Part shown: positions 1 to 64,000 of the stretch, piece by piece
Layout of the letters: every line of letters begins with the position of its first letter
How positions within the stretch are numbered: position 1 is the first letter of the stretch
DNA from: an uncultured Chloroflexia bacterium
Lineage (GTDB): Bacteria > Chloroflexota > Limnocylindria > Limnocylindrales > CSP1-4
Direction of reading: 5' to 3'
Length of the DNA stretch: 64,000 nt
Assembly (NCBI GenBank): GCA_963703155.1
Contig: OY969796.1
Span: forward strand, 3,175,652 to 3,239,651
Translations under genes and position numbers: made by a program
Notes under the pieces: generated by a model
What the model saw: the letters and a program-made list of their open reading frames with translations, nothing else
Database searches by the model: none
What the model was told of the DNA's origin: nothing

Positions 1-812
1 TCGCGAGCGCCACCCTGGGCGTGATCCTCGAGGACCTCGACGGCGCATCGGAGGCCGCCGCGACGCTCGCCGCCCGCCACCGCGCAACGCCCATCGCGGG
101 GCGGACCCTGTTGCAGCAGGCGGTCCCGACCACGTTCGGGCTGAAGGCCGCGAACTGGATGCTCGGCCTCGACCGCGCGGCCGACCGGCTGCGGGAGATC
201 CGCCTGACCGGGCTCGCGGTCCAGCTGGGCGGCGCGGCGGGGACCCTCGCGGCCTACGGCGGCAACGGGCAGCGCGTCGCAGCGCTGATGGCGGCGCAGC
301 TCGGCCTGTCGGTGCCGGTTGGGCCGTGGCACACGGAGCGCACCCGGATCGGCGACCTGGCCGCGGCGCTGGGCGTGGCATCGGGGGCCGTCGCCAAGCC
401 AGCTCGGGACATCACGCTCCTGGCCCAGACGGAGGTGGCCGAGGTCGAGGAGGGCGTCGCCGGTCGCGGCGGCTCCTCGGCGATGCCGCACAAACACAAT
501 CCGGTGGCAGCGATCTCGGCCGTCGCCTGCGCGCAGCGCTCGGTGGGGCTCGTGACGAGCCTGCTCGGCTCGATGGCGCAGGAGCACGAGCGCGGCGCCG
601 GCGGCTGGCAGGCGGAGTGGCTGCCCCTGCGCCAGCTCCTGGTGACGTCGGGGTCCGCGGCCGGCTGGCTGCGCGACAGCCTGGAGCACCTCGTCGTCCG
701 GCCGGAGATGATGACGCGGAACCTCGGATCCGGGGGACCGCCCGATGTCGGGGCTGCCCCAGAGCTGGTGGACGAGGCGCTGCGGGCGCATCGCTCGAGG
801 CGGCACGCGTGA
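1..812 (+). CDS. pcaB: 3-carboxy-cis,cis-muconate cycloisomerase (fumarate-lyase family), 5' end outside window
   Basis: ORF open to window start; fumarate-lyase signature GSSAMPHKHNP; directly followed by pcaD and pcaC in same orientation. Confidence 0.75.
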   Translation, partial: ASATLGVILEDLDGASEAAATLAARHRATPIAGRTLLQQAVPTTFGLKAANWMLGLDRAADRLREIRLTGLAVQLGGAAGTLAAYGGNGQRVAALMAAQLGLSVPVGPWHTERTRIGDLAAALGVASGAVAKPARDITLLAQTEVAEVEEGVAGRGGSSAMPHKHNPVAAISAVACAQRSVGLVTSLLGSMAQEHERGAGGWQAEWLPLRQLLVTSGSAAGWLRDSLEHLVVRPEMMTRNLGSGGPPDVGAAPELVDEALRAHRSRRHA

Positions 813-1570
813 CCGACCCCGTCGCGCTCCACTATCGGATTGACGGGCCCGACACGGCACCCGTCGTGGTGCTCATCCACGCGATCGGGACGTCGCTGGA
901 CATGTGGGCGCCGCAGATCCCGGCCCTGTCGCGGGACTACCGGGTGGTGTCGGTTGACCTGCGGGGACACGGCGGGTCGGGAGCTCCTGCCGGGCCGTAC
1001 GCCATGGGTGAGCTTGCAGCGGACGTCCTCGCCCTCCTCGACGCGCTCCACGTGGAGCGGGCGTCGGTGTGCGGCCTGTCGCTGGGCGGCATGGTCGGCA
1101 TCACCATGGCTGCGACCGCCCCGGACCGGGTCGAGCGGCTCGTCGCCGCGTGCGTCGTCGCGTTCCCAGCCATGCCGTCCGCCTGGCGGGACCGGGCACA
1201 GCGCGTCCTGGCCGGCGGCACGGCGGCCGTGTCGGACCTCGTCGCCGACCGATGGGGGTACCGGGACCGCGCACCCGAGATCGGCGCGCAGGTGCGCGCC
1301 ATGCTCGCCGCCACGTCGCCCGCGGGCTACGCCGCGTGCTGCGAGGCGATCGCCGCCATGGACCTCCGCCCGCTGCTCCCCCTCGTTGCAGCGCCGACGC
1401 TGCTGCTCGCCGGCAGCGAGGATCCGGCGGCGCCAGAATCCGTCGCTCGCGAACTGTCGGCCGCGATGCCCGACGCCCGCGTCCTGGTCATCGATGGCGC
1501 GGCACACCTGCTCAACGTGGAGTCCCCCGCCGCCACCACGGCGGCCATCCTCGAGCACCTGGGGAGGTAG
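809..1570 (+). CDS. pcaD: 3-oxoadipate enol-lactonase (alpha/beta hydrolase)
   Basis: GTG start overlapping pcaB stop (GTGA); alpha/beta-hydrolase motifs HGGS and GLSLGG; position between pcaB and pcaC. Confidence 0.75.
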   Translation: MTDPVALHYRIDGPDTAPVVVLIHAIGTSLDMWAPQIPALSRDYRVVSVDLRGHGGSGAPAGPYAMGELAADVLALLDALHVERASVCGLSLGGMVGITMAATAPDRVERLVAACVVAFPAMPSAWRDRAQRVLAGGTAAVSDLVADRWGYRDRAPEIGAQVRAMLAATSPAGYAACCEAIAAMDLRPLLPLVAAPTLLLAGSEDPAAPESVARELSAAMPDARVLVIDGAAHLLNVESPAATTAAILEHLGR

Positions 1571-1573
1571 GCG

Positions 1574-1990
1574 GTGTCCAGATCCGAAGAGGAGCGCTAC
1601 GACGCCGGAATGCGCGTCCGGCGCGAGGTCCTGGGCGACGCCCACGTTGACCGGGCCGTCGCTCGGACCGACACGTTCACCGAGCCCTTCCAGTCGTTCA
1701 TCACCCGCACCGCATGGGGCGACATCTGGGATCGGCCCGGTCTCGACCGCCGCTCCCGGTCGATGATCACGCTGGCGGTGCTGACGGCCCTTCGCGCGGA
1801 GGGGGAGATCGCCATGCACGTGCGGGCCGCGATCGCCAACGGGCTGACCCGCGACGAGATCGCCGAGGTGCTGCTCCACGTCACGGTCTACGCGGGCGTG
1901 CCCGCCGGGAACGCCGCCTTCGCCGCCGCCCAGGCCGCGCTCGACGCGATCGACGTGCTGGACGAGCCGGAGCCGTCAGCCGAGCGGTAG
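1574..1990 (+). CDS. pcaC: 4-carboxymuconolactone decarboxylase (CMD/AhpD-like)
   Basis: 138-aa ORF with carboxymuconolactone decarboxylase-like sequence (AWGDIWDRPGLD...); operon context pcaB-pcaD-pcaC. Confidence 0.75.
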   Translation: MSRSEEERYDAGMRVRREVLGDAHVDRAVARTDTFTEPFQSFITRTAWGDIWDRPGLDRRSRSMITLAVLTALRAEGEIAMHVRAAIANGLTRDEIAEVLLHVTVYAGVPAGNAAFAAAQAALDAIDVLDEPEPSAER

Positions 1991-3154
1991 GCCGACGTAG
2001 TTCACCGCGAGCGCCTGCGCCGCGGGCACCGAGACCGTCAAGGTCTCGAGGCGCGCCAGCTGCAAGCGGTCCCGGAAGGGGTCGTCGCCCGGGTAGCGGT
2101 GGAGCATCGCGCTCATGGAGTTGGAGAAGTCCTGGGCCCGCCAGACTCGCCGCAGGCACGTGTCCGAGTAGGCGTCGAGCTGGCCGCGGGAGCCGGTCCG
2201 ATACCAGGCCGCGAGCGCGCGCGTGAGGACGAAGACGTCCGCGACCGCCAGGTTGAGGCCCTTGGCCCCGGTCGCCGGGACGATGTGCGCAGCGTCGCCT
2301 GCAAGGAACAGCCGCCCGAACTGCATCGGCTCCACGACAAAGCTGCGCATGAGCGCGATGCCCTTCTCGATCACCGGCCCCTCGTGGAGCTCCCATCCCT
2401 CGGCCGCAAGGCGGAGGTGGAGCTGCCCCCAGATCCGGTCGTCCGACCAGTCCTCGATCCGCTCGACGGGGTCCACCTGGATGTAGAGGCGGCTGATCGA
2501 CGGGGAGCGGAGGCTGTGGAGGGCGAACCCCAGGTCATGCCGGGCGTAGATGAGCTCCTCGGTTGAGGGCGCCACGGCTGCCAGGATCCCGAGCCATGCG
2601 TACGGGTACTCGTGGTGGTACTCGGTCAGGACGCCGTCCGGGACGTGGCCGCGGGCCACGCCGTGGAACCCGTCACAGCCCGCGACGAAGTCGCACTCGA
2701 TGACGTCCTCCTGGCCGTCGCGCCGGTAGGCGATGGACGGGCGATCGCCGTCGATCCCGTCGATCCGGACCTCGTCGACCTCGAACCGGATGTCGCCACC
2801 CGCGGCGAGGCGGGCGGCGAGGAGGTCCTTGACCACCTCCTGCTGGCCGTAGATGGTGATCGTGCGGCCGCCCGCCAGGTCGGCCAGCGGCACCCGGAAC
2901 CTCTGCCCGCCGAACCTGATCTCAATTCCCCGGTGCACCAGTCCGGTGCGGTCCATGCGCTCGGCGAGGCCGGTCTCCCGCATGAGGTCAACCGTGCCCT
3001 GCTCCAGCACGCCGGCGCGGACCCGCTGCTCGACGTACTCCCGGGTTCGGCTCTCGATGACGATCGACTCGATCCCGGCCAGGTGGAGCAGGTGCGAGAG
3101 GAACAGGCCGGCGGGGCCAGCCCCGATGATCCCGACCTGCGTTCGCGAGCGCAT
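1976..3154 (-). CDS. pobA: 4-hydroxybenzoate 3-monooxygenase (FAD-dependent)
   Basis: 392 aa; N-terminal FAD fold VGIIGAGPAGL; length and overall sequence typical of PobA; adjacent to pca genes. Confidence 0.85.
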   Translation of the reverse strand: MRSRTQVGIIGAGPAGLFLSHLLHLAGIESIVIESRTREYVEQRVRAGVLEQGTVDLMRETGLAERMDRTGLVHRGIEIRFGGQRFRVPLADLAGGRTITIYGQQEVVKDLLAARLAAGGDIRFEVDEVRIDGIDGDRPSIAYRRDGQEDVIECDFVAGCDGFHGVARGHVPDGVLTEYHHEYPYAWLGILAAVAPSTEELIYARHDLGFALHSLRSPSISRLYIQVDPVERIEDWSDDRIWGQLHLRLAAEGWELHEGPVIEKGIALMRSFVVEPMQFGRLFLAGDAAHIVPATGAKGLNLAVADVFVLTRALAAWYRTGSRGQLDAYSDTCLRRVWRAQDFSNSMSAMLHRYPGDDPFRDRLQLARLETLTVSVPAAQALAVNYVGLPLG

Positions 3155-3160
3155 CGAGGC

Positions 3161-3895
3161 TCAGTCGTCGTCGGGCCCGGATTCGAACGGCGTCGCAGCG
3201 CGCCCGCGCAGGACGATGTCGAACCGGTACGCCAACGCCCAGTCGGGCACGGTGGTCGCGAGGTCCAGCCGGGCGATCAGCCGCTGTCGGGCAGCGGCGT
3301 CCGGCACGGAGTTGAGGATCGGGTCGAACGGGATCAGCGGATCGCCCGGGAAGTACATCTGCGTCACGAGCCGCTGCTCGAATGCCTGGCCGAAGAGCGA
3401 GAAGTGGATGTGCGCCGGGCGCCAGGCGTTGGGGTGGTTCCGCCACGGATAGGCGCCCGGCTTGATCGACACGAAGCGGAAGGAGCCGTCGTCGGCCGTG
3501 AGGCACCTGCCGAGGCCAGTGAAGTTCGGATCGAGGGGGGCCGGGTGATCGTCCAGCTCGTGGGCATAGCGGCCCGCGGCGTTGGCCTGCCAGGCCTCGA
3601 TCAGCGTCTGGCGCACGGGGCGGCCGTCGGAGTCGACGACGCGACCCAGGACGATGATCCGCTCGCCGTGCGGGTCGCCGTCGTGCTGGCGCGTCATGTC
3701 CGCATCCGAGGGTCGAACGCGGCTCGCGCCGAACACCGGCCCAGTGAGCTCGGTCATGCCCCGCGGGATGATCCCGAACGTCCGCGTGGGCGCGCGCAGG
3801 CGTGACCCGACGTAGTCCGGGTAGAGCAGTGGCGGGTCGACAGCCAGCGTTCGGAGGGGGAGGATCCTGGCGGCAGGATCGTCTGGGTTGCCCAA
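3161..3895 (-). CDS. pcaH: protocatechuate 3,4-dioxygenase beta-subunit-like intradiol dioxygenase (no adjacent alpha subunit)
   Basis: 244 aa; conserved Tyr/His iron-ligand region (GRYAHE, AYPW, PAHIHFSLF); 7 bp upstream of pobA. Confidence 0.7.
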   Translation of the reverse strand: MGNPDDPAARILPLRTLAVDPPLLYPDYVGSRLRAPTRTFGIIPRGMTELTGPVFGASRVRPSDADMTRQHDGDPHGERIIVLGRVVDSDGRPVRQTLIEAWQANAAGRYAHELDDHPAPLDPNFTGLGRCLTADDGSFRFVSIKPGAYPWRNHPNAWRPAHIHFSLFGQAFEQRLVTQMYFPGDPLIPFDPILNSVPDAAARQRLIARLDLATTVPDWALAYRFDIVLRGRAATPFESGPDDD

Positions 3896-4023
3896 GTGGC
3901 TGGGTACTCCGTCGAGGCAGGGGGGACGACACCTCGGTGCGCGGCAGGCCGCGGGCAGACGCTAACCGCACGTCGCGATGGTGGCAAGCCGAGAGTCCAC
4001 TGGTTGGACGGCCGCGGGCCTGC

Positions 4024-4806
4024 CTAACGGCTCGCCTCGGCCGAGGCCCAGAGGATCCCGACACGGCGGGTGAGCCCGCTCGCGACAGCCCGCACCGCCG
4101 GAGCCAGGGCAGCCGGATTGGCGCCCCTGCTCGCCACGACAAGGGACACGGCGCCGACCACGCCCCCGTCCGGCCCGAAGATCGCAGCGCCGACGGATGC
4201 CGCTCCGATGGTCATCTCGTCGTCGGTGATCGAGTAGCCGCGCTGGCGGACGAGGGCGAGATCACGACGCAGCACGTCACCATCGACAATCGTGAATGGG
4301 GTCATCGGCGCCAGGCCGCGCGCGATCACCTCATCGAGCACGGCCGGGGGCTCGTAGGCCAGGAGCGCCTTCCCGACGCCGGTCGCGTGGAGCGGCAGGC
4401 GGCCTCCAGGCCTCGACGCGATCGCGACGGACTTAGGCCCGCGGATGCGCTCGACGAACAGGGCGTCATAGCCATCGCGCACCGCAAGCTGCACGTTCTC
4501 GTGCGTGGTCTCGTAGAGGTCCTGCATGTAGGGGAGGGCGATCTCGCGAAGCGTCACTCGGCTGGCCGCCAACGTGCCGAGCTCCCAGAGCCAGGCCCCC
4601 AGGCGATAGGTCCCGTGGTCGTCGAGCTCGAGCGCGCCCACACTCCTCAACTCGGTCGCGATGCGCAGGACCGTGGTCATCGGAAGGCCGGTTCGCCGCG
4701 CGATCTGCGGCCGGGTGAGGCCCGTCTCTGCGGTCCTGAGGGCGCCCAAGATCGCGAATCCCTTGCTGAGCACGGAACGTCCGGGTTCTCGGTTCTGGCC
4801 GCTCAT
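4024..4806 (-). CDS. IclR-family transcriptional regulator (PcaR/PobR-like)
   Basis: 260 aa; N-terminal winged HTH and C-terminal IclR effector domain pattern; heads the pcaH-pobA strand. Confidence 0.8.
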   Translation of the reverse strand: MSGQNREPGRSVLSKGFAILGALRTAETGLTRPQIARRTGLPMTTVLRIATELRSVGALELDDHGTYRLGAWLWELGTLAASRVTLREIALPYMQDLYETTHENVQLAVRDGYDALFVERIRGPKSVAIASRPGGRLPLHATGVGKALLAYEPPAVLDEVIARGLAPMTPFTIVDGDVLRRDLALVRQRGYSITDDEMTIGAASVGAAIFGPDGGVVGAVSLVVASRGANPAALAPAVRAVASGLTRRVGILWASAEASR

Positions 4807-5018
4807 CGGACTGCGATCTTCATCATCGGGGGGCGGGACTTCCGCGGCAGATCCGGAAGCCGCGACAGCGCAACTGTAGACCGCGTCTCCGGCTCGTGCG
4901 GCGCGGGGCAGGTTCGCGCTTGCCGGACGTGGCCTCGCTGACCCGGGCCAACCACGCAGCGGGTCGGGGGATCAGGCTGACCCCGCCTCGGTCAACCCGG
5001 CCCAACCGAGCCTGTACG

Positions 5019-5702
5019 ATGGCGACCACACACAACGTCCCCGGCGCGCCCGCCGATGCGAGGCGAGGCCGCGAGCGAGATCTCCGGCCGTGCGCCCCGC
5101 TCACGGCCGCCGGCGCCCAGCCCAACGACGACGCGAGCGCGGAAGGCATGATCGACTTCCTCGGCTACGACATCTCGGACCACGTCGTGCACGCCCGCAT
5201 CGAGTTCGAGGGTGACCGGCTGGGCGACCTCCTGGCCACCTCCTCGTCGGTCGTCGGCGTCGACATCCGCTCCCGCTCGCTGGCGACCTCCCAGGTGGGC
5301 CGGCCGGCCGGCGGCGTGATCAGCCTCGCCGACATGGCGATTGTCGTGGCGACCGGGCCGCGCGGCTCGGACGTCAGGCGCATCCGGACCGTCATGGAGC
5401 CGGTGACCATCTATGCCGGCCCGTACATCGTGCACGGCTATCTCCATGCGCCGGAGTACGAGAGCGGCTTCGTCTACGAGAGCCCGCTCACCTTCTCGGA
5501 GCGCCGGGCCTGGCTTCCCGTGACCGAGGCGGTCTTCGAGTACTCCTTCCGGTGGCAGGCCGTCCGCGAGCGCCACGACGCGCTGCTGGTGAACCGCCTC
5601 CACGCCAAGGCCGTGGTCCTCAGCGACGAGCGTTCGCACGAGACGCGCTGGCTCGCGAGCGGCACGCCCATCGACTGGACGAACACGCGGGACCGGCTCT
5701 AG
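5019..5702 (+). CDS. hypothetical protein
   Basis: ORF 4896..5702; first in-frame ATG at 5019; no recognisable motif; divergent from IclR. Confidence 0.4.
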   Translation: MATTHNVPGAPADARRGRERDLRPCAPLTAAGAQPNDDASAEGMIDFLGYDISDHVVHARIEFEGDRLGDLLATSSSVVGVDIRSRSLATSQVGRPAGGVISLADMAIVVATGPRGSDVRRIRTVMEPVTIYAGPYIVHGYLHAPEYESGFVYESPLTFSERRAWLPVTEAVFEYSFRWQAVRERHDALLVNRLHAKAVVLSDERSHETRWLASGTPIDWTNTRDRL

Positions 5703-5783
5703 CAGGGACGTCGGCCGGCGGTCAGGGCGTCGGCCGCCTGGCTGGGTCGGGCCGGGCCGCGGAACGCCGGCGATGCCGCGGCC

Positions 5784-8726
5784 CTACCGCTCGCCTGGGC
5801 CCAAGCGTTCCGCGAGGATCTCCGCGAGATGCTGGGCGCGGCGCCCGTCGAGGAAGGCCACCTGCGTCCGGCACGAAAAGCCGTCGGCGAGGATTGCGGT
5901 CTCGTCGGCGGCCGCCCTCAGCGCCGGGAGGAGGCCCAACTCCGCCACGGCGCGGGTGATGGCCTCGTGCCCCGCCTCGGCGCCGAAATTGCCGGCCATG
6001 CCGCAGCAGCCGGTGAGCACGGTGTCGGCCTCGATGCCCGCGGCCGCCATGAGCCGCCGGTCGGCCGCGTCGCCCAGGACAGCCTGCTGATGGCAGTGCG
6101 GCTGAACGACGGCGTGCACCGGCTCGCCGACCGGTGGCTGCCAGCCGACGCGGTCGAGGAGCTCCGCAAGGGTGGTGACGCGGCTCGCGAAGGCCCGGGC
6201 GCGCGGATCGTGCGGAAGCAGGCCAACGAGGTCGCGGCGGAGCATCGTGGCGCACGAGGGCTCCAGCACCACCACCGGCTCCTCGCCGTCGAGCCCGCGG
6301 GCAGACAGCGTCCGGGCCAGCACCCGCCGAGCGCCGTCGAGCTGGCCGGTGGTGTGCCACGTGAGCCCGCAGCAGACGTCGTCCTGCGGGACTGCAACGT
6401 CGAACCCGGCAGCCTCGAGGACCCGGACGGCCGCATCGCCGACGCCGGGCGCGAGGTGGTTGGTGAACGTGTCCGGCCACAGGACGACGCGGGGGCGCGG
6501 GACGGGCGAAACGGCGCCCGACGTCGAAGCGCTCGCGACTCGCGCGACATATCCCTGCACGAACGTCCTCTGCGCCAGCTCGGGGATCCGCCGCTCCCCC
6601 GCCAGCCCGCCAACGAGCGCGCCCAGCCGGCGCGTCGGCGCGAACCCGGTGATGGCGTTGACGAATCGCGGCCCGGCGGGGAGCCGTCGCGCGAGGCGCA
6701 GCCACATCGGCAGCCGCCCTAGCAGGTAGTGGGCGCGCGGCCGCCGCCGGCCCCGGTAGTGGTGGTGGAGGAACTCCGCCTTGAGCGTCGCCATGTCCAC
6801 GCCCGTGGGACAGTCCGAGAGGCACGCGCGGCACGAAAGGCACAGGTCGAGCGCGCCGAGCACCTCGCGGCTCTGCCAGCCGGTGTCGGCCAGCGAGCCC
6901 GCGGCCATCTCCTGGAGGAGCCTGGCGCGGCCCCGGGTGGACTCGCGCTCCTCGCCTGTCGCGCGGTAGCTGGGGCACATCGGCGCGCTGCCCAGGTCCG
7001 ACACGCACTTCCCCACGCCGATGCACCGCTCCATGGCGCTCCGCGGGTCGCCGTCGTCGGCCTCGAACGACTGGCCGGGATCGAGCTCGATGAGCGTGGG
7101 ACGGGGCCGACGCAGGTCCGCGTCAAGCGGGACGGGGTCCACGATGATCCCGGGGTTGAGGGCGCCGGCCGGGTCCCAGGCGGTCTTCCAGTCGCGGAAC
7201 GCCGCCACGAGCGCCGGGCTGTACTGGCGCTCGAGCAGCGCGCCGCGCGCCCGCCCGTCGCCGTGCTCGCCCGAGAGCGTGCCGCCGTGGGCCACCACGA
7301 GATCGGCAGCCGCCCGCAGGAACGTCGTGAGCCGCTGCGTTCCGCCCGGCCGGTCCAGCCCGAAGCCAACGCGCAGGTGGATGCAGCCCTCGCCGAAGTG
7401 CCCGTACGTGATGCCGCGCAGGCCGTGGTCGGTGAGCAGCGCCTTGAGCTCGCCCAGGTACGCCGCCAGCCGATCGGGCGGGACCGCGGCGTCCTCGAAG
7501 CCGGGCCAGGCCGGCGTCCCGTCGGGCAGGCGCGCGGAGCGGCCGGCGCCATCCTCGCGCACGCGCCAGAGCGCCCGCTGCGCGCCGGGGTCCTCGAGCA
7601 GGGCGGCATCGCTTCGCCCCGGCGCCGTCCCGACCGTCGCTGCCAGGCGCGCCGCCTGGTCGCGCATCTGGGCCCCGTCCTCACCGCCGCTCTCGACCAG
7701 GAGCCAGGCCCCGCCGGCGGGGAGGCCGAGGCGTGGCGCAAGCGCGGCCGCGTCCGCGCCCAGGACCTCCGGCGTCAGGCTCTCGACGGTGAAGGGCCGC
7801 TCCACGAGCAATGCGGGCACCGCAGCCGCGGCCGCGACGTCGTCGGCGAAGGCCAGCACGAGCAACCCCTTGGACACCGGCATCCGCACGAGCCGCAGCG
7901 TCACGGCCGAGACGACGGCGCACGTGCCCTCCGTGCCCACGAGCGCTCGCGCCACGTCCGCGCCCCGCTCCGGCAGCAGCCAGTCCAGGGCGTAGCCGCT
8001 CACGCGTCGAGGCCACGGCGGCAGTTCGCGGCGGATCAGCTCCCCGTGACGCGCATAGAGGTCGCGGATGCGGGCTTCGATCGCCGGACCGGGCCCCTCA
8101 GTCGCACCCGGCGCCGTCGGCCCCAGCGCGCCAAGGCGTCGTCGAGCGCCATCGGCCGTCACCACCTCGAGCCCGAGCACGTTCTCTGCGGTCGTCCCCC
8201 AGCGGACCGAGTGCGAGCCGCACGCGTTGTTGCCCACCATGCCGCCCACCGTGGCGCGGTCGTGCGTGGACGGGTCGGGGCCGACGCGCAGGCCGTCCGG
8301 GGCGGCGGCCGCGTTGACCACGTCGAGCACCGTGCCCGGCAGGACGGTCGCGGTCATCGCCGCCGGGTCCAGCTCCAGGATCCCCCCCAGGTGCCGCCGG
8401 ACGTCCACCACCAGCCCAGTTCCGATCGCGTTGCCCGCGATGCTCGTCCCCGCACCCCGCATCGTCAGCGGCACGCTCGCCTCGGCCGCCAGCGACACGG
8501 TCGTCGCCAACTCGTCCACCGTCGCCGGCGCCGCCACCAGCGAAGGCAGCACCCGGTAGTTAGACGCGTCCGAGCTGTACAGGGCGCGCACCTCGCGGTC
8601 GTCCCGCACCTCACCGCGGATCGCGCGACGGAGGCGTGCCGCGAAAGTGGCAAGGTCAGCCGCGTCGGTGACGCGTCCCGGCTTCGTGGCGGTGATCGGC
8701 GGATCCTCCTGCAGCTCGGGGGACAA
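5784..8726 (-). CDS. FAD-binding and (Fe-S)-binding oxidoreductase, YdiJ/GlcD-GlpC fusion-like (FAD_binding_4 + FAD-oxidase_C + 4Fe-4S + two CCG domains)
   Basis: Open frame to 8897; PCMH-type FAD domain, two 4Fe-4S Cys clusters (CIGVGKC...CPSY, CLSCRACLSDCP) and two CCG motifs (CCGLTWH, CCGMAGNFG); start placed at TTG 8726 upstream of the conserved FAD-oxidase N-terminus; start uncertain. Confidence 0.65.
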   Translation of the reverse strand: MSPELQEDPPITATKPGRVTDAADLATFAARLRRAIRGEVRDDREVRALYSSDASNYRVLPSLVAAPATVDELATTVSLAAEASVPLTMRGAGTSIAGNAIGTGLVVDVRRHLGGILELDPAAMTATVLPGTVLDVVNAAAAPDGLRVGPDPSTHDRATVGGMVGNNACGSHSVRWGTTAENVLGLEVVTADGARRRLGALGPTAPGATEGPGPAIEARIRDLYARHGELIRRELPPWPRRVSGYALDWLLPERGADVARALVGTEGTCAVVSAVTLRLVRMPVSKGLLVLAFADDVAAAAAVPALLVERPFTVESLTPEVLGADAAALAPRLGLPAGGAWLLVESGGEDGAQMRDQAARLAATVGTAPGRSDAALLEDPGAQRALWRVREDGAGRSARLPDGTPAWPGFEDAAVPPDRLAAYLGELKALLTDHGLRGITYGHFGEGCIHLRVGFGLDRPGGTQRLTTFLRAAADLVVAHGGTLSGEHGDGRARGALLERQYSPALVAAFRDWKTAWDPAGALNPGIIVDPVPLDADLRRPRPTLIELDPGQSFEADDGDPRSAMERCIGVGKCVSDLGSAPMCPSYRATGEERESTRGRARLLQEMAAGSLADTGWQSREVLGALDLCLSCRACLSDCPTGVDMATLKAEFLHHHYRGRRRPRAHYLLGRLPMWLRLARRLPAGPRFVNAITGFAPTRRLGALVGGLAGERRIPELAQRTFVQGYVARVASASTSGAVSPVPRPRVVLWPDTFTNHLAPGVGDAAVRVLEAAGFDVAVPQDDVCCGLTWHTTGQLDGARRVLARTLSARGLDGEEPVVVLEPSCATMLRRDLVGLLPHDPRARAFASRVTTLAELLDRVGWQPPVGEPVHAVVQPHCHQQAVLGDAADRRLMAAAGIEADTVLTGCCGMAGNFGAEAGHEAITRAVAELGLLPALRAAADETAILADGFSCRTQVAFLDGRRAQHLAEILAERLGPGER

Positions 8727-8905
8727 GCGTACCGAGTCCGTGCCGGTCGCTAGGGCGCAGTCTGCGTCGGGGTCATGGGGGCGGGGATATCCTCGGGACC
8801 ACCCTCCCGCAACGGCGTCCCGTGCCCGGGGCCATTTGACCGCTGGAGCGATTCCTCTGACGATCCGACCAGCGCGAACGGCGCCTCGCAGCCACAAGGG
8901 GACTC

Positions 8906-9514
8906 ATGACGGCGCCGGATGACGAACTGCACGCGTCGGAGCGCGGCTCGGCCGCCCGCGGCTGCGTGCTCGAGCTGGTCGAGACGCTCGTCCTCACCCT
9001 CGTCATCTTCCTGGTCATCCAGAACTTCGTCGCCCAGCCGTTCCGGGTCCAGATGTCCTCGATGGAGCACACCTTCGAGCCCGACCAATACGTCCTGATC
9101 GACCGGATCTCGCACCTCTGGAGCCCGTACCAGCGCGGGCAGGTCATCGTGTTCCGGCCGCCGGAGAGCGCCAGCGAGCAGGGCGACCCGTTCATCAAGC
9201 GCGTCATCGGCGTGGCCGGCGACACCGTCGACATCCGGGGCGGGCAGGTGTACGTGAACGGCAAGGCCCTCGACGAGCCCTATCTCTTCCGCAACGACGC
9301 AGGCGAGGTCGAGCCCACCGAGGCCAACGGCGGCCAGTCGCACTGGGTGGTGCCCGACGGCCAGCTCTTCGTGATGGGCGACCACCGGCAGGTGTCGGTC
9401 GACAGCCGGGTGTTCGGCTTCGTCGCCGTCTCGTCGGTCATCGGCCGCGCCGTCCTCCGCTACTGGCCGCTGCCGACCTTCGAGGTGGTGCAGACGCCCA
9501 CGTACGGTCCGTAG
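8906..9514 (+). CDS. lepB: signal peptidase I
   Basis: N-terminal TM, Ser box (QMSSMEHT), Lys box (IKRVIGVAGD), GDHRQVSVDSR box; RBS AAGGGG before ATG. Confidence 0.8.
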   Translation: MTAPDDELHASERGSAARGCVLELVETLVLTLVIFLVIQNFVAQPFRVQMSSMEHTFEPDQYVLIDRISHLWSPYQRGQVIVFRPPESASEQGDPFIKRVIGVAGDTVDIRGGQVYVNGKALDEPYLFRNDAGEVEPTEANGGQSHWVVPDGQLFVMGDHRQVSVDSRVFGFVAVSSVIGRAVLRYWPLPTFEVVQTPTYGP

Positions 9515-9612
9515 CGCCTCCCCCTGCTGCGTTCTCCGTCTCGCGGCGCCGCCTCCGGGAGTCCCGCCCATACGGCCGCACGACCATCGGCATGGCACGC
9601 ACGCCTTGCCCC

Positions 9613-9653
9613 TTGACGCCGCGCCCCCCCGGTGAGATAGTTGCTCGTGCAAC
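9613..9653 (+). promoter_or_regulatory. putative promoter region upstream of pirin gene (-35 TTGACG) with CCCGGTGAGATAG motif copy and GTTGCtcgtGCAAC hairpin
   Basis: TTGACG at 9613..9618; motif-family copy and short palindrome between it and the ATG at 9675. Confidence 0.3.
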
Positions 9654-9674
9654 AACTCTCAGGAGCGTCCCGAC

Positions 9675-10676
9675 ATGCCGGCCGTCAGCGTTGACGACAT
9701 CACCGTCCTCCCCCGCATCCCCGCCCCGGACCCGATCGCCGCGAAGCACCGCGCCGTCGTCGCCCTGACCACGGCCCCATCGGGCTTCGAGGGCGAGGGC
9801 TTCCCCGTCCGGCGTGCGTTCGCGGGCGCCCTCCTCGAGGACCTCGACCCGTTCATCCACCTCGACCAGATGGGCGAGGTGGAGTACGCGCCCGGCGAGG
9901 CGAAGGGGACGCCGTGGCACCCCCACCGCGGCTTCGAGACCGTGACGTACATGCTCGACGGCGTCTTCGAGCACGCCGATTCCAATGGCGGCGGCGGCGT
10001 CATCACCAACGGCGACACGCAGTGGATGACCGCGGGTGCCGGGATCCTGCACATCGAGAAGCCCCCGGAGTGGCTGGTGGCCCAGGGGGGCCTGTTCCAC
10101 GGCTTCCAGCTGTGGGTGAACCTGCCGCGCGACCAGAAGCTCGCGACGCCGCGCTACCAGGACATCCGTGCCGGAGAGGTCGCGCTCGCGTCATCGCCCG
10201 ACGGCGGCGCGCTCGTCCGCGTCATCGCCGGCGAGGTCGCCGGCCACAAGGGGCCCGGCTCCACCTACACGCCCATCACGCTCGTCCACGCGACGCTCTC
10301 GCCGGGCGCGGAACTGGAGCTGCCGTGGCGCGCCGACTTCAACGCCCTCGGCTACGTGCTCGCGGGACACGGCACGGTGGGCGCCGAGCGACGGCCGGTG
10401 CGCATGGGCCAGCTCGCGGTCTTCGGTCCCGGCAACACGCTGACCTTCGCGGCTGACGCGGTCCAGGAGTCGCGCGCACCGACGCTCGACGTCCTGCTGC
10501 TCGGCGGGCGGCCGATCCGCGAGCCCATCGCCTGGATGGGCCCGTTCGTGATGAACACGCGCGAGGAGGTCCTCACGGCCTTCCGCGACTACCAGGCCGG
10601 GCGCCTGGGGACGATCCCCGCAGTCCACGGCGCGCCCACGACGATCCAGACATCAAGCCCATCGGAGCGTGCCTAG
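9675..10676 (+). CDS. pirin-family protein (bicupin, quercetinase-like)
   Basis: 333 aa; pirin N-terminal motif WHPHRGFETVTYMLDG and two cupin halves. Confidence 0.85.
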   Translation: MPAVSVDDITVLPRIPAPDPIAAKHRAVVALTTAPSGFEGEGFPVRRAFAGALLEDLDPFIHLDQMGEVEYAPGEAKGTPWHPHRGFETVTYMLDGVFEHADSNGGGGVITNGDTQWMTAGAGILHIEKPPEWLVAQGGLFHGFQLWVNLPRDQKLATPRYQDIRAGEVALASSPDGGALVRVIAGEVAGHKGPGSTYTPITLVHATLSPGAELELPWRADFNALGYVLAGHGTVGAERRPVRMGQLAVFGPGNTLTFAADAVQESRAPTLDVLLLGGRPIREPIAWMGPFVMNTREEVLTAFRDYQAGRLGTIPAVHGAPTTIQTSSPSERA

Positions 10677-10724
10677 CAAGGCCGTCGCTCGTCGCTCGTC
10701 GCGCGTCGTTCGTCCCGGCCGTCG

Positions 10725-10868
10725 CTCGTATCTCCTCCGGGAGGAAGTTGTCCGACGAACGTCGCTCGCATCTCCTCCCCACGAAGATGCGAGCGATGCG
10801 GGCGCCTCGCCGAGCACGAGGCCGCAGCCCGCTGGCTGCATAAGCTTCCCCGGGAGGAGATACGAGGG
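10725..10868. repeat. repeat-rich element: inverted terminal copies CTCGTATCTCCTCCGGGAGG (10725..10747) / CCCCGGGAGGAGATACGAGGG (10845..10868) flanking an 11-bp-stem hairpin (10762..10796); second direct copy of CGTCGCTCG(C/T)ATCTCCTCC
   Basis: Direct inspection: the two ends are near-perfect reverse complements; hairpin TCGCTCGCATC...GATGCGAGCGA; 292-bp intergenic region pirin/prolyl-oligopeptidase. Confidence 0.6.
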
Positions 10869-10968
10869 AACGGCGGGCGGTCTGGAGGCGAGGCAGACCA
10901 GCGTGGTCGCGGTATCGATCGCCGAGGGCAAGCGGCGAGACCCGACGCCCAGCGCCGCCCGATACGAT

Positions 10969-13045
10969 GGCGGCATGCCCACCTCGTACCCCATCCCGCC
11001 CACGTCCGACCAGGTTGACGACTACCACGGCACCCTGATCGCGGATCCCTACCGCCCGCTCGAGGATGCCGACGCGCCGGCAACGCGCGCCTGGATCGAC
11101 GCCGAGAACGTGCTCACGGAGTCGGTGCTCGGCGCCGTGCCGGGACGCGAGGCGATCCGGGCGCGGCTCGCGCAGCTCTGGGACGTCCCGCGCCGCGGGG
11201 TGCCCTGGCGTCGCGGCGAGCGCTGGTTCCAGCTCCGCAACACCGGCCTCCAGAACCAGGACGTGCTGTGGACGGCCGACGGGCCGCGGGCCGAGGGGCG
11301 CGTCCTGCTCGACCCGAACGCCCTCAACGCAGCCGGCACCACGACGCTCAACGCCATCTCCGTCTCGGAGAGTGGCCGCCTCGTCGCGATCGCGACCTCG
11401 GAGGCCGGCTCCGACTGGCAGACGTGGCGCGTGATCCGCGCGCGACGACGGCACCGAGCTGCCCGACCGCGTCCCGTGGAGCAAGTTCGCCGGCGCGGCG
11501 TGGACGCGCGACGAGGCCGGGTTCATCTACGGCCGCTTCCCCGAGCCCGCGGCCGGTGACGCCTTCGACGCGCCGAACCGCGGGATGCAGCTGTGCTACC
11601 ACCGGCTCGGATCGGATCCGGCCGACGACCCCGTCGTCCACGAGCGACCCGACCACGACGACTGGGGCTTCGAGCCCGAGGTCTCCGAGGACGGCGACCT
11701 GCTCGTCATCACGGTCTGGCGCGGCACGGACCCCGAGACGCGCATCCATGTCGCCGACCTGCGCGGGTTCACGGCTAGCGATCCGCTCGAGGTGCGCCCG
11801 CTGCTCGACGCAGCGGATGCGGAGTACGAGCTGATCGCCGCCGTCGGCCGAACCCTCTACCTGCGCACGAACCTCGGCGCGCCGAACCGCCGCCTCGTCG
11901 CGGTCGACGCCGACGATCCCGCCGTGATGCTCCGCGAGGTCATCGCCGAGGGCCCGGACGCGCTCGAGCGGGTCACGCTTGCGGGCGGGCGGTTCGCCGC
12001 CGTCACCCTTCACGACGCCCACAGCCGCCTCGCCCTGTTCGAGCTCGACGGCACGCCCGTCGGCCCGGTGGAGCTCCCGGGCGCCGGCACCATCGACGCC
12101 ACCTCCGGCCGTCGCGAGGATGAGAGGCTGTACCTCGCGCTGGACCAGTTCACGGCGCCCAAGCGGGTGCTGGCCGTTCGGGTCGCCGACGGCAGCGTCG
12201 AGAGCCCGCCTGACGAGGGCCTGCCGTGGGATCCCGCCGCCTTCGTCACCGAGGAGGTCTTCCCGGTCTCCGCTGACGGGACGCGCTTCCCGCTGTTCCT
12301 CGCCCATCGTCGCGACGTCCAGCCCAACGGCGACGTGCCGACGATGCTGTACGGCTACGGCGGGTTCAGCATCGCGGTGGGGCCCCGGTTCAAGCCGGAG
12401 TGGCTGGCCTGGATGGAGCGCGGCGGCCTGCTCGCAGTCGCCTCGCTGCGCGGCGGCTCGGAGTACGGCACGGCCTGGCACGACGCCGGGCGCCTCGCCA
12501 ACAAGCAGAACGTTTTCGACGATTTCGCGGCCGCCCTCCGCTGGCTCGCTGGCAGCGGGTGGACTCGGCCGGTCCGGATCGGCATCACGGGCCGCTCGAA
12601 TGGCGGGCTCCTCGTGGGCGCAGCGCTGACCCAGCACCCGGAACTGCTCGGTGCGGCCGTTCCCGAGGTCGGCGTGATGGACATGCTCCGGTTCCACCGG
12701 TTCACCATCGGCTGGGGCTGGACGAGCGACTACGGCAACCCCGACGACCCCGAGCAGTTCGCCTGGGTCCGGGCCTACTCGCCGCTCCACGGCATTCGGC
12801 CCGGCACCGCCTATCCGCCGACGCTGGTGACGACGGCCGACCACGACGATCGCGTGGTGCCCGGCCACTCGTTCAAGTTCGCCGCCGCGCTCCAGGCGGC
12901 CCAGGCGGGTGACGCCTGCGTGCTCATCCGGGTCGACACCGACGCCGGCCACGGCGCCGGCAAGCCGGTGAGCAAGCTGATCGCCGAGCGCGCCGACGTC
13001 CTCGCGTTCCTCGAGTCCGCGCTGGGCGACGCGCCGGGGGCATAG
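10969..13045 (+). pseudogene. prolyl oligopeptidase (S9A), frameshifted: N-terminal propeller in frame 1 (10969 to about 11440), remainder in frame 2 (to 13045)
   Basis: N-terminus YHGTLIADPYRPLED and C-terminal catalytic domain (GITGRSNGGLL, DHDDRV, HGAG) lie in two track ORFs (10669.. and 11585..); the frames join at a CGCGCGCG run at 11437..11444; total length is 3n+1. Confidence 0.7.
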
Positions 13046-13059
13046 CCCGCAGCACATTC

Positions 13060-13097
13060 CGCAATAAGTATTGCGCAATGGTTGTTGCGGATATATC
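13060..13097 (+). promoter_or_regulatory. putative ArsR-family operator (CGCAATAagTATTGCG palindrome plus overlapping TTGCGCAA) and -10-like TATATC placed for a leaderless transcript at ATG 13106
   Basis: AT-rich island in high-GC DNA directly upstream of the ArsR-like gene; perfect 7-bp inverted arms. Confidence 0.45.
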
Positions 13098-13105
13098 ATG
13101 ACGCC

Positions 13106-13690
13106 ATGAGCGAAGCGCGCGTCAAGCAGGTCACCGATCTGGCCGGGCTGCGGGCCCTCGGCCACCCCCTCCGGCTCCGGCTCCTCGGCCTGCTTCGCGC
13201 AGGCGGCCCCGCCACGGCAACGGTCCTCGGCGACAAGGTGGGAGCGGCGCCCAATGCCGTCAGCTACCACCTCCGGCAGCTCGCGAGGGCAGGCTTCATC
13301 GAGCCGGCCGAGACAGGTGGCGCTGACCGACGCGAGCACGCCTGGAAGGCCAGCCACGACGTGACGTCCTGGGAGCCGTCGGGCTTTGGCGATTCGCCCG
13401 AGTCGAGCGCCGCCGCAGACCTCCTCCGCCGCAGGATCTTCGACGCCTACGAGCAGGCCATCGAGGGGTACCTGCGCGGCGAATCGGAGGAGCCGGCCTC
13501 GTGGCGCGAAGCCGCCGGGTTCGGCGACCTCGCGTTCCGTGCGAGCCCGGACGACCTCAAGGCCGTGCTGGCAGAGGTGAACGCCGTCGTCGCCCGCCAC
13601 CAGCAGCGCGCCCGCAGTGCCGAGGACGACCCTGGCGCACGGACCGTCATGGTCATCTGGCACGGCATTCCGCTGCCGGCCGACCGATGA
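13106..13690 (+). CDS. ArsR/SmtB-like winged-helix transcriptional regulator
   Basis: ORF from TTG 13082, in-frame ATG 13106; HTH region LRLRLLGLL...NAVSYHLRQLARAGFI; stop overlaps downstream MFS start. Confidence 0.65.
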   Translation: MSEARVKQVTDLAGLRALGHPLRLRLLGLLRAGGPATATVLGDKVGAAPNAVSYHLRQLARAGFIEPAETGGADRREHAWKASHDVTSWEPSGFGDSPESSAAADLLRRRIFDAYEQAIEGYLRGESEEPASWREAAGFGDLAFRASPDDLKAVLAEVNAVVARHQQRARSAEDDPGARTVMVIWHGIPLPADR

Positions 13691-15006
13691 GCAGCCAGCC
13701 GCGTCCGAGCGTCGCCCGCCGCCTCGCGGGACGGCTCGTGTCTCCCCTGCTCCGCGAGGAGGACTTCCGGCATTTCTGGCTCGGCCAGACGATCTCGGTC
13801 TTCGGCGACCAGGTCACGCAGCTCGGCCTCCCGCTGGTCGCCGTGCTCGTGCTGGGCGCCGACGCGACGCAGATGGGGACGCTGCTCGCGGTGGGCCTCC
13901 TGCCGCACCTGCTGTTCTCGCTGCCGGCGGGCGTCTGGCTGGACCGGGTTCGCCATCGCCGCCGACTGATGATCGCCGCCGACATCGCCCGAGCTGCGCT
14001 CATCGCCAGCATCCCCGTCGCCTCCATCGCGGGTGTCCTGTCGATGGCCCAGCTCTACGTCGTCGGCTTCCTTGCCGGCTCAATGGCGGTCGTGTTCGAC
14101 ATCTCCTGGAACACGCTGCTGGTGGCGGTCGCGCGCCGCGACGCGTTCGTCCAGGCGAACGCGCTCTTCTCCGGCAGCCGCGCGCTCGCGTTCGTCGGCG
14201 GTCCGCCGCTGGCTGGCGTGCTGGTCCAGGTCCTGACGGCGCCGATCGCGCTGGTCGCCGACGCCCTGTCGTTCGTCGGCTCGGCGTTCTACCTGAGGCG
14301 CATCCACGCCGAGGAGCCGCCGATCGACATCGTCGAGGAATCGCTGCGCACGAGGCTCTCGACGGGCCTGCTGTTCATCTTCCGCGACTCGATCATGCGC
14401 CCGATCCTGCTGTCGGTCGCGACGATCAACCTGTTCAACTTCTGCTTCCAGGCGCTCTTCATCCTGTACGTCACGACTCGGCTCGGGGTGAGCCCGGGCG
14501 TGCTCGGCGCGGCCCTCGGCGCCGGGGCGGTCGGCGGGGTCATCGGGGCGCTGATCGCCTCGCGTGTCGGCAGGCGGCTGGGCCTGGGCGGGGCGTACAC
14601 GCTCGGCTGCGTGCTCTTCCCGGTCCCGATCATCCTCGTGCCGCTGGTCACCGGGCCATCCGAGGCCGTCATCGCGATGCTGTTCGCGGTGGAGTTCCTG
14701 GCAGGGCTCGGCGTGCAGATCCTCGACATCAACGTGGGGGCGGTCCTCGCGGCCCGGACCCCGGACGCGATCCGCTCCCGGTCGGGCGGCGCGTTCCGGT
14801 TCATCAACTACGGGATCCGGCCGGTCGGGGCGTTCCTCGGCGGGCTGCTGGGTGGCATCGTCGGGGTCCGCGAGACGCTGTTCGTGGTCACGATCGCGGC
14901 CTCGCTGGGCGTGGTGTGGCTGATCGGGTCGCCGATCCCGGGCCTGCGCGACATGCCGGAGCCTGCGCGGCTCGGGCCCGAACCGGCAGCGGAAGGCCCC
15001 GCGTAG
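13687..15006 (+). CDS. MFS transporter (EntS/MFS_3-like, 12 TM)
   Basis: ATG overlaps ArsR stop (ATGA); hydrophobic 12-helix pattern; MFS-type start [14 protein letters not shown]. Confidence 0.75.
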
Positions 15007-15081
15007 AGGCGGCGGCCTGGCCAGGGGCTCCCGGCCCGCGCCACGAGTGGCGTCCTGCCCCGCCGTCTCCGGGCGACGAGC

Positions 15082-16738
<1,657 letters not shown>

Positions 16739-16824
16739 CGGGGCCTCGATCTGGGCACGGCGGGGATCGTCGTGTGCACGATAGCGCTCCCCGCCGCCAC
16801 CCGGATGGTCAGGCGCCGACCAGC

Positions 16825-16963
16825 TCGCCCCCGGGGAGGCGCTTGTCCGCTCCGCGACCCCCCCCTATCGCCCCCGGGAGGCGATACGGGGCCAGGCGCC
16901 GAAGGTCCGAGCGTGGAGCCCGAGTCCGACTCGCGATAATCGCCTCCCGGGGGCGATAGGGGG
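16825..16963. repeat. 31-bp inverted repeat pair CCCCCTATCGCCCCCGGGAGGCGATACGGGG (16861..16891) / GCGATAATCGCCTCCCGGGGGCGATAGGGGG (16933..16963) with a partial third copy at 16825..16842; each copy internally palindromic around CCCGGG
   Basis: Direct inspection of the pgm / ABC-ATPase divergent intergenic region; same TATC-CCGGG-GATA architecture as the 10.7-kb and 42.7-kb elements but with compensatory TCC/GGA -> GCC/GGC changes. Confidence 0.6.
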
Positions 16964-17186
16964 ACGGATCGCGCAAGCCGCGGCCGCGCAATCTGCGGCA
17001 CGACGCGGTGCGACGGCACGACGCGGAGCGCCCTGGCGGCGCGAGGGCATGGCGCTGCGATGCGCGGCGTCGTACGATGCGCCTGACCCGAGCCAGCTCC
17101 TCGTACGGGGCTCGTCCTAGTCCGCCAGCTTGTTCCGGCGGCAGGATGCATGAGCCCGCGATGCCTGGGCGGGATGGAGGTTCCTC

Positions 17187-18287
<1,101 letters not shown>

Positions 18288-18360
18288 CCCAAACCCGTAC
18301 TTACGGCAACGGCCGGTCCGCCTGCGGCGGGCCGGTCGTTCCACGTCTGGGAGGCCAGCC

Positions 18361-18963
18361 ATGACCGACGAACCCGATCCCCTCCCCGCCGCGGACCCGC
18401 TGGCCGAGCGCGTCGTCGCGTCCGAGGTGGTGCACCGCGGGCGCTACATGGAGTTCCGGGTTGACACCGTCGAGCGCGCTGACGGCAGCCGGCACACGCG
18501 CGACATCGTGGGGCACCCGGGCGCAGTAGCGATCCTTGCGGTGGACGACCTGGGCCGCGTGCTGTTCGTGCGCCAGTGGCGCGTCGCCGCCGGGCAGGGC
18601 CTGCTGGAGATCCCGGCCGGCACGCTCGATGTGCACGATGGCATCACCGAGGACCCTGGCGTCGCCGCCCGCCGCGAACTCGAGGAGGAGACCGGCCACC
18701 GCGCCGACTCGTGGCGCAGGCTGGCGTCGTTCTGGACCGCTCCCGGCTTCGCGACCGAGAAGATGCACCTGTACCTCGCGGAGCGGCTGGTCCCGGCGCT
18801 CGACGCCGATCGGCTCGCGCCCGACGAGGACGAGGCGCTCGAGCTGCGGCATCTGTCTCTGGACGAAGCGCTCGGCCTCGTGGAAACTGGGCAGATCGCG
18901 GACGCGAAGTCCATCCTCGGCATCCTGTGGCTCGAGCGGATCCGCCGGGCAGACGAGCGCTGA
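18361..18963 (+). CDS. NUDIX hydrolase (ADP-ribose pyrophosphatase-like)
   Basis: Nudix box GTLDVHDGITEDPGVAARRELEEETG. Confidence 0.75.
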   Translation: MTDEPDPLPAADPLAERVVASEVVHRGRYMEFRVDTVERADGSRHTRDIVGHPGAVAILAVDDLGRVLFVRQWRVAAGQGLLEIPAGTLDVHDGITEDPGVAARRELEEETGHRADSWRRLASFWTAPGFATEKMHLYLAERLVPALDADRLAPDEDEALELRHLSLDEALGLVETGQIADAKSILGILWLERIRRADER

Positions 18964-18987
18964 GGGCGTCACACATCCGGGGGGACG

Positions 18988-19932
18988 ATGTCGACCGAGA
19001 CCATCGCTGCACGGGGACAGGCCCGGGCCACCCTCCGCGCCTCCCGAACCGCTGATGCCCCGCTGATCCTCGCGGCCATGTTCGACGCGCTCGCGCGAGG
19101 CGAGTACGACGCGACGGAGCGACACCAGCTCGAGCATGCCGCCGGCCGCATCGCGAGCAACCCCGAATGCTGCACCGTGGCCGAGGCGGACGGGCGCCTC
19201 GCAGGCTGGGTCGTGCCGGGCGATGGCGACCTGACGGTGCTGCCCGCGGACCGGCGGCAAGGGATCGGGCGCCAACTCCTCGCGGCGGGCCGCGCCATGG
19301 CTGCCGCGGATGGGCGCGAGGTGCTCCGCCTGTGGGTTCGCCGCCAGCCAGGGCCCGAAGCGTTCGCGAGCGCCTGCGGACTCCGCTACTCCTCGTCGCT
19401 GTGGCAGATGCGGCTGACCGGCCCTGACCTGGCCGCCGCGCCAGAACCGGCGTTCCCCGCCGGGACCGCGATCCGGAGCCTGCGCCTGGGCCAGGACGAG
19501 CCGTCGTTCGTGGCGCTCGTGAACCGGATCTTCGTGGACCACCCCTCCCCGATCTGCCTGACCGAGGATGAGGTCCGACGGGTGCCCGCCACGCCGGGTC
19601 CCGACGCGGGCGCGATCCTCGTGGTCGAGGATCTCTCGACGCGCGAGATGGTGGGCTTCTGCCGAGTCGTGCGCTACCGCGCCGGGAATGGCTCGCCCGA
19701 GGGCGAGATCCGCCTGCTGGGTGTCGACCGTCCGTGGCGTGGGCGGGGGCTCGGCCGGGCCGTGACCGCCTGGGGCCTGGCCGAGTTGCGGCGCCGCGGC
19801 GCGGAGGCCGTGGCCCTTGCCGTGGAGGGCGAGAACGAGAGCGCCCATCGCCTGTACGCCGCGCTCGGGTTCCGCTTCGGGGCGGAGTGGCCGCACTGGA
19901 CCATCGCCGCCGCGCCCGTCCCGGCCGACTGA
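18988..19932 (+). CDS. two-domain GNAT N-acetyltransferase (mycothiol synthase MshD-like)
   Basis: 314 aa with two tandem GNAT folds (RRQGIGRQLL and WRGRGLGRAV acetyl-CoA loops). Confidence 0.6.
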   Translation: MSTETIAARGQARATLRASRTADAPLILAAMFDALARGEYDATERHQLEHAAGRIASNPECCTVAEADGRLAGWVVPGDGDLTVLPADRRQGIGRQLLAAGRAMAAADGREVLRLWVRRQPGPEAFASACGLRYSSSLWQMRLTGPDLAAAPEPAFPAGTAIRSLRLGQDEPSFVALVNRIFVDHPSPICLTEDEVRRVPATPGPDAGAILVVEDLSTREMVGFCRVVRYRAGNGSPEGEIRLLGVDRPWRGRGLGRAVTAWGLAELRRRGAEAVALAVEGENESAHRLYAALGFRFGAEWPHWTIAAAPVPAD

Positions 19933-19969
19933 GCTCGCGACACCGCGCCTACGCCCGTCGGCGGTCGCC

Positions 19970-20398
19970 TCAGGATCGGGGCGCCCCGCCCCCGCGACCG
20001 GCGACCGCCCGCTCCAGCGCTCCTCGGTAGAGGGCCGAGTCGGGCGCCAGCGCGCACGCGAGCCGCAGGTGGGTCACGGCCTCGGGCACGCGTCCCAGCT
20101 TGCGCAGGCTCTGGGCCAGCGCGTAGTGCCCGTAGGGCGATGACGGGTCCACCTCGAGCAGGGCTTCGAAGACCTCGTGAGCGCGATCGTGCTGGCCCCC
20201 GTTGAAGCACGCACGGCCGAGCGCCTCCAGGATCGAACCCCGGCCCGGCTCCAGGCTGGCCGCGCGCTCGAGCACGATCGCCGCCTGCGCGTTGTGGCGA
20301 CCGTGCATCAGGGCTTGGCCGCGCTGGAGGAGCTCATAGGCGGATTCGGGCTCTGCGGGCTGGGGCTCGCCGTCGGGACGGGGCGATTCGTCCTGCAT
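19970..20398 (-). CDS. TPR-repeat protein
   Basis: 142 aa, tetratricopeptide-like helical repeats (AxxxxxxAL...P pattern). Confidence 0.5.
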   Translation of the reverse strand: MQDESPRPDGEPQPAEPESAYELLQRGQALMHGRHNAQAAIVLERAASLEPGRGSILEALGRACFNGGQHDRAHEVFEALLEVDPSSPYGHYALAQSLRKLGRVPEAVTHLRLACALAPDSALYRGALERAVAGRGGGAPRS

Positions 20399-20446
20399 GG
20401 GGCGATGCTCGCACGGACGGCCCGAGCCCGCAGATGGGCGCCGCGG

Positions 20447-21466
20447 TCAGTCGCGCCAGGTCGTCAGGTCGAGTGCCTTGAGTCGCGGGCTGTCCGTCAC
20501 GCCGGGGATCCGCCCGCGCTTGGCGATCGGCTGCCCGTCGATCTCCTTGATGTCGCCGGTGAAGTCGATCGGCGTCGCCCCCGAGATGTAGCTGCCCACC
20601 GCGAACGAGTCGACCGGGGCGGCCTTCTCCTTGAAGTAGAGGATCCGCTCGGGCGTCAGGCCGCCGGACACGACGATGCGGACGTGGCCGTAGCCCTCGC
20701 GGTCGAGGCGCGCCCGGACCTCGGTCACGAGGTCGGCGGTGACGCGACCGCGCTCGGACGGCGTGTCGAGGCGGACCCCGTAGAGCCGGTCGCCCAGCGC
20801 GTGGGCCACGCGGAGCGCCTCCTCGGCCTCGTCCTTGAACGTGTCCACGAGCACGATCCGGGGGACGTCGGGGGGCATGTCCCGGTCGAACGCCTCGGCG
20901 GCGCGAACGGTGTCCCCGAAGATCAGCACCAGCGAGTGGGGCATCGTCCCGGTGGGGTTGAGCTTCGCGAGGCGCGCGCCGGCTGGAGTGGACGCGCCGA
21001 CGCAGCCGCCGACGATCGCGGCGTAGTCGAGCACATCGGTGATGTCCGGGTGCACGTGGCGGGCGCCGAAGGAGATCACCGGCTGCGGGGCGGCGGCCTC
21101 GACGCACCGGCGGGCGGCGGTCGCCCATCCCGTCGACTGCGAGAGCATGCCGAGCATGGCGGTCTCGTACAGGGCGAAGGCACGGTACCGGGCGTGGATG
21201 CGGAGGACCACTTCCTTGGGCGTGACGAGGTCGCCGTCCTCCATGGCCTCGACAACCGCGCCGGGCTCATCCGCGAGCACGTGGCCGATCAGGTTGGTGG
21301 CCTCGCCCATCCCGCACAGGACGGCGTCCTCGCGGCAGAAGACCTCCATCGTCACGACCGGGTCGATCCCTTCGCGGTCGAGGATGCTGTTGGCGCGCGC
21401 GAAGTAGACATCGGCCGTCGCGCCGGAGAGGATCTCGATCGACGGTCGCGTGCGCTGGAGACCCAT
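20447..21466 (-). CDS. nicotinate phosphoribosyltransferase (type II PRTase family)
   Basis: ATG at 21466 inside longer track ORF; NAPRTase-like motifs (GTMPHS, VLVDTFKD, SGGL). Confidence 0.65.
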   Translation of the reverse strand: MGLQRTRPSIEILSGATADVYFARANSILDREGIDPVVTMEVFCREDAVLCGMGEATNLIGHVLADEPGAVVEAMEDGDLVTPKEVVLRIHARYRAFALYETAMLGMLSQSTGWATAARRCVEAAAPQPVISFGARHVHPDITDVLDYAAIVGGCVGASTPAGARLAKLNPTGTMPHSLVLIFGDTVRAAEAFDRDMPPDVPRIVLVDTFKDEAEEALRVAHALGDRLYGVRLDTPSERGRVTADLVTEVRARLDREGYGHVRIVVSGGLTPERILYFKEKAAPVDSFAVGSYISGATPIDFTGDIKEIDGQPIAKRGRIPGVTDSPRLKALDLTTWRD

Positions 21467-21503
21467 CAAGCGCTCACCGCGTCCCGGGCGCTGGCCATGA
21501 CGA

Positions 21504-24194
21504 TCACTGCGCTCCTTCGTCCTGCCGGTCGGCTGAGGACTGGGGCGTGGGCCCGGCCGCCGCATTGGCCGGGAGTATAGGGTACGGCCCGGGTGGCGCC
21601 GAGGGTGCTGACGGCACGGTGGGCCGCCACCACGGCGGCGGCGGGGGCGGGGCGAGGCTCGGGTCGATCCAGTCGTCGACACCGGCCGTGGCCGCTGCGG
21701 GTGCCGAGACGAGACTCGGGGAGGTCGATACGGCGGCACTCGGGGGAGCCTCGGCGGGGCGAGATGCGACCGGCACGACCCCCTGACACGAGCTCTCGAC
21801 CAGACCGCCGACGGGACCGCCGACCGGCCACGCCGTGCCCGGGGAGGCCGACAGCGAGACGCCGGGTGTCGATGCTCGTCGCCTCGCGGCCGATCGTCGA
21901 CGGACGATCGTCATCCCGAGGACCATCAGCAGCGCAAGGGCGACAAGCGCGGCGCCGATCGCGACGAGTCGCAGCCTGCCCGCATCGGCGGCCACCGCGA
22001 GCGCGCCGTGGGCACTCGCCGCCTCCTCGGCGGCCGTGGAGGCGTCGCCCGATGTCCACGCGACCCGCGCCGCGATGAGGTCGCCCGAGGGGTCCTGGCC
22101 GACGAGGCCAAGCGTGACCAGCCAGTCGCGCGGCGCCTGGAGCGCGGCATCGGCGGCCGCCACGGCGTCGAGCGACCGGTGCAGCGCCTGCTCGTCCGCG
22201 GCGGCCTTCATGAGCGCCGCGGGGCTCGAGGCCGCCTGGTAGGCGCTCCGGAGTGTGGCCGGGACAACGAGATGCTCCGCCGCAGCCTCGCCACGGATCG
22301 CATCCCGCACGGCGAGCACGGCCCTCGCGTCCGCGATGGCGCTCGAGGCTCCGGCGAAGTCCCAGGCGTCGAGGTCCATCCGGATGACCGCGGGCGCTGC
22401 CCATTCCCCGCCCCTCGCGAGGAGGTCGTGGTAGGCAGCCCTCGCCGCGGCGCGCGGCGCGAGCAGCTTTCGCTCCGCGGTCGTCAGGACCCACGGCCCG
22501 ATCATCTCTGCGATCCCGCGCCCTCCGCCAACCTCTTCTGCCAAGTCCACGAAGCGTCGCCAGTCCGCGGCCCGAGTGCTCTTCTCGGGCGCGCCCGGCG
22601 CCGCGTATGCGGTGGTCCCGGCCTTCGCGGCGGCGAACACCGCCGCCATCGTGGCCTCGCCGAGCTTGGTGACGGCCTGCCGGACCACGGTCCACGAGGC
22701 GTCGTAGCCCCACTGCTCGTGGGCGTCCTGGGTCCTGGTCTTGATGGGCGCCGGCGTGCCCCAGGTGTCCAGCGGGAAGGCGGCCGATGCGTTCGCGCGG
22801 ACCTTGGGCGGCCCGTCGACTGCCACGCCGAGGCCGACCAGGGTCCGGTAGGCGTACTCGTCTGCAAGCCCCTCCGTGATCCATCGGTCCGTGAACAGCG
22901 CCGAGTTGAACCAGGCGTGCGAGGCCTCGTGGACAACCGTGAGGGGGTCGACCGCCTCGCTGATGGTGATCTGCTGGGAGCTGGGCGAGTAGAAGCCCGC
23001 GTACCCCTCGAGCAGGGCGCTCGAGACCTCGAGCACCGACAGCTGGCCGTTCACTGGCCAGGGCAGGCCGATGCGCTTCACCAGCGCCGGGATGGCGGAG
23101 GTCAGCGTGCTCGAGACGTCCTTCTCCCAGGTCGGGTCCTCGGGCCAGGCGCGGACCACCACCTGCTCGCCGTCCGGGAGCTTGAGGGAGCGGCTGGTGA
23201 GCGCGCTGTCGTCGCGGGCATCGATCCAGGCGTACCAGCTGCCGGGGTCACCCGCGCTCGCCGAAAGGACGCTGTCGCCGCCGGCTCCGGTCCCCTGCTC
23301 CATGGGGCCGCCCGAGACGTCCACCGTGTACTGCGACGGCACGTCCACCTCGACCGTCCCGCGGTCGCCGAATGCCCACGCAACGAAGGTCGTGTAGGCG
23401 GCGCCGACGCGAACCTGGCTCGAGGACCGCGGGGCGCCCGCGGGAAGCACGTACGAGACGTGGACCTGCGCCGTCTGGCCGACATACAGGCGCGTCGCGA
23501 ACTGGACGGCCAGCAGGCGGTAGCCGGTCTGCGCCTTGCTGGTGGTGCGGTCGCGGGATCCGCCTTCATCGGCGATGAACTGGCGGGCCTCGAGCTGGAC
23601 CGCGAGGTTGACGCCCGGGTAGTAGTACCGCGCGCCGGCGGTCACCGGGAGCCGGTTGACCGCGGTGATGTCAACGGCGACGCGGACCACGCGCGCTGCG
23701 GGGTCGACCACGTAGGTCGTGGCGGTGGCGACGTCCAGGCCGTCGGCTGCGGCCAGGACCGAACGCGGGGCGACGCCGCGAAGCGGGAACGGCGCCTCGA
23801 GGACCGGCTCCTGCGGGGTGGTTCGGGCGGGCGGGGCGTCGTGGGCCGGGCCGGGTGATGCTGCACTGGGTGAGAGCGCGTTGCCCGCGCCGTTGATGCC
23901 CGCGGATTGCCCGGCAACCGGGCCGGTGGGCCCGAGGTCCTCGTTCGGCGGCGATCCGGTCGTGGCGGCCGGGCTCGTCCCTGCAGCCGCGCTCGTCCCT
24001 GCTGCCTTGCTCGTGCCTGCAGCCGGGTCCTGGATCGTCCGGGCGGCTGCGGCCGGAACCGCGATCGTCCGGGCAGCTGCGGCCGAGCCGGAGCCAGGGC
24101 CCTGCGCTGCGCCCGGGACGAGCGTCGCCGCAGCGATTGCCACGGCGCCCAGCACGGCGACCAGCCGGGACCGCCACCCCCCAGCGCTGTTCAC
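21504..24194 (-). CDS. membrane-anchored putative zinc metallopeptidase (gluzincin HEXXH-X18-E), paralog 2 of tandem pair, Pro-rich C-terminal tail
   Basis: GTG start in GTGA overlap with upstream paralog; N-terminal signal/TM; HEASHAWF...EGLADEYAY zinc site; C-terminal TM then PPPPPPWW-rich tail. Confidence 0.65.
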   Translation of the reverse strand: MNSAGGWRSRLVAVLGAVAIAAATLVPGAAQGPGSGSAAAARTIAVPAAAARTIQDPAAGTSKAAGTSAAAGTSPAATTGSPPNEDLGPTGPVAGQSAGINGAGNALSPSAASPGPAHDAPPARTTPQEPVLEAPFPLRGVAPRSVLAAADGLDVATATTYVVDPAARVVRVAVDITAVNRLPVTAGARYYYPGVNLAVQLEARQFIADEGGSRDRTTSKAQTGYRLLAVQFATRLYVGQTAQVHVSYVLPAGAPRSSSQVRVGAAYTTFVAWAFGDRGTVEVDVPSQYTVDVSGGPMEQGTGAGGDSVLSASAGDPGSWYAWIDARDDSALTSRSLKLPDGEQVVVRAWPEDPTWEKDVSSTLTSAIPALVKRIGLPWPVNGQLSVLEVSSALLEGYAGFYSPSSQQITISEAVDPLTVVHEASHAWFNSALFTDRWITEGLADEYAYRTLVGLGVAVDGPPKVRANASAAFPLDTWGTPAPIKTRTQDAHEQWGYDASWTVVRQAVTKLGEATMAAVFAAAKAGTTAYAAPGAPEKSTRAADWRRFVDLAEEVGGGRGIAEMIGPWVLTTAERKLLAPRAAARAAYHDLLARGGEWAAPAVIRMDLDAWDFAGASSAIADARAVLAVRDAIRGEAAAEHLVVPATLRSAYQAASSPAALMKAAADEQALHRSLDAVAAADAALQAPRDWLVTLGLVGQDPSGDLIAARVAWTSGDASTAAEEAASAHGALAVAADAGRLRLVAIGAALVALALLMVLGMTIVRRRSAARRRASTPGVSLSASPGTAWPVGGPVGGLVESSCQGVVPVASRPAEAPPSAAVSTSPSLVSAPAAATAGVDDWIDPSLAPPPPPPWWRPTVPSAPSAPPGPYPILPANAAAGPTPQSSADRQDEGAQ

Positions 24195-26293
24195 CGGGCG
24201 GGCGCCTCGGGCCGGATCCGCGAGGATCGACGGGGACGCAGCAGCCGGCTGGCGAGCGACAGGGCCAGGACACTGAGCGCCACGACCAGCGCGACCGCCA
24301 TCAGCACGCGCCGCCGGCCCTCGCCGTGGGCGTCGCCCCACATCTGCGCGGAGGCCTGGGCAGAGGACGTCGCGGTGACCGTGTCGCCGGCCGCAAGGGC
24401 CGCCCTTGCCGCCGCCAGCTCGCGCTCCGGATCCTGGCCGATCATCCCCACATTCGCCAGCGTGTCGCCGCGGCCCTGGGCCTGCCCCTCGGCCGCCGCG
24501 CCGATCGCCGCGATGGCCGCCTCCTCATGCTGCGCCTCCCTCGCCGCGCCCGCGAGGTCGCCGGCCTCGAACAGCTGCTGCACCGCGGGCGGCAGGGCCA
24601 GACCGGCCACCGACGCCTGGGCCTCGAGCGTCGTCCGCTCCGCGAGCGCGGTCCGCGCCTGCGCAAGGAGCGACGTCGCAACATCGAACCGCCACGCCCG
24701 CAGCGCGTCCCGGATCGATCGGGGCAGCGCCCAGCCGTCCGCTGCCGCGAGCGCGCCCTGATACGCCGTCCGGGCTGCAGCCCGCTGGTCGAGCAGGCCA
24801 GCCTCGCCGGGCCGGACCACCCAGGTCCGCCACAGCGTGGTGAAGTCGAGGCCGGTCTCGGCCTCCAGCAGGTCGAGGAAGCCGCGCCAGTCGGGCGCTC
24901 CGTCCACGGTTTCGGGCGTCGGGGACTGCCCTGACGGCGGTTGATACGCGCCGGTCCGCGCTGCGGCGTCTGCCCAGACCCGCGCGAGGGCGTCTGGGCC
25001 CGCCTGGTTGAGGATCAGCGTGGCCAGCGCGTAGGACGCGGCGTAGCCATAGGATTCCGCGGCGGTGGTCGGCGCCGGGGTGGCGGGCCAGTCGTTGAGC
25101 GGGAAGGCGGCCGCCCGGAGCTTCGCTGTCAGCGCGGGTGCGGACGACTTGATCTTGAGCGCCACGAGCGCCCGCTGCGCGTAGAGGCTCGCGAACCCCT
25201 CGACCTCCCAGCGGTCCGCGAGGAGCGTGCCGTTGAACCACCCGTGGGCGGCCTCGTGGACCACCGTCGCGGAGTTCGCCCAGTACGCCACCTGGATCAT
25301 CGACGCCGTGGGGTCGTACAGCCCCGCAAAGCCGCCCGTGCTGCGGCTGACCGCCTCCTGGACCACGACTGCACCGTCATGGGGCCACGCCAGCCCGATG
25401 TCCGAGCGCAGGAGCGGCAGTGACCGCGTGAAGAGCGGGCCCACGCGCCCTGCCCAGGAGCGGTCGTCCTTCCAGGCGCGAATCGTGAGCGGGATCGTGC
25501 CGTCCTCGACCTTCACCGAGAGGTTCGTGGCTCGATACGTCGCCGGCTGCTGCGCCGAGACGAAGGCGAAGAACCCGAGTGGGTTGGCGAGGGCGTTCGT
25601 GGCGAGAACGACGCCGCCGTCCGACGCGTGGGTCTGCGTCGTGAACGTGCCGGACTCGACGCTGACGTCATAGCCCTTGGGGAACCGCACGGTCACGCGG
25701 CTGCCAGAGGCCCCGTCCGAGGCGTAGGCCCAGACCGGGAAGGTGACGAGGCTCGTGCCGACGCGGACCAGGCGCTGGACGGCGGTGCTGGTGTCCTTGA
25801 GGTCGAAGGCGAACCGAAACGACGTGGTGTGGCCACCGAACAGCTGGGCGAAGTCGAGACGGAGGGTCGTGGCGTTCGCACCCCGCGAACTGATGTGCAC
25901 CGAGGCGCCGCTCGGGCCCTTGGTGACCCTCGGGTTGGCCGCACCGGGCTGCACGTTGAGGAACGCGTGGTCGAAGTAGAAGCGGTTGACCCGCGTGTCG
26001 GCCCGGTGGTTGGCAATCGACACGTCCACCACGACGCTGACCCGCCCCTGGCTCGGCAGGACCGAGTAGATGGCGGCGGTCACGATCGTCAGGTCGGTGC
26101 TGGCGCCACGGGCCGTCGGGGCCGGCACGATGCCCGCCGGGCCGAGCAGCAGTCCGAGCAGACTGAGCACGCCGATCGCGAACGCCAGCGACGCTGCCCG
26201 CTGGCGAAGGCGGGACAGGCGCGCGGGGCGCCACTCGGCCGATCGCGGCTGGTCACGGCGCTCGGCGCCGCTCGATGCGGGCGAACCCGTCAC
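24191..26293 (-). CDS. membrane-anchored putative zinc metallopeptidase (gluzincin HEXXH-X18-E), paralog 1 of tandem pair
   Basis: GTG start in GTGA overlap with YbjN-like gene; N-terminal TM (LAFAIGVLSLLGLLLG); HEAAHGWFN...EVEGFASLY; C-terminal TM. Confidence 0.65.
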   Translation of the reverse strand: MTGSPASSGAERRDQPRSAEWRPARLSRLRQRAASLAFAIGVLSLLGLLLGPAGIVPAPTARGASTDLTIVTAAIYSVLPSQGRVSVVVDVSIANHRADTRVNRFYFDHAFLNVQPGAANPRVTKGPSGASVHISSRGANATTLRLDFAQLFGGHTTSFRFAFDLKDTSTAVQRLVRVGTSLVTFPVWAYASDGASGSRVTVRFPKGYDVSVESGTFTTQTHASDGGVVLATNALANPLGFFAFVSAQQPATYRATNLSVKVEDGTIPLTIRAWKDDRSWAGRVGPLFTRSLPLLRSDIGLAWPHDGAVVVQEAVSRSTGGFAGLYDPTASMIQVAYWANSATVVHEAAHGWFNGTLLADRWEVEGFASLYAQRALVALKIKSSAPALTAKLRAAAFPLNDWPATPAPTTAAESYGYAASYALATLILNQAGPDALARVWADAAARTGAYQPPSGQSPTPETVDGAPDWRGFLDLLEAETGLDFTTLWRTWVVRPGEAGLLDQRAAARTAYQGALAAADGWALPRSIRDALRAWRFDVATSLLAQARTALAERTTLEAQASVAGLALPPAVQQLFEAGDLAGAAREAQHEEAAIAAIGAAAEGQAQGRGDTLANVGMIGQDPERELAAARAALAAGDTVTATSSAQASAQMWGDAHGEGRRRVLMAVALVVALSVLALSLASRLLRPRRSSRIRPEAPAR

Positions 26294-26835
26294 GAGCGCT
26301 CCCCGCCGGGTTCGGCCAGCAGCTCCGCCAGCTCCGCCGAGTAGCGCGCGACGAGGCGCATTCCGGGGCCGTCCGGGTCGGCAGGGGGCGTCGTTCGCCA
26401 GCCGCCCGCCTTGAGCCACTCGACCGACTCGGCGTGGAAGCGGTCCGCGACGGCCACCTGCCGGGCGAGCGCGAGGCCGAGGTCCTCTCGTCCGACGGTG
26501 GCGGCGGGCAGCTCCGCCACCAGCAGCGGGCGCTCATCCTCGCCCACGCTGAACTTCACGAACGGCAGCTCGTCGTTCCAGCGCAGCAGCTTGCGATATG
26601 ACTTGCGGAAGTTGTCGTTGACCGGCGGCGCGAAGTGGCACCAGCAGATCAGGGCGAGACCCGGATCGAGGATCAGCGTGATCCGGAGCGCGGCGCGGCG
26701 CCGGCCGTCGAGAACGATGTCCCACGAGGTGACGCCCTCGCGGTCGCTGCGCTCGAGCGGGGTGACGCCAAGGTCGGCGAGCCAGGCCTCGACGTCGGCC
26801 GGACCGCACGCCGCCGCCCGGGGAGCGATGGACAT
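26290..26835 (-). CDS. YbjN-domain protein (putative sensory transduction regulator / chaperone-like)
   Basis: 181 aa from ATG 26835; YbjN-like fold pattern (WDIVLDGRRRAALRITLILDPGLALICWCHF...); first gene of a 3-gene translationally coupled operon. Confidence 0.5.
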   Translation of the reverse strand: MSIAPRAAACGPADVEAWLADLGVTPLERSDREGVTSWDIVLDGRRRAALRITLILDPGLALICWCHFAPPVNDNFRKSYRKLLRWNDELPFVKFSVGEDERPLLVAELPAATVGREDLGLALARQVAVADRFHAESVEWLKAGGWRTTPPADPDGPGMRLVARYSAELAELLAEPGGERS

Positions 26836-27230
26836 GGCCCGCAGTCTACCCGAGGGCGCGAAACGGCCGATCAGCGACGTTCGCGGATGTTCCTCTGGAG
26901 GCGACGGCACTCCGTGAATTCGCGACCGGCGTCGGGCTAGGTCGCCGACACGGCCTCGCCCGCCCCGGCGACGCCAGCGCGTGCACAGGCGCGTGCTGAA
27001 ACGGCAGGAGTTGTCACGCAGTCGAAGGACGACTGCTCGACCATGGTCCGGCCGCGAAGTCCCGTCAGGGAGTCCGACGACGGGTGCCTGTCAGCGGGTT
27101 CGCCGCTGAAGCGGCTCTCGAAGCCGAAGCCGACCTTTCCCGCGCCGACCACCACTCGTGCTTCGACTGCCTGTCAGAAACGGGCCGTGAGAATCGACGC
27201 GGCTGCGCGGCAGGGCCGGCGACGACCCGA

Positions 27231-28532
27231 TCAGCCTCCGGCCGACGACAGCTCCTCATCGTCCGAGCTGCGGTCCGGCCGCCGGTCGACCGTCCCGCCG
27301 GAGCGGACGATGCGAGTCGAGAAGTCCGACGAGCGCACCTGGCCGCCCACCTTGACGTTGCGGCCCAGGCGCGCGCCGCGCGGGATGATCGACTGCTTGC
27401 CGATCACCGTGATGCCGGTGTTGAGTCGGCCCGGCTCGCCCTTGTTCGGCGTGTCGAAGTCAGGCCCGTCGCCGACGATCGCGCCCTGGCCGACGGTGAC
27501 CTCCTTGTCGAGGATCGCGCGGTCCACCACAGCACCGCTGCGCACGACCGTGTCGAACATCAGGATGGAGTCACGGACAACGGCGCCCACGTCCACGCGA
27601 ACGCCCGGCGAGAGCACGCTGTTGACCACGGTGCCGTTGATCACGCAGCCGTGCGAGATGAGGCTCCGGTGCACCTGCGCCGTCGGGCCCACCTTGGCGG
27701 GGGCGCGCTCCTCGGATCGCGTGTGGATCAGCCACTCGCGGTCGTACAGGTCAAGCTCGGGGTTGTCGTCCAGGAGCGCCATGTTGGCCTCCCAGAACGT
27801 CTGGATGGTCCCCACGTCCTGCCAGTAGCCGTCGAACCGATAGCCGAAGACGCGGGCACCCTCCTCGAGCATCGCCGGCACGACGTGACCGCCGAAGTCC
27901 GTCCGCTCCTCGGACAGGAACCGCCGCAGCGCCCGCTTCGAGAACACGTACACGCCCATCGACGCGAGGTCGCTCTTGGGCTGCTTGGGCTTCTCCTGCC
28001 ACTCGATGACGCGCTCCTGGTCGTCCATGGCCAGGATGCCCATCCGGCTGGCCTCGGACAGCGGCACGCGCCGGACCGCGATCGTCACGTCCGCCCGCTT
28101 GCGCCGGTGCGCCGCAATGAACGGCGTGTAGTCCATCTTGTAGATGTGGTCGCCGGCCAGGACCAGCACGGTGTCGCCCGCGTCGTGCTCGATGACGTTG
28201 AAGTTCTGGAGGACCGCGTCCGCCGTGCCGCGGTACCACTCGGCAACGCGCCCACGCTTCACGTACGGCTGGAGCATCTTCACGCCGCCGGTGTTGCGGT
28301 CGAGGTCCCACGGGCGCCCTAGGCCGATGTGGTCGTTGAGGGAGCGGGGGTTGTACTGCGTGAGCACCATCACGTCCGTGATGCCGGAGTTCACGCAGTT
28401 CGACAGGGTGAAGTCGATGATCCGGTACTTGCCGCCGAATGGCACGGCTGGCTTGGCGCGCACAGAGGACAGGATCGACAGCCGCTCGCCCTCACCGCCA
28501 GCGAGGATGATCGCCATGACCGGCTTGACCAA
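27231..28532 (-). CDS. glgC: glucose-1-phosphate adenylyltransferase
   Basis: AIILAGGEGERL, PAVPFGG, C-terminal left-handed beta-helix repeats. Confidence 0.85.
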   Translation of the reverse strand: MVKPVMAIILAGGEGERLSILSSVRAKPAVPFGGKYRIIDFTLSNCVNSGITDVMVLTQYNPRSLNDHIGLGRPWDLDRNTGGVKMLQPYVKRGRVAEWYRGTADAVLQNFNVIEHDAGDTVLVLAGDHIYKMDYTPFIAAHRRKRADVTIAVRRVPLSEASRMGILAMDDQERVIEWQEKPKQPKSDLASMGVYVFSKRALRRFLSEERTDFGGHVVPAMLEEGARVFGYRFDGYWQDVGTIQTFWEANMALLDDNPELDLYDREWLIHTRSEERAPAKVGPTAQVHRSLISHGCVINGTVVNSVLSPGVRVDVGAVVRDSILMFDTVVRSGAVVDRAILDKEVTVGQGAIVGDGPDFDTPNKGEPGRLNTGITVIGKQSIIPRGARLGRNVKVGGQVRSSDFSTRIVRSGGTVDRRPDRSSDDEELSSAGG

Positions 28533-28612
28533 CGTCGTTCCTCCGGACCTGCGGGGACCTTCCCCGATCCTAACACCGCCCGACGTCAGCCAAGTGACCC
28601 GTCGGAGTGCTG

Positions 28613-29968
28613 CTAGGTGAACAGAAGCGGGTTAACGAACGTCCCGTTGAACTCCACCATCCAGTGGAGGTGGGCGCCGGTCGAGTGGCCGGTGCTGCCC
28701 TCGTAGCCGATGACCTGGCCCTGGCTCACGTGATCCCCCGCGCGAACGGGGTACGTGGGCTGCATGTGGGCGTACCAGGTCACCAGTGAGGTGCTGTGGG
28801 CGATGATCACGATCCAGGCCGGGTCCGCGCCATCGGCGTAGTTCCAGCCCACGTACACCACGGTGCCGGCGCCGGCCGAGCGGATCGGGGTCCCATAGGG
28901 CGCAACCAGGTCGATCCCATTGTGGTAGTGGGCGCAGTTGCCGTAAGGCGGCTCCCAGCTGAACCCGGTGCAGCCGAACGGCTGGGTGATCGACCCGGAC
29001 ATCGGCCACTGCAGCGAGCCGTTGTACTGGCTCGGGATGTTCCCGTGGCTCGCCTGCGCGGCGATGATCGAGTCGATCTTCTTCTGGAGCTTGGCCCTCG
29101 AGGCGCTGGCCTTGGCGAGGGACGCGCGGAGGGCGGCCTTGTTGGCCGATGCCTTGGCGTACTGCGCCTTCTGGGCGGCGAGCGCGGCCTTGGCGGCCGC
29201 CTCGAGCGCGTTGAGGCGCTTGGTCGCGGCGGCGAGGTCGGCGATCTTGCGGTCCAGCGCCTGCTTCTGGACGGCCGCCTGCTGGCTCAGGACGCCGGTC
29301 TGGTCGCGGGTCTCCGAGACGGTCTGGTGGAGCGCGAGCAGCGTCGCCTGGTCGGAGGCGACCTGCTGGGCGAGCTGCTGGTCCTGCGCGGCGGCGTCGA
29401 GCTGGGTCGACATCGCGGCGAGCATGTCGGTGAACGACGCGCCCGAGAGCAGGGTCTCGAGCATCGAGGTGCGCTGGTCCTCGTAGGCCACCCGGACGCG
29501 CTCTGCCAGCTGCGTCTGGTGCTGGCCCAGCTCCACCCGCTTGGCCGCCTCCTGGGCCTCGATCGACACGAGCTGCGCGTCAAGGTCCGCGAGGCTCGAC
29601 ACGAGGGAGTCGTACTGCGCCTGGACGCTGGCGAGGTCCTGGGACAGGGCCGTGACCTGCTTGCGGGTGGCCGCAAGGTTCTGCGTGATCCCCGCGAGCT
29701 GCGTCTTGGTCTGGTCGATCTGGCCGGACAGCGTGGCCTGGGACGCGCTGAGCGCCGCGATCTGCGACTTCTCCGCGGCGATCTTCGCCTCGAGCGCCTT
29801 CTTCTGCGCCTGGGCGTCCGAGAGCTGGTCCGCGAAGGCGGGCGAGGGCGCGGCCACGTGGCCGGCGAACGTGCCCATCAGCAGCGGGACGATGAGCAGG
29901 GCAATGATGGTGCGTCGCCCGAGGCCACGCCGGGCTCGGGGGAAGTGCTGCGCAACGGTGCGGGTCAA
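28613..29968 (-). CDS. M23-family peptidoglycan endopeptidase with N-terminal coiled-coil (EnvC-like)
   Basis: Signal/TM, long Q/A-rich coiled-coil, C-terminal M23 motifs HYHNGIDL and GHSTGAHLHW. Confidence 0.8.
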   Translation of the reverse strand: MTRTVAQHFPRARRGLGRRTIIALLIVPLLMGTFAGHVAAPSPAFADQLSDAQAQKKALEAKIAAEKSQIAALSASQATLSGQIDQTKTQLAGITQNLAATRKQVTALSQDLASVQAQYDSLVSSLADLDAQLVSIEAQEAAKRVELGQHQTQLAERVRVAYEDQRTSMLETLLSGASFTDMLAAMSTQLDAAAQDQQLAQQVASDQATLLALHQTVSETRDQTGVLSQQAAVQKQALDRKIADLAAATKRLNALEAAAKAALAAQKAQYAKASANKAALRASLAKASASRAKLQKKIDSIIAAQASHGNIPSQYNGSLQWPMSGSITQPFGCTGFSWEPPYGNCAHYHNGIDLVAPYGTPIRSAGAGTVVYVGWNYADGADPAWIVIIAHSTSLVTWYAHMQPTYPVRAGDHVSQGQVIGYEGSTGHSTGAHLHWMVEFNGTFVNPLLFT

Positions 29969-30240
29969 CGAAGGGGCGTCCTCATCTCGTGCGAGCTGTC
30001 TCCGTCATCGTCGACGCCCCTCGGCGTCGGGGTGCTCGGCTACCACGCTCGCCGGATACGGCGCCGCCTCGGAAGGGCACGCCCGAGACGACAGTGAACC
30101 GGCGCTTTCGGGAGTGTAACAGCGGGATCAACTCCGGCCCATGGTCCGTTGGTCCCGCATTTCACGTGTGCCGCCGCGGTGCGAAGGACGCGCGGCGGCG
30201 TCGGACGCTGCGCAGCCGGCGGACGCCGCAGACGCGAAAC

Positions 30241-30269
30241 GGCCCCGGGTCCGCGTGGAGCCCGGGGCC
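30241..30269 (-). terminator. GC-rich hairpin downstream of proX (GGCCCCGGGtCC...GGaGCCCGGGGCC) followed by short U-tract on the minus-strand transcript
   Basis: About 10-bp inverted repeat 20 bp after proX stop; GUUUC follows on the minus strand. Confidence 0.5.
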
Positions 30270-30287
30270 GTCGTCGAGGTCAGGGGA

Positions 30288-31409
30288 TCAGCTGCCGGTC
30301 CAGCCGGTGCCGGCCATCCAGGCCTTCCAGACGTCGGGGTGGGCATCGACCCACTTCTTGGCGGCGTCATCGTCGGACATCTTGTTGGAGATGTCGGTGG
30401 CGACCGCGTTCTGGTCGTCGTTGGTCCACTTGAAGTTCTTGATGAACGCGACGGCGGGACTGCCGCTGTTCACGAAGGTGGTGGAGGCGACCTTGTTGAG
30501 GTTGTACGGCGGGTAGTCGCAGGTCATCGACTTCGCGTTGCTGTCGCAGCCTGCCGTGTAGGCCGGCAGCTGGAGGTGGACCAGCCCGTCGTTGATCTGG
30601 CTGTCGAACCAGTTGGGCTCCCAGTAGTAGGCCAGGATCGGCTTGTTGGCGCCGATGGCGGACTTGATCGCCGCGTCGGAGGCCGCCTCGGAGCCCGAGT
30701 AGACGACCTTGAAGTTGAGGCCGAGGCCCTTGACCAGCGCCTCGTCGTTGGTCACGTACGAGGGGTCGCCGTCGAGGATCTGGCCCTTGCCCCCGGACTC
30801 GCTGGTCACGAAGTCAGCCGAGAGCTTGTTGAGGGCAGCCGTGAAGGCAGCGGGAGAGGAGTTGGCCGCCATGAGCTCGGGGTGGGCGTCGGCGTAGTAC
30901 TTGGGGATGAACCAGCCGATGATCCCGACGTTGCCCTGCGAGCCCAGGTCCACCGCGACCTTCTGGTCGGTGATGTACTGCTTGGCGAGGTCCTCGTGGC
31001 CCCAGTTCTCGAGGATCACGTCCACGTCGCCGGTCGGGAAGCCCTGCCAGCTCACCTGCTCGCTCAGGGCCTTGATGCTGGTCGTGCAGCCGAGCTGCGT
31101 CCGGAGCAGGTAGTCCACGACGGCCACGTCGGCCTCGTAGCCCACCCACGGGTTGTCGGCGATGTTGACCGTGCCGCAGGGCGCCATCGAGGTGGCGGCG
31201 GCCTGGCTCGGCGAGGCGGCCGCCGATTCGGGGGCCATGCTCGCGGGCGACGCGGAGGTGGCCGCCGGAGCAGCCGACGCGGGTGTCACGGACGGGCTTG
31301 CGGCGCTGCCGCTGCAGGCCGACACGAGGATTGACAGGACGGCCGCCCCTGCGGCGAGCCGTCGGACGGTGCTGTCTGCGAGATTCAAGCCAGATCCCCT
31401 TCCTTCCAT
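30288..31409 (-). CDS. proX: glycine betaine/proline ABC transporter substrate-binding lipoprotein (ProX/OpuAC)
   Basis: Lipobox LVSAC, Ser/Ala-rich linker, ProX-like SBP domain; downstream of proV and proW. Confidence 0.7.
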   Translation of the reverse strand: MEGRGSGLNLADSTVRRLAAGAAVLSILVSACSGSAASPSVTPASAAPAATSASPASMAPESAAASPSQAAATSMAPCGTVNIADNPWVGYEADVAVVDYLLRTQLGCTTSIKALSEQVSWQGFPTGDVDVILENWGHEDLAKQYITDQKVAVDLGSQGNVGIIGWFIPKYYADAHPELMAANSSPAAFTAALNKLSADFVTSESGGKGQILDGDPSYVTNDEALVKGLGLNFKVVYSGSEAASDAAIKSAIGANKPILAYYWEPNWFDSQINDGLVHLQLPAYTAGCDSNAKSMTCDYPPYNLNKVASTTFVNSGSPAVAFIKNFKWTNDDQNAVATDISNKMSDDDAAKKWVDAHPDVWKAWMAGTGWTGS

Positions 31410-31572
31410 ACCGGCCTCATGCTCCTCCAGGCCGGATCGCGCATTGTGACCTGTCGCGGGCTTCCCCGCTTGCGAGCCCCCGTGCCCGGTGAGCGGGCGG
31501 TCTGCTCTGTGCCGTGTCTCCTCCTGCTTGGCGCCGACCCGGCCGAGGCCCGGCGGACGACGCGGTGGGGCG

Positions 31573-33522
31573 CTATTCCTCCTCGACTCGCCGGACCTCG
31601 CGCCGCGCGCCGGCCCCCTGGGTGATGCGGTCGAGCATCACGCCCAGGAGCACGATGGCAATGGCCGCGGCGAAGCCGACGCCGAAGTCCGTTCCCTGCA
31701 CCAGCCCCTGCACAACCCGGTAGCCGAGCGCCTGGCCGCCGACCAGGCCGCCCACGACGACCATCGCGAGGATCAGCACGACCCCCTGGTTCGTGGCCGC
31801 CAGCAGCGACCGCCGGGCCATGGGCAGCTGGACCTTGGTGATGACCTGGAGCGGAGTCGAGCCCGCGGACTCCGCCGCCTCGGTGGTGGTGGCCGACACG
31901 CCGCGGACGCCGTCCTCGACCAGTCGGATCACCGCCGGGATCGCATAGATGACGGCGGCCAGGATCGCCGTGAAGCGCGACGGCCCGAACAGGGCGAGGG
32001 CGGGGATGAGGTACACGAATGCGGGCATCGTCTGGAGCGCGTCGTTGATCGGGCGGACGATCTGCGAGACCAGGCTTGAGCGGGCGGCCAAGGTCCCGAT
32101 CACCACGCCCACGGCCATCGCGATCGCGACGCCGAACAGCACCTGGGTCAGCGTCTCCATCGCCGGCTCCCAGACCTGGAGCGCCACCACGAGCAGGCCC
32201 GCCAGGACGACCACGACCGCCGCGCGGCGGCCCGTGATGATCAGGGCGAGGCCCGAGGCCAGACCAATGACGAGCCAGAACGGCGACGCCGTCAGCGCGG
32301 TCTGGAGCAGGTCGATCACCCAGCCGCTGGCCGTGTCCTTGACCCAGCTGGTGAGCCACGCGAAGTTGGTGGTGAGCCAGGTGACGAACGCGTTGACCGG
32401 ATCGGCGAAGGAGAGGCTCAGACCGGTCGGGAACTCGTGCCCCCAGGGCTGCGTGATGCCCAGGGCCACGCCCACGACCGCGATCGCCCCTCCCACCGCC
32501 GCCATCTGCCGGTGGGAGGCCTTGGTCACGCGCTCCGCGCCGGTGTGGCGGCGGTCCGAGACCTGGCTCGCGCTCGCCGTGAGCCGGTCGAGGACCATGG
32601 CCAGCAGGACGATGGCGAGGCCCGCATCGAACGAGCCGCCCACATCCTGGATCTCGAGGGCCTTGAGCAGCTTCTCGCCCAGGCCGCCCGCGCCGACGAA
32701 GGCGGTGATGACCACCATCGAGAGCGCCATCATGATCGTCTGGTTGACCGCCAGGCCGATCGTGGTGCGCGCCATCGGCATCTGGACCTTGCGCAGGACC
32801 TGTCGGCCGGTCGAGCCGAGCGAGGTGGCCGCCTCGACCGTCTCGGCCGGGACGCCGCGGATGCCCAGCGCGGTGAGGCGGATGGCGGGCGGGATGGCGT
32901 AGATCATCGTCGCGATCGTCGCCGTCCCGTTGCCGATGAAGAACAGGATCGTCAGCGGGACGAGGTACGCGAACGTGGGCATGATCTGCATCAGGTCCAG
33001 GATCGGCGTCACCACGCGGAGCACGCGGTCGCTGCGGCCGGCCAGAATCCCGATCGGGATGCCGACGACCAGCGACAGGGCGACGGCCACGATCATCTGG
33101 CCGAGCGTGGTCATGGTCGGGTCCCACAGGCCGAGCAGCCCGATCATCACCAGCGCCAGGGCTGCGGCCAGCCCGGTCCGCCAGGTCACGAACACGAAGC
33201 CGAGCGCCCCGGCGATGGCGGTGATGCCGAGCCAGCCGAGCGTCGTCAGCCAGTCGGTCACGAAACCCACGAGCCCCGCTGTGCCGGTCCGGATGGGCGT
33301 GAAGAAGAGCGTGAAGTACCACTCGTTGTGGTGCAGCGCCATCCAGTTCTTGAAGTCGGTCAGGGCCTGGAACAGCGGCGTCTGCGAATCGAACGGCAGC
33401 GTCATCGTGTCGTGGAGCAGCGCGAACAGGACGGCGAATGCCGCGAGCAGGAGCGCAACGGCCTGGGGCTTGGTGATCCGGGGTCGCATCGGTCGCCGGG
33501 CGGCAACCGCGAGCGTTGTCAC
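31573..33522 (-). CDS. proW: fused tandem ProW/OpuAB-type ABC permease (two permease domains in one about 650-aa protein)
   Basis: GTG start overlaps proV stop (GTGA; alternative ATG 33489); two successive permease units each with the EAA-like loop ([20 protein letters not shown] and [20 protein letters not shown]). Confidence 0.75.
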
Positions 33523-34616
33523 GCCTCCGACTCGGTGCCCGCGATGGCCGACAGGATCAGCCGCCGGTCTACCATGCCCACCAGCCTCCCGTCGTCGACA
33601 ACTCTGACCGGGGCGTCCGCGGTGGCTGCAGCGTGGACCGCGGTGCGGATGACGGCGGTCGAGGGGAACTCGGGGCCGTCGAGGCGGTCGTCCGGGCGCA
33701 CCTCGCGCATGATCCAGCCAAGCGTGAGGACGTACGACTTGGGGACGTCCTGGACGAAGTCGGCCACGTAGTCGTCGGCGGGGGCGCCCACGATCTCCTC
33801 GGGCCGGCCGATCTGGACGATCTCGCCCGCCCGCATGATCGCGACGTGGTCGCCCAGCTTGAGCGCCTCGGCGAGGTCGTGGGTGATGAAGATCATCGTC
33901 TTGCCCACCTCGTGGTGGAGCCGGATGACCTCGTTCTGCATGTCCCGCCGGATGAGCGGGTCGAGCGCGCTGAACGGCTCGTCGAACAGCATGACCTCGG
34001 GGTCCACCGCGAGCGCCCGGGCCAGGCCCACCCGCTGCTGCATGCCGCCCGAGAGCTGGTCCGGGTAGCGCATCTCCTGGCCCTCGAGGCCGACGAGCGA
34101 GAGCATGTGGGCCGCCTTGTCGCGGCGCGCCTTCTTGGGCTCGCCGCGGATCTCCAGGCCGAACGCCACGTTGTCGATCACCCGCCGGTGAGGCAGCAGG
34201 CCGAAGTGCTGGAACACCATGGAGAACCGGTGGCGGCGCAGCTCCCGGAGGCGGGCCTGGGACGCCTTGCCGATGTCCTCCTTGTCCAGGAGCACCTCGC
34301 CCGCGGTGGGCTCGATGAGGCGCGTGAGGCAGCGGATGAGCGTGGACTTGCCCGAGCCGGACAGGCCCATCACCACGAACACCTCGCCCGGGCGGACGTC
34401 GAAGCTCACGTCGCGGACGGCCACGTTCGAGCCGGTGGCGAGTCGCAGCTCGTCCCGCGGGAGCTCGGCGAGGGCCGTGCCGATGATCTTGTGCTCGCCG
34501 GGCCCGAAGATCTTCCACAGGCCCTTGACCGAGATCGCCGTCTGGGCGACGGGCTCCTGCGCCGCAGCGAGGCGGGCCTGCGCGAACGGTCCAGGGGCGG
34601 GGAAGGTGGCGGTCAT
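33519..34616 (-). CDS. proV: glycine betaine/proline ABC transporter ATP-binding protein with C-terminal CBS pair (ProV/OpuAA)
   Basis: Walker [19 protein letters not shown], Walker [13 protein letters not shown]-terminal CBS domains. Confidence 0.85.
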
Positions 34617-34782
34617 GCCCGTGAGCCCCGACAGGTCTCCGGCGGTGTGTGGGCGAGAGACACGAGGTCAGCTCCTCCATGGAATGCGTCGCCCCGCTCC
34701 CGGGCGACGAAGCGCACAGAGTAGGCGCTGACGGCCAGGAGCGTCAGGCTCGTTGTGCAGGCCGCGTTGGTCCTGCCGCGGG

Positions 34783-35574
34783 TCATGCCGCCCCCCTCCG
34801 GTCGCGCCAGCCGAGCCTGCGCCCGATCTCGTCGCCCGCCGCCATCACGGCCGCGGCAACGGCCTCGAACCGATCCGGGCCCAGCCGGTACGAGGGGCCA
34901 GACGCGCTGACCGCGGCCACCACGGCGCCGTCGTGGCCGCGGATGGGCGCCGCGATCGCATTGAGCCCCACCTCCAGCTCTTCGCGCGTGGAGGCCCAGC
35001 CGGACGCCGCCACGCCGGCAAGCTCGCGCTCGAGGGCGGAGCGGTCGGTGATGGTCGTCGGCGTGAAGCGCTCCAGCGGTCGGGCCAGCAGGCGGGCGCG
35101 CTCCGCGGGGTCGGAGGAGGACAGCAGCACCTTGCCGCTCGAGGTGGCGTGGAGCGGGGTCCGCTGGCCCACCCAGTTCTGGGTCGCGACGGTGGCGCCG
35201 CCGAGCACCTGGTCCAGGTTGACCACCGCATCGCCCTCGAGGCGGGCCACGTTGACGGTCTCCCCCACCTCGGCGGCCAGGCGGCGCGAGACGGGCCGGC
35301 TCTGCTCCACCAGGTCGAGGCGTCCGGCGGTGGCGCCAGCGAGACGGACGATCCCGAAGCCGAGGCGGTAGCGCCCGCGCTCGCTGACCTGCTCCACGAG
35401 GCCGCGGGCCTCGAGCACGGCGAGCAGCCGGTGGGCGGTGCTCTTGTGCACGCCCAGGGCCGCGGCCAAGTCGGTCACGGCTCCGTCCTCGCGCTCGGCG
35501 AGGTACTCGAGCACGTCGATGGCGCGGTCCACCGACTGGATCACGGCCGGCACCTCGAGGCGGCCCTCAGCCAT
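34783..35574 (-). CDS. IclR-family transcriptional regulator (last gene of corrinoid methyltransferase operon)
   Basis: ATG 35574 inside longer track ORF; HTH plus IclR effector domain; start overlaps upstream gene stop. Confidence 0.8.
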   Translation of the reverse strand: MAEGRLEVPAVIQSVDRAIDVLEYLAEREDGAVTDLAAALGVHKSTAHRLLAVLEARGLVEQVSERGRYRLGFGIVRLAGATAGRLDLVEQSRPVSRRLAAEVGETVNVARLEGDAVVNLDQVLGGATVATQNWVGQRTPLHATSSGKVLLSSSDPAERARLLARPLERFTPTTITDRSALERELAGVAASGWASTREELEVGLNAIAAPIRGHDGAVVAAVSASGPSYRLGPDRFEAVAAAVMAAGDEIGRRLGWRDRRGAA

Positions 35575-36106
35575 GCCCGGCCCCCGCTCCCCCGGCGACC
35601 CCGGACGACAGCGCCGCGACGGCTTCCGCCAGTGATGCCAAGTGCCCGGCGTCGTGGCGCAGGACCTCGCCCAGAAGCCCCACCGCGTCCAGTTCACCGA
35701 ACCTGGCGTGGACCCCCGTGCAGCGCAGGGCGGCCTCGTCCATCGCCGCGACGGTCTCCACCACCTTGGCCCGAGCGGCGCAGAAGGCTTCGGACGCCTC
35801 GTCCGGGCTCGGGTCGGGTCGCCCGGCGAGGTCTGGCTCCGTCCACGGCCAGGACGGGTGGTCGTGCGCCGCCAGCTGGCGGAAGCGCGGCGTCCAGACC
35901 TCGGCGTCGACCGCCGCCAGGTGGACGACGATCCGGACCGGCGTCCAGCCGCCGTCAGGCCCCGGCGCGGTCGCCGCGTCGCCCAGCCTGTGGAGCATCG
36001 CGCCCGCCCACTCCGCCGCCTCACGCAGCGCGGGCACGAGGGCGGCCACGTCGGCAGCGCGGTTGGCGGCTCGTCCGTCGTCAGGGTCCGGGGCGGCCAG
36101 CGGCAT
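35567..36106 (-). CDS. DinB/YfiT-like (TIGR03083-type) putative metal-binding protein
   Basis: 179 aa from ATG 36106; DinB_2-like helical bundle with His-containing motifs (HLAAVDAEV, HDHPSW, HDAGHLASL); 2 bp after MttB stop. Confidence 0.45.
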   Translation of the reverse strand: MPLAAPDPDDGRAANRAADVAALVPALREAAEWAGAMLHRLGDAATAPGPDGGWTPVRIVVHLAAVDAEVWTPRFRQLAAHDHPSWPWTEPDLAGRPDPSPDEASEAFCAARAKVVETVAAMDEAALRCTGVHARFGELDAVGLLGEVLRHDAGHLASLAEAVAALSSGVAGGAGAGHG

Positions 36107-36108
36107 CG

Positions 36109-37650
36109 TCACTCCGCCGCGTCGGGCATGGACGCCTTCCGGCGCGCGATGAAGTCGAGGAGCGCCTCGTCCACCGCGGGGTCGATCGCCGGCGCCTCGT
36201 AGTCGGCGAGCATCTTCTTCCAGACTCGATTGGCGCGCGCCCGGGCGTCGAGCTCGCCGTCCTCGAGCCACTGCTCGTAGCTGTTGTTGTCGGCGATCTC
36301 CGAGCGGTAGAACGCGGTCTCGAAGTTGGCGAGGGTGTGCGCGGTGCCCAGGAAGTGCTGGCCCGGGCCGTTCTCGCGGATCGCGTCGAGCGCCTGCCCG
36401 TTCTCCGAGAGGTCCACGCCCTTGGCGAACACGCTCATCATCCCGAGCTGGTCGGCGTCCATGACGAACTTCTCGTAGCCGATCGTCAGGCCGCCCTCGA
36501 GCCAGCCCGCGGCGTGGAGGACGAAGTTCGTCCCGGCGAGGACCGTGGGCTGGAGCGTCGCCGCCGACTCATAGGCCGCCTGCGCGTCCTCGATCTTGGA
36601 CGCGGTCAGGCTGCCGCCGGAGCGGAACGGGACGCCGAGACGGCGGGCGAGCGCCGCCATCGTGTACAGCACCAGCGCGGGCTCCGGCGTGCCGAAGGTG
36701 GGCGCGCCCGACTGCATCGACATCGAGCTCGCGAAGGAGCCCAGGATCACCGGCGCCCCGGGGCGCACGAGCTGGGCGAGGGTCATGCCGCCGAGCGCCT
36801 CGGCGAGAGTCTGGGCGGCGACGCCGGCGGAGGTCACCGGGGCCATGGCGCCCGCCAGGATGAACGGCGTGACGATGCACGCCTGGTTCGCCGCCGCGTA
36901 GGTCCGCAGCGCGCCGAGCATCGTCGCGTCCCAGACGAGCGGCGAGTTGGCGTTGATGAGGCTGGTGACGACCGCGTTCTGGTCGACGAACTCCGCGCCG
37001 AACACGATCTTGGCCATCTCGACGGTGTCGGCGGCGCGCTCGGGCGCGGTGACCGAGCCCATGAACGGCTTGTCCGAGTACCGGATGTGGGCGTAGACCA
37101 TGTCGAGGTGGCGCTTGTTGACGGCGACGTCAGTGGGCTCGCAGACCGTGCCGCCCGAGTGGTGGAGGTTCGGCGAGGCGTAGGCGAGCTTGACGAAGTT
37201 CTCGAAGTCCTCGAGCGTCGCGTACCGCCGACCGCCCTCAAGGTCCCGCACGAACGGCGAGCCGTAATTGGGCGCGAAGACCGTGTTCATCCCACCGATC
37301 GTCACGCTGCGCTCGGGGTTCCGGGCGTACTGGACGTAGGTGCGCGGGGCGCTGGCCTGGACGATCGAGCGGCACAGGCCGGCCGGGAATCGGACCCGCT
37401 CGCCGTTGACATCGGCGCCGGCGTCGCGCAGCAGGCGGAGCGCCTCCGGATCACCGCGGAACTCGAGGCCCACCTCCTGGAGGATGACGTCGGCGTTGTG
37501 CTCGATGAGCGAGAGGCCCTCCTCGGAGAGCACCTCGAACGGCGCCATGGTCCGGGTGAGGAACGGGGCGCGCGCCACGGCCGAATGGGCACGGGCCGCC
37601 TGGCGCCCGGCACGACCGCCGCTGCGCCGGCCGTGGAGATCGTCGGTCAT
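36109..37650 (-). CDS. MttB-superfamily (trimethylamine methyltransferase family, non-pyrrolysine) substrate:corrinoid methyltransferase; MtgB-like, predicted glycine betaine or related quaternary amine
   Basis: 513 aa uninterrupted (no in-frame amber); Arg-rich N-terminus RRSGGRAGRQAARA typical of non-Pyl MttB homologues; TIM-barrel family sequence; ATGA coupling to upstream gene. Confidence 0.75.
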   Translation of the reverse strand: MTDDLHGRRSGGRAGRQAARAHSAVARAPFLTRTMAPFEVLSEEGLSLIEHNADVILQEVGLEFRGDPEALRLLRDAGADVNGERVRFPAGLCRSIVQASAPRTYVQYARNPERSVTIGGMNTVFAPNYGSPFVRDLEGGRRYATLEDFENFVKLAYASPNLHHSGGTVCEPTDVAVNKRHLDMVYAHIRYSDKPFMGSVTAPERAADTVEMAKIVFGAEFVDQNAVVTSLINANSPLVWDATMLGALRTYAAANQACIVTPFILAGAMAPVTSAGVAAQTLAEALGGMTLAQLVRPGAPVILGSFASSMSMQSGAPTFGTPEPALVLYTMAALARRLGVPFRSGGSLTASKIEDAQAAYESAATLQPTVLAGTNFVLHAAGWLEGGLTIGYEKFVMDADQLGMMSVFAKGVDLSENGQALDAIRENGPGQHFLGTAHTLANFETAFYRSEIADNNSYEQWLEDGELDARARANRVWKKMLADYEAPAIDPAVDEALLDFIARRKASMPDAAE

Positions 37651-39686
37651 CGTTCCTCCTCGTGGGCGGCGACGGGCTGGCGCCGCCGGCGTCGTTCGGT
37701 TCGCTCGTCCCGGCCCGCACGGCCCGCCGCCGGCCGCGCCGGCAGCTCCACCACGCGCCCGAGGTTGGGGTACGCAGCGGTCCTGTGCGGGATCGCCAGC
37801 GCATCGACGAAGTGCTCCTGGAAGCGCGGCTCGATCGCGGTCTCGAGCTTGTTGACCTCGCGGACCACGGTCTCGATCTCGCGCCGCGCCGCGCCCGACA
37901 GCAGCGCGATCAGGGCGCCGGCGCCCGCGGCGTTGCCCGCCGACCCCACCCGCGCGAGGTCACAGTCGGGCACCAGGCCCAGCACCATGGCGTGCGTCGT
38001 GTCGATGTGGCTCCCGAAGGCGCCCGCGAGGCGGACCTCGTCGACCGCGTCCACGCCGTAGGCGTCCATCAGCAGCCGCGCCCCCGCGTACAGGGCGGCC
38101 TTGGCGAGCTGGATCGCGCGAACGTCGTTCTGGGTGACGAGGACGCGCGGCTCGCCCTCGTGCAGGACGTAGCTGAAGGTGCGCCCGTCGGCGATCACGC
38201 GGGGTGTCCTTGCGGCCAGCGACCCGTCGATGATCCCGTCAGCGGTGATGACCCCCGCGAGGAACAGCTCCGCGATCACCTCGATGATCCCCGAGCCGCA
38301 GATGCCGGTGATCCCGGTGTCGGCAGTGACCTCGGCGAAGCCCGGCTCGTCGGACCACAGCGTGGAGCCGATGACACGGAAGCGCGGCTCGAGCGTTCCG
38401 CGGTCGATGCGGACGCGCTCGATGGCGCCCGGCGCGGCGCGCTGCCCGGACGAGATCTGCGCGCCCTCGAACGCCGGCCCCGTGGGGCTGGACGCCGCGA
38501 GCAGGCGGTGGCGGTTGCCCAGCACGAGCTCCGCGTTCGTCCCCACGTCCACGATGAGCGTGACGGCCTCTGCGAGGTGCGGCTGCTCGGAGAGGATCAC
38601 GCCGGCGGTGTCGGCGCCCACGTGCCCGGCGATGCAGGGCAGCACGTAGACGCGGGCGCCCGGGTGGACGCCGAGCCTGAGCTCCGCAGCGGTGGTGTGG
38701 ACGGCGCGCTCGGTCGCCAGCGTGAACGGCGCCTGGCCCAGCGGCGTCGGGTCGAGGCCCAGCACGAGGTGGTGCATGATCGGGTTGCCGACGAGCGCGA
38801 TCTCGAGGATCTCCTCGCGCTCCACGCCGGCGGTCGTCGCCAGGCTGCCGATCAGCTCCCGCAGCGCCGTGCGCACTGCCGTGGTCATCTCGGCCGCGCC
38901 CCGCTCGTGGAGCATGGCGTACGAGACCCGGCTCATCAGGTCCTCGCCAAAGCGGATCTGGGGGTTCATCACGCCGGCCGACGCGAGGACGGTCCCGTCG
39001 AGCAGGCTTGCCAGGTGCGCCGCGATGGTGGTCGACCCGATGTCGACCGCCACGCCGTACGCGCGGTCGCGGAACCCTGGCCACGCGGCGATCAGCGTGT
39101 GGCCGTCGTGGACGGCGACCGTCACCTTGCCGGCGCCCGCCTCGACCGCGGCCTGGAGCGCGCGCGTCGCCGCAAGGTCGGCATCGAGCGTCTCGATCCC
39201 CCACTCCCGCGCCAGCGCCTGCTGCACGCGCACGAGGTCAGAGGCGGGCGAGGCGAGGTCTGGCAGCGCGGCCTCGACGTAGTGGAGCCTCGTGACCGGG
39301 TCGAGCTCGAACGGGCGGACCTCGAGCTCCTTGCGGACCACCTGGCGGTGCACCTGCGAGGCGGCCGGCACGTCGATGACGGCGTCACCCAGCAGGCCAG
39401 CCGTGCAGGCGAGCCGGCGCTTGGGCGCCAGGCCCTTGCGCGCGGCGTAGTCGGCCTCCACCGCGTCGGGCGCCGACACGTTGGCCGGGGCCGAGGTGAT
39501 GCCGTGCTTGGGGAACTCGCCGACGCTCTGCTCCACCTGGCAGCGGCCGCAGATCCCCCGCCCGCCGCACACCGAATCGATGTCCACGCCCAGCTTGCGG
39601 GCCGCGTCGAGCACGGTCGTGCCCACGGGGAAGTGCCCCCGGCGGCCCGAGGGCGTGAAGATCAGCAGGGGATCGGGCGATCCCAC
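37647..39686 (-). CDS. corrinoid reductive activation protein (N-terminal 2Fe-2S ferredoxin + ASKHA/DUF4445 ATPase; RamA/RACo-like)
   Basis: Plant-type ferredoxin Cys pattern CGGRGICGRCQ...C; large ASKHA-like ATPase body; coordinates taken from ORF track (the printed sequence appears off by one base in this region by my count). Confidence 0.7.
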   Translation of the reverse strand: MGSPDPLLIFTPSGRRGHFPVGTTVLDAARKLGVDIDSVCGGRGICGRCQVEQSVGEFPKHGITSAPANVSAPDAVEADYAARKGLAPKRRLACTAGLLGDAVIDVPAASQVHRQVVRKELEVRPFELDPVTRLHYVEAALPDLASPASDLVRVQQALAREWGIETLDADLAATRALQAAVEAGAGKVTVAVHDGHTLIAAWPGFRDRAYGVAVDIGSTTIAAHLASLLDGTVLASAGVMNPQIRFGEDLMSRVSYAMLHERGAAEMTTAVRTALRELIGSLATTAGVEREEILEIALVGNPIMHHLVLGLDPTPLGQAPFTLATERAVHTTAAELRLGVHPGARVYVLPCIAGHVGADTAGVILSEQPHLAEAVTLIVDVGTNAELVLGNRHRLLAASSPTGPAFEGAQISSGQRAAPGAIERVRIDRGTLEPRFRVIGSTLWSDEPGFAEVTADTGITGICGSGIIEVIAELFLAGVITADGIIDGSLAARTPRVIADGRTFSYVLHEGEPRVLVTQNDVRAIQLAKAALYAGARLLMDAYGVDAVDEVRLAGAFGSHIDTTHAMVLGLVPDCDLARVGSAGNAAGAGALIALLSGAARREIETVVREVNKLETAIEPRFQEHFVDALAIPHRTAAYPNLGRVVELPARPAAGRAGRDERTERRRRRQPVAAHEEER

Positions 39687-39699
39687 GACCGGCTCGGCC

Positions 39700-40611
39700 T
39701 CAGCCAGCCGCGACCGCGGACCGGCGCTTGTTCACGCGCCGCTCGCGACCATCAGCCGCCTCGGCATTGGGATCCCGGTTGGCGCGGATCCAGGCGGCGG
39801 CGTCAGCGTCGTTGCCCAGCAGCACGTCGGCGGCCATGATGGCCTTGCGGACGTCGGGCAGCAGCGGGTTGGTGATCGCCGAGGTCAGGCCGTTGCTGAT
39901 GGCCATGGCCAGGAACGCCGAGTTGATCCCCTCGCGGGCCGGCAGGCCGAAGCTGACATTCGACGCGCCGCAGGTGGTGTTCACCTTGAGCTCGTCGCGC
40001 AGGCGGTTGAGCAGCGCGAACACCTGGCGGCCGGCGGTGCGCATGGCGCCGATGGGCATGACCAGCGGGTCCACGATCACGTCCTCGCGCGGAATCCCGT
40101 GGTCGGCGGCGCGCTCGACGATCCGCTTGGCCACGGCGAACCGCACGTCGGGGTCGATGGAGATGCCGGTGTCGTCGTTGGAGATGGCCACCACCGCCGC
40201 GCCGTACTTCTTCACCAGCGGCAGGACGCGCTCCATGCGCTCCTCCTCGCCGGTGACCGAGTTGACCAGCGCCTTTCCCTGGTAGACCGAGAGCCCGGCC
40301 TCGAGCGCGTCCATGATCGACGAGTCGATCGAGAGCGGCAGGTCGGTCAGCGACTGGACGAGCTTGACGGTGCGGGCCAGGATCCCGGGCTCGTCGGCGA
40401 GCGGGATGCCGGCGTTGACGTCGAGCATGTGGGCGCCGGCCTCGACCTGGGCCAGCACGTCGCGCTCCACTCGGCTGAAGTCGCCGTTGCGCATCTCCTC
40501 GCCCAGCAGCTTGCGGCCGGTGGGGTTGATCCGCTCGCCGATGACCACGAACGGGAGGTCACCGCTGATGACCACCTCGCGGGTCGCCGAGCTGATGACG
40601 GTGCGGGTCAT
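39700..40611 (-). CDS. pterin-binding methyltransferase (MtrH/MtgA-like methylcorrinoid:tetrahydrofolate methyltransferase)
   Basis: 303 aa TIM-barrel pterin-binding (DHPS-like) pattern; ATGA coupling with upstream small gene. Confidence 0.6.
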   Translation of the reverse strand: MTRTVISSATREVVISGDLPFVVIGERINPTGRKLLGEEMRNGDFSRVERDVLAQVEAGAHMLDVNAGIPLADEPGILARTVKLVQSLTDLPLSIDSSIMDALEAGLSVYQGKALVNSVTGEEERMERVLPLVKKYGAAVVAISNDDTGISIDPDVRFAVAKRIVERAADHGIPREDVIVDPLVMPIGAMRTAGRQVFALLNRLRDELKVNTTCGASNVSFGLPAREGINSAFLAMAISNGLTSAITNPLLPDVRKAIMAADVLLGNDADAAAWIRANRDPNAEAADGRERRVNKRRSAVAAG

Positions 40612-40958
40612 GGGGCCTCCGTGGGGACTGGCGCCGGGGATGCGGTCGGCGTGGCGGGCGGGGCGGCCTCGAAACCGCGGTTGGCGGTGAGCGCAGCGAG
40701 GCGCGCCCGGGGGAATTCGGCTTCGATGCGGGCGACCTCGGCGGCCACCTCCGCCTCCAGGTCCTCACCGCAGGGCCGGCTGGTTCGGCGCCACTCGGCG
40801 AGGTACTCGTCCATGTCCTTCTTGCCGGCCCTGGTGGCGGCCTTGTCGATGGCCATCTGGAACCGGAGCGGCAGCATCGCCTTGGCCGTGCGGCGGCTCT
40901 CCTTGGCCGTGACCTGGGCCGGGATGTCGCGCCACGAGATCAGCGTGAGGGTGGCCAT
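40608..40958 (-). CDS. small conserved accessory protein ('virulence factor'-family-like) of corrinoid methyltransferase clusters
   Basis: 116 aa; translationally coupled on both sides; position between DUF1638 and MtrH-like genes as in alphaproteobacterial MttB clusters (family name from memory). Confidence 0.4.
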   Translation of the reverse strand: MATLTLISWRDIPAQVTAKESRRTAKAMLPLRFQMAIDKAATRAGKKDMDEYLAEWRRTSRPCGEDLEAEVAAEVARIEAEFPRARLAALTANRGFEAAPPATPTASPAPVPTEAP

Positions 40959-41710
40959 CAGGCGACGGCCTCGTCCGGGTCGTCTGCGGCGTCCGGGGCG
41001 GTCGTTCCCGGGTCCGCGTCCCTCCCCGCGCCGTCCGCGTCGGCCACCCCGCGCCCGTCGCCTGCCTTCACGGCCAGTCCGCCGGCCAGCCCCGCAATCG
41101 CGGTGCCAAGCTCGCCATACCCCGTGGGCCGATGCTCGAACGCCAGTCCCAGCCGGACGGCCGCCCGGCGCGCCATGTCCAGGACCTCGGGGTCGTCGTG
41201 CTGGGAGAGGTAGACCACCCGCTGGTAGCCCGCGAAGTACACGGGCAGCAGCTCCGGGTGGCGGTCGAGCCCGAGGCCGCGGACCACCAGCGCATCGAAG
41301 CTGCGCGCCAGGAAGTCCGTCAGGTAGAAGGTGCCCGGCTCCTCAGCCGCGAGTGCCGTGAACGCTGCGAGGCCCGTGAACGCGGCATAGCAGTGGGCGC
41401 CCGGCAGGCGGTCGGCGCCATGCTTGGCCAGCACCGTGTCCAGCGCGCCGCCTGTGCCGCAGTCCGCGTAGGCCACGAACACCCGGTCGTAGCCCGCGCC
41501 GAGCTCCGAGAGCTTCGCGTCGACCGCGGGCGCGATCTGCTCCGGCCGGTTGTGGAGCTGCGCGGGCAGGCAGCGCACGTCGACGGCCGCGGCCAGCCCG
41601 TTGCGCTCGACGAGCTCGAGCAGCTCGCGGGCGAGCGCACCACAGCCCACGACGAGCGTGGGGGCGTGGGCGGCAGGGGACGCGCCGGGCTGGCGCCCGC
41701 GATCGGTCAC
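40958..41710 (-). CDS. DUF1638-domain protein
   Basis: 250 aa; GTG start in GTGA overlap with corrinoid protein stop; conserved YADCGTGG...PGAHCY pattern. Confidence 0.5.
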   Translation of the reverse strand: MTDRGRQPGASPAAHAPTLVVGCGALARELLELVERNGLAAAVDVRCLPAQLHNRPEQIAPAVDAKLSELGAGYDRVFVAYADCGTGGALDTVLAKHGADRLPGAHCYAAFTGLAAFTALAAEEPGTFYLTDFLARSFDALVVRGLGLDRHPELLPVYFAGYQRVVYLSQHDDPEVLDMARRAAVRLGLAFEHRPTGYGELGTAIAGLAGGLAVKAGDGRGVADADGAGRDADPGTTAPDAADDPDEAVA

Positions 41711-42384
41711 GCGACGAACTTGCGGGCCGTTTCTGCGGCGATGGCGGCGTCGCGGCAGTAGGCGTCGGCGCCGACCGCCATCGCGAACTCCTCGTTGAGC
41801 GGCGCGCCGCCCACGAGGACCACGTACTTCTCGCGGATGCCGCGGTCCTTGAGCGCCTGGATCACGACCTTCATGTACGGCATCGTGGTGGTGAGCAGCG
41901 CGGACATGCCCAGGATGTCGGGCTTGTGCTCCTCGAGCGCGGCGAGGAACTTCTCCGCGTCCGTGTTGACGCCGAGGTCGATGACCTCGAAGCCCGCGCC
42001 CTCGAGCATCATCCCGACCAGGTTCTTGCCGATGTCGTGGATGTCGCCCTTCACCGTGCCGATGACGACCTTGCCGACGGGCTTGGCGCCGGTCTCGGCG
42101 AGCAGCGGACGCAGGATGGCCATGCCGGCCTTCATCGCGTTGGCGGCGAGCAGCACCTCCGGGACGAACAGGATGCCGTCGCGGAAGTCGACGCCCACGA
42201 TGCGCATGCCCTCGACGAGTGCCTCGGCAAGGACCTTGTCGGCGCCCCAGCCGCGCCCGAGAAGGATCTTGGTGCCCTCGACCGTCTCCGGCGCGAGGCC
42301 GTCATACAGGTCGTCATGCATCTGGCTGACCAGTTCCTCGTCGCTCAGCGAGGCGAGGTCCAGTTCCTGCTCGTCGGTTCCCAT
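41707..42384 (-). CDS. cobalamin-binding corrinoid protein (B12-binding domain plus N-terminal cap; MtgC/MtbC-like)
   Basis: ATG 42384; B12-binding motifs DIHDIGKN (DxHxxG), SALLTT (SxL) and VLVGGAP (GG). Confidence 0.85.
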   Translation of the reverse strand: MGTDEQELDLASLSDEELVSQMHDDLYDGLAPETVEGTKILLGRGWGADKVLAEALVEGMRIVGVDFRDGILFVPEVLLAANAMKAGMAILRPLLAETGAKPVGKVVIGTVKGDIHDIGKNLVGMMLEGAGFEVIDLGVNTDAEKFLAALEEHKPDILGMSALLTTTMPYMKVVIQALKDRGIREKYVVLVGGAPLNEEFAMAVGADAYCRDAAIAAETARKFVA

Positions 42385-42664
42385 TGGCTCCTGCCGGTGG
42401 CGCTTTGTCGCGGATGGCGCAACGAGTTGCGGATTGCGCAACGGACAATAGACGAAGGCCGCGGGCGTGTCCAGACGGTTCCGCGCGCCGCGCCAACGGC
42501 GGGTTTCGCCTACCGGGCCGCGCCCCATTCCGCAGCACCGGCACCGGGACGGTGGTGTCGCGTCCCCAAACCCGTGGCCACGGTCACCGCCCTCGCGTAC
42601 ACCACAGGGGCGGTGGCCGCGGCGGTGGCGGGCACACCCGAGTGGGAGCCCGCTGGAGCACCGC

Positions 42665-42807
42665 ACCTATCTCCCCCCGGAGACGGTTATCCAATCGTCG
42701 CCGCGGCACTCGTGCTCAGTGCCCAGCGCGGGGACCCTTCTGACTAACCCCCGGGAGGAGATAGGAGCGCAATTCGCGTGACAAGCCGCGTCGGGAGGAG
42801 ATACGAG
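42665..42807. repeat. three copies of the TATCTCC-CCGG-GAGGAGATA palindromic motif (42665..42687 inverted/degenerate; 42747..42765; 42789..42807 direct)
   Basis: Direct inspection of the 463-bp intergenic region between gntR 3' end and the corrinoid operon start. Confidence 0.55.
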
Positions 42808-42847
42808 TGCGATTGCCGGGAGCGACGTACGCCAGCGCGGGCGGCCC

Positions 42848-43504
42848 TCAGGCCTCGGCGGCGCTCAACCGGTCCTGGGTGTACTGGTAGTGCGAGCCCA
42901 CCGCATCGCAAGCGGCAGAGGCGTCGCGAGCGCGGATCCCGTCGGCGATGTGCCGGTGGAACTCGACCGGTGGCGTCCAGCCGAGCGAGGCGTGGGTCCC
43001 GAGCGCGGTCCGCATCAGCAGCACCGTCTGCGAGGCCAACTCCTCGTAGAGCGCGAGCAGCCGGCCGTTGCCCGACATCCGGCAGTAGGCGCGGTGGAAC
43101 GCCATGTCGGCATCCCAGGCGGCAGCCAGGTCGCCAGCCGCGTAGGCGTGCTCGGTGGCGTCGAGCGCCGCGTACAGCCCGGCGATGTCCTCGTCGGTGG
43201 CGAGCTCGATGGCCTGGCGGACGGCCGCCTCCTCGATCGCCCGGCGGATCACGTAGACCTCTGCCAGGTCGCGCTCCGTCAGCGAGGAGACGAAGGTCCC
43301 CCGCCGGGGCAGGTCCACCGCGAGGCCGGACCGGGCCAACTCGGCCAGCGCGTCTCGCACGGGCCCGCGCGAGACCCCGAAGCGCTCCGCGAGCTCGGTC
43401 TCCACCAGCCGGGTGCCAGCCGGCAGGCGCCCGTCGAGGATCTCGTCGCGCAGCAGCTCCGCGACCGATTCCCAGAGTTGCTTGTGGGTGAACGAAGCCC
43501 TCAT
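42848..43504 (-). CDS. GntR-family (FadR-subfamily) transcriptional regulator
   Basis: ATG 43504; N-terminal GntR winged HTH (ERFGVSRGPVRDAL) and all-helical FCD-like C-terminus; divergent from DMGDH. Confidence 0.8.
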   Translation of the reverse strand: MRASFTHKQLWESVAELLRDEILDGRLPAGTRLVETELAERFGVSRGPVRDALAELARSGLAVDLPRRGTFVSSLTERDLAEVYVIRRAIEEAAVRQAIELATDEDIAGLYAALDATEHAYAAGDLAAAWDADMAFHRAYCRMSGNGRLLALYEELASQTVLLMRTALGTHASLGWTPPVEFHRHIADGIRARDASAACDAVGSHYQYTQDRLSAAEA

Positions 43505-43522
43505 CACAGTGCAGGATCGCCG

Positions 43523-43552
43523 TTGACACCGCGGATTGTCAACAGTTAGCAT
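43523..43552 (+). promoter_or_regulatory. GntR-type operator palindrome TTGACAccgcggatTGTCAA overlapping a sigma70-like promoter (-35 TTGACA, 18-bp spacer, -10 TAGCAT) for the DMGDH-etfBA operon
   Basis: Perfect 6-bp inverted arms with the t.GT...AC.a core typical of GntR/FadR sites, in the 115-bp divergent gntR/DMGDH intergenic region. Confidence 0.6.
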
Positions 43553-43619
43553 CCCGCCACTGTCCGCCCCGTCACGGGCTCCCACGCGCGCAACCCCAAT
43601 CCCCCAAGGAGTCGCCTCG

Positions 43620-46127
43620 ATGGCCAGCCTCCCGTCCCACGCCAAGGTCGTGATCATCGGCGCCGGAATCGTCGGCAACAGCATCGCCTACCACCTGGCG
43701 AACCTGGGCTGGAAGGACATCGTCCAGATCGACAAGGGGCCCATGCCCAATCCTGGCGGCTCGACCGGCCACGCCAGCAACTTCATCTACTACGTCGACC
43801 ACAACAAGGAGATGACCGCGCTCACGATCGAGAGCGCCAACCAGTACCGCGCGTGGGACGTGTACACCGAGTGCGGCGGCCTCGAGGTCGCGCGCACCGA
43901 GACGCGCATGAACGAGCTCCGCCGGCGCATGGACTCGGCCAAGAACTGGGGCGTCGACTCGGCTCGCCTGGTCACCCCGGCCGAGATCAAGGAGATGGTC
44001 CCGTTCATCAACGAGGAGATCCTCGTCGGCGGGTTCTGGGTCCCCGAGGTGGGCGTCTGCGACTCGCTCCGCTTCGGCACGATGTGCCGCGAGAAGGCCG
44101 AGGAGATGGGCGCGCTCACGGTCCTCGCCAACACCGAGGTCCTCGACATGGTGGTCGAGGACGAGCGGATCAAGAGCGTCGTGACCACGCGCGGCACCAT
44201 CGACGCCGACTACGTGGTCATCGCCTGCGGCGTCTGGGCGCCCAAGCTGGCCGAGATGGCCGGCGCCCACATCCCGCTGACCCCGGTCGTCCACCAGATG
44301 GCGGACTACGGCCCCGTCCCGATCTTCGAGAAGTCGTCCAAGGCGATCGAGTACCCGATCGTGCGCGACATGGACGTGCTGATGTACGAGCGCCAGGACG
44401 GGATCGGCTTCGAGGTGGGCTCCTACGCCCACCGCTCGATCCTGCACGATCCGGAGGAGATCCCCTCCATCGAGGAGGCGAAGCTCTCCCCGACGGAGCT
44501 GCCCTTCACGCAGGACGACTTCGACCCGCAGCTCGAGGACGCGCTCGAGCTGTTCCCCGAGATCCTCGGCGACGAGCGGGTCGGCCAGAAGTACGCCATC
44601 AACGGCCTGATCGCCCTCACCCCCGACGGCATGCCGCTCCTGGGCGAGACGCCCGAGGTCCAGGGCCTGTGGTCGGCCGCCGCGGTGTGGGTCAAGGAGG
44701 GTCCGGCGGTTGGCAAGTGCATCGCCGAGTGGATGGTCCACGGCGAGCCCTCGATCGACTGCAACCAGAGCGACATCAGCCGCTTCCACGCCCACCAGAA
44801 GACGCGCCAGCACACCAAGCGCCGCGCGTTCGAGGCGTTCCCCAAGACCTACGGCATCGTCCACCCGGCCGAGCAGTACCTCTCCGACCGCCCGCTCCGC
44901 AAGTCGCCGATGTACGACTGGCACCGGGAGCACGACGCGGAGCTGTTCGAGGTCGCCGGCTGGGAGCGGGCGCAGTGGTACAACAGCAACGCCCCGCTGG
45001 TCGAGAAGTACGGCGTCACCACGCGCCCCAACGAGTGGGACGCCCGGTGGTGGAGCCCCATCATCAACGCCGAGCACCTCGCCATGCGCGAGGCGGCGGG
45101 CATCTTCGACCTCTCCGCGTTCGCCGTCTTCGACATTCTGGGCACGGGCGCCCTCGACAGCGTCCAGGGCGTGTGCCTGCGCCAGATGGACGTGGCCGTC
45201 GGCAAGGTGGTGTACACGCCGGTCCTCTCCGAGCGCGGCGGTTTCAAGAGCGACCTCACCGTGATGCGCCTGGGCAAGCACCACTTCCGGGTGGTGACCG
45301 GCGGCGCCCACGGCATGGCCGACCTCAAGTGGTTCAAGGACCACCTGCAGCCCATGGCGTCGATCGTGGACCTCACCGACGCGTACACGACGATCGGCGT
45401 CTGGGGGCCGAAGGCGCGCGACATCGTGCAGTCGATCACCCGGGCCGACATGAGCGGCGCGGCGTTCAAGTTCGGCACCTGTCGCAAGGTCGAGATCGGC
45501 AGCCAGCTCGTGCTGGCCTCGCGGATCAGCTACGTCGGCGACCTCGGCTGGGAGCTCTACGTCCCGATGGAGCAGGGCCAGCGGCTGTGGGACGAGCTGT
45601 GGGCAGCCGGCCAGGCGCATGGCCTGGTGGCCTGCGGCATGGGCGTCTACGGCACGACCGGCCGCCTCGAGAAGGGCTACCGCGCGTACGGCGCGGAGCT
45701 CGACGACGACTACACCGTGGTCGAGGCCGACATGGCGCCGGCGCGGCTCAAGGCACAGGACTTCGTGGGCCGCGACGCCCTGGAGCGCCAGCTGGGCCAG
45801 CCGGCGGCGGCGCGCTGCTGCACCCTCACCGTCGACGACCACACCTCCAAGACTGGCGAGCGTCGCTACATGCTGGGCCGCCAGCCGATCACCCTTGCCG
45901 ACGGCTCCCCGATCACCGACCGCAAGGGCCGCCGCTCGTACGCGACGTCGGCCGGCGCGGGCCCGAGCCTCGGCAAGCACCTGCTGATGGCGTACCTGCC
46001 GCCGGAGCACGCCGTCGAGGGCAACCAGCTCTTCGTCCAGTACTTCGACGAGCTCTACCCCGTCACCGTCGCGCGGGTCGGCGCGCTGCCGCTGTTCGAC
46101 CCCGAGAACGACCGAATCCGGGCCTGA
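43620..46127 (+). CDS. dimethylglycine/sarcosine dehydrogenase family protein (DAO FAD domain + GcvT folate-binding domain)
   Basis: RBS AAGGAG; VVIIGAGIVGNSIAYHL FAD fold; C-terminal aminomethyltransferase (GcvT-like) fold; followed by etfBA. Confidence 0.8.
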   Translation: MASLPSHAKVVIIGAGIVGNSIAYHLANLGWKDIVQIDKGPMPNPGGSTGHASNFIYYVDHNKEMTALTIESANQYRAWDVYTECGGLEVARTETRMNELRRRMDSAKNWGVDSARLVTPAEIKEMVPFINEEILVGGFWVPEVGVCDSLRFGTMCREKAEEMGALTVLANTEVLDMVVEDERIKSVVTTRGTIDADYVVIACGVWAPKLAEMAGAHIPLTPVVHQMADYGPVPIFEKSSKAIEYPIVRDMDVLMYERQDGIGFEVGSYAHRSILHDPEEIPSIEEAKLSPTELPFTQDDFDPQLEDALELFPEILGDERVGQKYAINGLIALTPDGMPLLGETPEVQGLWSAAAVWVKEGPAVGKCIAEWMVHGEPSIDCNQSDISRFHAHQKTRQHTKRRAFEAFPKTYGIVHPAEQYLSDRPLRKSPMYDWHREHDAELFEVAGWERAQWYNSNAPLVEKYGVTTRPNEWDARWWSPIINAEHLAMREAAGIFDLSAFAVFDILGTGALDSVQGVCLRQMDVAVGKVVYTPVLSERGGFKSDLTVMRLGKHHFRVVTGGAHGMADLKWFKDHLQPMASIVDLTDAYTTIGVWGPKARDIVQSITRADMSGAAFKFGTCRKVEIGSQLVLASRISYVGDLGWELYVPMEQGQRLWDELWAAGQAHGLVACGMGVYGTTGRLEKGYRAYGAELDDDYTVVEADMAPARLKAQDFVGRDALERQLGQPAAARCCTLTVDDHTSKTGERRYMLGRQPITLADGSPITDRKGRRSYATSAGAGPSLGKHLLMAYLPPEHAVEGNQLFVQYFDELYPVTVARVGALPLFDPENDRIRA

Positions 46128-46129
46128 CG

Positions 46130-46894
46130 ATGCGCGTCCTCGTCTGCGTCAAGCGCGTCCCCGCGGTCGCCGGGCGCCTCACCCTCACCGAGGACGAGCG
46201 CGCCCTCGACACCAAGTACGTGGGGTTCCAGGTGGGGCCCCACGAGGAGTGCGCGGTCGAGGAGGCCGTCCGCCTGGTCGAGGCGCACGGCGGCGAGGCC
46301 GTCGTGCTCACCCTGGGCCCGGCCGAGGCGGCCGAGCAGCTGCGCGAGGCGATGGCGATTGGCGCGGCCCGCGCGATCCACCTCGTCACCGACGGCGAGG
46401 AGTGGGACGCCGAGTCCACGGCCGGCGCGATCACTGACGCCCTCCGCGAGGACGAGGCGGCGAACGGCCCGTTCGACCTCGTGCTGCTGGGCAACGAGGC
46501 CGCCGACTCGGGCGGCTACCAGGTGGGCGTGCGCATCGGGCGGGCGCTCGGCCGGCCCGTCGTGACCGGGATCAAGGCGCTGTCGGTGACCGACGGCACC
46601 GCCCGCTGCGAGCAGGAGGCCGCTGGCGGCCGCGACGTCTACGAGGTCCGGACGCCGGCCGTGGTCGCGGTGCTGGAGGGCATCAACCTCCCGCGCTACC
46701 CGTCGGTGCCGGGGCGCATCCGGGCAAAGTCGAAGCCGGTGGCGACGTCGACGCCCGCCCGCCCGGCGCAGCGCCTCGAGATGCTGCGCCTGGTGGTGCC
46801 GGTGACCGAGGCGAAGCAGGCGCAGGTGCTGGGCCACGGGGCCGCCGCCGCGCCCGCCGTGGTGGAGCTCCTCGCCAGCGTGGGGGTGCTCTAG
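46130..46894 (+). CDS. etfB: electron transfer flavoprotein beta subunit
   Basis: MRVLVCVKRVP start typical of EtfB; 2 bp after DMGDH stop. Confidence 0.85.
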   Translation: MRVLVCVKRVPAVAGRLTLTEDERALDTKYVGFQVGPHEECAVEEAVRLVEAHGGEAVVLTLGPAEAAEQLREAMAIGAARAIHLVTDGEEWDAESTAGAITDALREDEAANGPFDLVLLGNEAADSGGYQVGVRIGRALGRPVVTGIKALSVTDGTARCEQEAAGGRDVYEVRTPAVVAVLEGINLPRYPSVPGRIRAKSKPVATSTPARPAQRLEMLRLVVPVTEAKQAQVLGHGAAAAPAVVELLASVGVL

Positions 46895-46896
46895 CC

Positions 46897-47856
46897 ATGG
46901 CGACCGTCCTGGTCCTCGTCACCGCCGCCGACGGCGCGCCCGACAAGGTCGCGCTCCAGGCGCTCACCCTCGGCGGCCAGCTGGCCGCCGGCGGCCCCGT
47001 CCACGCGCTGGTCCTCGGCGACGACGCCGTCGCCGCCGGGCTCGGGGCGTGGGGCGCCAGCAGCGTCCACGTCGCGAAGCACCCAGCGCTCGACATGCCG
47101 GCGCCCGATGCCGCGGCCCGGACCGTCGACGACCTCGCGCGCTCGCTCGGCGCGGACTTCGTGGTCGGCCCCGGCACCGAGGAGGGCAACACGGTCCTCG
47201 CTCGGGCCGCCGCCCGCGCCGGCCTGCCGTTCGCCGCCAACTGCCTCGCCGTGACGCCCGGGTCGCCGGTCACCGTCACCCGGTCCCGATGGGGCGGCTC
47301 GCTCCTCGAGCAGGCCGCGATCCACGCCGATCGCGCGGTCCTCACCGCGGCGCCGCACGCCATCGAGGCATCCCAGACCGGGGGCTCCGCTCCCGTCGAG
47401 GTGTTCACCCCGCAGCTCGACGACGCCGACCTCGCCGTCCGCGTCGTGGGCCGCGTCCCGGCGCCCGCTGGCGGCGTGTCGCTCGCCGACGCCAAGGTGG
47501 TGGTCTCGGGTGGGCGCGGCGCGGGTTCCGCGGAGGGCTTCGCGCCGATCGTCGAGCTGGCCTCGCTCCTCGGGGCGGCCGTCGGCTGCTCGCGCGCGGT
47601 CACGATCGCGGGCTGGCGACCGCACACCGAGCAGGTTGGCCAGACCGGCACGAAGATCGCGCCGGACCTCTACATCGCAGCCGGGATCTCTGGCGCCACG
47701 CAGCACCTTGCCGGGTGCAAGGGCGCCAAGCGGATCCTCGCGATCAACAAGGATGCCGAGTCGCCCATCATGGCCTCCGCCGACTACGCGGTCATCGGCG
47801 ACCTGGCCGAGGTGCTGCCCGCGATCAGCGCCGCGATCCGGCAGCGACGCGGGTAG
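46897..47856 (+). CDS. etfA: electron transfer flavoprotein alpha subunit
   Basis: FAD-binding signature PDLYIAAGISGATQHLAGCKGAKRILAINKD. Confidence 0.85.
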   Translation: MATVLVLVTAADGAPDKVALQALTLGGQLAAGGPVHALVLGDDAVAAGLGAWGASSVHVAKHPALDMPAPDAAARTVDDLARSLGADFVVGPGTEEGNTVLARAAARAGLPFAANCLAVTPGSPVTVTRSRWGGSLLEQAAIHADRAVLTAAPHAIEASQTGGSAPVEVFTPQLDDADLAVRVVGRVPAPAGGVSLADAKVVVSGGRGAGSAEGFAPIVELASLLGAAVGCSRAVTIAGWRPHTEQVGQTGTKIAPDLYIAAGISGATQHLAGCKGAKRILAINKDAESPIMASADYAVIGDLAEVLPAISAAIRQRRG

Positions 47857-47962
47857 CTTCGGCGCCTGCCGCTCCCGACACAGCGACGCCGGGCCCGCGA
47901 GGGACCCGGCGTTCTGATGCCCGGTGGTGCAGCGCGGCGCCGGCCCCCGCGACGGGGAGTGA

Positions 47963-48217
47963 TCAGCCCCGGCGCCCGCGGATCGCCGGGTGGTGCGGCA
48001 GGAGGTTGTGGGCGCCGCACTGGGGACACCCCACCCAGGACAGCCGGGACCCCCAGAGGAGCTCCACCAGCATGCGCCGGAACCGCGCCCGGCACGACCC
48101 GCAGGTGACCTCCCAGCGGCTGATCAGCCCGAGGTTGCCGGGCAGCCAGCCCACCTGCACGGGGTTGATCCCCTCCACCTCGACGGGGACGAGGCGTCGA
48201 TCCTGGCCGGCTGGCAT
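47963..48217 (-). CDS. small zinc-ribbon protein (two CxxC pairs), hypothetical
   Basis: 84 aa; CGSC...CPQC; ATG 17 bp after the dsbA-like stop with AAGGGG RBS. Confidence 0.35.
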   Translation of the reverse strand: MPAGQDRRLVPVEVEGINPVQVGWLPGNLGLISRWEVTCGSCRARFRRMLVELLWGSRLSWVGCPQCGAHNLLPHHPAIRGRRG

Positions 48218-48233
48218 GGGCGGTCTACCCCCT

Positions 48234-49130
48234 TCAGCTCCCCGACGGTGCGGCCGAACTCGACGCGGGTGCGGCCGACCCGGAGCCGGCGACGGCGTTC
48301 ACGGCGGCCGCGATTTCGGCATAGGTCGCGTTGACGAAGGTCCCGTTCACGAGCACCGAGGGCGTGCCATGGCCCGAGACGGAGGTCGGCAGGCTCTGCT
48401 GCTCGGCCGCGATCTCCGCATTGTGCGTGCCGCCCTGCAGGCAGGACGTGTAGCTCGTCATGTCCAGGCCCGCCGCCTGGCCGATCTTGAGCAGCCTGTC
48501 CATGGTGAACACGGATGCTGCCTCGCTCGTCTGGTTCGCATACAGGTAGTCGTGCATGACCCAGAACTTGTTCTGGTCGGCAGCACACCAGGCGGCGTTC
48601 GCGGCGTTGCGTGACGCTTGCGACCCGTCGCCGTCGATGATCGTGAAGTCGTGCCAGACCAGCTTCGCCTTCCCGGTTGCGACGAGCAGGGTGTCGACCT
48701 GTCTCGCGGTGCCGCCCTCGGTGAACGAGTAGCAGGCCGAGCAGCGGAAGTCGCCGTACAGGTCGATGGTGGCGGGAGCATTCGCGTTGCCCAGCGTGCG
48801 GCCGTCGCTGGGGATCGACGCGGGGGTGGAGTTGGCTGCGCCGGGCGCGATCACGGAGGCGTCGTTGACGACCGCCGGGTTGGAGCCCAGCTGCTGGATC
48901 GCGACGAAGGCCACGATCAGCACGCCGACGATGATGCCGCCGATGGTCATGATCGCCGTTCGGCTCGGCCCCGACGACGACTTCGTTGCGCTCACGCGGT
49001 TCGGCTGCCAGGGCTCGCTCGGCTTGCGGCCCGCGGGGCGCTGGCCGGCGGGCCGGTTCGACGGCGCCGAGGGCGCGGGGGTCGCGGGACGGTTCGCGGC
49101 GCGGTTGCTGCCGCGGGATTGCTTGGCCAT
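48234..49130 (-). CDS. DsbA-family thiol:disulfide oxidoreductase with disordered N-terminus and TM anchor
   Basis: ATG 49130 with GGAGG RBS; TM IMTIGGIIVGVLIVAFVAI; thioredoxin-fold CSAC active site. Confidence 0.6.
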   Translation of the reverse strand: MAKQSRGSNRAANRPATPAPSAPSNRPAGQRPAGRKPSEPWQPNRVSATKSSSGPSRTAIMTIGGIIVGVLIVAFVAIQQLGSNPAVVNDASVIAPGAANSTPASIPSDGRTLGNANAPATIDLYGDFRCSACYSFTEGGTARQVDTLLVATGKAKLVWHDFTIIDGDGSQASRNAANAAWCAADQNKFWVMHDYLYANQTSEAASVFTMDRLLKIGQAAGLDMTSYTSCLQGGTHNAEIAAEQQSLPTSVSGHGTPSVLVNGTFVNATYAEIAAAVNAVAGSGSAAPASSSAAPSGS

Positions 49131-49138
49131 GGTCTCCT

Positions 49139-50587
49139 CTAGCCCAGGTTGATGACGACGGTCTTGAGCTCGGTCAGCCGCTCCATCGAGAAGCGGCCGC
49201 CGACGCGACCCACGCCGCTGTCGGCGCCGGCGCCGCCGCCGAACGGGAGGTGTGACTCCCAGTAGTTGGTGCCCTCGTTGATGTTGACCCATCCGGTCCG
49301 GACGGCCTCGGCGAACCGCAGCCCCCGGGCGAGGTCGCGGGTGAAGATACCCGCAAGCAGCCCGAAGGGCGAGTCGTTGACGATCCTGAGCGCGTCGGCT
49401 TCGGATTCGATGACAGTGATGGGCGCCACCGGCCCGAACGTCTCGTCGCGGGCGATCTCCATGGCGTCGGTGACGCCGTCGAGCACCGTGGGCTCGTAGA
49501 AGAGCCCAGTGGCGAAGCCCGGGGCGCGCCGACCGCCGGCGACCACCCGGGCCCCCTGGCCGATGGCGTCCTGGACGTGGCGCTCGGTCTTCGCGGCCTG
49601 CGCCTCGTTGTTGACCGGGCCCATCGTGGTGGCCTCGTCGGCCGGGTCGCCGAGGTGGATGCGGGCGGCGACGGCCGCGGCCAGCTTCGCGAGGTAGGCG
49701 TCGTGGACCCCGGCCTGGACAAGGATGCGCTCGCCCGCCGTGCAGCTCTGGCCAGCGTTGAGGAAGCATGCGGTCAGGGTGGCCTCGACCGCCTTGTCGA
49801 GGTCCGCATCGTCGAGCACGATCAGCGGTCCGTTGCCGCCCAGCTCGAGCAGCACGTCCTTGCCGACGGCACGGGTGCCGACCTTCTTGCCCGCCTCGAC
49901 GGAGCCCACGAACCCCACGGCGCCCACGTCCCGATGCCCGGCGATCTCGTCGCCCACCACCGAGCCCGGCCCGGTGACCAGGTTGAACACGCCAGCCGGC
50001 AGCCCCGCGTCGACGAAGCAGCGGGCCATCTCGATCGAGCAGGCCGACGTGTTCGACGCCGGGTTCCACACGACGGCGTTCCCGGCCGCGAGGGCCGGGG
50101 CGATGATCTCGCCGGCCATCGTGTAGGGCCAGTTCCAGGGCGTGATGACCGACACGACGCCGCGCGGCACGCGGTAGACCAGCACGCGCTTCGCTGCGTC
50201 AACCGACGGCAGGATGAGCCCCTCGATCCTCGTCGCGTCGGCCGCGGCCATCTTGAAGTAGGCCAGCAGCTCCTCGACCTCGCCGCGCGCCTCGGTGATC
50301 GGCTTGCCCTGGTCGCGGCACAGGGCCTGCGCCATCACCTCTCTCCGCTCCACGACGAGCGCCCCGACCCGCTCGAGCGCGGCCGCCCGGTCGAAGGCGG
50401 ACAGCTTGGCCCAGACGACCTGACCCGCCCTGGCCGCGGCGATCGCGCGCTGCGCGTCCGCCCGGTTGCCCTTGGGGATCGAGGCGAAGACCTCGCCCGT
50501 CGCCGGGTTCCTCGCGTCGAAGGTCTCGCCGGACTCGGCGGCGCACCATGCGCCGTCCACGTGCATGGCCATCTGGTCGACCGCCAT
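49139..50587 (-). CDS. betB: betaine-aldehyde dehydrogenase (NAD-dependent aldehyde dehydrogenase family)
   Basis: ATG 50587 with GGGAGGG RBS; ALDH motifs ELGGNGP and catalytic QSCTAGER; immediately downstream of betA. Confidence 0.7.
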   Translation of the reverse strand: MAVDQMAMHVDGAWCAAESGETFDARNPATGEVFASIPKGNRADAQRAIAAARAGQVVWAKLSAFDRAAALERVGALVVERREVMAQALCRDQGKPITEARGEVEELLAYFKMAAADATRIEGLILPSVDAAKRVLVYRVPRGVVSVITPWNWPYTMAGEIIAPALAAGNAVVWNPASNTSACSIEMARCFVDAGLPAGVFNLVTGPGSVVGDEIAGHRDVGAVGFVGSVEAGKKVGTRAVGKDVLLELGGNGPLIVLDDADLDKAVEATLTACFLNAGQSCTAGERILVQAGVHDAYLAKLAAAVAARIHLGDPADEATTMGPVNNEAQAAKTERHVQDAIGQGARVVAGGRRAPGFATGLFYEPTVLDGVTDAMEIARDETFGPVAPITVIESEADALRIVNDSPFGLLAGIFTRDLARGLRFAEAVRTGWVNINEGTNYWESHLPFGGGAGADSGVGRVGGRFSMERLTELKTVVINLG

Positions 50588-50619
50588 TTCGCCCTCCCGG
50601 GTTGCTGCTGTGAGCCCGG

Positions 50620-52284
50620 TCAGGCGGGCGTGTGACGGTAGAACGCCTCGCGCTCCGGGGGGAGCGGCGTGTTGCCGAGGAGCAGGTCGGCTGCCTTCTC
50701 GGCCAGCATCATGACCGGCGCGTAGATGTTGCCGTTGGTGACGTAGGGCATCGAGGAGGCGTCCACCACCTTGAGCCCCTCGACCCCGTGGACCCCCATC
50801 GTGAGCGGGTCGAGCACGGACATGTCGTCGACGCCCATGCGGGCGGTGCATGACGGGTGCAGCGCGGTCTCGCCGTCGCGGGCCACCCAGTCCAGGATCT
50901 CGTCGTCGGTGCTGACCTTCGGCCCGGGCGACGTCTCGCCCGCGTTGAACGGCTCGAACGCCTTCTGGCCCAGGATGGTGCGGGCGACGTGGATCGCCTC
51001 GACCCACTCGCGGCGGTCCTGGTCGGTGGACAGGTAGTTGAACCGCAGCGCCGGGTGGACCGCGGGGTCGGCACTCTTGATCTTGAGCGTGCCGCGGGCG
51101 TCGGAGTACATCGGGCCCACGTGGACCTGGTAGCCGTGGCCGCCCTTCGGCTTGCTGCCGTCGTAGCGGATCGCCAGCGGCAGGAAGTGGAACATCAGGT
51201 TGGGGTAGGCCACGTCGTCGTTGCTGCGGACGAAGCCACCCGCCTCGAAGTGGTTGGTGGCCCCCGGTCCCTTGCGCAGGAACAGCCACTGGAAGCCGAT
51301 CCACGGACGGCGCCACGTCTGGAGCGCGGGCTGCATCGAGACCGGCAGCTTCGAGGCGTACTGGACGTAGACCTCGAGGTGGTCCTGGAGGTGCTCGCCG
51401 ACGCCCTTGACGTCAGCGACCGGGCTGATGCCCAGCGCCTTGAGCTCATCGGCGTTGCCCACGCCCGAGAGCTGGAGGAGCTGTGGCGAGTTGATGGAGC
51501 CTCCGGCGAGGACCACGGTGCCGGCGCGGGCCTCATGGCGCTCGTCGCCGCCCTTGCCCGTGGTGTACTCGACGCCGACGGCGCGCTTGCCCTCGAAGAT
51601 GACCTTGGCGACGAAGGCGCCGGTCTTGACGGTCAGGTTCCTGCGGTCCATCACCGGGTGGAGGTACGCGCGGGCCGCGGACAGGCGGCGGCCATTGCGG
51701 ATGTTCCGGTCAAACGGGGCGAAGCCCTCCTGGCGGAAGCCGTTGACGTCCTCGGTGAGCGGGTAGCCGGCCTGCTGGACGGCCTCGAAGAAGGCGCCGA
51801 AGAGCGGGCTGCTGGCCGGGCCGCGCTCGAGGTGGAGCGGGCCGGAGTGGCCGCGCCACGGATCTGCGAGGTCCGCGGCGGTGCAGCTCTCCATGCGCCG
51901 GAAGTACGGCAGGCAGTGGGCGTAGTCCCAGCTGTCCATGCCGGGATCGCTCGCCCAGCGCTCGTAGTCCATCGGGTTGCCGCGCTGGAAGATCATCCCG
52001 TTGATCGACGAGCTGCCGCCGAGGATCTTGCCGCGCGCGTGGTAGATCCGGCGGTTGTGCATGAACGGCTCGGGCTCCGACTCGTACTTCCAGTCGTAGT
52101 ACTTGGAGCCGATCGGGAAGGTCAGCGCGGCCGGCATGTGGACGAAGACGTCGAACAGGTAGTCCGGGCGCCCGGCCTCCAGCACCAGCACCTTCGTCCC
52201 CGGTTCCGCACTCAGCCGATTGGCGAGCACCGAGCCCGCGGAGCCACCCCCGACGATGACGAAGTCGTAGCGCGTGCTTGCCAT
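50620..52284 (-). CDS. betA: choline dehydrogenase (GMC oxidoreductase)
   Basis: [23 protein letters not shown] fold; GMC signatures; 554 aa. Confidence 0.8.
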
Positions 52285-52323
52285 TGACGGATCGTACCCA
52301 ATCGCCCGGCGCCGAATTGCTTA

Positions 52324-52349
52324 GCGCGCGCGTGATGGGACGCGCGCGA
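52324..52349 (-). terminator. hairpin GCGCGCGCGT-gatggg-ACGCGCGCG downstream of the prepilin peptidase gene, separating it from betA
   Basis: 9-10-bp perfect inverted repeat in a 120-bp intergenic region. Confidence 0.5.
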
Positions 52350-52404
52350 GCGCGCGTGGGCCGGGCAACTGGCGAGGGGCCCGGCACACGAGGGTGGCGC
52401 GCTG

Positions 52405-53052
52405 TCAGCCGGGCCCGAGCAGCCCCCAGAACGCCCCGATGATCAGGAACGGCCCGTAGGGGATGAAGCTGTGCAGCGTGATCCGGCGCGCGAGCAGCAG
52501 CACCACGATCACCACGCCCGCCAGCAGACAGCCGTCGATGACCCCCACGATCAGCCGCCAGCCGCCGGCCATCAGCCCCACCGACACGAGCAGCTTGAGG
52601 TCGCCCTGCCCGATCGCCCCCGGCCCGAACGGGATTGCGATCAACGCCAGCACCAGCGGCACCGCGAGTGCGATCCCCGCGGTCACGAGCAGCGCGCCCG
52701 ATGGCACCATCGGGTTGAGGCCCGCCAGGACGAGCACGAGCGCAATCGGGATCGCAGGCAGCGTGATCTCGTCGGGCAGCAGGCGCTGGTCGAGGTCGGT
52801 CGCGAGCAGCAGCGTCAGCGCCACGACGTACAGGCCGAAGACGGCGATCGGCAGTGGATCGGCGAAGCGCACGGGCACCGCCCCCAGCCCGGCCGCCCCG
52901 ATCAGGACCGTGACGGCTGTGCGCCAGCCCGGGGCGCGACCGCCCGGCAGCTCCGCCTCGTCATGCTCGGGCCAGCGCACGGCAATCCGGTCGGCGACGA
53001 GGCCCCAGGCCCCGCCGGCAACCGCGAACAGGATCGCGAGCGGCGTCAGCAC
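52405..53052 (-). CDS. prepilin peptidase (A24 family, CpaA/TadV-like)
   Basis: Polytopic membrane protein with catalytic Asp motifs (ATDLDQRLLPD, GQGDLKLL). Confidence 0.6.
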   Translation of the reverse strand: MLTPLAILFAVAGGAWGLVADRIAVRWPEHDEAELPGGRAPGWRTAVTVLIGAAGLGAVPVRFADPLPIAVFGLYVVALTLLLATDLDQRLLPDEITLPAIPIALVLVLAGLNPMVPSGALLVTAGIALAVPLVLALIAIPFGPGAIGQGDLKLLVSVGLMAGGWRLIVGVIDGCLLAGVVIVVLLLARRITLHSFIPYGPFLIIGAFWGLLGPG

Positions 53053-53098
53053 CGGGCGAGTCTACGAGAGCGCGGCGCCCCGGCGAGTGGCCCGAAAG

Positions 53099-54608
53099 TC
53101 AGCCCCTGCCCGCGAGCGCCAGCTCCACGAGCGTCGCGTGGGCCACACCGCAGGCGCCCCGCGGCGCAAACGGATACCGCTTGGTGTAGTAGGCGGTCCC
53201 GGCGATGTCGAGGTGGGCCCACGGCACCGTGTGGAACCGGTCGAGGAACATCCCGCTCCGAACGAGCGAGCCCTCCGCCGTGCCCGAGTTCACGATGTCG
53301 CCGTAGATCGACTCCATCTCGGGCGCGTAGTCGGGGACGAGCGGGAGGCGCCAGAAGCGCTCGCCAGCACGATCGGCCGCCGCGGCAACCTCGCCCCACC
53401 ACGGGTCGGAAGAGGCGAACGCGCCGCTGACCATGTTGCCCAGCGCCCGCGCGACCGCGCCGGTGAGCGTGGCGACGTCCACCATGTGCGTGGCGCCGAG
53501 CTGCTCAGCGTAGGTCATCGCGTCGCCCAGGATCAGGCGGCCCTCGGCGTCGGTGTTGGTGATGTCCACCCACTTCCCGTTCAGCGCCCGGACCACGTCG
53601 CCGGGCCGCGACGAGTGGGCGCCGGGCATGTTCTCGACGGCCGGCGCGACGGCAAGCATCGGCAAGCCGGGCGCGAGGCGCGAGACGGTGGCGATGGCCG
53701 CGATCACGGTGCACGCACCGGTCTTGTCCATCTTCATCTCTTCCATACCGGCGGCCGGCTTGATGCTGATGCCGCCGGAGTCGAAGCAGACCCCCTTGCC
53801 GATCAGCGCGAGCCGGCGGCCGAGGCTGTCCTGCGCGCCCTCCTCGCCCGAGCGCAGGACGATCATCCGCGGCGGGTTGTCGCTGCCCTTGCCCACGGCG
53901 AGGAACATGCCCATGCCCATCTCGGCCGCGCGATGCTCGTCGATGACGTCGATCGAGAGCCCATGGGCCTCGGCGATCGCGGACGCCTCCTCGGCGAGGA
54001 CGACCGGCGTGACGTCGTTTGCGGAGCGGTTGGCGAGGCCGCGGGCGAGGTTGGCGCCCTCGCCGATGATCCGTCCACGCTCCGCCGCGGCTGACAGCGC
54101 TGCCACGCCGCTGTCCGGCGCGGCGACCAGGATCAGCTCGTCGAGCGCCGGCGGTGCCTCGTCGGTGTCCGGGCGGTAGATGGCCTTCGGCTCGAAGCCG
54201 CCCTCGACGATTCCGCGCGCTGCCTGCTCTGCGGCCACGGCCTCGTCGCCGCCCAGCGCCTTCGCGATCGGCCCGAGCCAGATCGCCATGGAGCTGGCCG
54301 ACCGGCCAGCCAGCCGACGCATCGCGCTCGCGGCGACCCGGCGGGCCGTCTCCCGGTCGAATGCCTCCGCCTTGCCCGACCACACCACCATGACGCGCCG
54401 GACGGGCAGCTCGCCCGGGGCGCCCAGCGCCGTGCTGTACGCCTTGGTGCGCACTTCCCCCAGCGCATGAAGGGTGCTGGAGCTCGCCACCGGATCGCCG
54501 GTCGATCTCGCCGAGCTCGTCGGTGAAGATGGGCTCCCCGGCAACCGGGACGACGAGGAGGTCGGCCGGAACTTCCCACGGACGAGCGGCAACGACGCGG
54601 ATCTGCAC
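53099..54608 (-). pseudogene. pepA: leucyl aminopeptidase (M17), frameshifted near codon 45
   Basis: C-terminal catalytic domain with NTDAEGRL in track ORF 53099..55138; conserved N-terminus (LSVQIRVVAARPWEVPADLLVVPVAGEP...GGELQ) in a different frame (track ORF 53505..54701); junction about 54470..54490; length 3n+1. Confidence 0.7.
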
Positions 54609-54893
54609 GGACAGGACCTCCGGTCCCGAGTTCGACGGCACGCGGGATTGGTGCCGGCTGGAAGGCTGGATCGCGCTCCCGAGTGTACCGCCGCCGGGCA
54701 CCGCTCCTGGGCGTGCCCGGGCGCTGCCGCGCTCGCCGCGGTCGGCGAATCGGCCCCGAATCTGGCCATGCGCGCCGGGGACGGCGCGGTCGGCGGATCG
54801 GCCCCGACCATGCCCGTGCCCACCGAGGGCGGCGACGAGGCTGGCACCCAGTCCGGCTGGGTGGCAGCCGTCGCCGGCAGACCGCGACCGCCC

Positions 54894-56036
54894 CTACGGC
54901 GGCGGCGTGAGCTGGGATGCGCCCGGCGAAGCCGCCGACGTCCCCGGTTTCGCGGTCCCGGCGGGGCTCGCCGGCGATCCGGGACCCGAAGCGCTCGGGC
55001 TGGGCGAGGAGACGGGGGCGGAGGAGCCGGAGGGCGCGGACGACGCCTCGGGGGCGGCCGATGGGGCGCCCGACCCTTCAGGCGACGCGGGCTGCGGGCT
55101 CTGCGGCTGCGCCTCGATCGCCGCCGCAAGGGCGCCACGCGCGATCTCGATGTCGATCACGGCCTGGTTCAGCCCGCCGCGCGCGATGTCGCCCATGATC
55201 ACAACGACGACCTTGTTGTCCGTGGGCAGCGCCGCCTTCGCCGCCTCCTCGGCCGCGAACGCGTCGCGGAGGTCTTTGGTGACCTTGCCCTTCGCCGCCA
55301 GCATCGCCTGGTAGAGATTGCGGAGGGCCGCGTCGTAGGCAGTGTTGCGGTCGATCCAGGCCGTGAGCGTGGTCACGTCGGCGGTCTCGGCCAGGCTGTC
55401 TCGCAGCTTCCCGATTTGGACCAGCGTTGCGTCGGGCGCGTCGAGCAGCGCGATCGCCTGCTGGTAGCGGGCGGCCCCGCCCTCTTTCGCCGCGGCGGCC
55501 GTCTGCTGGTCGTGCCTGGCGAGCAGGTCGGGCAGGACCGATGCGGCCATTGCGCGCGCCGACAGCACGTTCCAGTCGTATTCGAGGTTCGAGGTCAGCC
55601 CGACCGTCCCCGCCAGCTGCTGATACCGCGCGATCGTGGCGGCCGAGACGCGGAGCCCGGCGTCCTCCCCGGTGTCGGGCACCGCGGCCAGCGCCGACGT
55701 GAGATCGTCACGCGCGGCGGCTACCGCAGCCAGCTGCGTCGTGCCCTTGGCAAGCGTCGAGGTGAGCGTGTCGGTGTTGCCCGCGACCACGCTGACCAGC
55801 GCCTGCCTGGACGAGGCGCCCAGCGCATCGACAGCATCGGACAGGGCCTGGAGCTTGGCGGCCGCGACGTCCAGGGCGGACGCGGCCTGCTGGTCGCCGG
55901 CCCACGTGAGCTCGGGGCGCGAATCGGTGGCGGGCGCATGGTTGAGGGCGCTGGCCATGCCGGCCCCGCCGAGCGCGATGACGACCGCGACCCCGAACCA
56001 GGCCAGCGCGACAACCAGACGGCGGAGCCTTCTCAC
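54894..56036 (-). CDS. hypothetical membrane-anchored protein with Ser/Pro/Ala-rich C-terminal tail
   Basis: N-terminal TM LVVALAWFGVAVVIALGG; helical body; low-complexity SAPSxS tail. Confidence 0.45.
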   Translation of the reverse strand: MRRLRRLVVALAWFGVAVVIALGGAGMASALNHAPATDSRPELTWAGDQQAASALDVAAAKLQALSDAVDALGASSRQALVSVVAGNTDTLTSTLAKGTTQLAAVAAARDDLTSALAAVPDTGEDAGLRVSAATIARYQQLAGTVGLTSNLEYDWNVLSARAMAASVLPDLLARHDQQTAAAAKEGGAARYQQAIALLDAPDATLVQIGKLRDSLAETADVTTLTAWIDRNTAYDAALRNLYQAMLAAKGKVTKDLRDAFAAEEAAKAALPTDNKVVVVIMGDIARGGLNQAVIDIEIARGALAAAIEAQPQSPQPASPEGSGAPSAAPEASSAPSGSSAPVSSPSPSASGPGSPASPAGTAKPGTSAASPGASQLTPPP

Positions 56037-56124
56037 GCCGCGCAGGGTAGCCGGTCGCTGGCCGCGGCGCGCTCCGGGCCCGCCCCCAACCGGTGCGTCC
56101 CGGCGCGCGAATCAGGCGGGCGAA

Positions 56125-57075
56125 TCAGGCGGGCTCCGCGGGCTCCTGGTCCTTGAGCCGGCGCCGGAGGTGGGTGAGCCCGCCCTCCATCGGCCGCGGA
56201 TCGAAGCCGAAGCCGGCGCGAACGCTGTCGAGGGGGCCGATGTTGTCGTGGCGGAGCTGGCGGAGCTGGTCGGTGGCCACCGGGAACGGCGCCCGGACCG
56301 CCTCGGCAGCGCCCGCGACGACCCGGATCACGGCCACCGGCATCGGCATGAGGAGCCGCCGCGCGCCCATCCCCCGGAGCACCTCCTCGACGATCTCGCG
56401 GTACGTCCAGTAGCGCGGCCCGCCGAGCAGCAGCTCCCGGCCCGCGGACGCGTCGTCCCCCAGGGCGATCACGCACGCGCGGGCGAGATCCTCGATCGCC
56501 AGCGGCTGGAACCGCGCCCGCCCGCTGCCGGTGATCGGCACGATCCCGGGCGACATCCGGACGAGGCCCGCGAGCAGGTTGAAGAACCCGTCGCGCGCCC
56601 CGAACAGCAGCGATGGAGCAAGGATCGTCCAGCGCAGCCCGCTGTCGCGGACGATCGCCATCGCCTTGGCCTTCGAGCTCCCGTAGTGGAGGTCGGGCTC
56701 GTCGGTCACGCCCAGTGCGCCCAGGTGGACCAGCCGCTCCACGCCGGCCGCGCGCATGGCCGCCACCACGTTCCTCGTGCCCTCGGTGTTGACCAGGCGC
56801 AGGGTCTCGCCGCCGTCCCAGTCGCGGGGGACCGCGGCCAGGTGCACCACCGCGTCCACCCCGGCGAGGGCCGCGGGCAGGGTGGCCGGCTTCGTGATGT
56901 CGCCCAGGCGAATCTCCATGCGTTCGCGCTGCGCGGTGGGCAGGCGTCGCCTGACGACGGCGCCCCCCTCGTCATCCCGGACAAGGGCTACCACGCGGTG
57001 GCCCGCGTCGAGCAGGGCTGGGACCACATGGCTGCCCACGAAGCCGTTGGCGCCGGTGACGAGGATGGTGCTCAT
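56125..57075 (-). CDS. NAD(P)-binding NmrA/complex-I-NDUFA9-like epimerase/dehydratase family protein
   Basis: ILVTGANGFVGSHV Rossmann motif; YGSSK; alternative ATG 57087. Confidence 0.7.
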   Translation of the reverse strand: MSTILVTGANGFVGSHVVPALLDAGHRVVALVRDDEGGAVVRRRLPTAQRERMEIRLGDITKPATLPAALAGVDAVVHLAAVPRDWDGGETLRLVNTEGTRNVVAAMRAAGVERLVHLGALGVTDEPDLHYGSSKAKAMAIVRDSGLRWTILAPSLLFGARDGFFNLLAGLVRMSPGIVPITGSGRARFQPLAIEDLARACVIALGDDASAGRELLLGGPRYWTYREIVEEVLRGMGARRLLMPMPVAVIRVVAGAAEAVRAPFPVATDQLRQLRHDNIGPLDSVRAGFGFDPRPMEGGLTHLRRRLKDQEPAEPA

Positions 57076-57159
57076 GGCGTGCAGCATAAACTGGCTACCA
57101 GAAGCGCGCAAGATATGGAACGCCGCATGGCCGCCGTCTGCACGGCCTACCATCGCGCC

Positions 57160-58221
57160 ATGAGCGAACTGGACCCCCGGACCCTGCGCGCGCTGGCCGG
57201 CGCGATGCCCAAGGCGGAGCTCCACCTGCACCTCGACGGCTCGCTGCGCGCCGAGACCGCGCTCGACGTCGCGCGGACCAGGGGCGTGGACGCGCCGCGC
57301 ACCTACGCCGCGATGCGCGGCGTGCTCGTGGGCCCGGAGCAGTCCGAGGACCAGGCGGCGCTGCTGCTCGCCTTCGACCTGCCGATCGCGCTGATGCAGG
57401 ACGCCGAGGCGCTTGAGCGGTTCGCCGCCGACCTGGTCGAGGACAAGGCGGCCGAGCACGTCCGATACGCGGAGGTCCGCTGGGCGCCCCTCCTCCACAC
57501 GGATCGCGGGCTGACGGGCCGCCAGGTGGTGGAGGCCGTCGCGCGGGGTGCGGCGCGTGCCGCGGCGGGCCGGGACATCGAGGTCCGGCTGATCGCCACG
57601 CTGATGCGCAGCCACGCGCCGGAGCGCAACCTCGCGTTCGTCGCGGACATGGAGGCGCACGGCATTCCCGCCGGTCTGGTTGCCGTCGACCTGGCCGGCC
57701 AGGAGGCGCGGTTCCCCGACCCGGAGCTCCACCGCGCGGCGATCGAGCTCGCCCGCTCCATCGGCCTGCACGTCACGGTCCATGCCGGCGAGTGGGGCGG
57801 TGCGGCGCAGGTGCGGCGGGCCCTTGCGCTCGAGCCCGAGCGGATCGCGCACGGCCCGCTGGCGATCGACGACCCCACCCTCGTCGCGGAGCTCATCGCG
57901 CGCGGCACCTGGCTCGACCTCTGCCCCACGTCCAACGTCCAGGCGAGCATCGTCCCCACACTCGACGCGCACCCGCTCCGCCGGCTCCTGCACGCGGGCG
58001 TGCGCGTGACGCTCAACACCGACGACCTCACGGTGTCCGACGTCACGCTGACCGAGGAGTACGTGCGCGCCGTCGAGCGGATCGGGCTCACCGTGCCGGA
58101 GCTCTGGGCGGTCGACCTCGCGGCGCTCGACGCGGCGTTCTGCGATGCGGCCACGAGGGAGCGGCTGAAGGTCGCGTTCCGCACGTGGGCGGCGAACGTG
58201 CCGGAGCTGACGCGCGACTGA
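57160..58221 (+). CDS. add: adenosine deaminase
   Basis: PKAELHLHLDGSL, HAGE, SLNTDD-like (TLNTDDL) motifs. Confidence 0.85.
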   Translation: MSELDPRTLRALAGAMPKAELHLHLDGSLRAETALDVARTRGVDAPRTYAAMRGVLVGPEQSEDQAALLLAFDLPIALMQDAEALERFAADLVEDKAAEHVRYAEVRWAPLLHTDRGLTGRQVVEAVARGAARAAAGRDIEVRLIATLMRSHAPERNLAFVADMEAHGIPAGLVAVDLAGQEARFPDPELHRAAIELARSIGLHVTVHAGEWGGAAQVRRALALEPERIAHGPLAIDDPTLVAELIARGTWLDLCPTSNVQASIVPTLDAHPLRRLLHAGVRVTLNTDDLTVSDVTLTEEYVRAVERIGLTVPELWAVDLAALDAAFCDAATRERLKVAFRTWAANVPELTRD

Positions 58222-58245
58222 CGCCGGCGCGCCCAGGGCGACTCG

Positions 58246-59091
58246 TCAGGCTTCCGCGGCGAGCTCCCTGAGGGCGGCCTCGAGCTCGGCGGCATCGGCG
58301 GCGACGCGGTTCGGGCGCTGATCGGGCGGGATCAGCTCGGCCATCTCGCGCGTGGTGACGCCGGTGAGCATCAGGATCGTCCGCGCGCCCACCGCCCGAC
58401 CCGCCGCGACGTCCGTCAGCGCGTCGCCGATCATGACCGCCCGCCGCACGTCGGTGCCGACCAGGCGGGCACCGGCCTCGAGCAGGTACGGCCCCGGCTT
58501 GCCGATCACCACCTGGGGCTCGGCGCGGGACGCCGTCGCCACCGCCGCGACCACCGCCCCAGCGCCGGGCCGGAACCCCTGGGCGGTCGGGTAGACGGGG
58601 TCGCGATTCGTGGCGACGAAGGCGGCACCGGCGCGCACGCAGTCGGCTGCCGCGGCAACGCGCAGGTACGACATCTGCGGGTCGAGGCCAACCACCACCG
58701 CATCGGGATGCCCGGCGGCAGCCCAGCCGTCGATCCCCTCCTCGTGCATGCGGGTGGCGGCGTGGCCGACCGTCACGACGTCGAAACCGGCCTCGCGCAG
58801 CTCGCGCTCGAGCCCCGATGCGCCCACGGCCAGCACGCGGCGCACCTTCGGCAGGTGGTCGTGGATCCACACGGCCGCGGCGCTCGCGGACGTGACCACC
58901 CGGTCCGGGCCGACGGGCGCCCCATGGCTGGCAAGCCTGGGCAGGTAGTCGGCGCTGTACGCCATCGCGTTGTTCGTGACGTACACGACGTCGTCGCCGG
59001 CCGCCGCCCGGGCAGCCAGCACGGAGGGCACGCCGGGCACCGTCTCGGTGCTGCGGTAGACGACGCCATCGAGATCAACGAGCAGGAGCAC
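58246..59091 (-). CDS. HAD-superfamily IIA hydrolase (NagD/sugar-phosphatase-like)
   Basis: LVDLDGVVY motif I, VTNN motif II, GD..TD motif IV; GTG start. Confidence 0.65.
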   Translation of the reverse strand: MLLLVDLDGVVYRSTETVPGVPSVLAARAAAGDDVVYVTNNAMAYSADYLPRLASHGAPVGPDRVVTSASAAAVWIHDHLPKVRRVLAVGASGLERELREAGFDVVTVGHAATRMHEEGIDGWAAAGHPDAVVVGLDPQMSYLRVAAAADCVRAGAAFVATNRDPVYPTAQGFRPGAGAVVAAVATASRAEPQVVIGKPGPYLLEAGARLVGTDVRRAVMIGDALTDVAAGRAVGARTILMLTGVTTREMAELIPPDQRPNRVAADAAELEAALRELAAEA

Positions 59092-59113
59092 GCACCGATG
59101 CTACCGTCTGCCC

Positions 59114-59725
59114 ATGCCCGCAGCCTCCCGCTCCCCGCTCGACGACACCGACCGTTTGATCGTCGACGGCACCAACATGCTCCGCCGGATCGGCCCGACG
59201 GCGCCGGCGTCGACCATCATCGGTCGCATCCGTGCTGCGGTCCCGCTGACGATCGCCGTGGAGCTCGTGTTCGACGGGGTGGGCCACGGGGTGAACGGGC
59301 GCCTCGCCCAGGCGATGCACGTGCGGTACTCGGGCCGCCGGACGGCCGACGAGGCGATCCTCGAGCTCGTGGGCGATCCGGCGACGGGTGGGCCCGGGCC
59401 CCTGGTGGCGGCACGGACGCTGGTCGTCACCGATGACCGTGCGCTCCGGATCGCGCTCACAGGTCGCGGCGCGCGAACGGCGGGCGTGGCCTGGCTGCTC
59501 GGGCGGATCCAGGTCGAGGCCGTCGGGTATCCGGCGGGCCGCCGCTCCTCGTCGATCGGCTCCGGGCGGCCGCCGACGATCCTCGGGTCGGCTGGTGTCG
59601 GCGCGGCGTCCGGCAAGGATGAGGCCGACGCCCGGCCGGGCTGGAAGCCGGGTCGCGGCGCGACGGCGAAAACGGGCACGCCGAAGCGCGTGGCGCGACA
59701 CCGGCGGCATCCGCGCCAGCCCTGA
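59114..59725 (+). CDS. NYN-domain (YacP-like) putative RNase
   Basis: RLIVDGTNMLRR resembles the YacP/NYN LIVDGYN motif; basic C-terminal tail. Confidence 0.45.
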   Translation: MPAASRSPLDDTDRLIVDGTNMLRRIGPTAPASTIIGRIRAAVPLTIAVELVFDGVGHGVNGRLAQAMHVRYSGRRTADEAILELVGDPATGGPGPLVAARTLVVTDDRALRIALTGRGARTAGVAWLLGRIQVEAVGYPAGRRSSSIGSGRPPTILGSAGVGAASGKDEADARPGWKPGRGATAKTGTPKRVARHRRHPRQP

Positions 59726-59770
59726 CCCGCGCAAACCCACCGTTGCCGATCGGGCTGTTAGGATGCGCCC

Positions 59771-60244
59771 GTGATCCTCGACCAGTTGAACCAGTTCTGG
59801 ACGGGCGTGCTGCAGTTCCTCGCCCAGATCGTCACGCCCGACTGGGGCAAGCTCATCGTCGTGATCCCAGTGCTCCTCGTGCTGGCGGTGGTCGGGCCCA
59901 TCCTGACGATCCTGGCACTCGCGTGGCTCCGGTACGGCGCCGTCCGCCCGCGCCGCCACGTGCGGTTCGCCGACACTCGGCGCCTGGCCGAGCTCGACGC
60001 TGCGGGCCAGCCGGTCTACCCCTCCGGTGAGCCGTACTCGCCCACGGAGCGGATGGTCTACGAACCCGGCGCAACGCGGTCCCTCTCGGGCGAGACGCTG
60101 GTCGTCGCCTGCCCCAAGTGCGGACTGGTCCGCAGCGCCGAGCGCGAGACGTGCGGCAACTGCGGCCTGTCGTTCCACCTCAAGCCTGTTGTCCGCTCGA
60201 GCGGCGCTGCCAACCGTCCTTCCGGCGGGGCCGCGGCCGCCTGA
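59771..60244 (+). CDS. hypothetical membrane protein with C-terminal zinc ribbon
   Basis: GTG start; TM LIVVIPVLLVLAVVGPILTILALAWL; CPKC...CGNC. Confidence 0.4.
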   Translation: MILDQLNQFWTGVLQFLAQIVTPDWGKLIVVIPVLLVLAVVGPILTILALAWLRYGAVRPRRHVRFADTRRLAELDAAGQPVYPSGEPYSPTERMVYEPGATRSLSGETLVVACPKCGLVRSAERETCGNCGLSFHLKPVVRSSGAANRPSGGAAAA

Positions 60245-60333
60245 GCCCCCTTCGGGCCCCTCGCTCGGGCTGAGCGTCCAACCCGCCGTTCCCGCTGTCG
60301 AGGCGAGGCGGCCCAAGCGTCCCGGGTCATGCC

Positions 60334-61281
60334 ATGGCACAAGCGTCCTCGCTGATGTTCATCCTCGGCGCGATCGTCACGGCGGTCGCGCTCGGCCTGC
60401 ACGTTGGGCACGCCGTCCTGCTCGCGAACGGCCGGCGGATCGCCACGGCCTTCGCGCCGTCGCCGTCGCGCCAGCCCACGCTCGCGGCGGCCGGCGTCAC
60501 GGGCTCCTTCGTGACGGCGCGCGCCTCGCGCGATTCGGGTGGCCTGTCCATCTCCGCCTCGGCCACCGGGCTGTCGCGGGCTGCGACGCTCACGGCCGCG
60601 GTCGCCTTCGCGCTCCTGCTCGGGTCGCTCGTGGCGCGCGCGGTCGTTGTGGGGCGTGGTCCGTACGGCAACCTGTACGAGTTCAGCGAGGCCTTCGGGA
60701 CCACGATCCTGGGCGGCTACCTGTTCCTCGCGCAGCGCTACTCGATCCGCCAGATCGGCTTCATTCCGGTGGGCGTCGCGCTGGCCGTGCTGCTGTACGC
60801 GTCGTCACTGCCCGGCGACGTCTCGCCCCTGGTTCCGGCGCTGCAGAACGCCCCCCTCCTGACCATCCATGTCGGGATGGCGGTGCTCTCGTACGGGATC
60901 TTCGCGACCGCGTTCGCCGCAGGTGTCGGCTACCTCGTCCAGGGCACGGGGGACCGGTTCTCGTGGCTGCCGTCGCACCGGACGCTCGACGAGGTCGCCT
61001 ACCGGTCCGTGATCATTGCGTTCCCGATCTTCGCGACGATGATCGTGCTGGGCTCGTGGTGGGCGTCGATCGCCTGGTCCGCCTACTGGAGCTGGGACCC
61101 GAAGGAGACCTCGGCGCTCGTGACGTGGCTCACCTACGCGATCTACCTGCACGCGCGCAACCAGCGTCGCTGGGCCGGGCGACCGGCCGCGCTGCTGCTG
61201 GTGGTGGGCTTCGGGATGGTGCTGGTCACCTACTCCGGTTCGCTCTGGTTCACCGGGCTCCACTCGTACAGCGGGCTGTAA
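60334..61281 (+). CDS. ccsA: cytochrome c-type biogenesis protein CcsA/ResC (heme handling, WWD domain)
   Basis: Polytopic; WWD motif WSAYWSWDPKETSALVTWL. Confidence 0.7.
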   Translation: MAQASSLMFILGAIVTAVALGLHVGHAVLLANGRRIATAFAPSPSRQPTLAAAGVTGSFVTARASRDSGGLSISASATGLSRAATLTAAVAFALLLGSLVARAVVVGRGPYGNLYEFSEAFGTTILGGYLFLAQRYSIRQIGFIPVGVALAVLLYASSLPGDVSPLVPALQNAPLLTIHVGMAVLSYGIFATAFAAGVGYLVQGTGDRFSWLPSHRTLDEVAYRSVIIAFPIFATMIVLGSWWASIAWSAYWSWDPKETSALVTWLTYAIYLHARNQRRWAGRPAALLLVVGFGMVLVTYSGSLWFTGLHSYSGL

Positions 61282-61342
61282 GGCGCGCCCACGGCGTCAA
61301 CCCCAATCCTGTCCGCTCCACCGCGGCCCCACTCGCGCCGGC

Positions 61343-61387
61343 GCTCCTCCCCCGCGCGGCCCGTGCTCCTCCCCCGCGCGGCCCCGT
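61343..61387. repeat. tandem 22/23-bp direct repeat GCTCCTCCCCCGCGCGGCCC(C)GT x2
   Basis: Two adjacent near-identical units in the 430-bp noncoding region after ccsA. Confidence 0.5.
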
Positions 61388-61709
61388 GCTTCATCGCCAT
61401 GGCCGGCTGCACTTCCCAGCCGCCGCGACTCGCGCTTTCGACCGCGCCAGACACGCGGCAAGCGAGTGCTGGGCGACTCCCATGTCTCATGCACTCGACT
61501 GCCGAGTGTCTGGGGCTCGTGGAGAGCCATGTACTCGCCGTGCGCGTACATGGCAATCCGGCTCCGTCCAACACTCGCGGCGCGCGTGACTGGGGCGGGC
61601 CGAGGCGGCGAGGTCGAGGGCGGCCTGGCCGCGGCGCCGCCGTAGGGCGGGAGAGGTGCCACGTGTCGTGCCAAAGCGGGCGGTAAGTGGCTCGCGGCAG
61701 AATCCGGCG

Positions 61710-62440
61710 ATGACCGACAAGGAGATCGGGCGGGCGATCCGCGCTGTGCGGGTCAAGAAGCGTCTGCGCCAGGTCGACGTCGCGCATGCGGCCAAGATCT
61801 CCCAGCAAACGGTCTCACGCATCGAGCGCGGCGTGCTCGGAGAGGTGAGCCTCGCTGATCATCCGGCGCGTCGCCGACGCTCTCGACGCGCGGCTGGTCC
61901 TCGGCCTCGACCTGGCAGGCAGCCGACCTCGATCGCCTCCTCGGCGCGCGACACTCGGGCATGCACGAGGTGCTCGCCGGCATCTTCTCCGGCCTGCCCG
62001 AGTGGGTCTCACTCCCCGAGGTCAGCTTCTCGATCTACGGCGAGCGCGGGATCATCGACATCCTGGCCTGGCACGCACCAACGCGGAGCCTGCTGGTGAT
62101 CGAGCTCAAGACGGAGCTCGCGGACATCCAAGAGACGCTCGGGACGCTCGACCGCAAGGTGAGACTGGCGCGGGCCATCGCGAAGGATCGCGGCTGGGAC
62201 GCCAAGACCGTGAGCGCGTGGCTCGTGGTCGCGGACGGATCGACCAATCGGAGGCGCGTCGCGGCGCACAGCGCCACGTTTCGGGCGGCACTCCCCGACG
62301 ACGGGCCGGCGGTTCGCGCGTGGCTTCGGCAGCCTGCCGCGCAGGTCCGCGCGCTGAGCTTCCTCGCGGCATCCGGCGCGAGGCATTCGTTTGCCCAGAC
62401 GCATCGGGTCGCCATCCGGAGGTCGAGCGGCCCTGCCTGA
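61710..62440 (+). pseudogene. XRE-family HTH joined to PD-(D/E)xK nuclease-like domain, disrupted by two +1 frame changes (HTH 61710 to about 61850; helix 4-5 segment in next frame; nuclease-like domain ORF 61961..62440)
   Basis: HTH QVDVAHAAKISQQTVSRIERG in frame 0; HTH completion LIIRRVADALDARLVLGLDL in frame +1; ORF starting MHEVLAG...IIDILAW...VIELK (D, ExK motifs) in frame +2; total length 3n+2. Confidence 0.4.
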
Positions 62441-62616
62441 GTCGCCGGCGCGTGTCCGTTTTCGCACGCCCGTTCGATTCGCTATCGTGGACAAGTGCGT
62501 GGACAACCCCGACGAGCGCGTGGAAACGCTGCGCGCGGAACGTGGACGAACGGGTCCGGAGTGTGGACGGACGAGCCGGGACCGTGGACGGGCGCAGGAG
62601 ACGCTCGAACCACGAT

Positions 62617-62667
62617 TTCCCCACATCTTGCGATTGGTGCACCCATCGGACCACAACATCTTGTGGT
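62617..62667. promoter_or_regulatory. two NrdR-box-like palindromes (cCACATCTTGcG and aCCACAACATCTTGTGGt) spaced about 32 bp apart
   Basis: Second box is a near-perfect 16-18 bp palindrome matching the CACa..ATaT..TGTG NrdR-box pattern; about 320 bp upstream of nrdJ. Confidence 0.55.
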
Positions 62668-62674
62668 TTTGGGC

Positions 62675-62703
62675 TTGACCTCCATCCCTCCTGCGCGTAG
62701 ATT
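62675..62703 (+). promoter_or_regulatory. putative sigma70-type promoter for nrdJ (-35 TTGACC, 17-bp spacer, -10 TAGATT)
   Basis: Consensus-like hexamers immediately downstream of the NrdR boxes; leaves an about 280-nt leader. Confidence 0.5.
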
Positions 62704-62983
62704 CACCAAGTCGCCCTGACGCCGGACGACCTTCGAAGGGCCCCGTCGGGAGGTCGGCAACAGCCGCTGGACGGACCCGGAGACCCCCCGGCGCCGACGA
62801 CCCGACGGAAGCCCTCGCAGCTACGCGCCACCCCCATCCGTGGACCGCGAGGACGCCACCGCTCGGAGCCCGCTCCACGCAGAGTGCGTCCCGGCCGGCA
62901 CCCGGGCTTCTGCGCCCGGGACCCGAGAGGACCATCGGCCAGGGAGGTCCCGCGCCCCTGCGGGAACGGAGGAGACGGAAGAG

Positions 62984-64000
62984 ATGGCGCAGGCTCGAGA
63001 GGTTGTCCCGGTCATGGATCCCAAGGTCACATCCAAGCGGTCGAAGCACGCTGTCGCGGGGGCGGCGGCGACCCGGAGCGGGCTCGGGGGCCCCTACGGC
63101 GCCAGCTTCACCGGCGAGGGCACGCGCGGGCTCACCTTCGAGCGCCGCTGGACGCGGCCGGGCGTCCACCCGTACGACGAGATCAGCTGGGAGTACCGGA
63201 CCGCGGGCATCAGCTCCGAGAGCGGCAAGACCGTCTTCGAGCAGAAGGACGTCGAGGTCCCGACGTTCTGGAGCCAGCTCGCCACCAACGTCGTGGTCAG
63301 CAAGTACTTCCGCGGCCACGTCGGCACGCCCGAGCGGGAGCACAGCGTCAGGCAGCTGATCGACCGCGTCGTCACCACCATCGCCGCGTGGGCGGAGACC
63401 AACCGCTACTTCGCCACCGACGAGGACCTCGCCGCGTTCCAGGCCGAGCTGACCCACCTCCTGGTCCACCAGAAGATGAGCTTCAACTCGCCGGTCTGGT
63501 TCAACGTGGGCATCGAGGCGAAGCCGCAGTGCTCGGCGTGCTTCATCAACTCGGTCCAGGACAACATGAGCAGCATCATGGACCTCGCCAAGACCGAGGC
63601 CATGCTGTTCAAGTACGGCTCGGGCGCGGGCGTCAACCTGTCGGCCATCCGCAGCTCCAAGGCCAAGATGTCGGGCGGCGGCATCGCCAGCGGCCCCGTC
63701 AGCTTCATGCGCGGCTACGACGCGTTCGCCGGGGTCATCAAGTCGGGCGGCAAGACCCGCCGCGCGGCCAAGATGGTCATCCTCGACGTCGACCACCCCG
63801 ACGTCATGGACTTCATCGAGTCCAAGGCCAAGGAGGAGCAGAAGGCCTGGGCCCTGATCGAGCAGGGCTACGACCCCAGCTTCACCGGCGAGGCCTACGG
63901 CAGCGTCTTCTTCCAGAACGCCAACCACAGCGTTCGCGTGACCGACGAGTTCATGCGCGCCGTCGAGCGCGACGCCGAGTGGCAGACCCACGAGGTCACC
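62984..64000 (+). CDS. nrdJ: adenosylcobalamin-dependent ribonucleoside-diphosphate reductase (class II), 3' end outside window
   Basis: RBS GGAGA; class II RNR N-terminal region (VVSKYFRGHVGTPEREHSVRQLIDRV..., NSPVWFN, CSACFI); ORF open to window end. Confidence 0.8.
   Translation, partial: MAQAREVVPVMDPKVTSKRSKHAVAGAAATRSGLGGPYGASFTGEGTRGLTFERRWTRPGVHPYDEISWEYRTAGISSESGKTVFEQKDVEVPTFWSQLATNVVVSKYFRGHVGTPEREHSVRQLIDRVVTTIAAWAETNRYFATDEDLAAFQAELTHLLVHQKMSFNSPVWFNVGIEAKPQCSACFINSVQDNMSSIMDLAKTEAMLFKYGSGAGVNLSAIRSSKAKMSGGGIASGPVSFMRGYDAFAGVIKSGGKTRRAAKMVILDVDHPDVMDFIESKAKEEQKAWALIEQGYDPSFTGEAYGSVFFQNANHSVRVTDEFMRAVERDAEWQTHEVT

Follow-up and report, generated by a model that had tools for sequence, protein, structure and literature searches.

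Three diverged copies of a putative three-unit foldback mobile element in intergenic regions of a genome of the Limnocylindria group

Much is known of small foldback repeats in Proteobacteria, Neisseria and streptococci. The Correia/NEMIS repeats of Neisseria, the ERIC/IRU repeats of enterobacteria and the RUP repeats of Streptococcus pneumoniae are foldback repeats of the MITE type, and of these Correia and RUP carry target-site duplications, while PATEs are gene-less derivatives of IS200/IS605. Limnocylindria is an abundant, uncultured class of soil and fresh water, and in the literature on foldback repeats of the Chloroflexota we found one REP family, that of Thermomicrobium, and none for the Limnocylindria. 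REPs are defined by a conserved tetranucleotide, GT[AG]G or CGTC, at the base of the hairpin (PMC6006769, PMC3733652), and the GTAG-23 REPs of Thermomicrobium roseum are the sole Chloroflexi example in the survey of Di Nocera et al. (PMC3733652). For the soil family CSP1-4 of the Limnocylindria, an elevated density of transposases is reported, along with intergenic spacers longer than elsewhere in the class (PMC13212565).

The stretch of DNA analysed here, referred to as the window, is 64,000 nucleotides long. A preliminary description had placed it in a high-GC Gram-positive and had listed free palindromes and half-copies at five intergenic sites; the host is instead assigned to the Chloroflexota, in the Limnocylindria group, and while a dispersed extragenic hairpin repeat is indeed present, it is really one composite element of ~165 nt that occurs three times, as copies A and B on the plus strand and copy C on the minus strand. 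The copies have a common layout, in which units 1 and 2 are direct repeats at the left end and unit 3 is inverted at the right end, with spacings of 40-43 nt (unit 1 to unit 2) and 92-95 nt (unit 2 to unit 3). The features are as follows.

10714..10877, plus strand: copy A, with a 28-nt terminal inverted repeat (82% complementary); 24-37 nt past the pirin stop (10676) and 90-100 nt before the prolyl oligopeptidase start (10975)
~10700 to 10885, plus strand: extent of the similarity of copy A to copy C (minus strand), aligned over its whole length
10729..10738, plus strand: core of A unit 1, TATCTCCTCC
10762..10796, plus strand: A unit 2, with core CATCTCCTCC at 10769-10778 and its own 14-bp hairpin
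10810..10827, plus strand: central block of copy A, CCGAGCACGAGGCCGCAG, found in all three copies by three-way alignment (16908-16925 in B; 42701-42719, minus strand, in C)
10853..10862, minus strand: core of A unit 3, inverted, TATCTCCTCC
16809..16968, plus strand: copy B, the G/C variant, with unit spacing equal to that of A and C; between the diverging PGM-like gene (start 16738, minus strand) and the malK-III leader (17089) of a malK-like gene
16861-16885 and 16939-16963: arms of copy B, 25 nt, 100% complementary
16823..16832, plus strand: core of B unit 1, degenerate, GCTCGCCCCC
16866..16886, plus strand: B unit 2, full palindrome, TATCGCCCCCGGGAGGCGATA
16949..16958, minus strand: core of B unit 3, inverted, TATCGCCCCC
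42653..42831, minus strand: copy C, delimited by alignment to A; 16-27 nt past the stop of a GntR-family gene (42848) and ~180 nt upstream of a promoter-like site of the corrinoid operon (42473-42445)
42662-42680 and 42751-42769: arms of copy C, 19 nt, 89% complementary
42794..42803, minus strand: core of C unit 1, TATCTCCTCC
42754..42763, minus strand: core of C unit 2, TATCTCCTCC
42668..42677, plus strand: core of C unit 3, inverted relative to the element, TATCTCCCCC
42384: start of the corrinoid gene, inferred from the lengths of homologues

Elements of this kind mislead ORF callers, and the ORFs of the corrinoid protein and of the oligopeptidase are extended upstream here.

The motif TATC[T/G]CC[T/C]CC (TATCKCCYCC) has 8 exact matches in the 64-kb window, compared with 0.14 expected from shuffled sequence, and none of the shuffles reaches 8. 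All of the matches fall in three intergenic regions. The 13-mer TATCKCCYCCSGG gives 9 matches in the window at 0-1 mismatch, confined to 10729-10862, 16866-16958 and 42668-42803, whereas at 2 mismatches it occurs at chance level (15 matches compared with ~18). A profile of the unit recovers 10 units in the window, every one of them intergenic, and the two strongest inverted repeats of the whole window are 16861-16963 and 10714-10877. Of the five sites listed at the outset, those at 10.7, 16.9 and 42.7 kb are members of the family and the other two are not: 9624..9640 is a chance-level match with 2 mismatches, which falls within a sigma-70-like pirin promoter (TTGACG-17-GATAGT), in its spacer and -10 box, the promoter being kept in relatives without the repeat family, and 8789..8812 matches neither the pattern nor the unit profile. 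Nor do several copies sit in divergent promoter regions, as had been suggested, since only copy B does; copies A and C lie 16-37 nt 3' of a stop codon, between co-directional genes.

GC-rich genomes are full of short palindromes, and it was a consideration that the repeats might be a chance or compositional product of a 72%-GC genome, or an artefact of assembly. The full palindrome (21-23 nt) has 91 matches in metagenome contigs, most of them in the coding sequence of a V/A-type ATPase (IGAVSPPGGD), and the 21-nt form thus turns up by convergence in unrelated contigs; the remaining matches are isolated palindromes without relation to the family, which neither cluster nor come from close relatives. 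The reading is nevertheless refuted, and we give it practically no weight: the exact matches are far in excess of expectation, the three-unit layout and its spacing are equal in all copies, the copies are significantly alike outside the cores, and they sit within otherwise syntenic gene contexts.

The unit itself is a motif of ~25 nt, (CGCxCx)TATC[T/G]CC[T/C]CC(C)GG(G)RGG, present in three versions per copy, in which the flanking TATC is invariant except for CATC in one unit and for the degenerate unit 1 of copy B. The element measures 134-136 nt from the outer TATC to GATA and ~165 nt once the terminal inverted repeats are counted in full, and the cores lie at offsets of 29/69/153, 27/70/153 and 28/68/154 in the three copies, with inter-unit segments of 30/33/30 nt and 74/73/76 nt. 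Overall the copies are 49-63% identical to one another, that is, 37-51% diverged. Likeness outside the cores, scored by segment-wise global alignment against shuffles, is greatest for A-C (z = 5.4), followed by A-B (z = 3.1) and B-C (z = 2.3), and the segment between units 2 and 3 scores above shuffles with z = 2.4-4.1. A BLAST search after masking of the cores did not recover the between-copy similarity, and nhmmer with copy A as query found copy C at E = 2e-7. Terminal inverted repeats of 19-28 nt on a non-coding element of ~165 nt, which is within the 50-500 bp of a MITE, together with homology that runs along the internal sequence in segments of equal length, are features of MITEs.

Because the left units are direct and the right unit is inverted, the ends of the element pair into one long hairpin. 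Copy A, folded as single-stranded DNA, reaches -62.6 kcal/mol (z = -7.1); the folds of copies B and C reach -46.6 kcal/mol (z = -7.0) and -30.3 kcal/mol (z = -4.7), and the consensus fold contains 52 pairs, 14 of them kept despite changes on both sides. The arms, which are 53, 70 and 108 nt apart, fold as one hairpin in the manner of the paired units of REPINs. Taken singly, unit 2 of copy A folds clearly better than shuffles (-15.1 kcal/mol, z = -6.0) and unit 2 of copy B is marginal (z = -1.4), while the other six units give z between -1.9 and +1.3, such that six of eight fold no better than shuffles. Stable structure belongs to the whole element and not to its single units.

The preliminary description had also noted a G/C variant at 16.9 kb, and this holds in full, with every arm there reading TATCGCC/GGCGATA and every arm at 10.7 and 42.7 kb reading TATCTCC/GGAGATA. 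Complementarity is indeed kept through this switch of T/A to G/C on both arms, but selection on structure, which had been proposed to explain it, is not required. The units are 71% identical within a copy compared with 58-60% between copies (permutation p = 0.015), and the switch is better described as the units within a copy becoming alike, which gene conversion or hairpin-templated repair could explain as well as structural selection. The arms co-evolve, and the structure is not necessarily under selection. If the units within a copy keep each other alike, then the hairpin survives sequence change, including the change from T/A to G/C in copy B.

These observations bear on the possibility that the host keeps the structure, whether as a hairpin that protects or terminates the transcript from upstream, a role described for some REPs, as an insulator between transcription units or as an array of sites for a nucleoid protein, with selection maintaining the pairing. 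Such a role would fit the start of A and C at 16-37 nt past stop codons in the orientation of the upstream gene, the orientation of all three copies with the downstream gene, and the pairs kept despite changes on both sides. However, the co-orientation of three copies is statistically meaningless, the kept pairing is equally explained by the likeness of units within a copy, copy B, placed between diverging promoters, has no 3' end to shield, there is no U-tract, and relatives with the same genes do without the elements. We consider a host-kept structure improbable. No intrinsic terminator, in the sense of a GC-rich stem-loop ahead of a run of T, was found in the three regions, and promoter and terminator scans gave no consensus inside the elements. 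A search of Rfam 15 gave no match on the elements at the gathering score or at E <= 5. The inner TT(G/A)TCC flank was considered as a DnaA box, and was rejected, with no match within 1 mismatch in the elements.

A scan of a genome collection with the PGM-like protein gave the taxonomic placement and related loci, none of them with a copy of the repeat. The distribution of the element was followed in a comparison set of ~1.5 Mb of related loci, which includes ~110 kb from relatives with a pirin 87-96% identical (the best pirin match in the protein collection is 96% identical). Profile searches found no copy of the element in this ~1.5 Mb, including relatives whose flanking proteins are 94-96% identical, and the family is specific to this lineage; like REPs, it is extragenic and species-specific. 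The elements here sit inside otherwise syntenic gene contexts, and the matching spacers in relatives are short or hold unrelated DNA: the pirin-oligopeptidase spacer is 298 nt in the window compared with ~57 nt in the relative L082, and in the PGM/malK spacer the two -10 boxes are ~10 nt apart in the relative L184 compared with ~280 nt in the window. The elements are absent at these matching spacers of relatives with neighbouring proteins 87-96% identical, where the intergenic DNA has diverged too far for alignment or for a clean comparison of filled and empty sites. Other foldback elements of ~160 nt, whose sequences differ, are variably present among the spacers of relatives, and no significant link was found between an inverted repeat at 27012-27176 of the window and one such element at 15260-15419 of L082. 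One apparent same-species corrinoid protein, P0121, was set aside as a tandem-domain protein of an unrelated organism of lower GC content. No copy was found in the public collections searched, namely metagenome contigs and plasmid records; the paired pattern of the REPIN type had no match in the metagenome contigs, and the plasmid records held nothing relevant and no match to a parent insertion sequence. Third-codon divergence between this genome and its element-less relatives is 14-22%, below the divergence between the copies, and this points to several diverged source copies, to fast evolution of the element, or to its loss in the relatives.

The same comparison tells against a regulatory reading, which had been raised in the form of a dimeric binding site, and in which the repeats would be operators through which a dimeric transcription factor coordinates the neighbouring genes. 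A palindromic core and the position of every site upstream of some gene would suit this, yet the elements are missing from the matching spacers of close relatives that have these genes, in promoters where true promoter and operator motifs are conserved. Copy C is ~180 nt upstream of the conserved promoter, and the neighbouring genes have no common theme, being a peptidase, a sugar-transport ATPase with PGM, and a corrinoid methyltransfer operon. Moreover, the same base is switched in each half-site and throughout the units of one copy, which does not fit a single regulator, and the conserved unit is of ~165 nt rather than one operator. Co-regulation of this kind is very improbable.

A closer candidate is a REP/REPIN system in the strict sense, in which a RAYT-type transposase (IS200/IS605-like, of the HUH Y1 class) would recognize TATC and the adjacent palindrome in single-stranded DNA, cut at the tag, and copy the inverted pair as a hairpin without a target-site duplication. 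A tetranucleotide next to a palindrome, in inverted pairs with spacers of 53-108 nt that are extragenic and species-specific, agrees with published REPs and their dimers (PMC3733652, PMC6006769), other HUH classes have atypical tags such as CnGA (PMC6006769), the likeness of units within a copy fits hairpin-based copying, and copies A-C show no target-site duplication. Against this, the invariant flank is TATC and not GT[AG]G or CGTC, and in place of a hairpin on each unit, with a basal stem of 7-20 paired nt and a loop of 2-5 nt, only unit 2 of copy A clearly folds, six of the eight being no better than shuffles. The divergence of the copies, at 37-51%, is also unlike the tight sequence clouds of REPINs, the metagenome contigs hold no match to the REPIN-type pattern, and no transposase or HUH/Y1 gene was found by Pfam among the ~50 ORFs scanned in the window. 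REPs number tens to hundreds per genome and have a cognate single-copy Y1 (RAYT) gene that the repeats flank; the 64 kb covered here contain three copies. We regard a strict REP/REPIN origin as unlikely. With regard to target sites, no duplication was read from the sequence at boundaries compatible with the hairpin ends, a result of little weight given imprecise ends and old copies. Two other classes were considered and rejected, an IS630/Tc1-type element (TA duplication with TC...GA ends), since the inverted repeat and the similarity between copies run 9-17 nt past TATC, and an integron attC site, since inspection found no GTTRRRY/RYYYAAC core sites at the ends.

The reading toward which we lean, without great confidence, is that the three sites are diverged copies of one non-autonomous, non-coding foldback mobile element of the MITE/REPIN kind, and the dispersed, extragenic and hairpin-forming family of the REP/MITE kind that had first been proposed is to that extent supported. 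The element would have spread within one lineage, landing in intergenic gaps, and the enzyme that moves it is probably a transposase whose gene lies elsewhere in the genome and which binds the repeated terminal motif, with either a classical DDE transposase that binds terminal repeats or a single-strand HUH enzyme that recognizes hairpins as the candidate. The three units of each copy would keep one another alike and so preserve the hairpin. In the pirin and GntR-family transcripts, copies A and C may incidentally act as structures within the 3' untranslated region, and we infer no host function for the elements. A description of this repeat family was not found in the literature, and the kind of element is itself familiar. 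A bolder form of the proposal, which we think quite unlikely, is that the copies represent an unrecognized class of foldback replicators in soil Limnocylindria, tagged with TATC and carrying three sites, and kept by hairpin-dependent copying or repair or by a HUH transposase unrelated to that of the GTAG/CGTC REP-RAYT systems. In that case the copying or repair process, or the HUH enzyme, would maintain the likeness of units within each copy. The range of REPIN-like intragenomic replicators with vertical inheritance would then include the Chloroflexota, and the several other ~160-nt foldback families of relatives would represent sister populations within one system.

Gain and loss of foldback elements would help to explain the unusually long spacers and raised transposase density reported for CSP1-4 (PMC13212565), and the elements described here, together with the other ~160-nt foldbacks of relatives, suggest one concrete reason for that observation. 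Such elements can break assemblies and could serve as strain markers, and the likeness of units within a copy is a modest example, open to testing, of concerted evolution within a putative mobile element.

With respect to known systems, PATEs are similarly small and non-coding, with palindromes near both ends and no target-site duplication, but the two end hairpins of IS200/IS605 share a strand rather than being inverted copies of one another, and TTAC-like cleavage sites and a guide relationship are not recognized in the present element. The REP, BIME and REPIN families with their RAYTs share with it a conserved tetranucleotide by a GC-rich palindrome, the ability of inverted pairs at a distance of 20-100 nt to form one hairpin, strictly extragenic and species-specific occurrence, compensatory variation in the stem and the lack of a target-site duplication (PMC3116915, PMC3733652, PMC6006769). 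They differ in their tag, which is GTAG/GTGG or CGTC instead of TATC, whereas here most single units are without a stable hairpin of their own, the module of three units is fixed and has a conserved spacer block, and no RAYT was found in the 64-kb window. The GTAG-23 repeats of T. roseum come from the same phylum and likewise from a GC-rich genome, and are also clustered palindromic repeats associated with small CCGG-type palindromes; their tag and sequence are different, and they form large blocks at a few loci, compared with single composite elements at separate spacers here. Relative to bacterial MITEs, the present element has no visible target-site duplication, no parent insertion sequence found in the window or in plasmid records, and a third internal copy of the motif that renders its ends asymmetric, with two sites on the left and one on the right, and its copies are very GC-rich and far more diverged (49-63% identity). 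Like those MITEs, it is a non-coding element within 100-170 nt that has terminal inverted repeats of ~20-30 nt and forms one long hairpin, and it is intergenic, often just past genes, restricted to a species or lineage, and apparently variable in presence and absence between relatives.

The repeat family is repeated and dispersed, as the preliminary description proposed, but it does not consist of loose palindromes. Each of three regions holds three units of about 25 nt around a TATC[T/G]CC[T/C]CC core in fixed order, orientation and spacing, with unit 1 and a direct unit 2 followed by an inverted unit 3.

The three copies, their settings (flanking genes annotated with Pfam) and their folds (computed on each copy as single-stranded DNA, with z relative to shuffled sequence)
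10714-10877, forward strand: copy A, between the pirin stop codon (10676) and the prolyl oligopeptidase start (10975); -62.6 kcal/mol, z = -7.1
16809-16968, forward strand: copy B, between a diverging PGM-like gene and the malK-III leader RNA of a malK-like ATPase; -46.6 kcal/mol, z = -7.0
42653-42831, reverse strand: copy C, between the stop codon of a GntR-family gene (42848) and a corrinoid-protein and MttB-family methyltransfer operon; -30.3 kcal/mol, z = -4.7

Core offsets are 29/69/153 in A (+), 27/70/153 in B (+) and 28/68/154 in C (-); in the same order, units 1 and 2 are separated by 30, 33 and 30 nt, and units 2 and 3, the latter inverted, by 74, 73 and 76 nt. The outer TATC-to-GATA distance is 134-136 nt across copies, and the element reaches about 165 nt when the longer terminal inverted repeat of A and C is counted. 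Pairwise identity is just 49-63%, and the interior is shared: A (+) aligns with C (-) over about 185 nt and recovers it as a single nhmmer query (E = 2e-7), a central block CCGAGCACGAGGCCGCAG is common to all three in a three-way alignment, and the segments stripped of their 10-nt cores exceed shuffles with z = 5.4 for A-C, 3.1 for A-B and 2.3 for B-C.

The core occurs 8 times in the window against 0.14 expected, and no dinucleotide-preserving shuffle reaches 8; in this comparison, set as the test beforehand, the motif lies well above expectation, and its enrichment is not attributable to base composition. A longer form of the core, TATCKCCYCCSGG, has 9 matches in the window at zero or one mismatch, confined to 10729-10862, 16866-16958 and 42668-42803, while the 15 further matches at two mismatches are at chance level (24 in total versus 18.5 expected). 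A profile built from aligned units finds 10 units in the window, all within the A, B and C regions, and the top two inverted repeats of the 64 kb are 16861-16963 (25-nt arms, 100% complementary) and 10714-10877 (28-nt arms, 82%). Three of the five sites first proposed (10.7, 16.9 and 42.7 kb) are thus genuine, but the other two fail: 8789-8812 is missed by both the pattern search and the unit profile, and the supposed half-copy at 9624-9640 is only a two-mismatch match inside the spacer and -10 box of a sigma-70-like promoter, which is kept base for base in relatives without the repeat family. A palindrome, AGTTGC-N4-GCAACAACT, comes after this promoter and ahead of the pirin gene, and both are kept in the related loci L082 and L089.

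Promoter-like and RNA features near the copies and candidate sites
9613-9641, forward strand: sigma-70-like promoter TTGACG-17-GATAGT with upstream TG, before the pirin gene
17089-17189, forward strand: malK-III cis-regulatory RNA (Rfam RF03009, 78.9 bits)
42473-42445, reverse strand: conserved promoter-like site TGGACA-17-TATTGT, 5' of the corrinoid operon

Outside the window, a REPIN-type paired pattern had 0 matches in metagenome contigs, and plasmid records held nothing relevant to the elements. The full palindrome is present at 91 places in metagenome contigs, mostly in V/A-type ATPase coding sequence, the remainder being unrelated single palindromes. The 21-nt form TATC(T/G)CCTCC(C)GGAGG(A/C)GATA was found in many unrelated metagenome contigs of 35-59% GC (L093-L182), where it spells the conserved peptide IGAVSPPGGD of V/A-type ATPase subunits, and such coding palindromes are a trap for pattern searches of this kind.

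The predicted structure of each copy is a single long hairpin, and in the consensus fold, which has 52 pairs, unit 3 is paired with unit 2 and the adjoining flanks; 14 of these pairs are retained through two-sided changes, three sequences being too few for a statistical covariation argument. Single units mostly fold no better than shuffles, unit 2 of A being the only clear exception (14-bp stem, z = -6.0), so the structure belongs to the entire element, by way of its terminal inverted repeats, and not to each palindrome. The G/C variant reported on both arms at 16.9 kb is confirmed, as all arms of B carry G/C and all arms of A and C carry T/A. Units are 71% identical within a copy versus 60% to units of other copies (permutation p = 0.015), and same-position units in different copies, at 58%, still fall below the within-copy value, a pattern that demonstrates joint evolution of the arms within a copy. 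Such a pattern could arise through gene conversion, hairpin-templated repair or selection on pairing, which the data do not separate; the earlier argument from compensatory change to selection on a hairpin is right that pairing is preserved, but conversion or repair explains the within-copy likeness equally. A structural role kept by the host would be possible for A and C, but B does not fit it, and we regard this reading as distinctly improbable.

Scans of the three regions found no promoter or terminator consensus inside A, B or C and no Rfam match on the elements, even at E <= 5. Each copy is co-oriented with its downstream gene, which at n = 3 proves nothing. The malK-III leader stands directly 5' of the malK/msiK-like ABC ATPase gene (17187-18287), and its sequence is kept in the related loci L001, L002, L082 and L184. 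The corrinoid-protein ORF is over-long by 94 codons (42384-42666, -), running through element C; the true start of the operon is ATG 42384, homologues measure 225-236 aa, and the promoter-like site places C upstream of the operon promoter. Repeated TTGCGCAAT and GCAACTCGTTGCG motifs, also upstream of the corrinoid-protein gene (42420-42473), may form a putative operator for GntR- or IclR-type regulators encoded nearby, and a similar palindrome, TCCGCAATAAGTATTGCGCAATGGTTGTTGCGGA, lies at 13058-13091 before an ArsR-type regulator gene.

Several other features were observed in the window. One extra base in a GCGCGCG run near 11437-11444 interrupts the reading frame of the prolyl oligopeptidase gene (10975-13045), through sequencing error or because the gene has recently become a pseudogene; the L082 ortholog is unbroken (697 aa). 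Immediately right of B (16970-17031) are two 15-nt tandem units, CGCGCAAGCCGCGGC and CGCGCAATCTGCGGC, and two 18-nt tandem units, CGGCACGACGCGGTGCGA and CGGCACGACGCGGAGCGC. A PYLIS_3 (pyrrolysine insertion element) Rfam match at 36510-36609 (-), scoring 29.2 bits and so under the gathering score of 38, falls inside an MttB-family gene (36109-37650) that has no in-frame stop, and is probably coding-sequence similarity in a non-pyrrolysine MttB homologue; the surrounding methyltransfer operon includes a corrinoid protein, RACo and a pterin-binding methyltransferase. Two DnaA-box-like nonamers, TTGTCCACG, 12 nt apart at 62486-62506 (-), precede a class II ribonucleotide reductase gene (from 62840), with such boxes at chance level over the whole window.

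The host is a high-GC Chloroflexota of the Limnocylindria group and not a Gram-positive actinobacterium, judging from its protein relatives. The closest matches to the PGM-like protein come from Chloroflexota MAGs (85%, 82% and 78% identity, the 82% one labelled Candidatus Limnocylindrales) versus at most 70% identity to Actinobacteria, and pirin and corrinoid-protein homologues at 84-87% identity are named Candidatus Limnocylindrales or Limnocylindria.

Contigs with 87-96% identical pirin retain much of the gene order. The 298-nt pirin-oligopeptidase spacer of the window has a counterpart of about 57 nt in L082, whose pirin is 94% identical; only the final ~25 nt before the start codon can be aligned. 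The -10 boxes of the PGM/malK spacer (window 16739-17088) are separated by about 10 nt in L184, the basal form, and by about 280 nt in the window; at this point unrelated sequence of about 215 nt is present in L082, and L001 and L085 carry two additional genes each. Across these loci and L002, this diverging promoter spacer is an insertion hot spot. The third site spans about 390 nt in the window, element C included, and 2.2 kb with two ORFs in L183. No copies were found in ~1.5 Mb of related loci by 10-mer, unit profile or element profile, and the family is thus confined to this lineage, in spacers that differ between relatives. The comparison is consistent with insertion, though it yields no clean filled-versus-empty site, since the spacers have diverged beyond alignment. 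That the elements, or a dimeric binding site within them, act as operators is contradicted by their absence from the matching promoters of relatives, and can hardly be right. A, B and C differ mutually by 37-51%, versus 14-22% at third-codon positions between this genome and element-free relatives, a tension that several diverged source copies, fast element evolution or loss in relatives would each explain.

Other foldback elements, about 160 nt long and of different sequence, are present in relatives. L089 (1367-1525) and L082 (9755-9912) have a common one with 65-nt imperfect arms in the lepB-pirin spacer (nhmmer E = 5e-12); it is absent from the window, where that spacer is just 160 nt (9515-9674), which indicates that foldback elements of several families have been gained or lost in the clade. 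Two further loci have AAGGACGACTG in common, their overall likeness not being significant.

Intergenic inverted-repeat elements of about 160 nt
27012-27176, window: 24-nt arms, 117 nt apart
15260-15419, L082: 31-nt arms, 98 nt apart

In anatomy, A, B and C match a small non-autonomous foldback element, because each is a short non-coding module with terminal inverted repeats and a homologous interior, and because the copies are intergenic, restricted to one lineage and absent from the matching spacers of relatives. On balance, we favor a mobile element that depends for its movement on an enzyme whose gene lies elsewhere; no transposase or HUH domain turned up among some 50 window ORFs. A classical transposase that binds terminal repeats would suit the location of the structure in those repeats and the three ~25-nt motif copies (two left, one right), which resemble binding sites. 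No target-site duplications were found at A, B or C, so the elements fall short of a strict MITE, though this test is weak here. This lack, the tag-plus-palindrome layout and the likeness of units within a copy would also suit movement by a REPIN-like, single-strand HUH mechanism, and we regard this mechanism as rather unlikely. A, B and C are not REPs in the strict sense as defined in PMC6006769 and PMC3733652: the tag is TATC and not GT[AG]G or CGTC, and the majority of units lack their own hairpin.

In a recent comparative study (PMC13212565), CSP1-4, a soil family of Limnocylindria, is reported to show raised transposase density and intergenic spacers longer than those of any other family in its class; the word "repeat" does not occur in the main text of that study. 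Our literature search brought up a single REP family from Chloroflexi, GTAG-23 of Thermomicrobium roseum (PMC3733652). Given this sparse literature and an anatomy of a known kind, we regard the foldback family as previously undescribed but not as a new category; for a clade that has received little study, it offers a useful annotation and a modest lead.

Follow-up and report, generated by a model that had tools for sequence, protein, structure and literature searches.

Translational coupling of a YbjN-like gene to predicted M1-like, membrane-tethered metallopeptidases in a lineage-specific operon of Limnocylindria

Gene organisation of the locus

Three chained minus-strand open reading frames (ORFs) lie within the window, the 64,000-nucleotide stretch of DNA analysed here. 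They encode a YbjN-like protein and two larger proteins with metallopeptidase motifs, referred to as MP1 and MP2 (Table 1). Public gene calls give identical products of 181, 700 and 896 aa, and the GC3 of the three genes is 0.88–0.91, compared with 0.64–0.72 for overlapping long ORFs in other frames. Both junctions are GTGA overlaps, so the operon-like chain described in the first-pass annotation is upheld. A QRPTase-family phosphoribosyltransferase (PRTase) gene follows MP2 after a gap of 37 nt and is probably co-transcribed with it; in several single-copy loci, the PRTase gene begins directly at the MP1 stop or overlaps with it. The host lineage is Chloroflexota (Ca. Limnocylindrales) rather than Actinobacteria, as had been assumed, and within this phylum the three-gene unit forms an operon specific to the Limnocylindria lineage. 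The habitat of the host is given as soil or freshwater.

Table 1. Features of the three-gene unit and its downstream neighbour (positions in the window).
Feature	Position	Strand	Basis
YbjN-like gene, 181 aa, pI 5.2, cytoplasmic	26290..26835	-	Pfam PF10722, AF2 model
GTGA overlap, YbjN stop/MP1 start	26290..26293	-	read in sequence
MP1, 700 aa, membrane-tethered ecto-metallopeptidase with M1-like fold (predicted)	24191..26293	-	AF2, Foldseek
MP1 signal peptide, residues 1–63	26105..26293	-	hydropathy, ortholog comparison, pLDDT
MP1 strand and loop 'E313...RSTGG', opposite M1 'PDF..GAMEN'	25331..25357	-	HMM alignment to APN 8t41
MP1 HEAAH, zinc-binding and catalytic motif (H346, E347, H350)	25244..25258	-	translation
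MP1 E365, third zinc ligand, in W-x-x-EGFA	25199..25201	-	translation, family alignment
MP1 C-terminal TM anchor, residues 663–681	24251..24307	-	hydropathy 2.79
GTGA overlap, MP1 stop/MP2 start	24191..24194	-	read in sequence
MP2, 896 aa, MP1 paralog, same architecture	21504..24194	-	sequence comparison
MP2 low-complexity Ala/Gly/Ser/Thr/Pro linker, residues 31–150	23745..24104	-	translation
MP2 'LLEGY', residues 394–398, at M1 GAMEN position	23001..23015	-	HMM alignment
MP2 HEASH, zinc-binding and catalytic motif	22917..22931	-	translation
MP2 E441, third zinc ligand	22872..22874	-	translation
MP2 C-terminal TM anchor, residues 743–761	21912..21968	-	hydropathy 2.73
MP2 cytoplasmic Pro-rich tail, 135 aa	21507..21911	-	translation
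QRPTase-family phosphoribosyltransferase, downstream	20447..21466	-	Pfam QRPTase_N and QRPTase_C

MP1 and MP2 align over 585 aa with 34% identity (E=1e-67), which confirms their proposed paralogy. Behind its signal peptide, MP2 carries a linker with the short repeats AAAARTI and AAGTS that does not align to MP1. The proline-rich MP2 tail, put at about 130 aa by the first-pass annotation, measures 135 aa; it contains the PPPPPPWW run already noted there, the conserved short motif PYPILP (21570–21587) and the acidic C-terminus DEGAQ. MP2 is nearer to family members from Acidimicrobiia than MP1 is (34–36% vs 28–30% identity).

Topology and export

KD hydropathy detects an N-terminal signal and a C-terminal transmembrane (TM) segment in 314 of 354 family members, and the C-terminal TM segments described earlier are found in both paralogs. 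The N-terminal segment had been taken for a signal anchor. In orthologs, the n-region is short and an AxA site precedes the conserved mature N-terminus TDLT; on the strength of this comparison, a cleavable Sec signal peptide is the most likely identity of the hydrophobic segment. In MP1, the signal peptide has a long Arg-rich n-region and an h-region at residues 38–56, and the predicted cleavage site, between ARG and A, directly precedes the conserved mature start STDLT. The AF2 model has a pLDDT below 50 at residues 1–30 and 46–64.

As the catalytic domain lies between the secretion signal and the C-terminal TM segment, it faces outward, in agreement with the exo-facing placement suggested before. 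The MP1 anchor sits within one long helix (residues 638–684) in the AF2 model and is preceded by a conserved EGRRR, whose residues G659, R660 and R662 do not vary in A1. Poly-Arg stop-transfer sequences follow the TM segment in family members. MP1 tails often consist of only 6–20 basic residues, and no conserved cytoplasmic motif common to all MP1 proteins was found. The motif 'PYATLPP...DEGAxx' is present in approximately 21 of 39 MP2 tails; across the family, 28 of 326 tails carry it, where shuffled tails predict 0.28.

Fold and relationship to M1 aminopeptidases

No Pfam or NCBIfam family matches MP1 or MP2 above cutoff. Together with their homologs, which form ~2,200 clusters at 50% identity, they constitute an undescribed family that resembles the M1 aminopeptidases. 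The view that the arrangement had not been described holds, as no matching described family or system was found.

The AF2 model of MP1 (pLDDT 87.3) has the overall fold of M1 enzymes, in which a thermolysin-like catalytic domain comes after an N-terminal beta domain. The top 50 Foldseek matches are all M1 enzymes (E 1.4e-15 to 7.6e-13, ~500 aligned columns), including IRAP, ERAP and the D. radiodurans M1 enzyme at a probability of 1.0, and the HEXXH region thus lies in an extracytoplasmic metalloprotease fold. Global TM-scores against these matches are low (~0.25), and the domain orientation and C-terminal part therefore differ from those of M1 enzymes. A catalytic-domain profile matches aminopeptidase N (APN) at E=5e-5, with HEXXH and WxxEGFA aligned. 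Of 30 catalytic domains, 22 show a weak match to Pfam Peptidase_M1 (best E=3.2e-5). MP1 reaches 12.7 bits against PF01433, below the cutoff of 27.7, and MP2 has no match; some Acidimicrobiia members have weak precomputed PF01433 matches.

Both paralogs have the gluzincin zinc site that had been reported, with HEXXH and a downstream Glu ligand on the next helix, as in clan MA(E). The MP1 model places H346, H350 and E365 on consecutive helices (341–353 and 361–378). Zinc ligands and the general base are retained in ~91% of 260 members (H346 in 247, E347 in 243, H350 in 255, and Glu in the E365 column in 257). E313 is conserved in 246 of 260 members, and Y417 (219/260) and Y450 (251/260) are candidates for the catalytic Tyr.

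M1 enzymes carry the signature HEXXHX3G[DENQ]X6WX6E, in which the third ligand Glu follows as HEXXH-X18-E (PMC2241622). This signature is unmatched in MP1 and MP2. Their spacing is X14, E365 of MP1 lying 14 residues past H350, owing to a 4-residue deletion between W and E relative to M1; the HMM alignment of MP1 to APN shows a deletion of 3–4 residues and still aligns the W-x-x-EGFA context with WLNEGFA. The GXMEN exopeptidase motif, expected 22–38 residues upstream of HEXXH, is replaced by RSTGG in MP1 and ALLEG in MP2. The reported absence of GAMEN therefore stands for MP1, where Gly occupies the position of the GXMEN Glu, but not fully for MP2, whose GXMEN-like LLEGY retains the Glu. At this column (position 320), Gly is found in 127 of 189 EGF-type members and Glu in 23 of 61 EGL-type members. 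As GXMEN is not conserved, aminopeptidase specificity is not established, and MP1 and MP2 could be endo- or oligopeptidases.

The best structural and sequence matches remain M1 aminopeptidases (aminopeptidase N/CD13, IRAP, ERAP1/2, PepN and the two-domain D. radiodurans enzyme 6A8Z). These share the N-terminal beta and thermolysin-like domains, HEXXH on one helix with the ligand Glu in W-x-x-EGFA on the next, and a helical C-terminal region, and their mammalian members are likewise membrane-tethered ecto-enzymes. MP1 and MP2 differ in being anchored by a C-terminal TM segment after a cleaved signal peptide (type I), rather than by an N-terminal signal anchor (type II), and in having a long-helix stalk in place of the ARM/HEAT-like domain IV. 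An actinobacterial M1 sub-family that lacks GXMEN comprises Streptomyces proteins of ~450–530 aa, in which the Gly, Met and Asn are lost and the Glu is kept, comparable to E313 or to the Glu of MP2 LLEGY (PMC2241622). By its description, this group is set apart from MP1 and MP2: it retains HEXXH-X18-E and is shorter, and neither a C-terminal TM anchor nor tandem pairs are reported for it in that paper.

The MP1–MP2 pair and loss of MP1 catalytic residues

A survey of gene neighbourhoods covered 80 Limnocylindria species and seven Acidimicrobiia genome loci. MP2 is present in 45 of the 80 Limnocylindria loci, with an intact HExxH in all 45. In 12 tandem loci, MP1 and MP2 meet in a −4 overlap; most of the others have from a few to ~20 nt between the two genes. 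Natural MP1–MP2 fusion proteins, with a topologically consistent junction, occur in one clade, in three independent assemblies.

Catalytic residues of MP1 have been lost in 15 of the 80 species, and 13 of these have an intact MP2. Counted by species, inactivated MP1 is associated with the presence of MP2 (Fisher p=0.0095); counted as independent events, losses with and without MP2 number 4 vs 2, which is not significant. At least six independent losses were identified, at least four of them E→Q, a substitution that leaves the M1 enzyme aminopeptidase B inactive (PMC2241622). In the present genome, both catalytic motifs are intact. Pairs of active and inactive metallopeptidase paralogs exist elsewhere, for example the alpha and beta subunits of M16 mitochondrial processing peptidase, and similarly one MP paralog keeps the catalytic motif while the other may lose it yet persist. 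MP1 and MP2 differ from this enzyme in clan and fold, in that their heteromer is putative, and in that both are intact here.

The YbjN-like protein and its coupling to MP1

The YbjN-family identity of the first gene is corroborated by a match of residues 14–134 to PF10722 (E=1.7e-12, 48.1 bits vs a gathering cutoff of 22) and by its predicted structure (pLDDT 83). The best Foldseek matches are CesT, SycN/YscB, DR_1245, PA14_16140 and 2plg (probability 0.99–1.0, TM-score normalised to target length 0.53–0.64), and the model is that of a T3SS-class-I-chaperone-like alpha/beta fold. Like members of the YbjN family and class I T3SS chaperones (E. coli YbjN, E. amylovora AmyR, D. radiodurans DR1245, CesT and SycE), the protein is small, acidic and cytoplasmic. 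DR1245 and T3SS chaperones bind specific partner proteins (PMC3575483). Genes for a T3SS did not turn up around the YbjN-like gene, which accordingly lacks the co-encoded T3SS effector or component that a T3SS secretion chaperone would bind, and this functional class was rejected for it. Unlike known YbjN-family members, none of which was found tied to a Sec-exported peptidase in the literature searched, this gene is translationally coupled to one.

YbjN lies upstream of the peptidase in 76 of 79 Limnocylindria loci, and the 4-nt NTGA overlap with MP1 is kept in 71 of these 76. It is lost from three Limnocylindria species (L003, L006 and L008), where MP1 is retained, and is absent from the peptidase locus in all seven Acidimicrobiia genomes. 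The expected conservation of YbjN with the peptidases thus holds in Limnocylindria but not in Acidimicrobiia (0/7 loci), and the tandem pair itself occurs in only 45 of the 80 Limnocylindria loci. YbjN orthologs are 71–99% identical, compared with 43–82% for MP1; a chaperone dedicated to a fast-evolving exoprotein would not be expected to be the more conserved of the two.

The surrounding same-strand array is syntenic in 80 species and comprises a PcsB/EnvC-like coiled-coil M23 peptidase gene, glgC, ybjN, the peptidase, the QRPTase-family PRTase and a TPR protein. 4-nt overlaps are common along the whole array, and the median glgC–ybjN gap is only 84 nt. Because these genes form a long same-strand housekeeping array, the neighbourhood by itself is weak functional evidence. 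In Acidimicrobiia, the peptidase gene adjoins an S9 prolyl oligopeptidase in six of seven genomes; in the remaining one (L081), M20 and S15 peptidases lie nearby.

Proposed function and alternatives

It is proposed, with moderate confidence, that the locus encodes a pair of surface peptide-degrading enzymes and a cytoplasmic protein of the YbjN/T3SS-chaperone fold, with putative activity, substrates, heteromer and YbjN contact. MP1 and MP2 would be made with a cleavable Sec signal peptide, exported and tethered by a single C-terminal TM helix with a cytoplasmic tail. Their ectodomains would run from an N-terminal beta domain through the thermolysin-like HEXXH...E domain to a helical stalk leading into the TM helix. 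They would hydrolyse extracellular peptides at the cell surface, feeding uptake, and probably operate next to each other as a pair. MP2 would be the constant catalytic partner; MP1, predicted to be active here, appears elsewhere to have been turned repeatedly into a zinc-site-retaining, non-catalytic (E→Q) binding partner. The YbjN-like protein, co-translated with MP1, may handle the peptidase in the cytoplasm, by keeping hold of the precursor until export or by attaching to the tails.

Peptide catabolism is suggested because the Acidimicrobiia homologs adjoin S9, S15 and M20 peptidases; none of the observations singles out the surface-protein processing or quality control first envisaged. Under that earlier idea, the module acts on the cell's own surface proteins, and YbjN, as a cytoplasmic chaperone or regulator, passes substrates on or senses them. 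The peptide-binding chaperone fold of YbjN (PMC9503650), the outward-facing peptidases and the tight, conserved coupling are consistent with such a role, which is nevertheless distinctly unlikely: the neighbourhood contains no conserved gene for a candidate substrate, the Acidimicrobiia members lie beside peptide-catabolic enzymes without YbjN, and a cytoplasmic chaperone could not reach the substrates of an ecto-enzyme. A possible, though doubtful, alternative is that YbjN has no specific link to the peptidases and is a general stress or 'protein stabiliser' factor in a housekeeping array, the overlap reflecting operon compaction. The synteny of the whole array, the stronger conservation of YbjN, its loss or absence where a peptidase persists, the overlaps at the MP1–MP2 and MP–PRTase junctions and the short glgC–ybjN gap all fit this, as do the pleiotropic, exopolysaccharide-related phenotypes of E. 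coli YbjN (PMC3181261) and E. amylovora AmyR (PMC5398634). Against it, the NTGA overlap persists despite divergence of MP1 to 43% identity, and no sampled Limnocylindria locus has a gene between ybjN and MP1.

It is very unlikely that MP1 and MP2 are mainly transmembrane binding or signalling receptors, whose ectodomain captures peptide and whose tail motifs relay to YbjN or the TPR protein. Recurrent natural 'substrate-trap' E→Q forms of MP1 with zinc ligands kept, the 100-fold enrichment of tail motifs over shuffled tails and the conserved downstream TPR gene would suit a receptor, but ~91% of family members and every MP2 have a full catalytic site, the motifs occur in a minority of tails (2/109 in Acidimicrobiia), and MP1 tails often amount to only 6–20 basic residues. 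The tail motifs concerned are PYATLPP...DEGA-COOH and RMHAHRMK. Trimming of cell-wall peptides (peptidoglycan stem peptides) together with the upstream M23 peptidase is highly improbable. In its favour, the M23 gene keeps its same-strand position two genes upstream, and the model places the enzymes on a stalk on the outward side of the membrane; however, glgC separates the M23 gene from the three-gene unit, the Acidimicrobiia homologs have no M23 neighbour, and no M1-fold enzyme is known to act on peptidoglycan.

A more elaborate form of the proposed surface-peptidase function is a dedicated system, in which the YbjN-fold chaperone would recognise the precursor or the tail motifs (PYATLPP...DEGA-COOH) of a heteromeric peptidase composed of catalytic MP2 and MP1 as an E→Q-prone, substrate-holding pseudo-enzyme. 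This is considered unlikely as a whole; if true, the YbjN family would gain its first defined client outside type III secretion, and the peptidase would represent a new architecture among bacterial ecto-peptidases. Limnocylindria and Acidimicrobiia abound in soil and freshwater and are mostly uncultured. Part of the ecto-peptidase activity ascribed to communities of this kind would have a candidate source in a widespread, unannotated, cell-tethered M1-like family, which would also fill 'hypothetical protein' gaps in genomes of both groups. The near-invariant translational coupling of ybjN to an exported enzyme offers a concrete, testable hypothesis for the long-enigmatic YbjN family, and the recurrent E→Q substitutions in MP1, together with the MP1–MP2 fusions, would make a clean case of a pseudo-enzyme evolving beside its active partner.

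Gene organisation, lineage and family size

The YbjN-like gene, MP1 and MP2 follow one another on the minus strand, and both GTGA stop/start overlaps can be read directly in the sequence. The first-pass description of three chained genes is upheld, as all ORFs and both overlaps are present and public gene calls give identical products. Because a window of ~72% GC is expected to hold spurious long ORFs, codon-position GC is an important check on these genes. GC3 is 0.88–0.91 and GC2 0.52–0.61 in the three genes, compared with a GC3 of 0.64–0.72 in overlapping long ORFs in other frames, which supports the assigned reading frames.

Features of the YbjN-like/MP1/MP2 locus (window coordinates) and of related loci (coordinates of each locus)
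Feature	Position	Strand	Remark
YbjN-like ORF	26290–26835	-	181 aa
MP1 ORF	24191–26293	-	700 aa
MP2 ORF	21504–24194	-	896 aa
GTGA overlap, YbjN-like/MP1	26290–26293	-	stop/start
GTGA overlap, MP1/MP2	24191–24194	-	stop/start
MP2 low-complexity linker	23745–24104	-	120 residues, Ala/Gly/Ser/Thr/Pro; between signal peptide and beta domain
MP2 tail	21507–21911	-	cytoplasmic; motif GPYPILPA...DEGAQ
PRTase and TPR genes	19970–21466	-	span of both genes
glgC–ybjN spacer	26836–27230		395 nt
malK-III RNA motif (RF03009)	17089–17189	+	
MP1–MP2 fusion, locus L012	5896–10095		four hydrophobic segments
MP1–MP2 fusion, locus L063	5344–10095		four hydrophobic segments
MP1–MP2 fusion, protein P0135			1373 aa; four hydrophobic segments
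Three tandem paralogs, locus L087	800–7139		715, 680 and 712 aa

Close relatives of the window proteins come from 'Candidatus Limnocylindrales'/Chloroflexota MAGs, and not from Actinobacteria, the lineage initially assumed. Searching 1.84 billion cluster representatives with a profile retrieved 2,202 proteins at E ≤ 1e-3, of which 998 reached E ≤ 1e-30. A second clade of the family occurs in Acidimicrobiia (Ilumatobacteraceae, Acidimicrobiaceae), and its members are nearer to MP2 than to MP1.

An M1-like peptidase family

MP1 and MP2 are paralogs with 34% identity across 585 residues (E = 1e-67), and neither reached threshold for any family in Pfam or NCBIfam. An AlphaFold model of MP1, built from 41 sequences (pLDDT 87.3), comprises a beta-rich domain (residues 68–274), a mixed domain carrying HEAAH on helix 341–353 and E365 on helix 361–378, and a C-terminal part of long helices. 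The last of these is continuous (638–684) and encloses the hydrophobic segment 663–681. In a Foldseek comparison with the PDB, the best 50 matches to this model were all M1 aminopeptidases (E from 1.4e-15, probability 1.0), including IRAP, ERAP1/2, PSA, APA and the two-domain M1 enzyme of D. radiodurans. Global TM-scores were low (~0.25), which indicates that M1 enzymes are arranged differently in their domains and in the C-terminal part. Correspondingly, profile searches aligned 'HEAAHGWFN...DRWxxEGFA' with 'HELAHQWFGN....DLWLNEGFA' of aminopeptidase N; a single-sequence search against the PDB gave a chance match and nothing else.

The M1 consensus is GXMEN-X22-38-HEXXH-X18-E (PMC2241622). 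Whereas M1 enzymes space their zinc ligands by X18, the MP1/MP2 family uses X14, and the alignment places RSTGG of MP1 and ALLEG of MP2 at the position of GAMEN. Among 260 family members, the GXMEN-Glu column is variable: it is Gly in 127/189 'EGF'-type members and Glu in 23/61 'EGL'-type members. Residue E313, conserved in 246/260, lies 33 residues from HEXXH, as does the GXMEN Glu in aminopeptidase N and PepN. This candidate equivalence was not upheld, as the order of strand, loop and strand, like the HMM alignment, places E313 opposite the Asp/Glu of the M1 'PDF/PEF' motif. With one column variable and E313 aligned elsewhere, exopeptidase specificity cannot be assumed. MP1 and MP2 represent a new M1-like family and architecture which, judged by the defining sequence signature, falls outside M1 itself.

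Membrane topology, linker and cytoplasmic tails

In both peptidases, Arg residues precede a hydrophobic segment at the N-terminus, and the C-terminal TM leads into a basic stop-transfer stretch. By simple hydropathy, both segments are found in 314/354 family proteins. In orthologs and Acidimicrobiia homologs, the N-terminal segment resembles a standard Sec signal peptide: its n-region is short, and the conserved mature start (A)TDLT comes directly after an AxA site. In the window MP1 the n-region measures 37 residues, a peculiarity of its own subclade. Given the Sec-like N-terminus and C-terminal TM, MP1 and MP2 are read as type I membrane proteins whose catalytic domain faces outward. The signal peptide would accordingly be cleaved, rather than retained as the signal anchor originally annotated.

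The low-complexity linker of MP2 contains short repeats (AAAARTI twice, AAGTS three times), and is absent from MP1 and from most MP2 orthologs, which measure about 700–760 aa. On the cytoplasmic side, about 21/39 MP2 tails and some single-copy MP tails carry the motif '[PR]YATL[PA][PA]', followed after 15–35 residues by an acidic C-terminus '(D/E)EGAxx'. This YATL-type motif was observed in 28/326 family tails, where shuffled tails would give 0.28, and is nearly absent from Acidimicrobiia (2/109). Loci with the motif include L012, L016, L023, L026, L028, L030, L034, L041, L042 and L046–L049. Several MP1 tails carry a further motif, 'RMHAHRMK / QAHRVR'. The YATL-type motif does not strictly track YbjN, as many YbjN-positive loci do without it; candidate binding partners of the tails are YbjN and the TPR protein encoded downstream.

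MP1 and MP2 as a probable pair

In most tandem loci, MP1 and MP2 either overlap or stand a few to roughly 20 nt apart. Furthermore, in one Limnocylindria clade the two genes are fused in frame into a protein of ~1,400 aa, seen in three independent assemblies. Read from the N-terminus, this protein has a signal peptide, ectodomain 1, a TM and a short basic loop. What was the MP2 signal peptide then forms another hydrophobic segment, ahead of ectodomain 2 and the last TM; this order would keep both ectodomains outside.

The catalytic motifs of MP1 and MP2 are intact in the window. Across Limnocylindria, 15/80 species have an MP1 in which catalytic or ligand residues are lost: HQxxH in 11 (L021, L030, L031, L033, L037, L041–L043, L048, L049, L062), RQAAH in two (L036, L039), NEAAH in one (L002) and QEAAH in one (L006). 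The remaining active-site signature is kept in these orthologs. MP2 retains HExxH in 45/45, and an intact MP2 lies next door in 13 of the 15 species with a degenerate MP1 (Fisher p = 0.0095). A neighbour-joining tree resolves the losses into six or more independent events. Four of these fall in tandem loci and two in loci with a single copy, and counted by event the association with MP2 is weak. Four or more of the events are E→Q replacements that leave every other active-site residue in place, a substitution that abolishes activity of the M1 enzyme aminopeptidase B (PMC2241622). Family-wide, about 9% of the 260 members have a degenerate motif.

Gene spacing, fusions and MP1 losses beside an intact MP2 are evidence that the two proteins may work as a pair. 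In the best-supported reading, they are M1-like zinc peptidases that are held at the cell surface by a C-terminal anchor and break down external peptides, with MP1 prone to turn into a non-catalytic partner in other species. The M1-like fold, the topology signals and the literature, in which no earlier description of the family or of a YbjN–peptidase pairing was found, bear out the initial view that a previously undescribed pair of extracytoplasmic gluzincins follows a YbjN gene; the role in 'surface-protein quality control' proposed with it is unsupported.

The YbjN-like protein and the conserved neighbourhood

The YbjN-like protein matches Pfam YbjN (PF10722) above the curated cutoff (E = 1.7e-12), is acidic (pI 5.2) and has no TM segment. 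Its AlphaFold model (30 orthologs, pLDDT 83) resembles the class I type-III-secretion chaperones CesT, SycN/YscB, SycT and ExsC, as well as the solved YbjN-family structures DR_1245, PA14_16140 and 2plg. YbjN superfamily proteins are seen as peptide-binding chaperones akin to T3SS chaperones (PMC9503650; PMC5398634; PMC3575483).

The conserved order in Limnocylindria is M23 peptidase, glgC, ybjN, MP1, (MP2), QRPTase-family enzyme (PRTase) and TPR protein. YbjN lies directly upstream of MP1 in 76 of the 79 loci where its position could be assessed (80 species-level loci sampled), and 71 of these 76 keep a 4-nt NTGA overlap, which persists with MP1 identity down to 43%. MP2 is present in 45/80. 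The association noted in the window therefore extends through Limnocylindria, but ybjN is absent near the peptidase gene in seven Acidimicrobiia genomes; the link is strong yet lineage-specific, and a universal pairing is ruled out. In Acidimicrobiia, the peptidase gene either is transcribed divergently from sufB or lies shortly past a pair of HxlR and molybdopterin-oxidoreductase genes, and it adjoins an S9 prolyl oligopeptidase in 6/7; M20 and S15 peptidases are near the seventh (L081). The Acidimicrobiia-type contig L087 carries three tandem paralogs with HExxH intact in all, the first two overlapping by 4 nt. This expansion is independent of the Limnocylindria duplication, and tandem duplication of the peptidase thus recurs.

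As YbjN is cytoplasmic and the peptidase domains lie outside, any contact would involve the pre-export precursor or the cytoplasmic tails. Binding to the Arg-rich N-terminal extension of MP1 was considered and rejected, since most species have an n-region of 3–15 residues and still keep YbjN and the overlap. A specific YbjN–peptidase interaction and mere synteny are about evenly balanced. Evidence against a dedicated chaperone comes from the tight packing of the entire array, glgC and PRTase included, the loss of YbjN in three species that retain MP1, and the 71–99% identity of YbjN, which is more conserved than its supposed client. The co-translated YbjN-fold protein may have an accessory role.

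The PRTase gene starts 37 nt after MP2 in the window, and a further 48 nt separate it from a small downstream TPR gene; this spacing suggests that the transcription unit may reach past the three genes. In several single-copy loci, among L045, L056, L058, L068, L069, L072, L074 and L075, the PRTase start directly adjoins the MP1 stop or overlaps with it. Across 70-odd related loci that were measured, the glgC–ybjN spacer has a median of 84 nt, and the window spacer is longer. A consensus scan for promoters and terminators at the operon limits, this spacer included, found none and is uninformative in a genome of 73% GC. A riboswitch or other known RNA in the spacer was also considered, and no Rfam match was obtained there at E ≤ 1. 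The sole Rfam match within the window is the malK-III RNA motif, which scores 78.9 bits (E = 2.9e-16; gathering score 50).

Follow-up and report, generated by a model that had tools for sequence, protein, structure and literature searches.

The window, by which we mean the whole 64,000-nt stretch of DNA analysed here, belongs to a high-GC Chloroflexota (Limnocylindria-like) genome and carries a 22-kb gene cluster at positions 30288–52284. Genes were called from GC content at the third codon position (GC3) and annotated with Pfam and NCBIfam. The original prediction had described the region as an island leading from choline through glycine betaine and dimethylglycine to sarcosine, with a demethylation step dependent on B12 and tetrahydrofolate (THF). 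Every gene that it named was recovered by the Pfam and NCBIfam searches where the prediction had placed it; its gene list had missed the RACo/RamA-like activase, the DUF1638, PF13769 and DinB_2 proteins and the IclR regulator.

The corrinoid-methyltransferase genes form a string on the minus strand, to which all coordinates in this paragraph refer. The gene for a 225-aa, MtgC-like corrinoid (B12-binding) protein (41707..42384) encodes B12-binding_2 and B12-binding domains with a DIHDIG (DxHxxG) motif; the top NCBIfam matches were two MtgC models, both under cutoff. The protein start, MGTDEQ, is common to the related loci L082 and L084 (L numbers denote loci of relatives); relatives do not use the longer 319-aa ORF. 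Next come the genes for a 250-aa DUF1638 protein (40958..41710; Pfam DUF1638, 96 bits), present in 47 of 80 related loci and tied genetically to B12 reactivation in Phaeobacter (PMC5764234), and for a 116-aa PF13769 (‘Virulence_fact’) protein (40608..40958; Pfam, 75 bits), a conserved accessory gene found in 44 of the 80 loci, whose ends overlap its neighbours by 1 and 4 nt. A 303-aa pterin-binding, MtgD-like methyl-THF:corrinoid methyltransferase (39700..40611; Pterin_bind; PRK07535, 354 bits with a cutoff of 259) has MeTr/AcsE-type enzymes and the MetH folate domain as its top PDB matches. The 679-aa RACo/RamA-like ATP-dependent reductive corrinoid activase (37647..39686) combines an N-terminal [2Fe-2S] ferredoxin domain (Fer2) with RACo_linker, Raco_middle and RACo_C_ter domains and scores 351 bits against an AcsV-like NCBIfam model; the stop of its gene and the start of the MttB-family gene overlap by 4 nt.

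The latter gene (36109..37650, minus strand) encodes a 513-aa, non-pyrrolysine, MtgB-like member of the MttB superfamily (Pfam MTTB, 768 bits), predicted to be a glycine betaine:corrinoid methyltransferase. The ORF is uninterrupted and has no pyrrolysine codon; the protein scores 271 against the pyrrolysine-type NCBIfam model TIGR02369 (cutoff 525) and only 112 bits against pyrrolysine-type MttB. Its matches to PDB 4YYC, the MtgB of Sinorhizobium meliloti (741 bits, 67–70% identity), and to the biochemically characterised MtgB of Desulfitobacterium hafniense (2QNE/9YCE; 425 bits, 45% identity) are far higher. When aligned with the D. hafniense enzyme, in which the roles of the contact residues have been described (PMC13080624), the window protein keeps three of four glycine betaine contacts, Y129, R343 and H379 corresponding to Y97, R312 and H348, whereas the fourth, Phe356, is replaced by Gly (G387). 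A nearby residue, W383, is invariant in all 80 of 80 relatives, and we propose from the alignment that it may stand in for F356.

With Gly at the F356 position, only half of the aromatic pair seen in D. hafniense MtgB is retained, which would fit an enzyme acting on another quaternary amine (proline betaine, carnitine, gamma-butyrobetaine, choline/phosphocholine or a methylamine), betaine being handled elsewhere in the genome by GbcAB, a true BHMT or another MttB paralogue. The superfamily has many specificities, and Arg312 and His348 are common to several of them; in MttB-family enzymes for other quaternary amines the Arg is retained too, and frequently also the His (PMC13080624). Aerobic genomes often have up to seven paralogues, and the weak solved relative of the transporter's binding protein (see below) points the same way. 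Still, we consider a different substrate rather unlikely, given the enzyme's orthology to the MttB protein encoded in the MtgBCDE locus of S. meliloti, the closeness to a proven MtgB rather than to pyrrolysine-type MttB, and the repeated adjacency to betA and to DMGDH-type/ETF genes, the predicted substrate of which is the product of betaine demethylation.

The likeness to S. meliloti extends through the whole module. The S. meliloti locus, termed MtgBCDE by Mausz et al. (PNAS 2025), comprises the MttB-family gene (4YYC) and genes for a cobalamin-binding protein, a DUF1638 protein, a methyl-THF:cobalamin methyltransferase, an ASKHA activase, a ‘virulence factor’, MTHFR and bmt. All six module proteins of the window have orthologues in it, with identities of 67% (MttB family, 4YYC), 76% (cobalamin-binding protein/MtgC), 51% (DUF1638), 63% (‘methyltetrahydrofolate cobalamin methyltransferase’), 58% (ASKHA protein) and 49% (‘virulence factor’, PF13769), while MTHFR and bmt are absent from the window. 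Aerobic Ruegeria pomeroyi requires mtgC and mtgD both to grow on glycine betaine and to consume it (Mausz et al.). Aerobic glycine betaine demethylation of the Mtg type has been shown genetically in R. pomeroyi and Phaeobacter inhibens (PMC12478193; bioRxiv 10.64898/2025.12.19.695462), and growth of P. inhibens on betaine was abolished by joint deletion of mtgB1 and gbcAB.

P. inhibens and R. pomeroyi also need the MtgC, MtgD, RamA-like and DUF1638 proteins for methionine synthesis, and tblastn found a bmt/MtgE-like gene within 10 kb in 7 of 80 related loci. On such grounds the corrinoid, pterin-binding, activase and DUF1638 proteins might chiefly make up a split methionine synthase of the cobalamin-dependent MtgCDE type, with the proximity of betaine genes reflecting shared cofactor handling. 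This we regard as quite improbable: the window has no gene for a homocysteine methyltransferase (PF02574/bmt), the genes for the four proteins are strung together with the MttB gene, overlapping or almost touching one another, and catabolic genes and dedicated regulators flank the locus. A dual role, in which the proteins may serve methionine synthesis as well as catabolism, would not contradict betaine demethylation as the main explanation.

Searches of the window bore out the claim that it contains neither BHMT nor a Rieske GbcAB. Pfam detected no PF02574 or Rieske domain among the called genes, no CxH-x15-19-CxxH Rieske motif occurs in the six frames, and tblastn of S. meliloti bmt, MTHFR and formyltransferase gave no match. 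Genes for BHMT/MtgE, for conversion of sarcosine to glycine, for methyl-THF oxidation (MTHFR, FolD, PurU) and for cobalamin synthesis are likewise not present within the window.

Between the MttB and IclR genes lies a variable slot, occupied here by a DinB_2-family ORF (35567..36037, minus strand; Pfam DinB_2, 39.7 bits) and in L081–L083 by the gene for a 127-aa protein that matches no Pfam family; the slot is empty in L084. In L085 it is filled by an MTHFR (PF02219) gene directly after the MttB gene, a placement that fits 5-methyl-THF as the product. The gene for the IclR-family regulator (34783..35553, minus strand; HTH_IclR, IclR_C) stands at the 3′ end of the string; it follows the MttB homologue in L081–L085 and is present in 28 of 80 related loci.

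The transporter genes, also on the minus strand, encode a 365-aa ABC ATPase (33519..34616; ABC_tran), 50% identical to a glycine betaine/L-proline ABC ATPase that S. meliloti encodes close to its MtgBCDE locus, a fused double-domain permease of 638 aa (31573..33489; two BPD_transp_1 stretches), whose orthologues of 648–653 aa occupy the same position in relatives, and a 373-aa substrate-binding lipoprotein of the OpuAC/ProX family (30288..31409; Pfam OpuAC, 110 bits) with the N-terminus MEGRGSGLNLADSTVRRLAAGAAVLSILVSAC, a lipoprotein signal peptide with a lipobox. All components of the proposed proVWX uptake system are present. The best solved relative of the binding protein, the glycine betaine/proline-type 4XZ6, matches weakly (79.5 bits), and the imported ligand may be a betaine-type compound.

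A 218-aa regulator with GntR and FCD domains (42848..43504, minus strand), matched in length and position by its counterparts in L084 and L085, is encoded divergently from an 835-aa flavoenzyme of the DMGO/DMGDH family (43620..46127, plus strand; DAO, FAO_M, GCV_T and GCV_T_C) with a C-terminal folate-binding aminomethyltransferase domain. The flavoenzyme keeps the covalent-FAD His (H48 of DMGO) and the HQ and Y motifs, and is predicted to be a dimethylglycine (and possibly sarcosine) dehydrogenase. The electron transfer flavoprotein genes etfB (beta subunit; 46130..46894, plus strand; Pfam ETF) and etfA (alpha subunit; 46897..47856, plus strand; ETF and ETF_alpha domains) each start 3 nt past the preceding stop codon. 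The top PDB match of the flavoenzyme, however, is the Arthrobacter dimethylglycine oxidase 1PJ5 (488 bits, as against about 288 for mammalian DMGDH), which places the protein nearer the oxidase than the ETF-linked mammalian enzyme.

At the end of the cluster, betA (50620..52284, minus strand) encodes a 554-aa choline dehydrogenase that scores 815 bits against TIGR01810 (cutoff 732) and 845 bits against PRK02106. The downstream aldehyde dehydrogenase gene (49139..50572, minus strand; Pfam Aldedh, 511 bits) is a candidate for betaine aldehyde dehydrogenase (BADH). Of the predicted betA–betB pair only betA exceeds its cutoff, the aldehyde dehydrogenase lying under the NCBIfam BADH equivalog cutoffs (389 versus 668.6 and 378 versus 593); its homologues (56–67% identity) adjoin betA in about 11 of 80 metagenome loci.

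In 19 kb we detected two sigma70-like sites, with 0.4 expected, and one lies exactly before each of the two operons, in both cases on a conserved block of sequence. In front of the corrinoid operon, the predicted promoter TGGACA-17-TATTGT (42473–42445, minus strand) is followed by the motif CGTTGCGCAATCCGCAACTCGTTGCGC (42443–42417, minus strand; whole element 42417..42473), kept in the window, L002, L082, L084 and L085 with diverging flanks. On the flavoenzyme side, the promoter scan placed a palindrome, GTTGACA-N8-TGTCAAC (43522..43552, plus strand), over the promoter-like TTGACA-18-TAGCAT. The block GCTAACTGTTGACAAT...TGTCAAC is invariant across five orthologous intergenic regions with differing flanks, and the palindrome is a candidate operator through which GntR could control the DMGDH-type/etfBA operon. 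Transcription would start from both promoters, one of them controlled by the divergent GntR/FCD regulator acting through the palindrome; the other has a different motif, to which the IclR regulator probably binds.

Linkage was surveyed in GTDB species-representative genomes, at 45 loci with a gene for a relative of the MttB-family protein and with full ±10 kb flanks. The corrinoid/pterin/RACo trio was present in 31 of the 45 and at least one DMGDH-type, ETF, betA or OpuAC neighbour in 17, a co-localisation that exceeds chance. Eight of the 45 have a DMGDH-like gene (≥45% identity), in all eight cases with ETF genes; betA and OpuAC occur too. The module adjoins DMGDH-type/ETF, betA or opuA-type genes in Chloroflexota, Actinomycetota, Acidobacteriota and Proteobacteria, and is found on independent betA-centred metagenome contigs (L113, L116, L117, L126, L137, L142, L151 and L164). 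In close relatives the genes stand in the same order throughout, flanks included, and composition is uniform across the window; the label ‘island’ therefore does not apply, and the cluster is a stable chromosomal locus. Among the nearest relatives, the transporter is lost in L081 and L083 and PF13769 is truncated in L081–L083.

Osmoprotection is the classic role of betAB and of ProU/OpuA systems. Here these genes might serve that role and lie near the demethylation genes by chance, with the substrates of the aldehyde dehydrogenase and the flavoenzyme perhaps unrelated; the low BADH scores, the DsbA-like gene and small ORF between the ETF genes and the convergently transcribed betA–betB, and the absence of the transporter in some close relatives would suit such an arrangement. 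We find it very hard to credit, since unrelated lineages repeatedly have betA and OpuAC genes linked to the corrinoid module or to DMGDH-type/ETF genes, and the order transporter–IclR–MttB is kept in L082, L084 and L085. Osmoprotective and catabolic roles can coexist.

In the catabolic pathway that we favour, choline would be converted to glycine betaine by BetA and the adjacent aldehyde dehydrogenase, and the OpuA/ProU-type ABC system may also bring in a betaine-type compound. The MtgB-like enzyme would move one N-methyl group from betaine onto the corrinoid, in its Co(I) state, of the MtgC-like protein, releasing dimethylglycine, and the MtgD-like enzyme would pass the methyl group from methyl-Co(III) to THF, giving 5-methyl-THF. 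Co(II) formed by accidental oxidation would be repaired by the [2Fe-2S]/ASKHA activase, assisted by DUF1638 and perhaps also by PF13769. Dimethylglycine would be oxidatively demethylated by the flavoenzyme, the formaldehyde unit being caught as 5,10-methylene-THF on its C-terminal folate domain and the electrons probably passing to the co-transcribed EtfBA pair.

Genes found elsewhere in the window fit an aerobic, B12-using organism: some encode O2-dependent enzymes (protocatechuate dioxygenase and an FAD monooxygenase), another a class II B12-dependent ribonucleotide reductase.

Orthology of the six module proteins to the MtgBCDE locus, likeness to D. hafniense MtgB including three of four betaine contacts, and recurrent linkage across phyla lend in silico support to the predicted B12/THF demethylation, in which the MttB homologue would act as a glycine betaine:corrinoid methyltransferase feeding THF within a choline–betaine–dimethylglycine–sarcosine cluster. 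We consider it probable that this is a chromosomal locus for choline and glycine betaine catabolism in an aerobic, B12-using Chloroflexota (Limnocylindria-like) bacterium. As the B12/folate route of betaine demethylation has already been published for aerobic Proteobacteria, with experiments on marine bacteria reported in 2025, the locus would represent not a new pathway but a new example of it in another phylum.

Gene calling used GC at the third codon position (GC3) together with codon-position statistics, and the genes were annotated with Pfam and NCBIfam; because GC is uniformly ∼72%, spurious frames swamp a plain ORF list. These calls recovered within 30288-52284 every gene element listed by the original prediction. 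The central part is a minus-strand string that runs from a corrinoid protein gene (41707-42384; B12-binding_2 and B12-binding domains) through genes for DUF1638 (40958-41710; Pfam, 96 bits), a 116-aa PF13769 protein (40608-40958), a pterin-binding methyltransferase (39700-40611; Pterin_bind), a RACo/RamA-like activase (37647-39686; Fer2 and RACo domains) and the MttB-family protein (36109-37650; Pfam MTTB) to a DinB_2 ORF (35567-36037) and an IclR regulator (34783-35553). Neighbours in this string mostly overlap by 1–4 nt or lie 13 nt apart, the widest gap (71 nt) being that between MttB and DinB_2. Downstream of it on the same strand sit the ABC transporter genes, which encode an ATPase (33519-34616), a fused double permease (31573-33489) and an OpuAC-family binding protein with a lipoprotein signal peptide (30288-31409). 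On the other side of the string, a GntR/FCD regulator gene (42848-43504, minus strand) is divergent from the gene of a DAO-FAO_M-GCV_T flavoenzyme (43620-46127, plus strand), which is followed by etfB and then etfA with 3-nt gaps. Both betA (50620-52284) and an aldehyde dehydrogenase gene (49139-50572) run on the minus strand, convergent with etfA, from which they are separated by a DsbA-like gene and an ORF of 71 codons.

The MttB-family protein is encoded by an uninterrupted ORF of 513 aa that matches Pfam MTTB (PF06253) from end to end with 768 bits. Its score against TIGR02369, the equivalog model of pyrrolysine-type trimethylamine methyltransferase, is 271 bits (cutoff 525), and we classify it by sequence as a non-pyrrolysine methyltransferase of the MttB superfamily. 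Among proteins of solved structure, the MttB-family protein of Sinorhizobium meliloti (4YYC) scores 741 bits, the glycine betaine methyltransferase MtgB of Desulfitobacterium hafniense (2QNE and 9YCE) 425 bits with 45% identity, and the pyrrolysine-type MttB (7XCL) 112 bits. An exact look-up of the window protein returned no match.

The S. meliloti gene was recovered by a protein search of a plasmid collection; its translation contains the 4YYC sequence, and the replicon that carries it, 3.7 Mb in size, has the label pSymB in its record. Next to this gene, in what Mausz et al. (PNAS 2025, PMC12478193) described as the MtgBCDE locus, are genes for a cobalamin-binding protein, DUF1638, MTHFR, a ‘virulence factor’ (PF13769), an ASKHA activase, a methyl-THF:cobalamin methyltransferase and bmt. 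The window has the same six components as the aerobic MtgBCD(E) systems of Ruegeria pomeroyi, Phaeobacter inhibens and S. meliloti, at 49–76% identity to the proteins of the last species: 67.5% for MtgB, 76% for MtgC, 63% for MtgD, 58% for the activase, 51% for DUF1638 and 49% for PF13769. The corrinoid protein carries the DxHxxG motif as DIHDIG (residues 208–213 of the long ORF); the start common to its relatives gives 225 aa, as compared with 319 aa for the maximal ORF. It stays below the NCBIfam MtgC cutoffs, and aerobic MtgC proteins reportedly form a separate lineage (PMC12478193). The pterin-binding methyltransferase passes the PRK07535 cutoff. For the RamA-like protein and DUF1638, a genetic link to B12 reactivation has been reported (Price et al., PMC5764234).

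Four residues hold glycine betaine in D. hafniense MtgB, as established by mutagenesis and a betaine-bound structure: Arg312 and His348 bind the carboxylate, while Tyr97 and Phe356 make cation–pi contacts with the trimethylammonium group (Picking et al., PMC13080624). In a HMMER alignment Y129, R343 and H379 of the window protein fall on Y97, R312 and H348, and the position of F356 is taken by G387, so that the aromatic pair is half kept. Conservation thus covers one aromatic residue and the half of the site that binds the carboxylate. A tryptophan, W383, four residues past the histidine, is invariant in 80 of 80 relatives, as are the Tyr, Arg, His and GG pair, and 4YYC of S. meliloti shows the same pattern, Trp included. 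The role of F356 is probably filled by an aromatic residue from another position, for which we propose W383. Within the MttB superfamily, other quaternary-amine enzymes likewise have the Arg and, in many cases, the His (PMC13080624); therefore the residue pattern alone cannot fix the substrate.

The genomic neighbourhood of relatives provides a further line of evidence. All window proteins were compared by tblastn with 80 GTDB-representative loci containing MttB relatives, each with ±10 kb of flank, from Chloroflexota, Actinomycetota, Acidobacteriota and Alpha-, Beta- and Gammaproteobacteria. The MttB relative is accompanied by the activase at 53 of these loci, by the pterin-binding protein and the corrinoid protein at 50 each, by DUF1638 at 47 and by PF13769 at 44. 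At the 45 loci with full flanks, the core trio is present in 31, a flavoenzyme homologue with at least 45% identity in eight (all eight with ETF genes), betA in five and an OpuAC gene in four; at least one neighbour of the flavoenzyme, ETF, betA or OpuAC type was found in 17 of the 45. A scan of metagenome contigs seeded with BetA yielded eight contigs on which the corrinoid module adjoins betA and two with a DMGDH-like gene and both etf genes. This recurring linkage to enzymes predicted to consume dimethylglycine and to make betaine is the strongest argument for glycine betaine as the substrate. The assignment of glycine betaine to the MttB-family enzyme is thus upheld as a prediction by orthology to S. 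meliloti, three of the four contact residues and recurrent linkage.

What lies between the MttB and IclR genes varies: DinB_2 occupies the place in the window and no gene does so in L084, whereas L081–L083 have a 127-aa protein there without a Pfam match and L085 (11546-12427) a 293-aa MTHFR (PF02219), these handles denoting contigs of relatives compared for gene order. L085 is from a Limnocylindria-like relative, and its MTHFR gene parallels metF2 of R. pomeroyi and the MTHFR genes of proteobacterial loci, which number 13 of the 80 in the tblastn survey. An MTHFR at this place fits 5-methyl-THF as the product. MttB homologues with 68–85% identity are present across Chloroflexota, Actinomycetota, Acidobacteriota and Proteobacteria; this is a high value for lineages so far apart, and horizontal spread of the whole module is suggested.

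The PF13769 (‘Virulence_fact’) gene is placed between the genes of DUF1638 and the pterin-binding protein, overlapping them by 1 and 4 nt; a counterpart of its product was located at 7108-7410 of L167. Among its occurrences at the related loci and in the S. meliloti MtgBCDE locus, W9, D11, I12, P13, Q15, F33, Q34, D38 and W56 are invariant. The protein seems to be an accessory component of aerobic corrinoid methyltransferase systems that has so far gone unrecognised. A search of PDB sequences with the PF13769 profile gave no meaningful match, and a single-sequence AlphaFold model (pLDDT 58) was too poor for use. DUF1638 and PF13769 are encoded by two intact genes in the window, L084 and L085; in L081–L083 (6187-7035) DUF1638 is fused to a truncated PF13769 domain in one 282-aa gene, which arose by deletions totalling ∼250 nt relative to window 40608-41710.

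The transporter genes differ among the nearest relatives as well. The three contigs L081–L083 carry an identical MttB homologue (97% identity to the window protein); the full transporter is present in L082 (12885-17210) and in the window (30288-34616), and L081 and L083 lack the three ABC transporter genes, retaining a 99-aa OpuAC remnant (12727-13026) directly after IclR. This presence–absence difference in the ABC transporter is a strain-level deletion polymorphism. The nearest relatives show that intact PF13769 and transporter genes are dispensable. The genes described in the original prediction as proVWX for betaine uptake are indeed those of a transporter; the best solved relative of the binding protein is 4XZ6, with a weak score of 79.5 bits, and therefore ‘betaine uptake’, with betaine as the ligand, is a family-level label.

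Of the proposed betA–betB pair, BetA scores 815 bits with TIGR01810, above the equivalog cutoff of 732. The aldehyde dehydrogenase fails the equivalog cutoffs of betaine aldehyde dehydrogenase (BADH) with TIGR01804 (389 versus 668.6) and PRK13252 (378 versus 593), and several other aldehyde dehydrogenase models score as high as the BADH models do; since both BADH cutoffs failed, its naming as BetB follows from the position after betA only.

The flavoenzyme possesses DAO, FAO_M, GCV_T and GCV_T_C domains and keeps the catalytic HQ and Y motifs; its GGSTGHA aligns with GGSTSHA of dimethylglycine oxidase (DMGO), where the His (H48) binds FAD covalently. It shares with DMGO (1PJ5) and DMGDH (4PAB, 5L46) the four domains, the covalent-FAD His, the catalytic His and Tyr and a folate-binding C-terminal half. 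With 488 bits over the full length to Arthrobacter globiformis DMGO 1PJ5 and ∼288 bits to mammalian DMGDH, it is closer in sequence to the oxidase than to mammalian DMGDH. In contrast to these enzymes, the window gene adjoins etfBA and is apparently co-transcribed with it, which argues that the flavoenzyme is a dehydrogenase though its sequence is nearer to the oxidase. Gene context suggests a predicted dehydrogenase of dimethylglycine, possibly also of sarcosine, with ETF as the predicted acceptor. A separate sarcosine-oxidising enzyme was not found in the window.

That the window has neither BHMT nor GbcAB was borne out by the absence of Rieske and PF02574 domains among the called genes, and a six-frame scan of the window detected no Rieske motif. 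The sole similarity to GbcB in the window is that of the activase ferredoxin domain (20.7 bits). In tblastn searches with proteins of S. meliloti, bmt (BHMT/MtgE), MTHFR and formyltransferase had no match in the window, nor did the S. meliloti ferredoxin or the small hypothetical protein encoded at its MtgBCDE locus. GbcAB and BHMT (of SAR11 or human type) carry out the same step, betaine to dimethylglycine, with unrelated proteins. Compared with them, the B12 route keeps the methyl group as methyl-THF and needs neither O2 and NADH nor homocysteine.

A scan of 34000-53000 for sigma70-type promoters gave two sites only (0.4 expected), each in front of one operon: TTGACA-18-TAGCAT 68 nt upstream of the flavoenzyme start and TGGACA-17-TATTGT 61 nt upstream of that of the corrinoid gene. 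In an alignment of orthologous intergenic regions from five genomes, the first site lies in an invariant block with the palindrome GTTGACA-N8-TGTCAAC, and the motif CGTTGCGC..GCAAC..GTTGCGC is conserved just past the −10 of the second site; the sequence around both conserved blocks diverges. The invariant palindrome block together with the divergent GntR/FCD gene supports the view that the flavoenzyme operon is GntR-regulated. Two promoters with different conserved motifs suggest that the corrinoid operon is under a second regulator, plausibly the IclR protein. An operator shared by all intergenic regions was rejected, as the 9-mer comparison gave GC-rich chance matches only.

Between the stop of the GntR gene and the start of the corrinoid gene lies a non-coding gap of 463 nt (42385-42847, minus strand), its equivalents in relatives being 179–706 nt. 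The gap has no Rfam match; it contains two direct copies of TATCTCCTCCCG and, ∼90 nt downstream, an inverted copy, GGGGGAGATAGG. An Rfam search of the whole window, this gap included, detected no cobalamin riboswitch at gathering score; neither this riboswitch nor any other Rfam RNA was found near the cluster, and there was no hit at E ≤ 1 in 42300-43700. At a different place in the window, a malK-III RNA (Rfam RF03009, 78.9 bits; 17089-17189, plus strand) is located directly upstream of the gene for a MalK-like ABC ATPase (17196-18287).

The nearest MttB homologues, with 97% identity, are annotated as Candidatus Limnocylindrales or Chloroflexota, and a scan of GTDB species representatives added MAGs of Limnocylindrales and ‘Chloroflexia’ with 78–85% MttB identity. 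The contigs with the 97% homologue are 90–93% identical in DNA over the compared segment and have the gene order of the window, including the flanking genes for M23 peptidase, NTP-transferase, YbjN and quinolinate phosphoribosyltransferase. On the strength of these homologues and syntenic contigs, an actinobacterial origin, to which the 72% GC had seemed to point, was rejected. The original prediction had spoken of an ‘island’; a horizontally acquired island is ruled out by the uniform GC and skew (GC is ∼72% across the window with no composition break near the cluster) and by the relatives with the same flanks. With a gene order shared by relatives up to and including the flanks, the locus belongs to the ordinary chromosome of a Limnocylindria-like lineage and is vertically stable there. 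ORFs of 879, 700 and 380 aa at 21504-26293 and 54894-56036 (both minus strand) have good coding statistics and no Pfam match; those of 879 and 700 aa are kept beside YbjN in relatives (as 704- and 871-aa genes in L081 and L083).

Elsewhere the window encodes a protocatechuate 3,4-dioxygenase, an FAD monooxygenase, a cytochrome c assembly protein and a class II (B12-dependent) ribonucleotide reductase, a set that fits a heterotroph which lives aerobically and uses B12; the reductase gene (62720-64000, plus strand) runs off the window end. The reductase is a second cobalamin-dependent enzyme of the same organism. An aromatic-catabolism cluster at 1-4773, comprising a Lyase_1-family (PF00206) fragment and genes for an alpha/beta hydrolase, a protein of the carboxymuconolactone decarboxylase family (CMD, PF02627), a PobA-like FAD monooxygenase, the protocatechuate 3,4-dioxygenase beta subunit and an IclR regulator, indicates an O2-dependent lifestyle.

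Aerobic counterparts of the module have been characterised genetically. In the aerobe R. pomeroyi, knock-outs of mtgC and mtgD lose growth on glycine betaine and its consumption, and genes of the dimethylglycine step and of betaine transport are linked to Mtg genes in several marine lineages; the experiments were made with Proteobacteria, Actinomycetota being mentioned only as 5% of mtgC reads (PMC12478193). In P. inhibens, mtgB1 and gbcAB together explain all growth on betaine (bioRxiv 10.64898/2025.12.19.695462). The published MtgBCD(E) systems act both in cobalamin-dependent demethylation of glycine betaine and, with the homocysteine methyltransferase MtgE, as a split methionine synthase. 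Judged by predicted function and orthology, the cluster described here is an aerobic MtgBCD system accompanied by known upstream and downstream genes of betaine metabolism; like the published aerobic systems it belongs to an aerobe and is linked to dimethylglycine-step and betaine transport genes. It departs from published examples in the phylum of the host, Chloroflexota; in the compact arrangement, one near-contiguous and partly overlapping string as opposed to the scattered genes of R. pomeroyi; in having no MtgE/bmt (PF02574) or MTHFR within the 64-kb window; in the addition of an ETF-linked DMGDH-type gene, betA and an aldehyde dehydrogenase gene within the same 22 kb; and in regulation, apparently by GntR and IclR proteins. 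With MtgB/MtgC/MtgA of the anaerobe D. hafniense it shares a TIM-barrel MttB-superfamily enzyme (45% identity, with Y97, R312 and H348), and it would share the passing of methyl groups to THF through a three-component corrinoid system that is activated reductively at the expense of ATP; differences include the change of F356 to Gly and the invariant Trp four residues after the His.

A more specific reading, which we put forward tentatively and consider rather unlikely, would make the cluster a purely catabolic, self-contained betaine demethylase with no MtgE or methionine link, in Limnocylindria-like Chloroflexota and in related clusters of Actinomycetota and Acidobacteriota; it would have a distinct ‘aerobic’ site with an invariant Trp in place of the Phe of the anaerobic enzyme, and PF13769 would be a so far unrecognised sixth component, acting alongside DUF1638 and the RACo-like activase so that the corrinoid stays reduced under oxygen.

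Viewed as an MtgBCD system, the cluster leaves the known mechanism unchanged and is unsurprising to a specialist aware of the 2025 work. It extends predicted aerobic, cobalamin-dependent betaine demethylation beyond marine Proteobacteria to Chloroflexota of soil and freshwater, and the survey of relatives adds Acidimicrobiia, Gaiellales and Acidobacteriota. In public records these genes are labelled ‘trimethylamine methyltransferase’, and at least one MAG survey, in which mttB/mtgB-type genes were noted in Limnocylindria, counts them as markers of anaerobic methylotrophy (PMC11264602). The compact locus also offers a gene set for heterologous reconstitution, with methyltransferase, corrinoid protein, THF methyltransferase, activase and two accessories. 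For the osmolyte turnover of these abundant uncultured lineages, the finding points to a dependence on B12.
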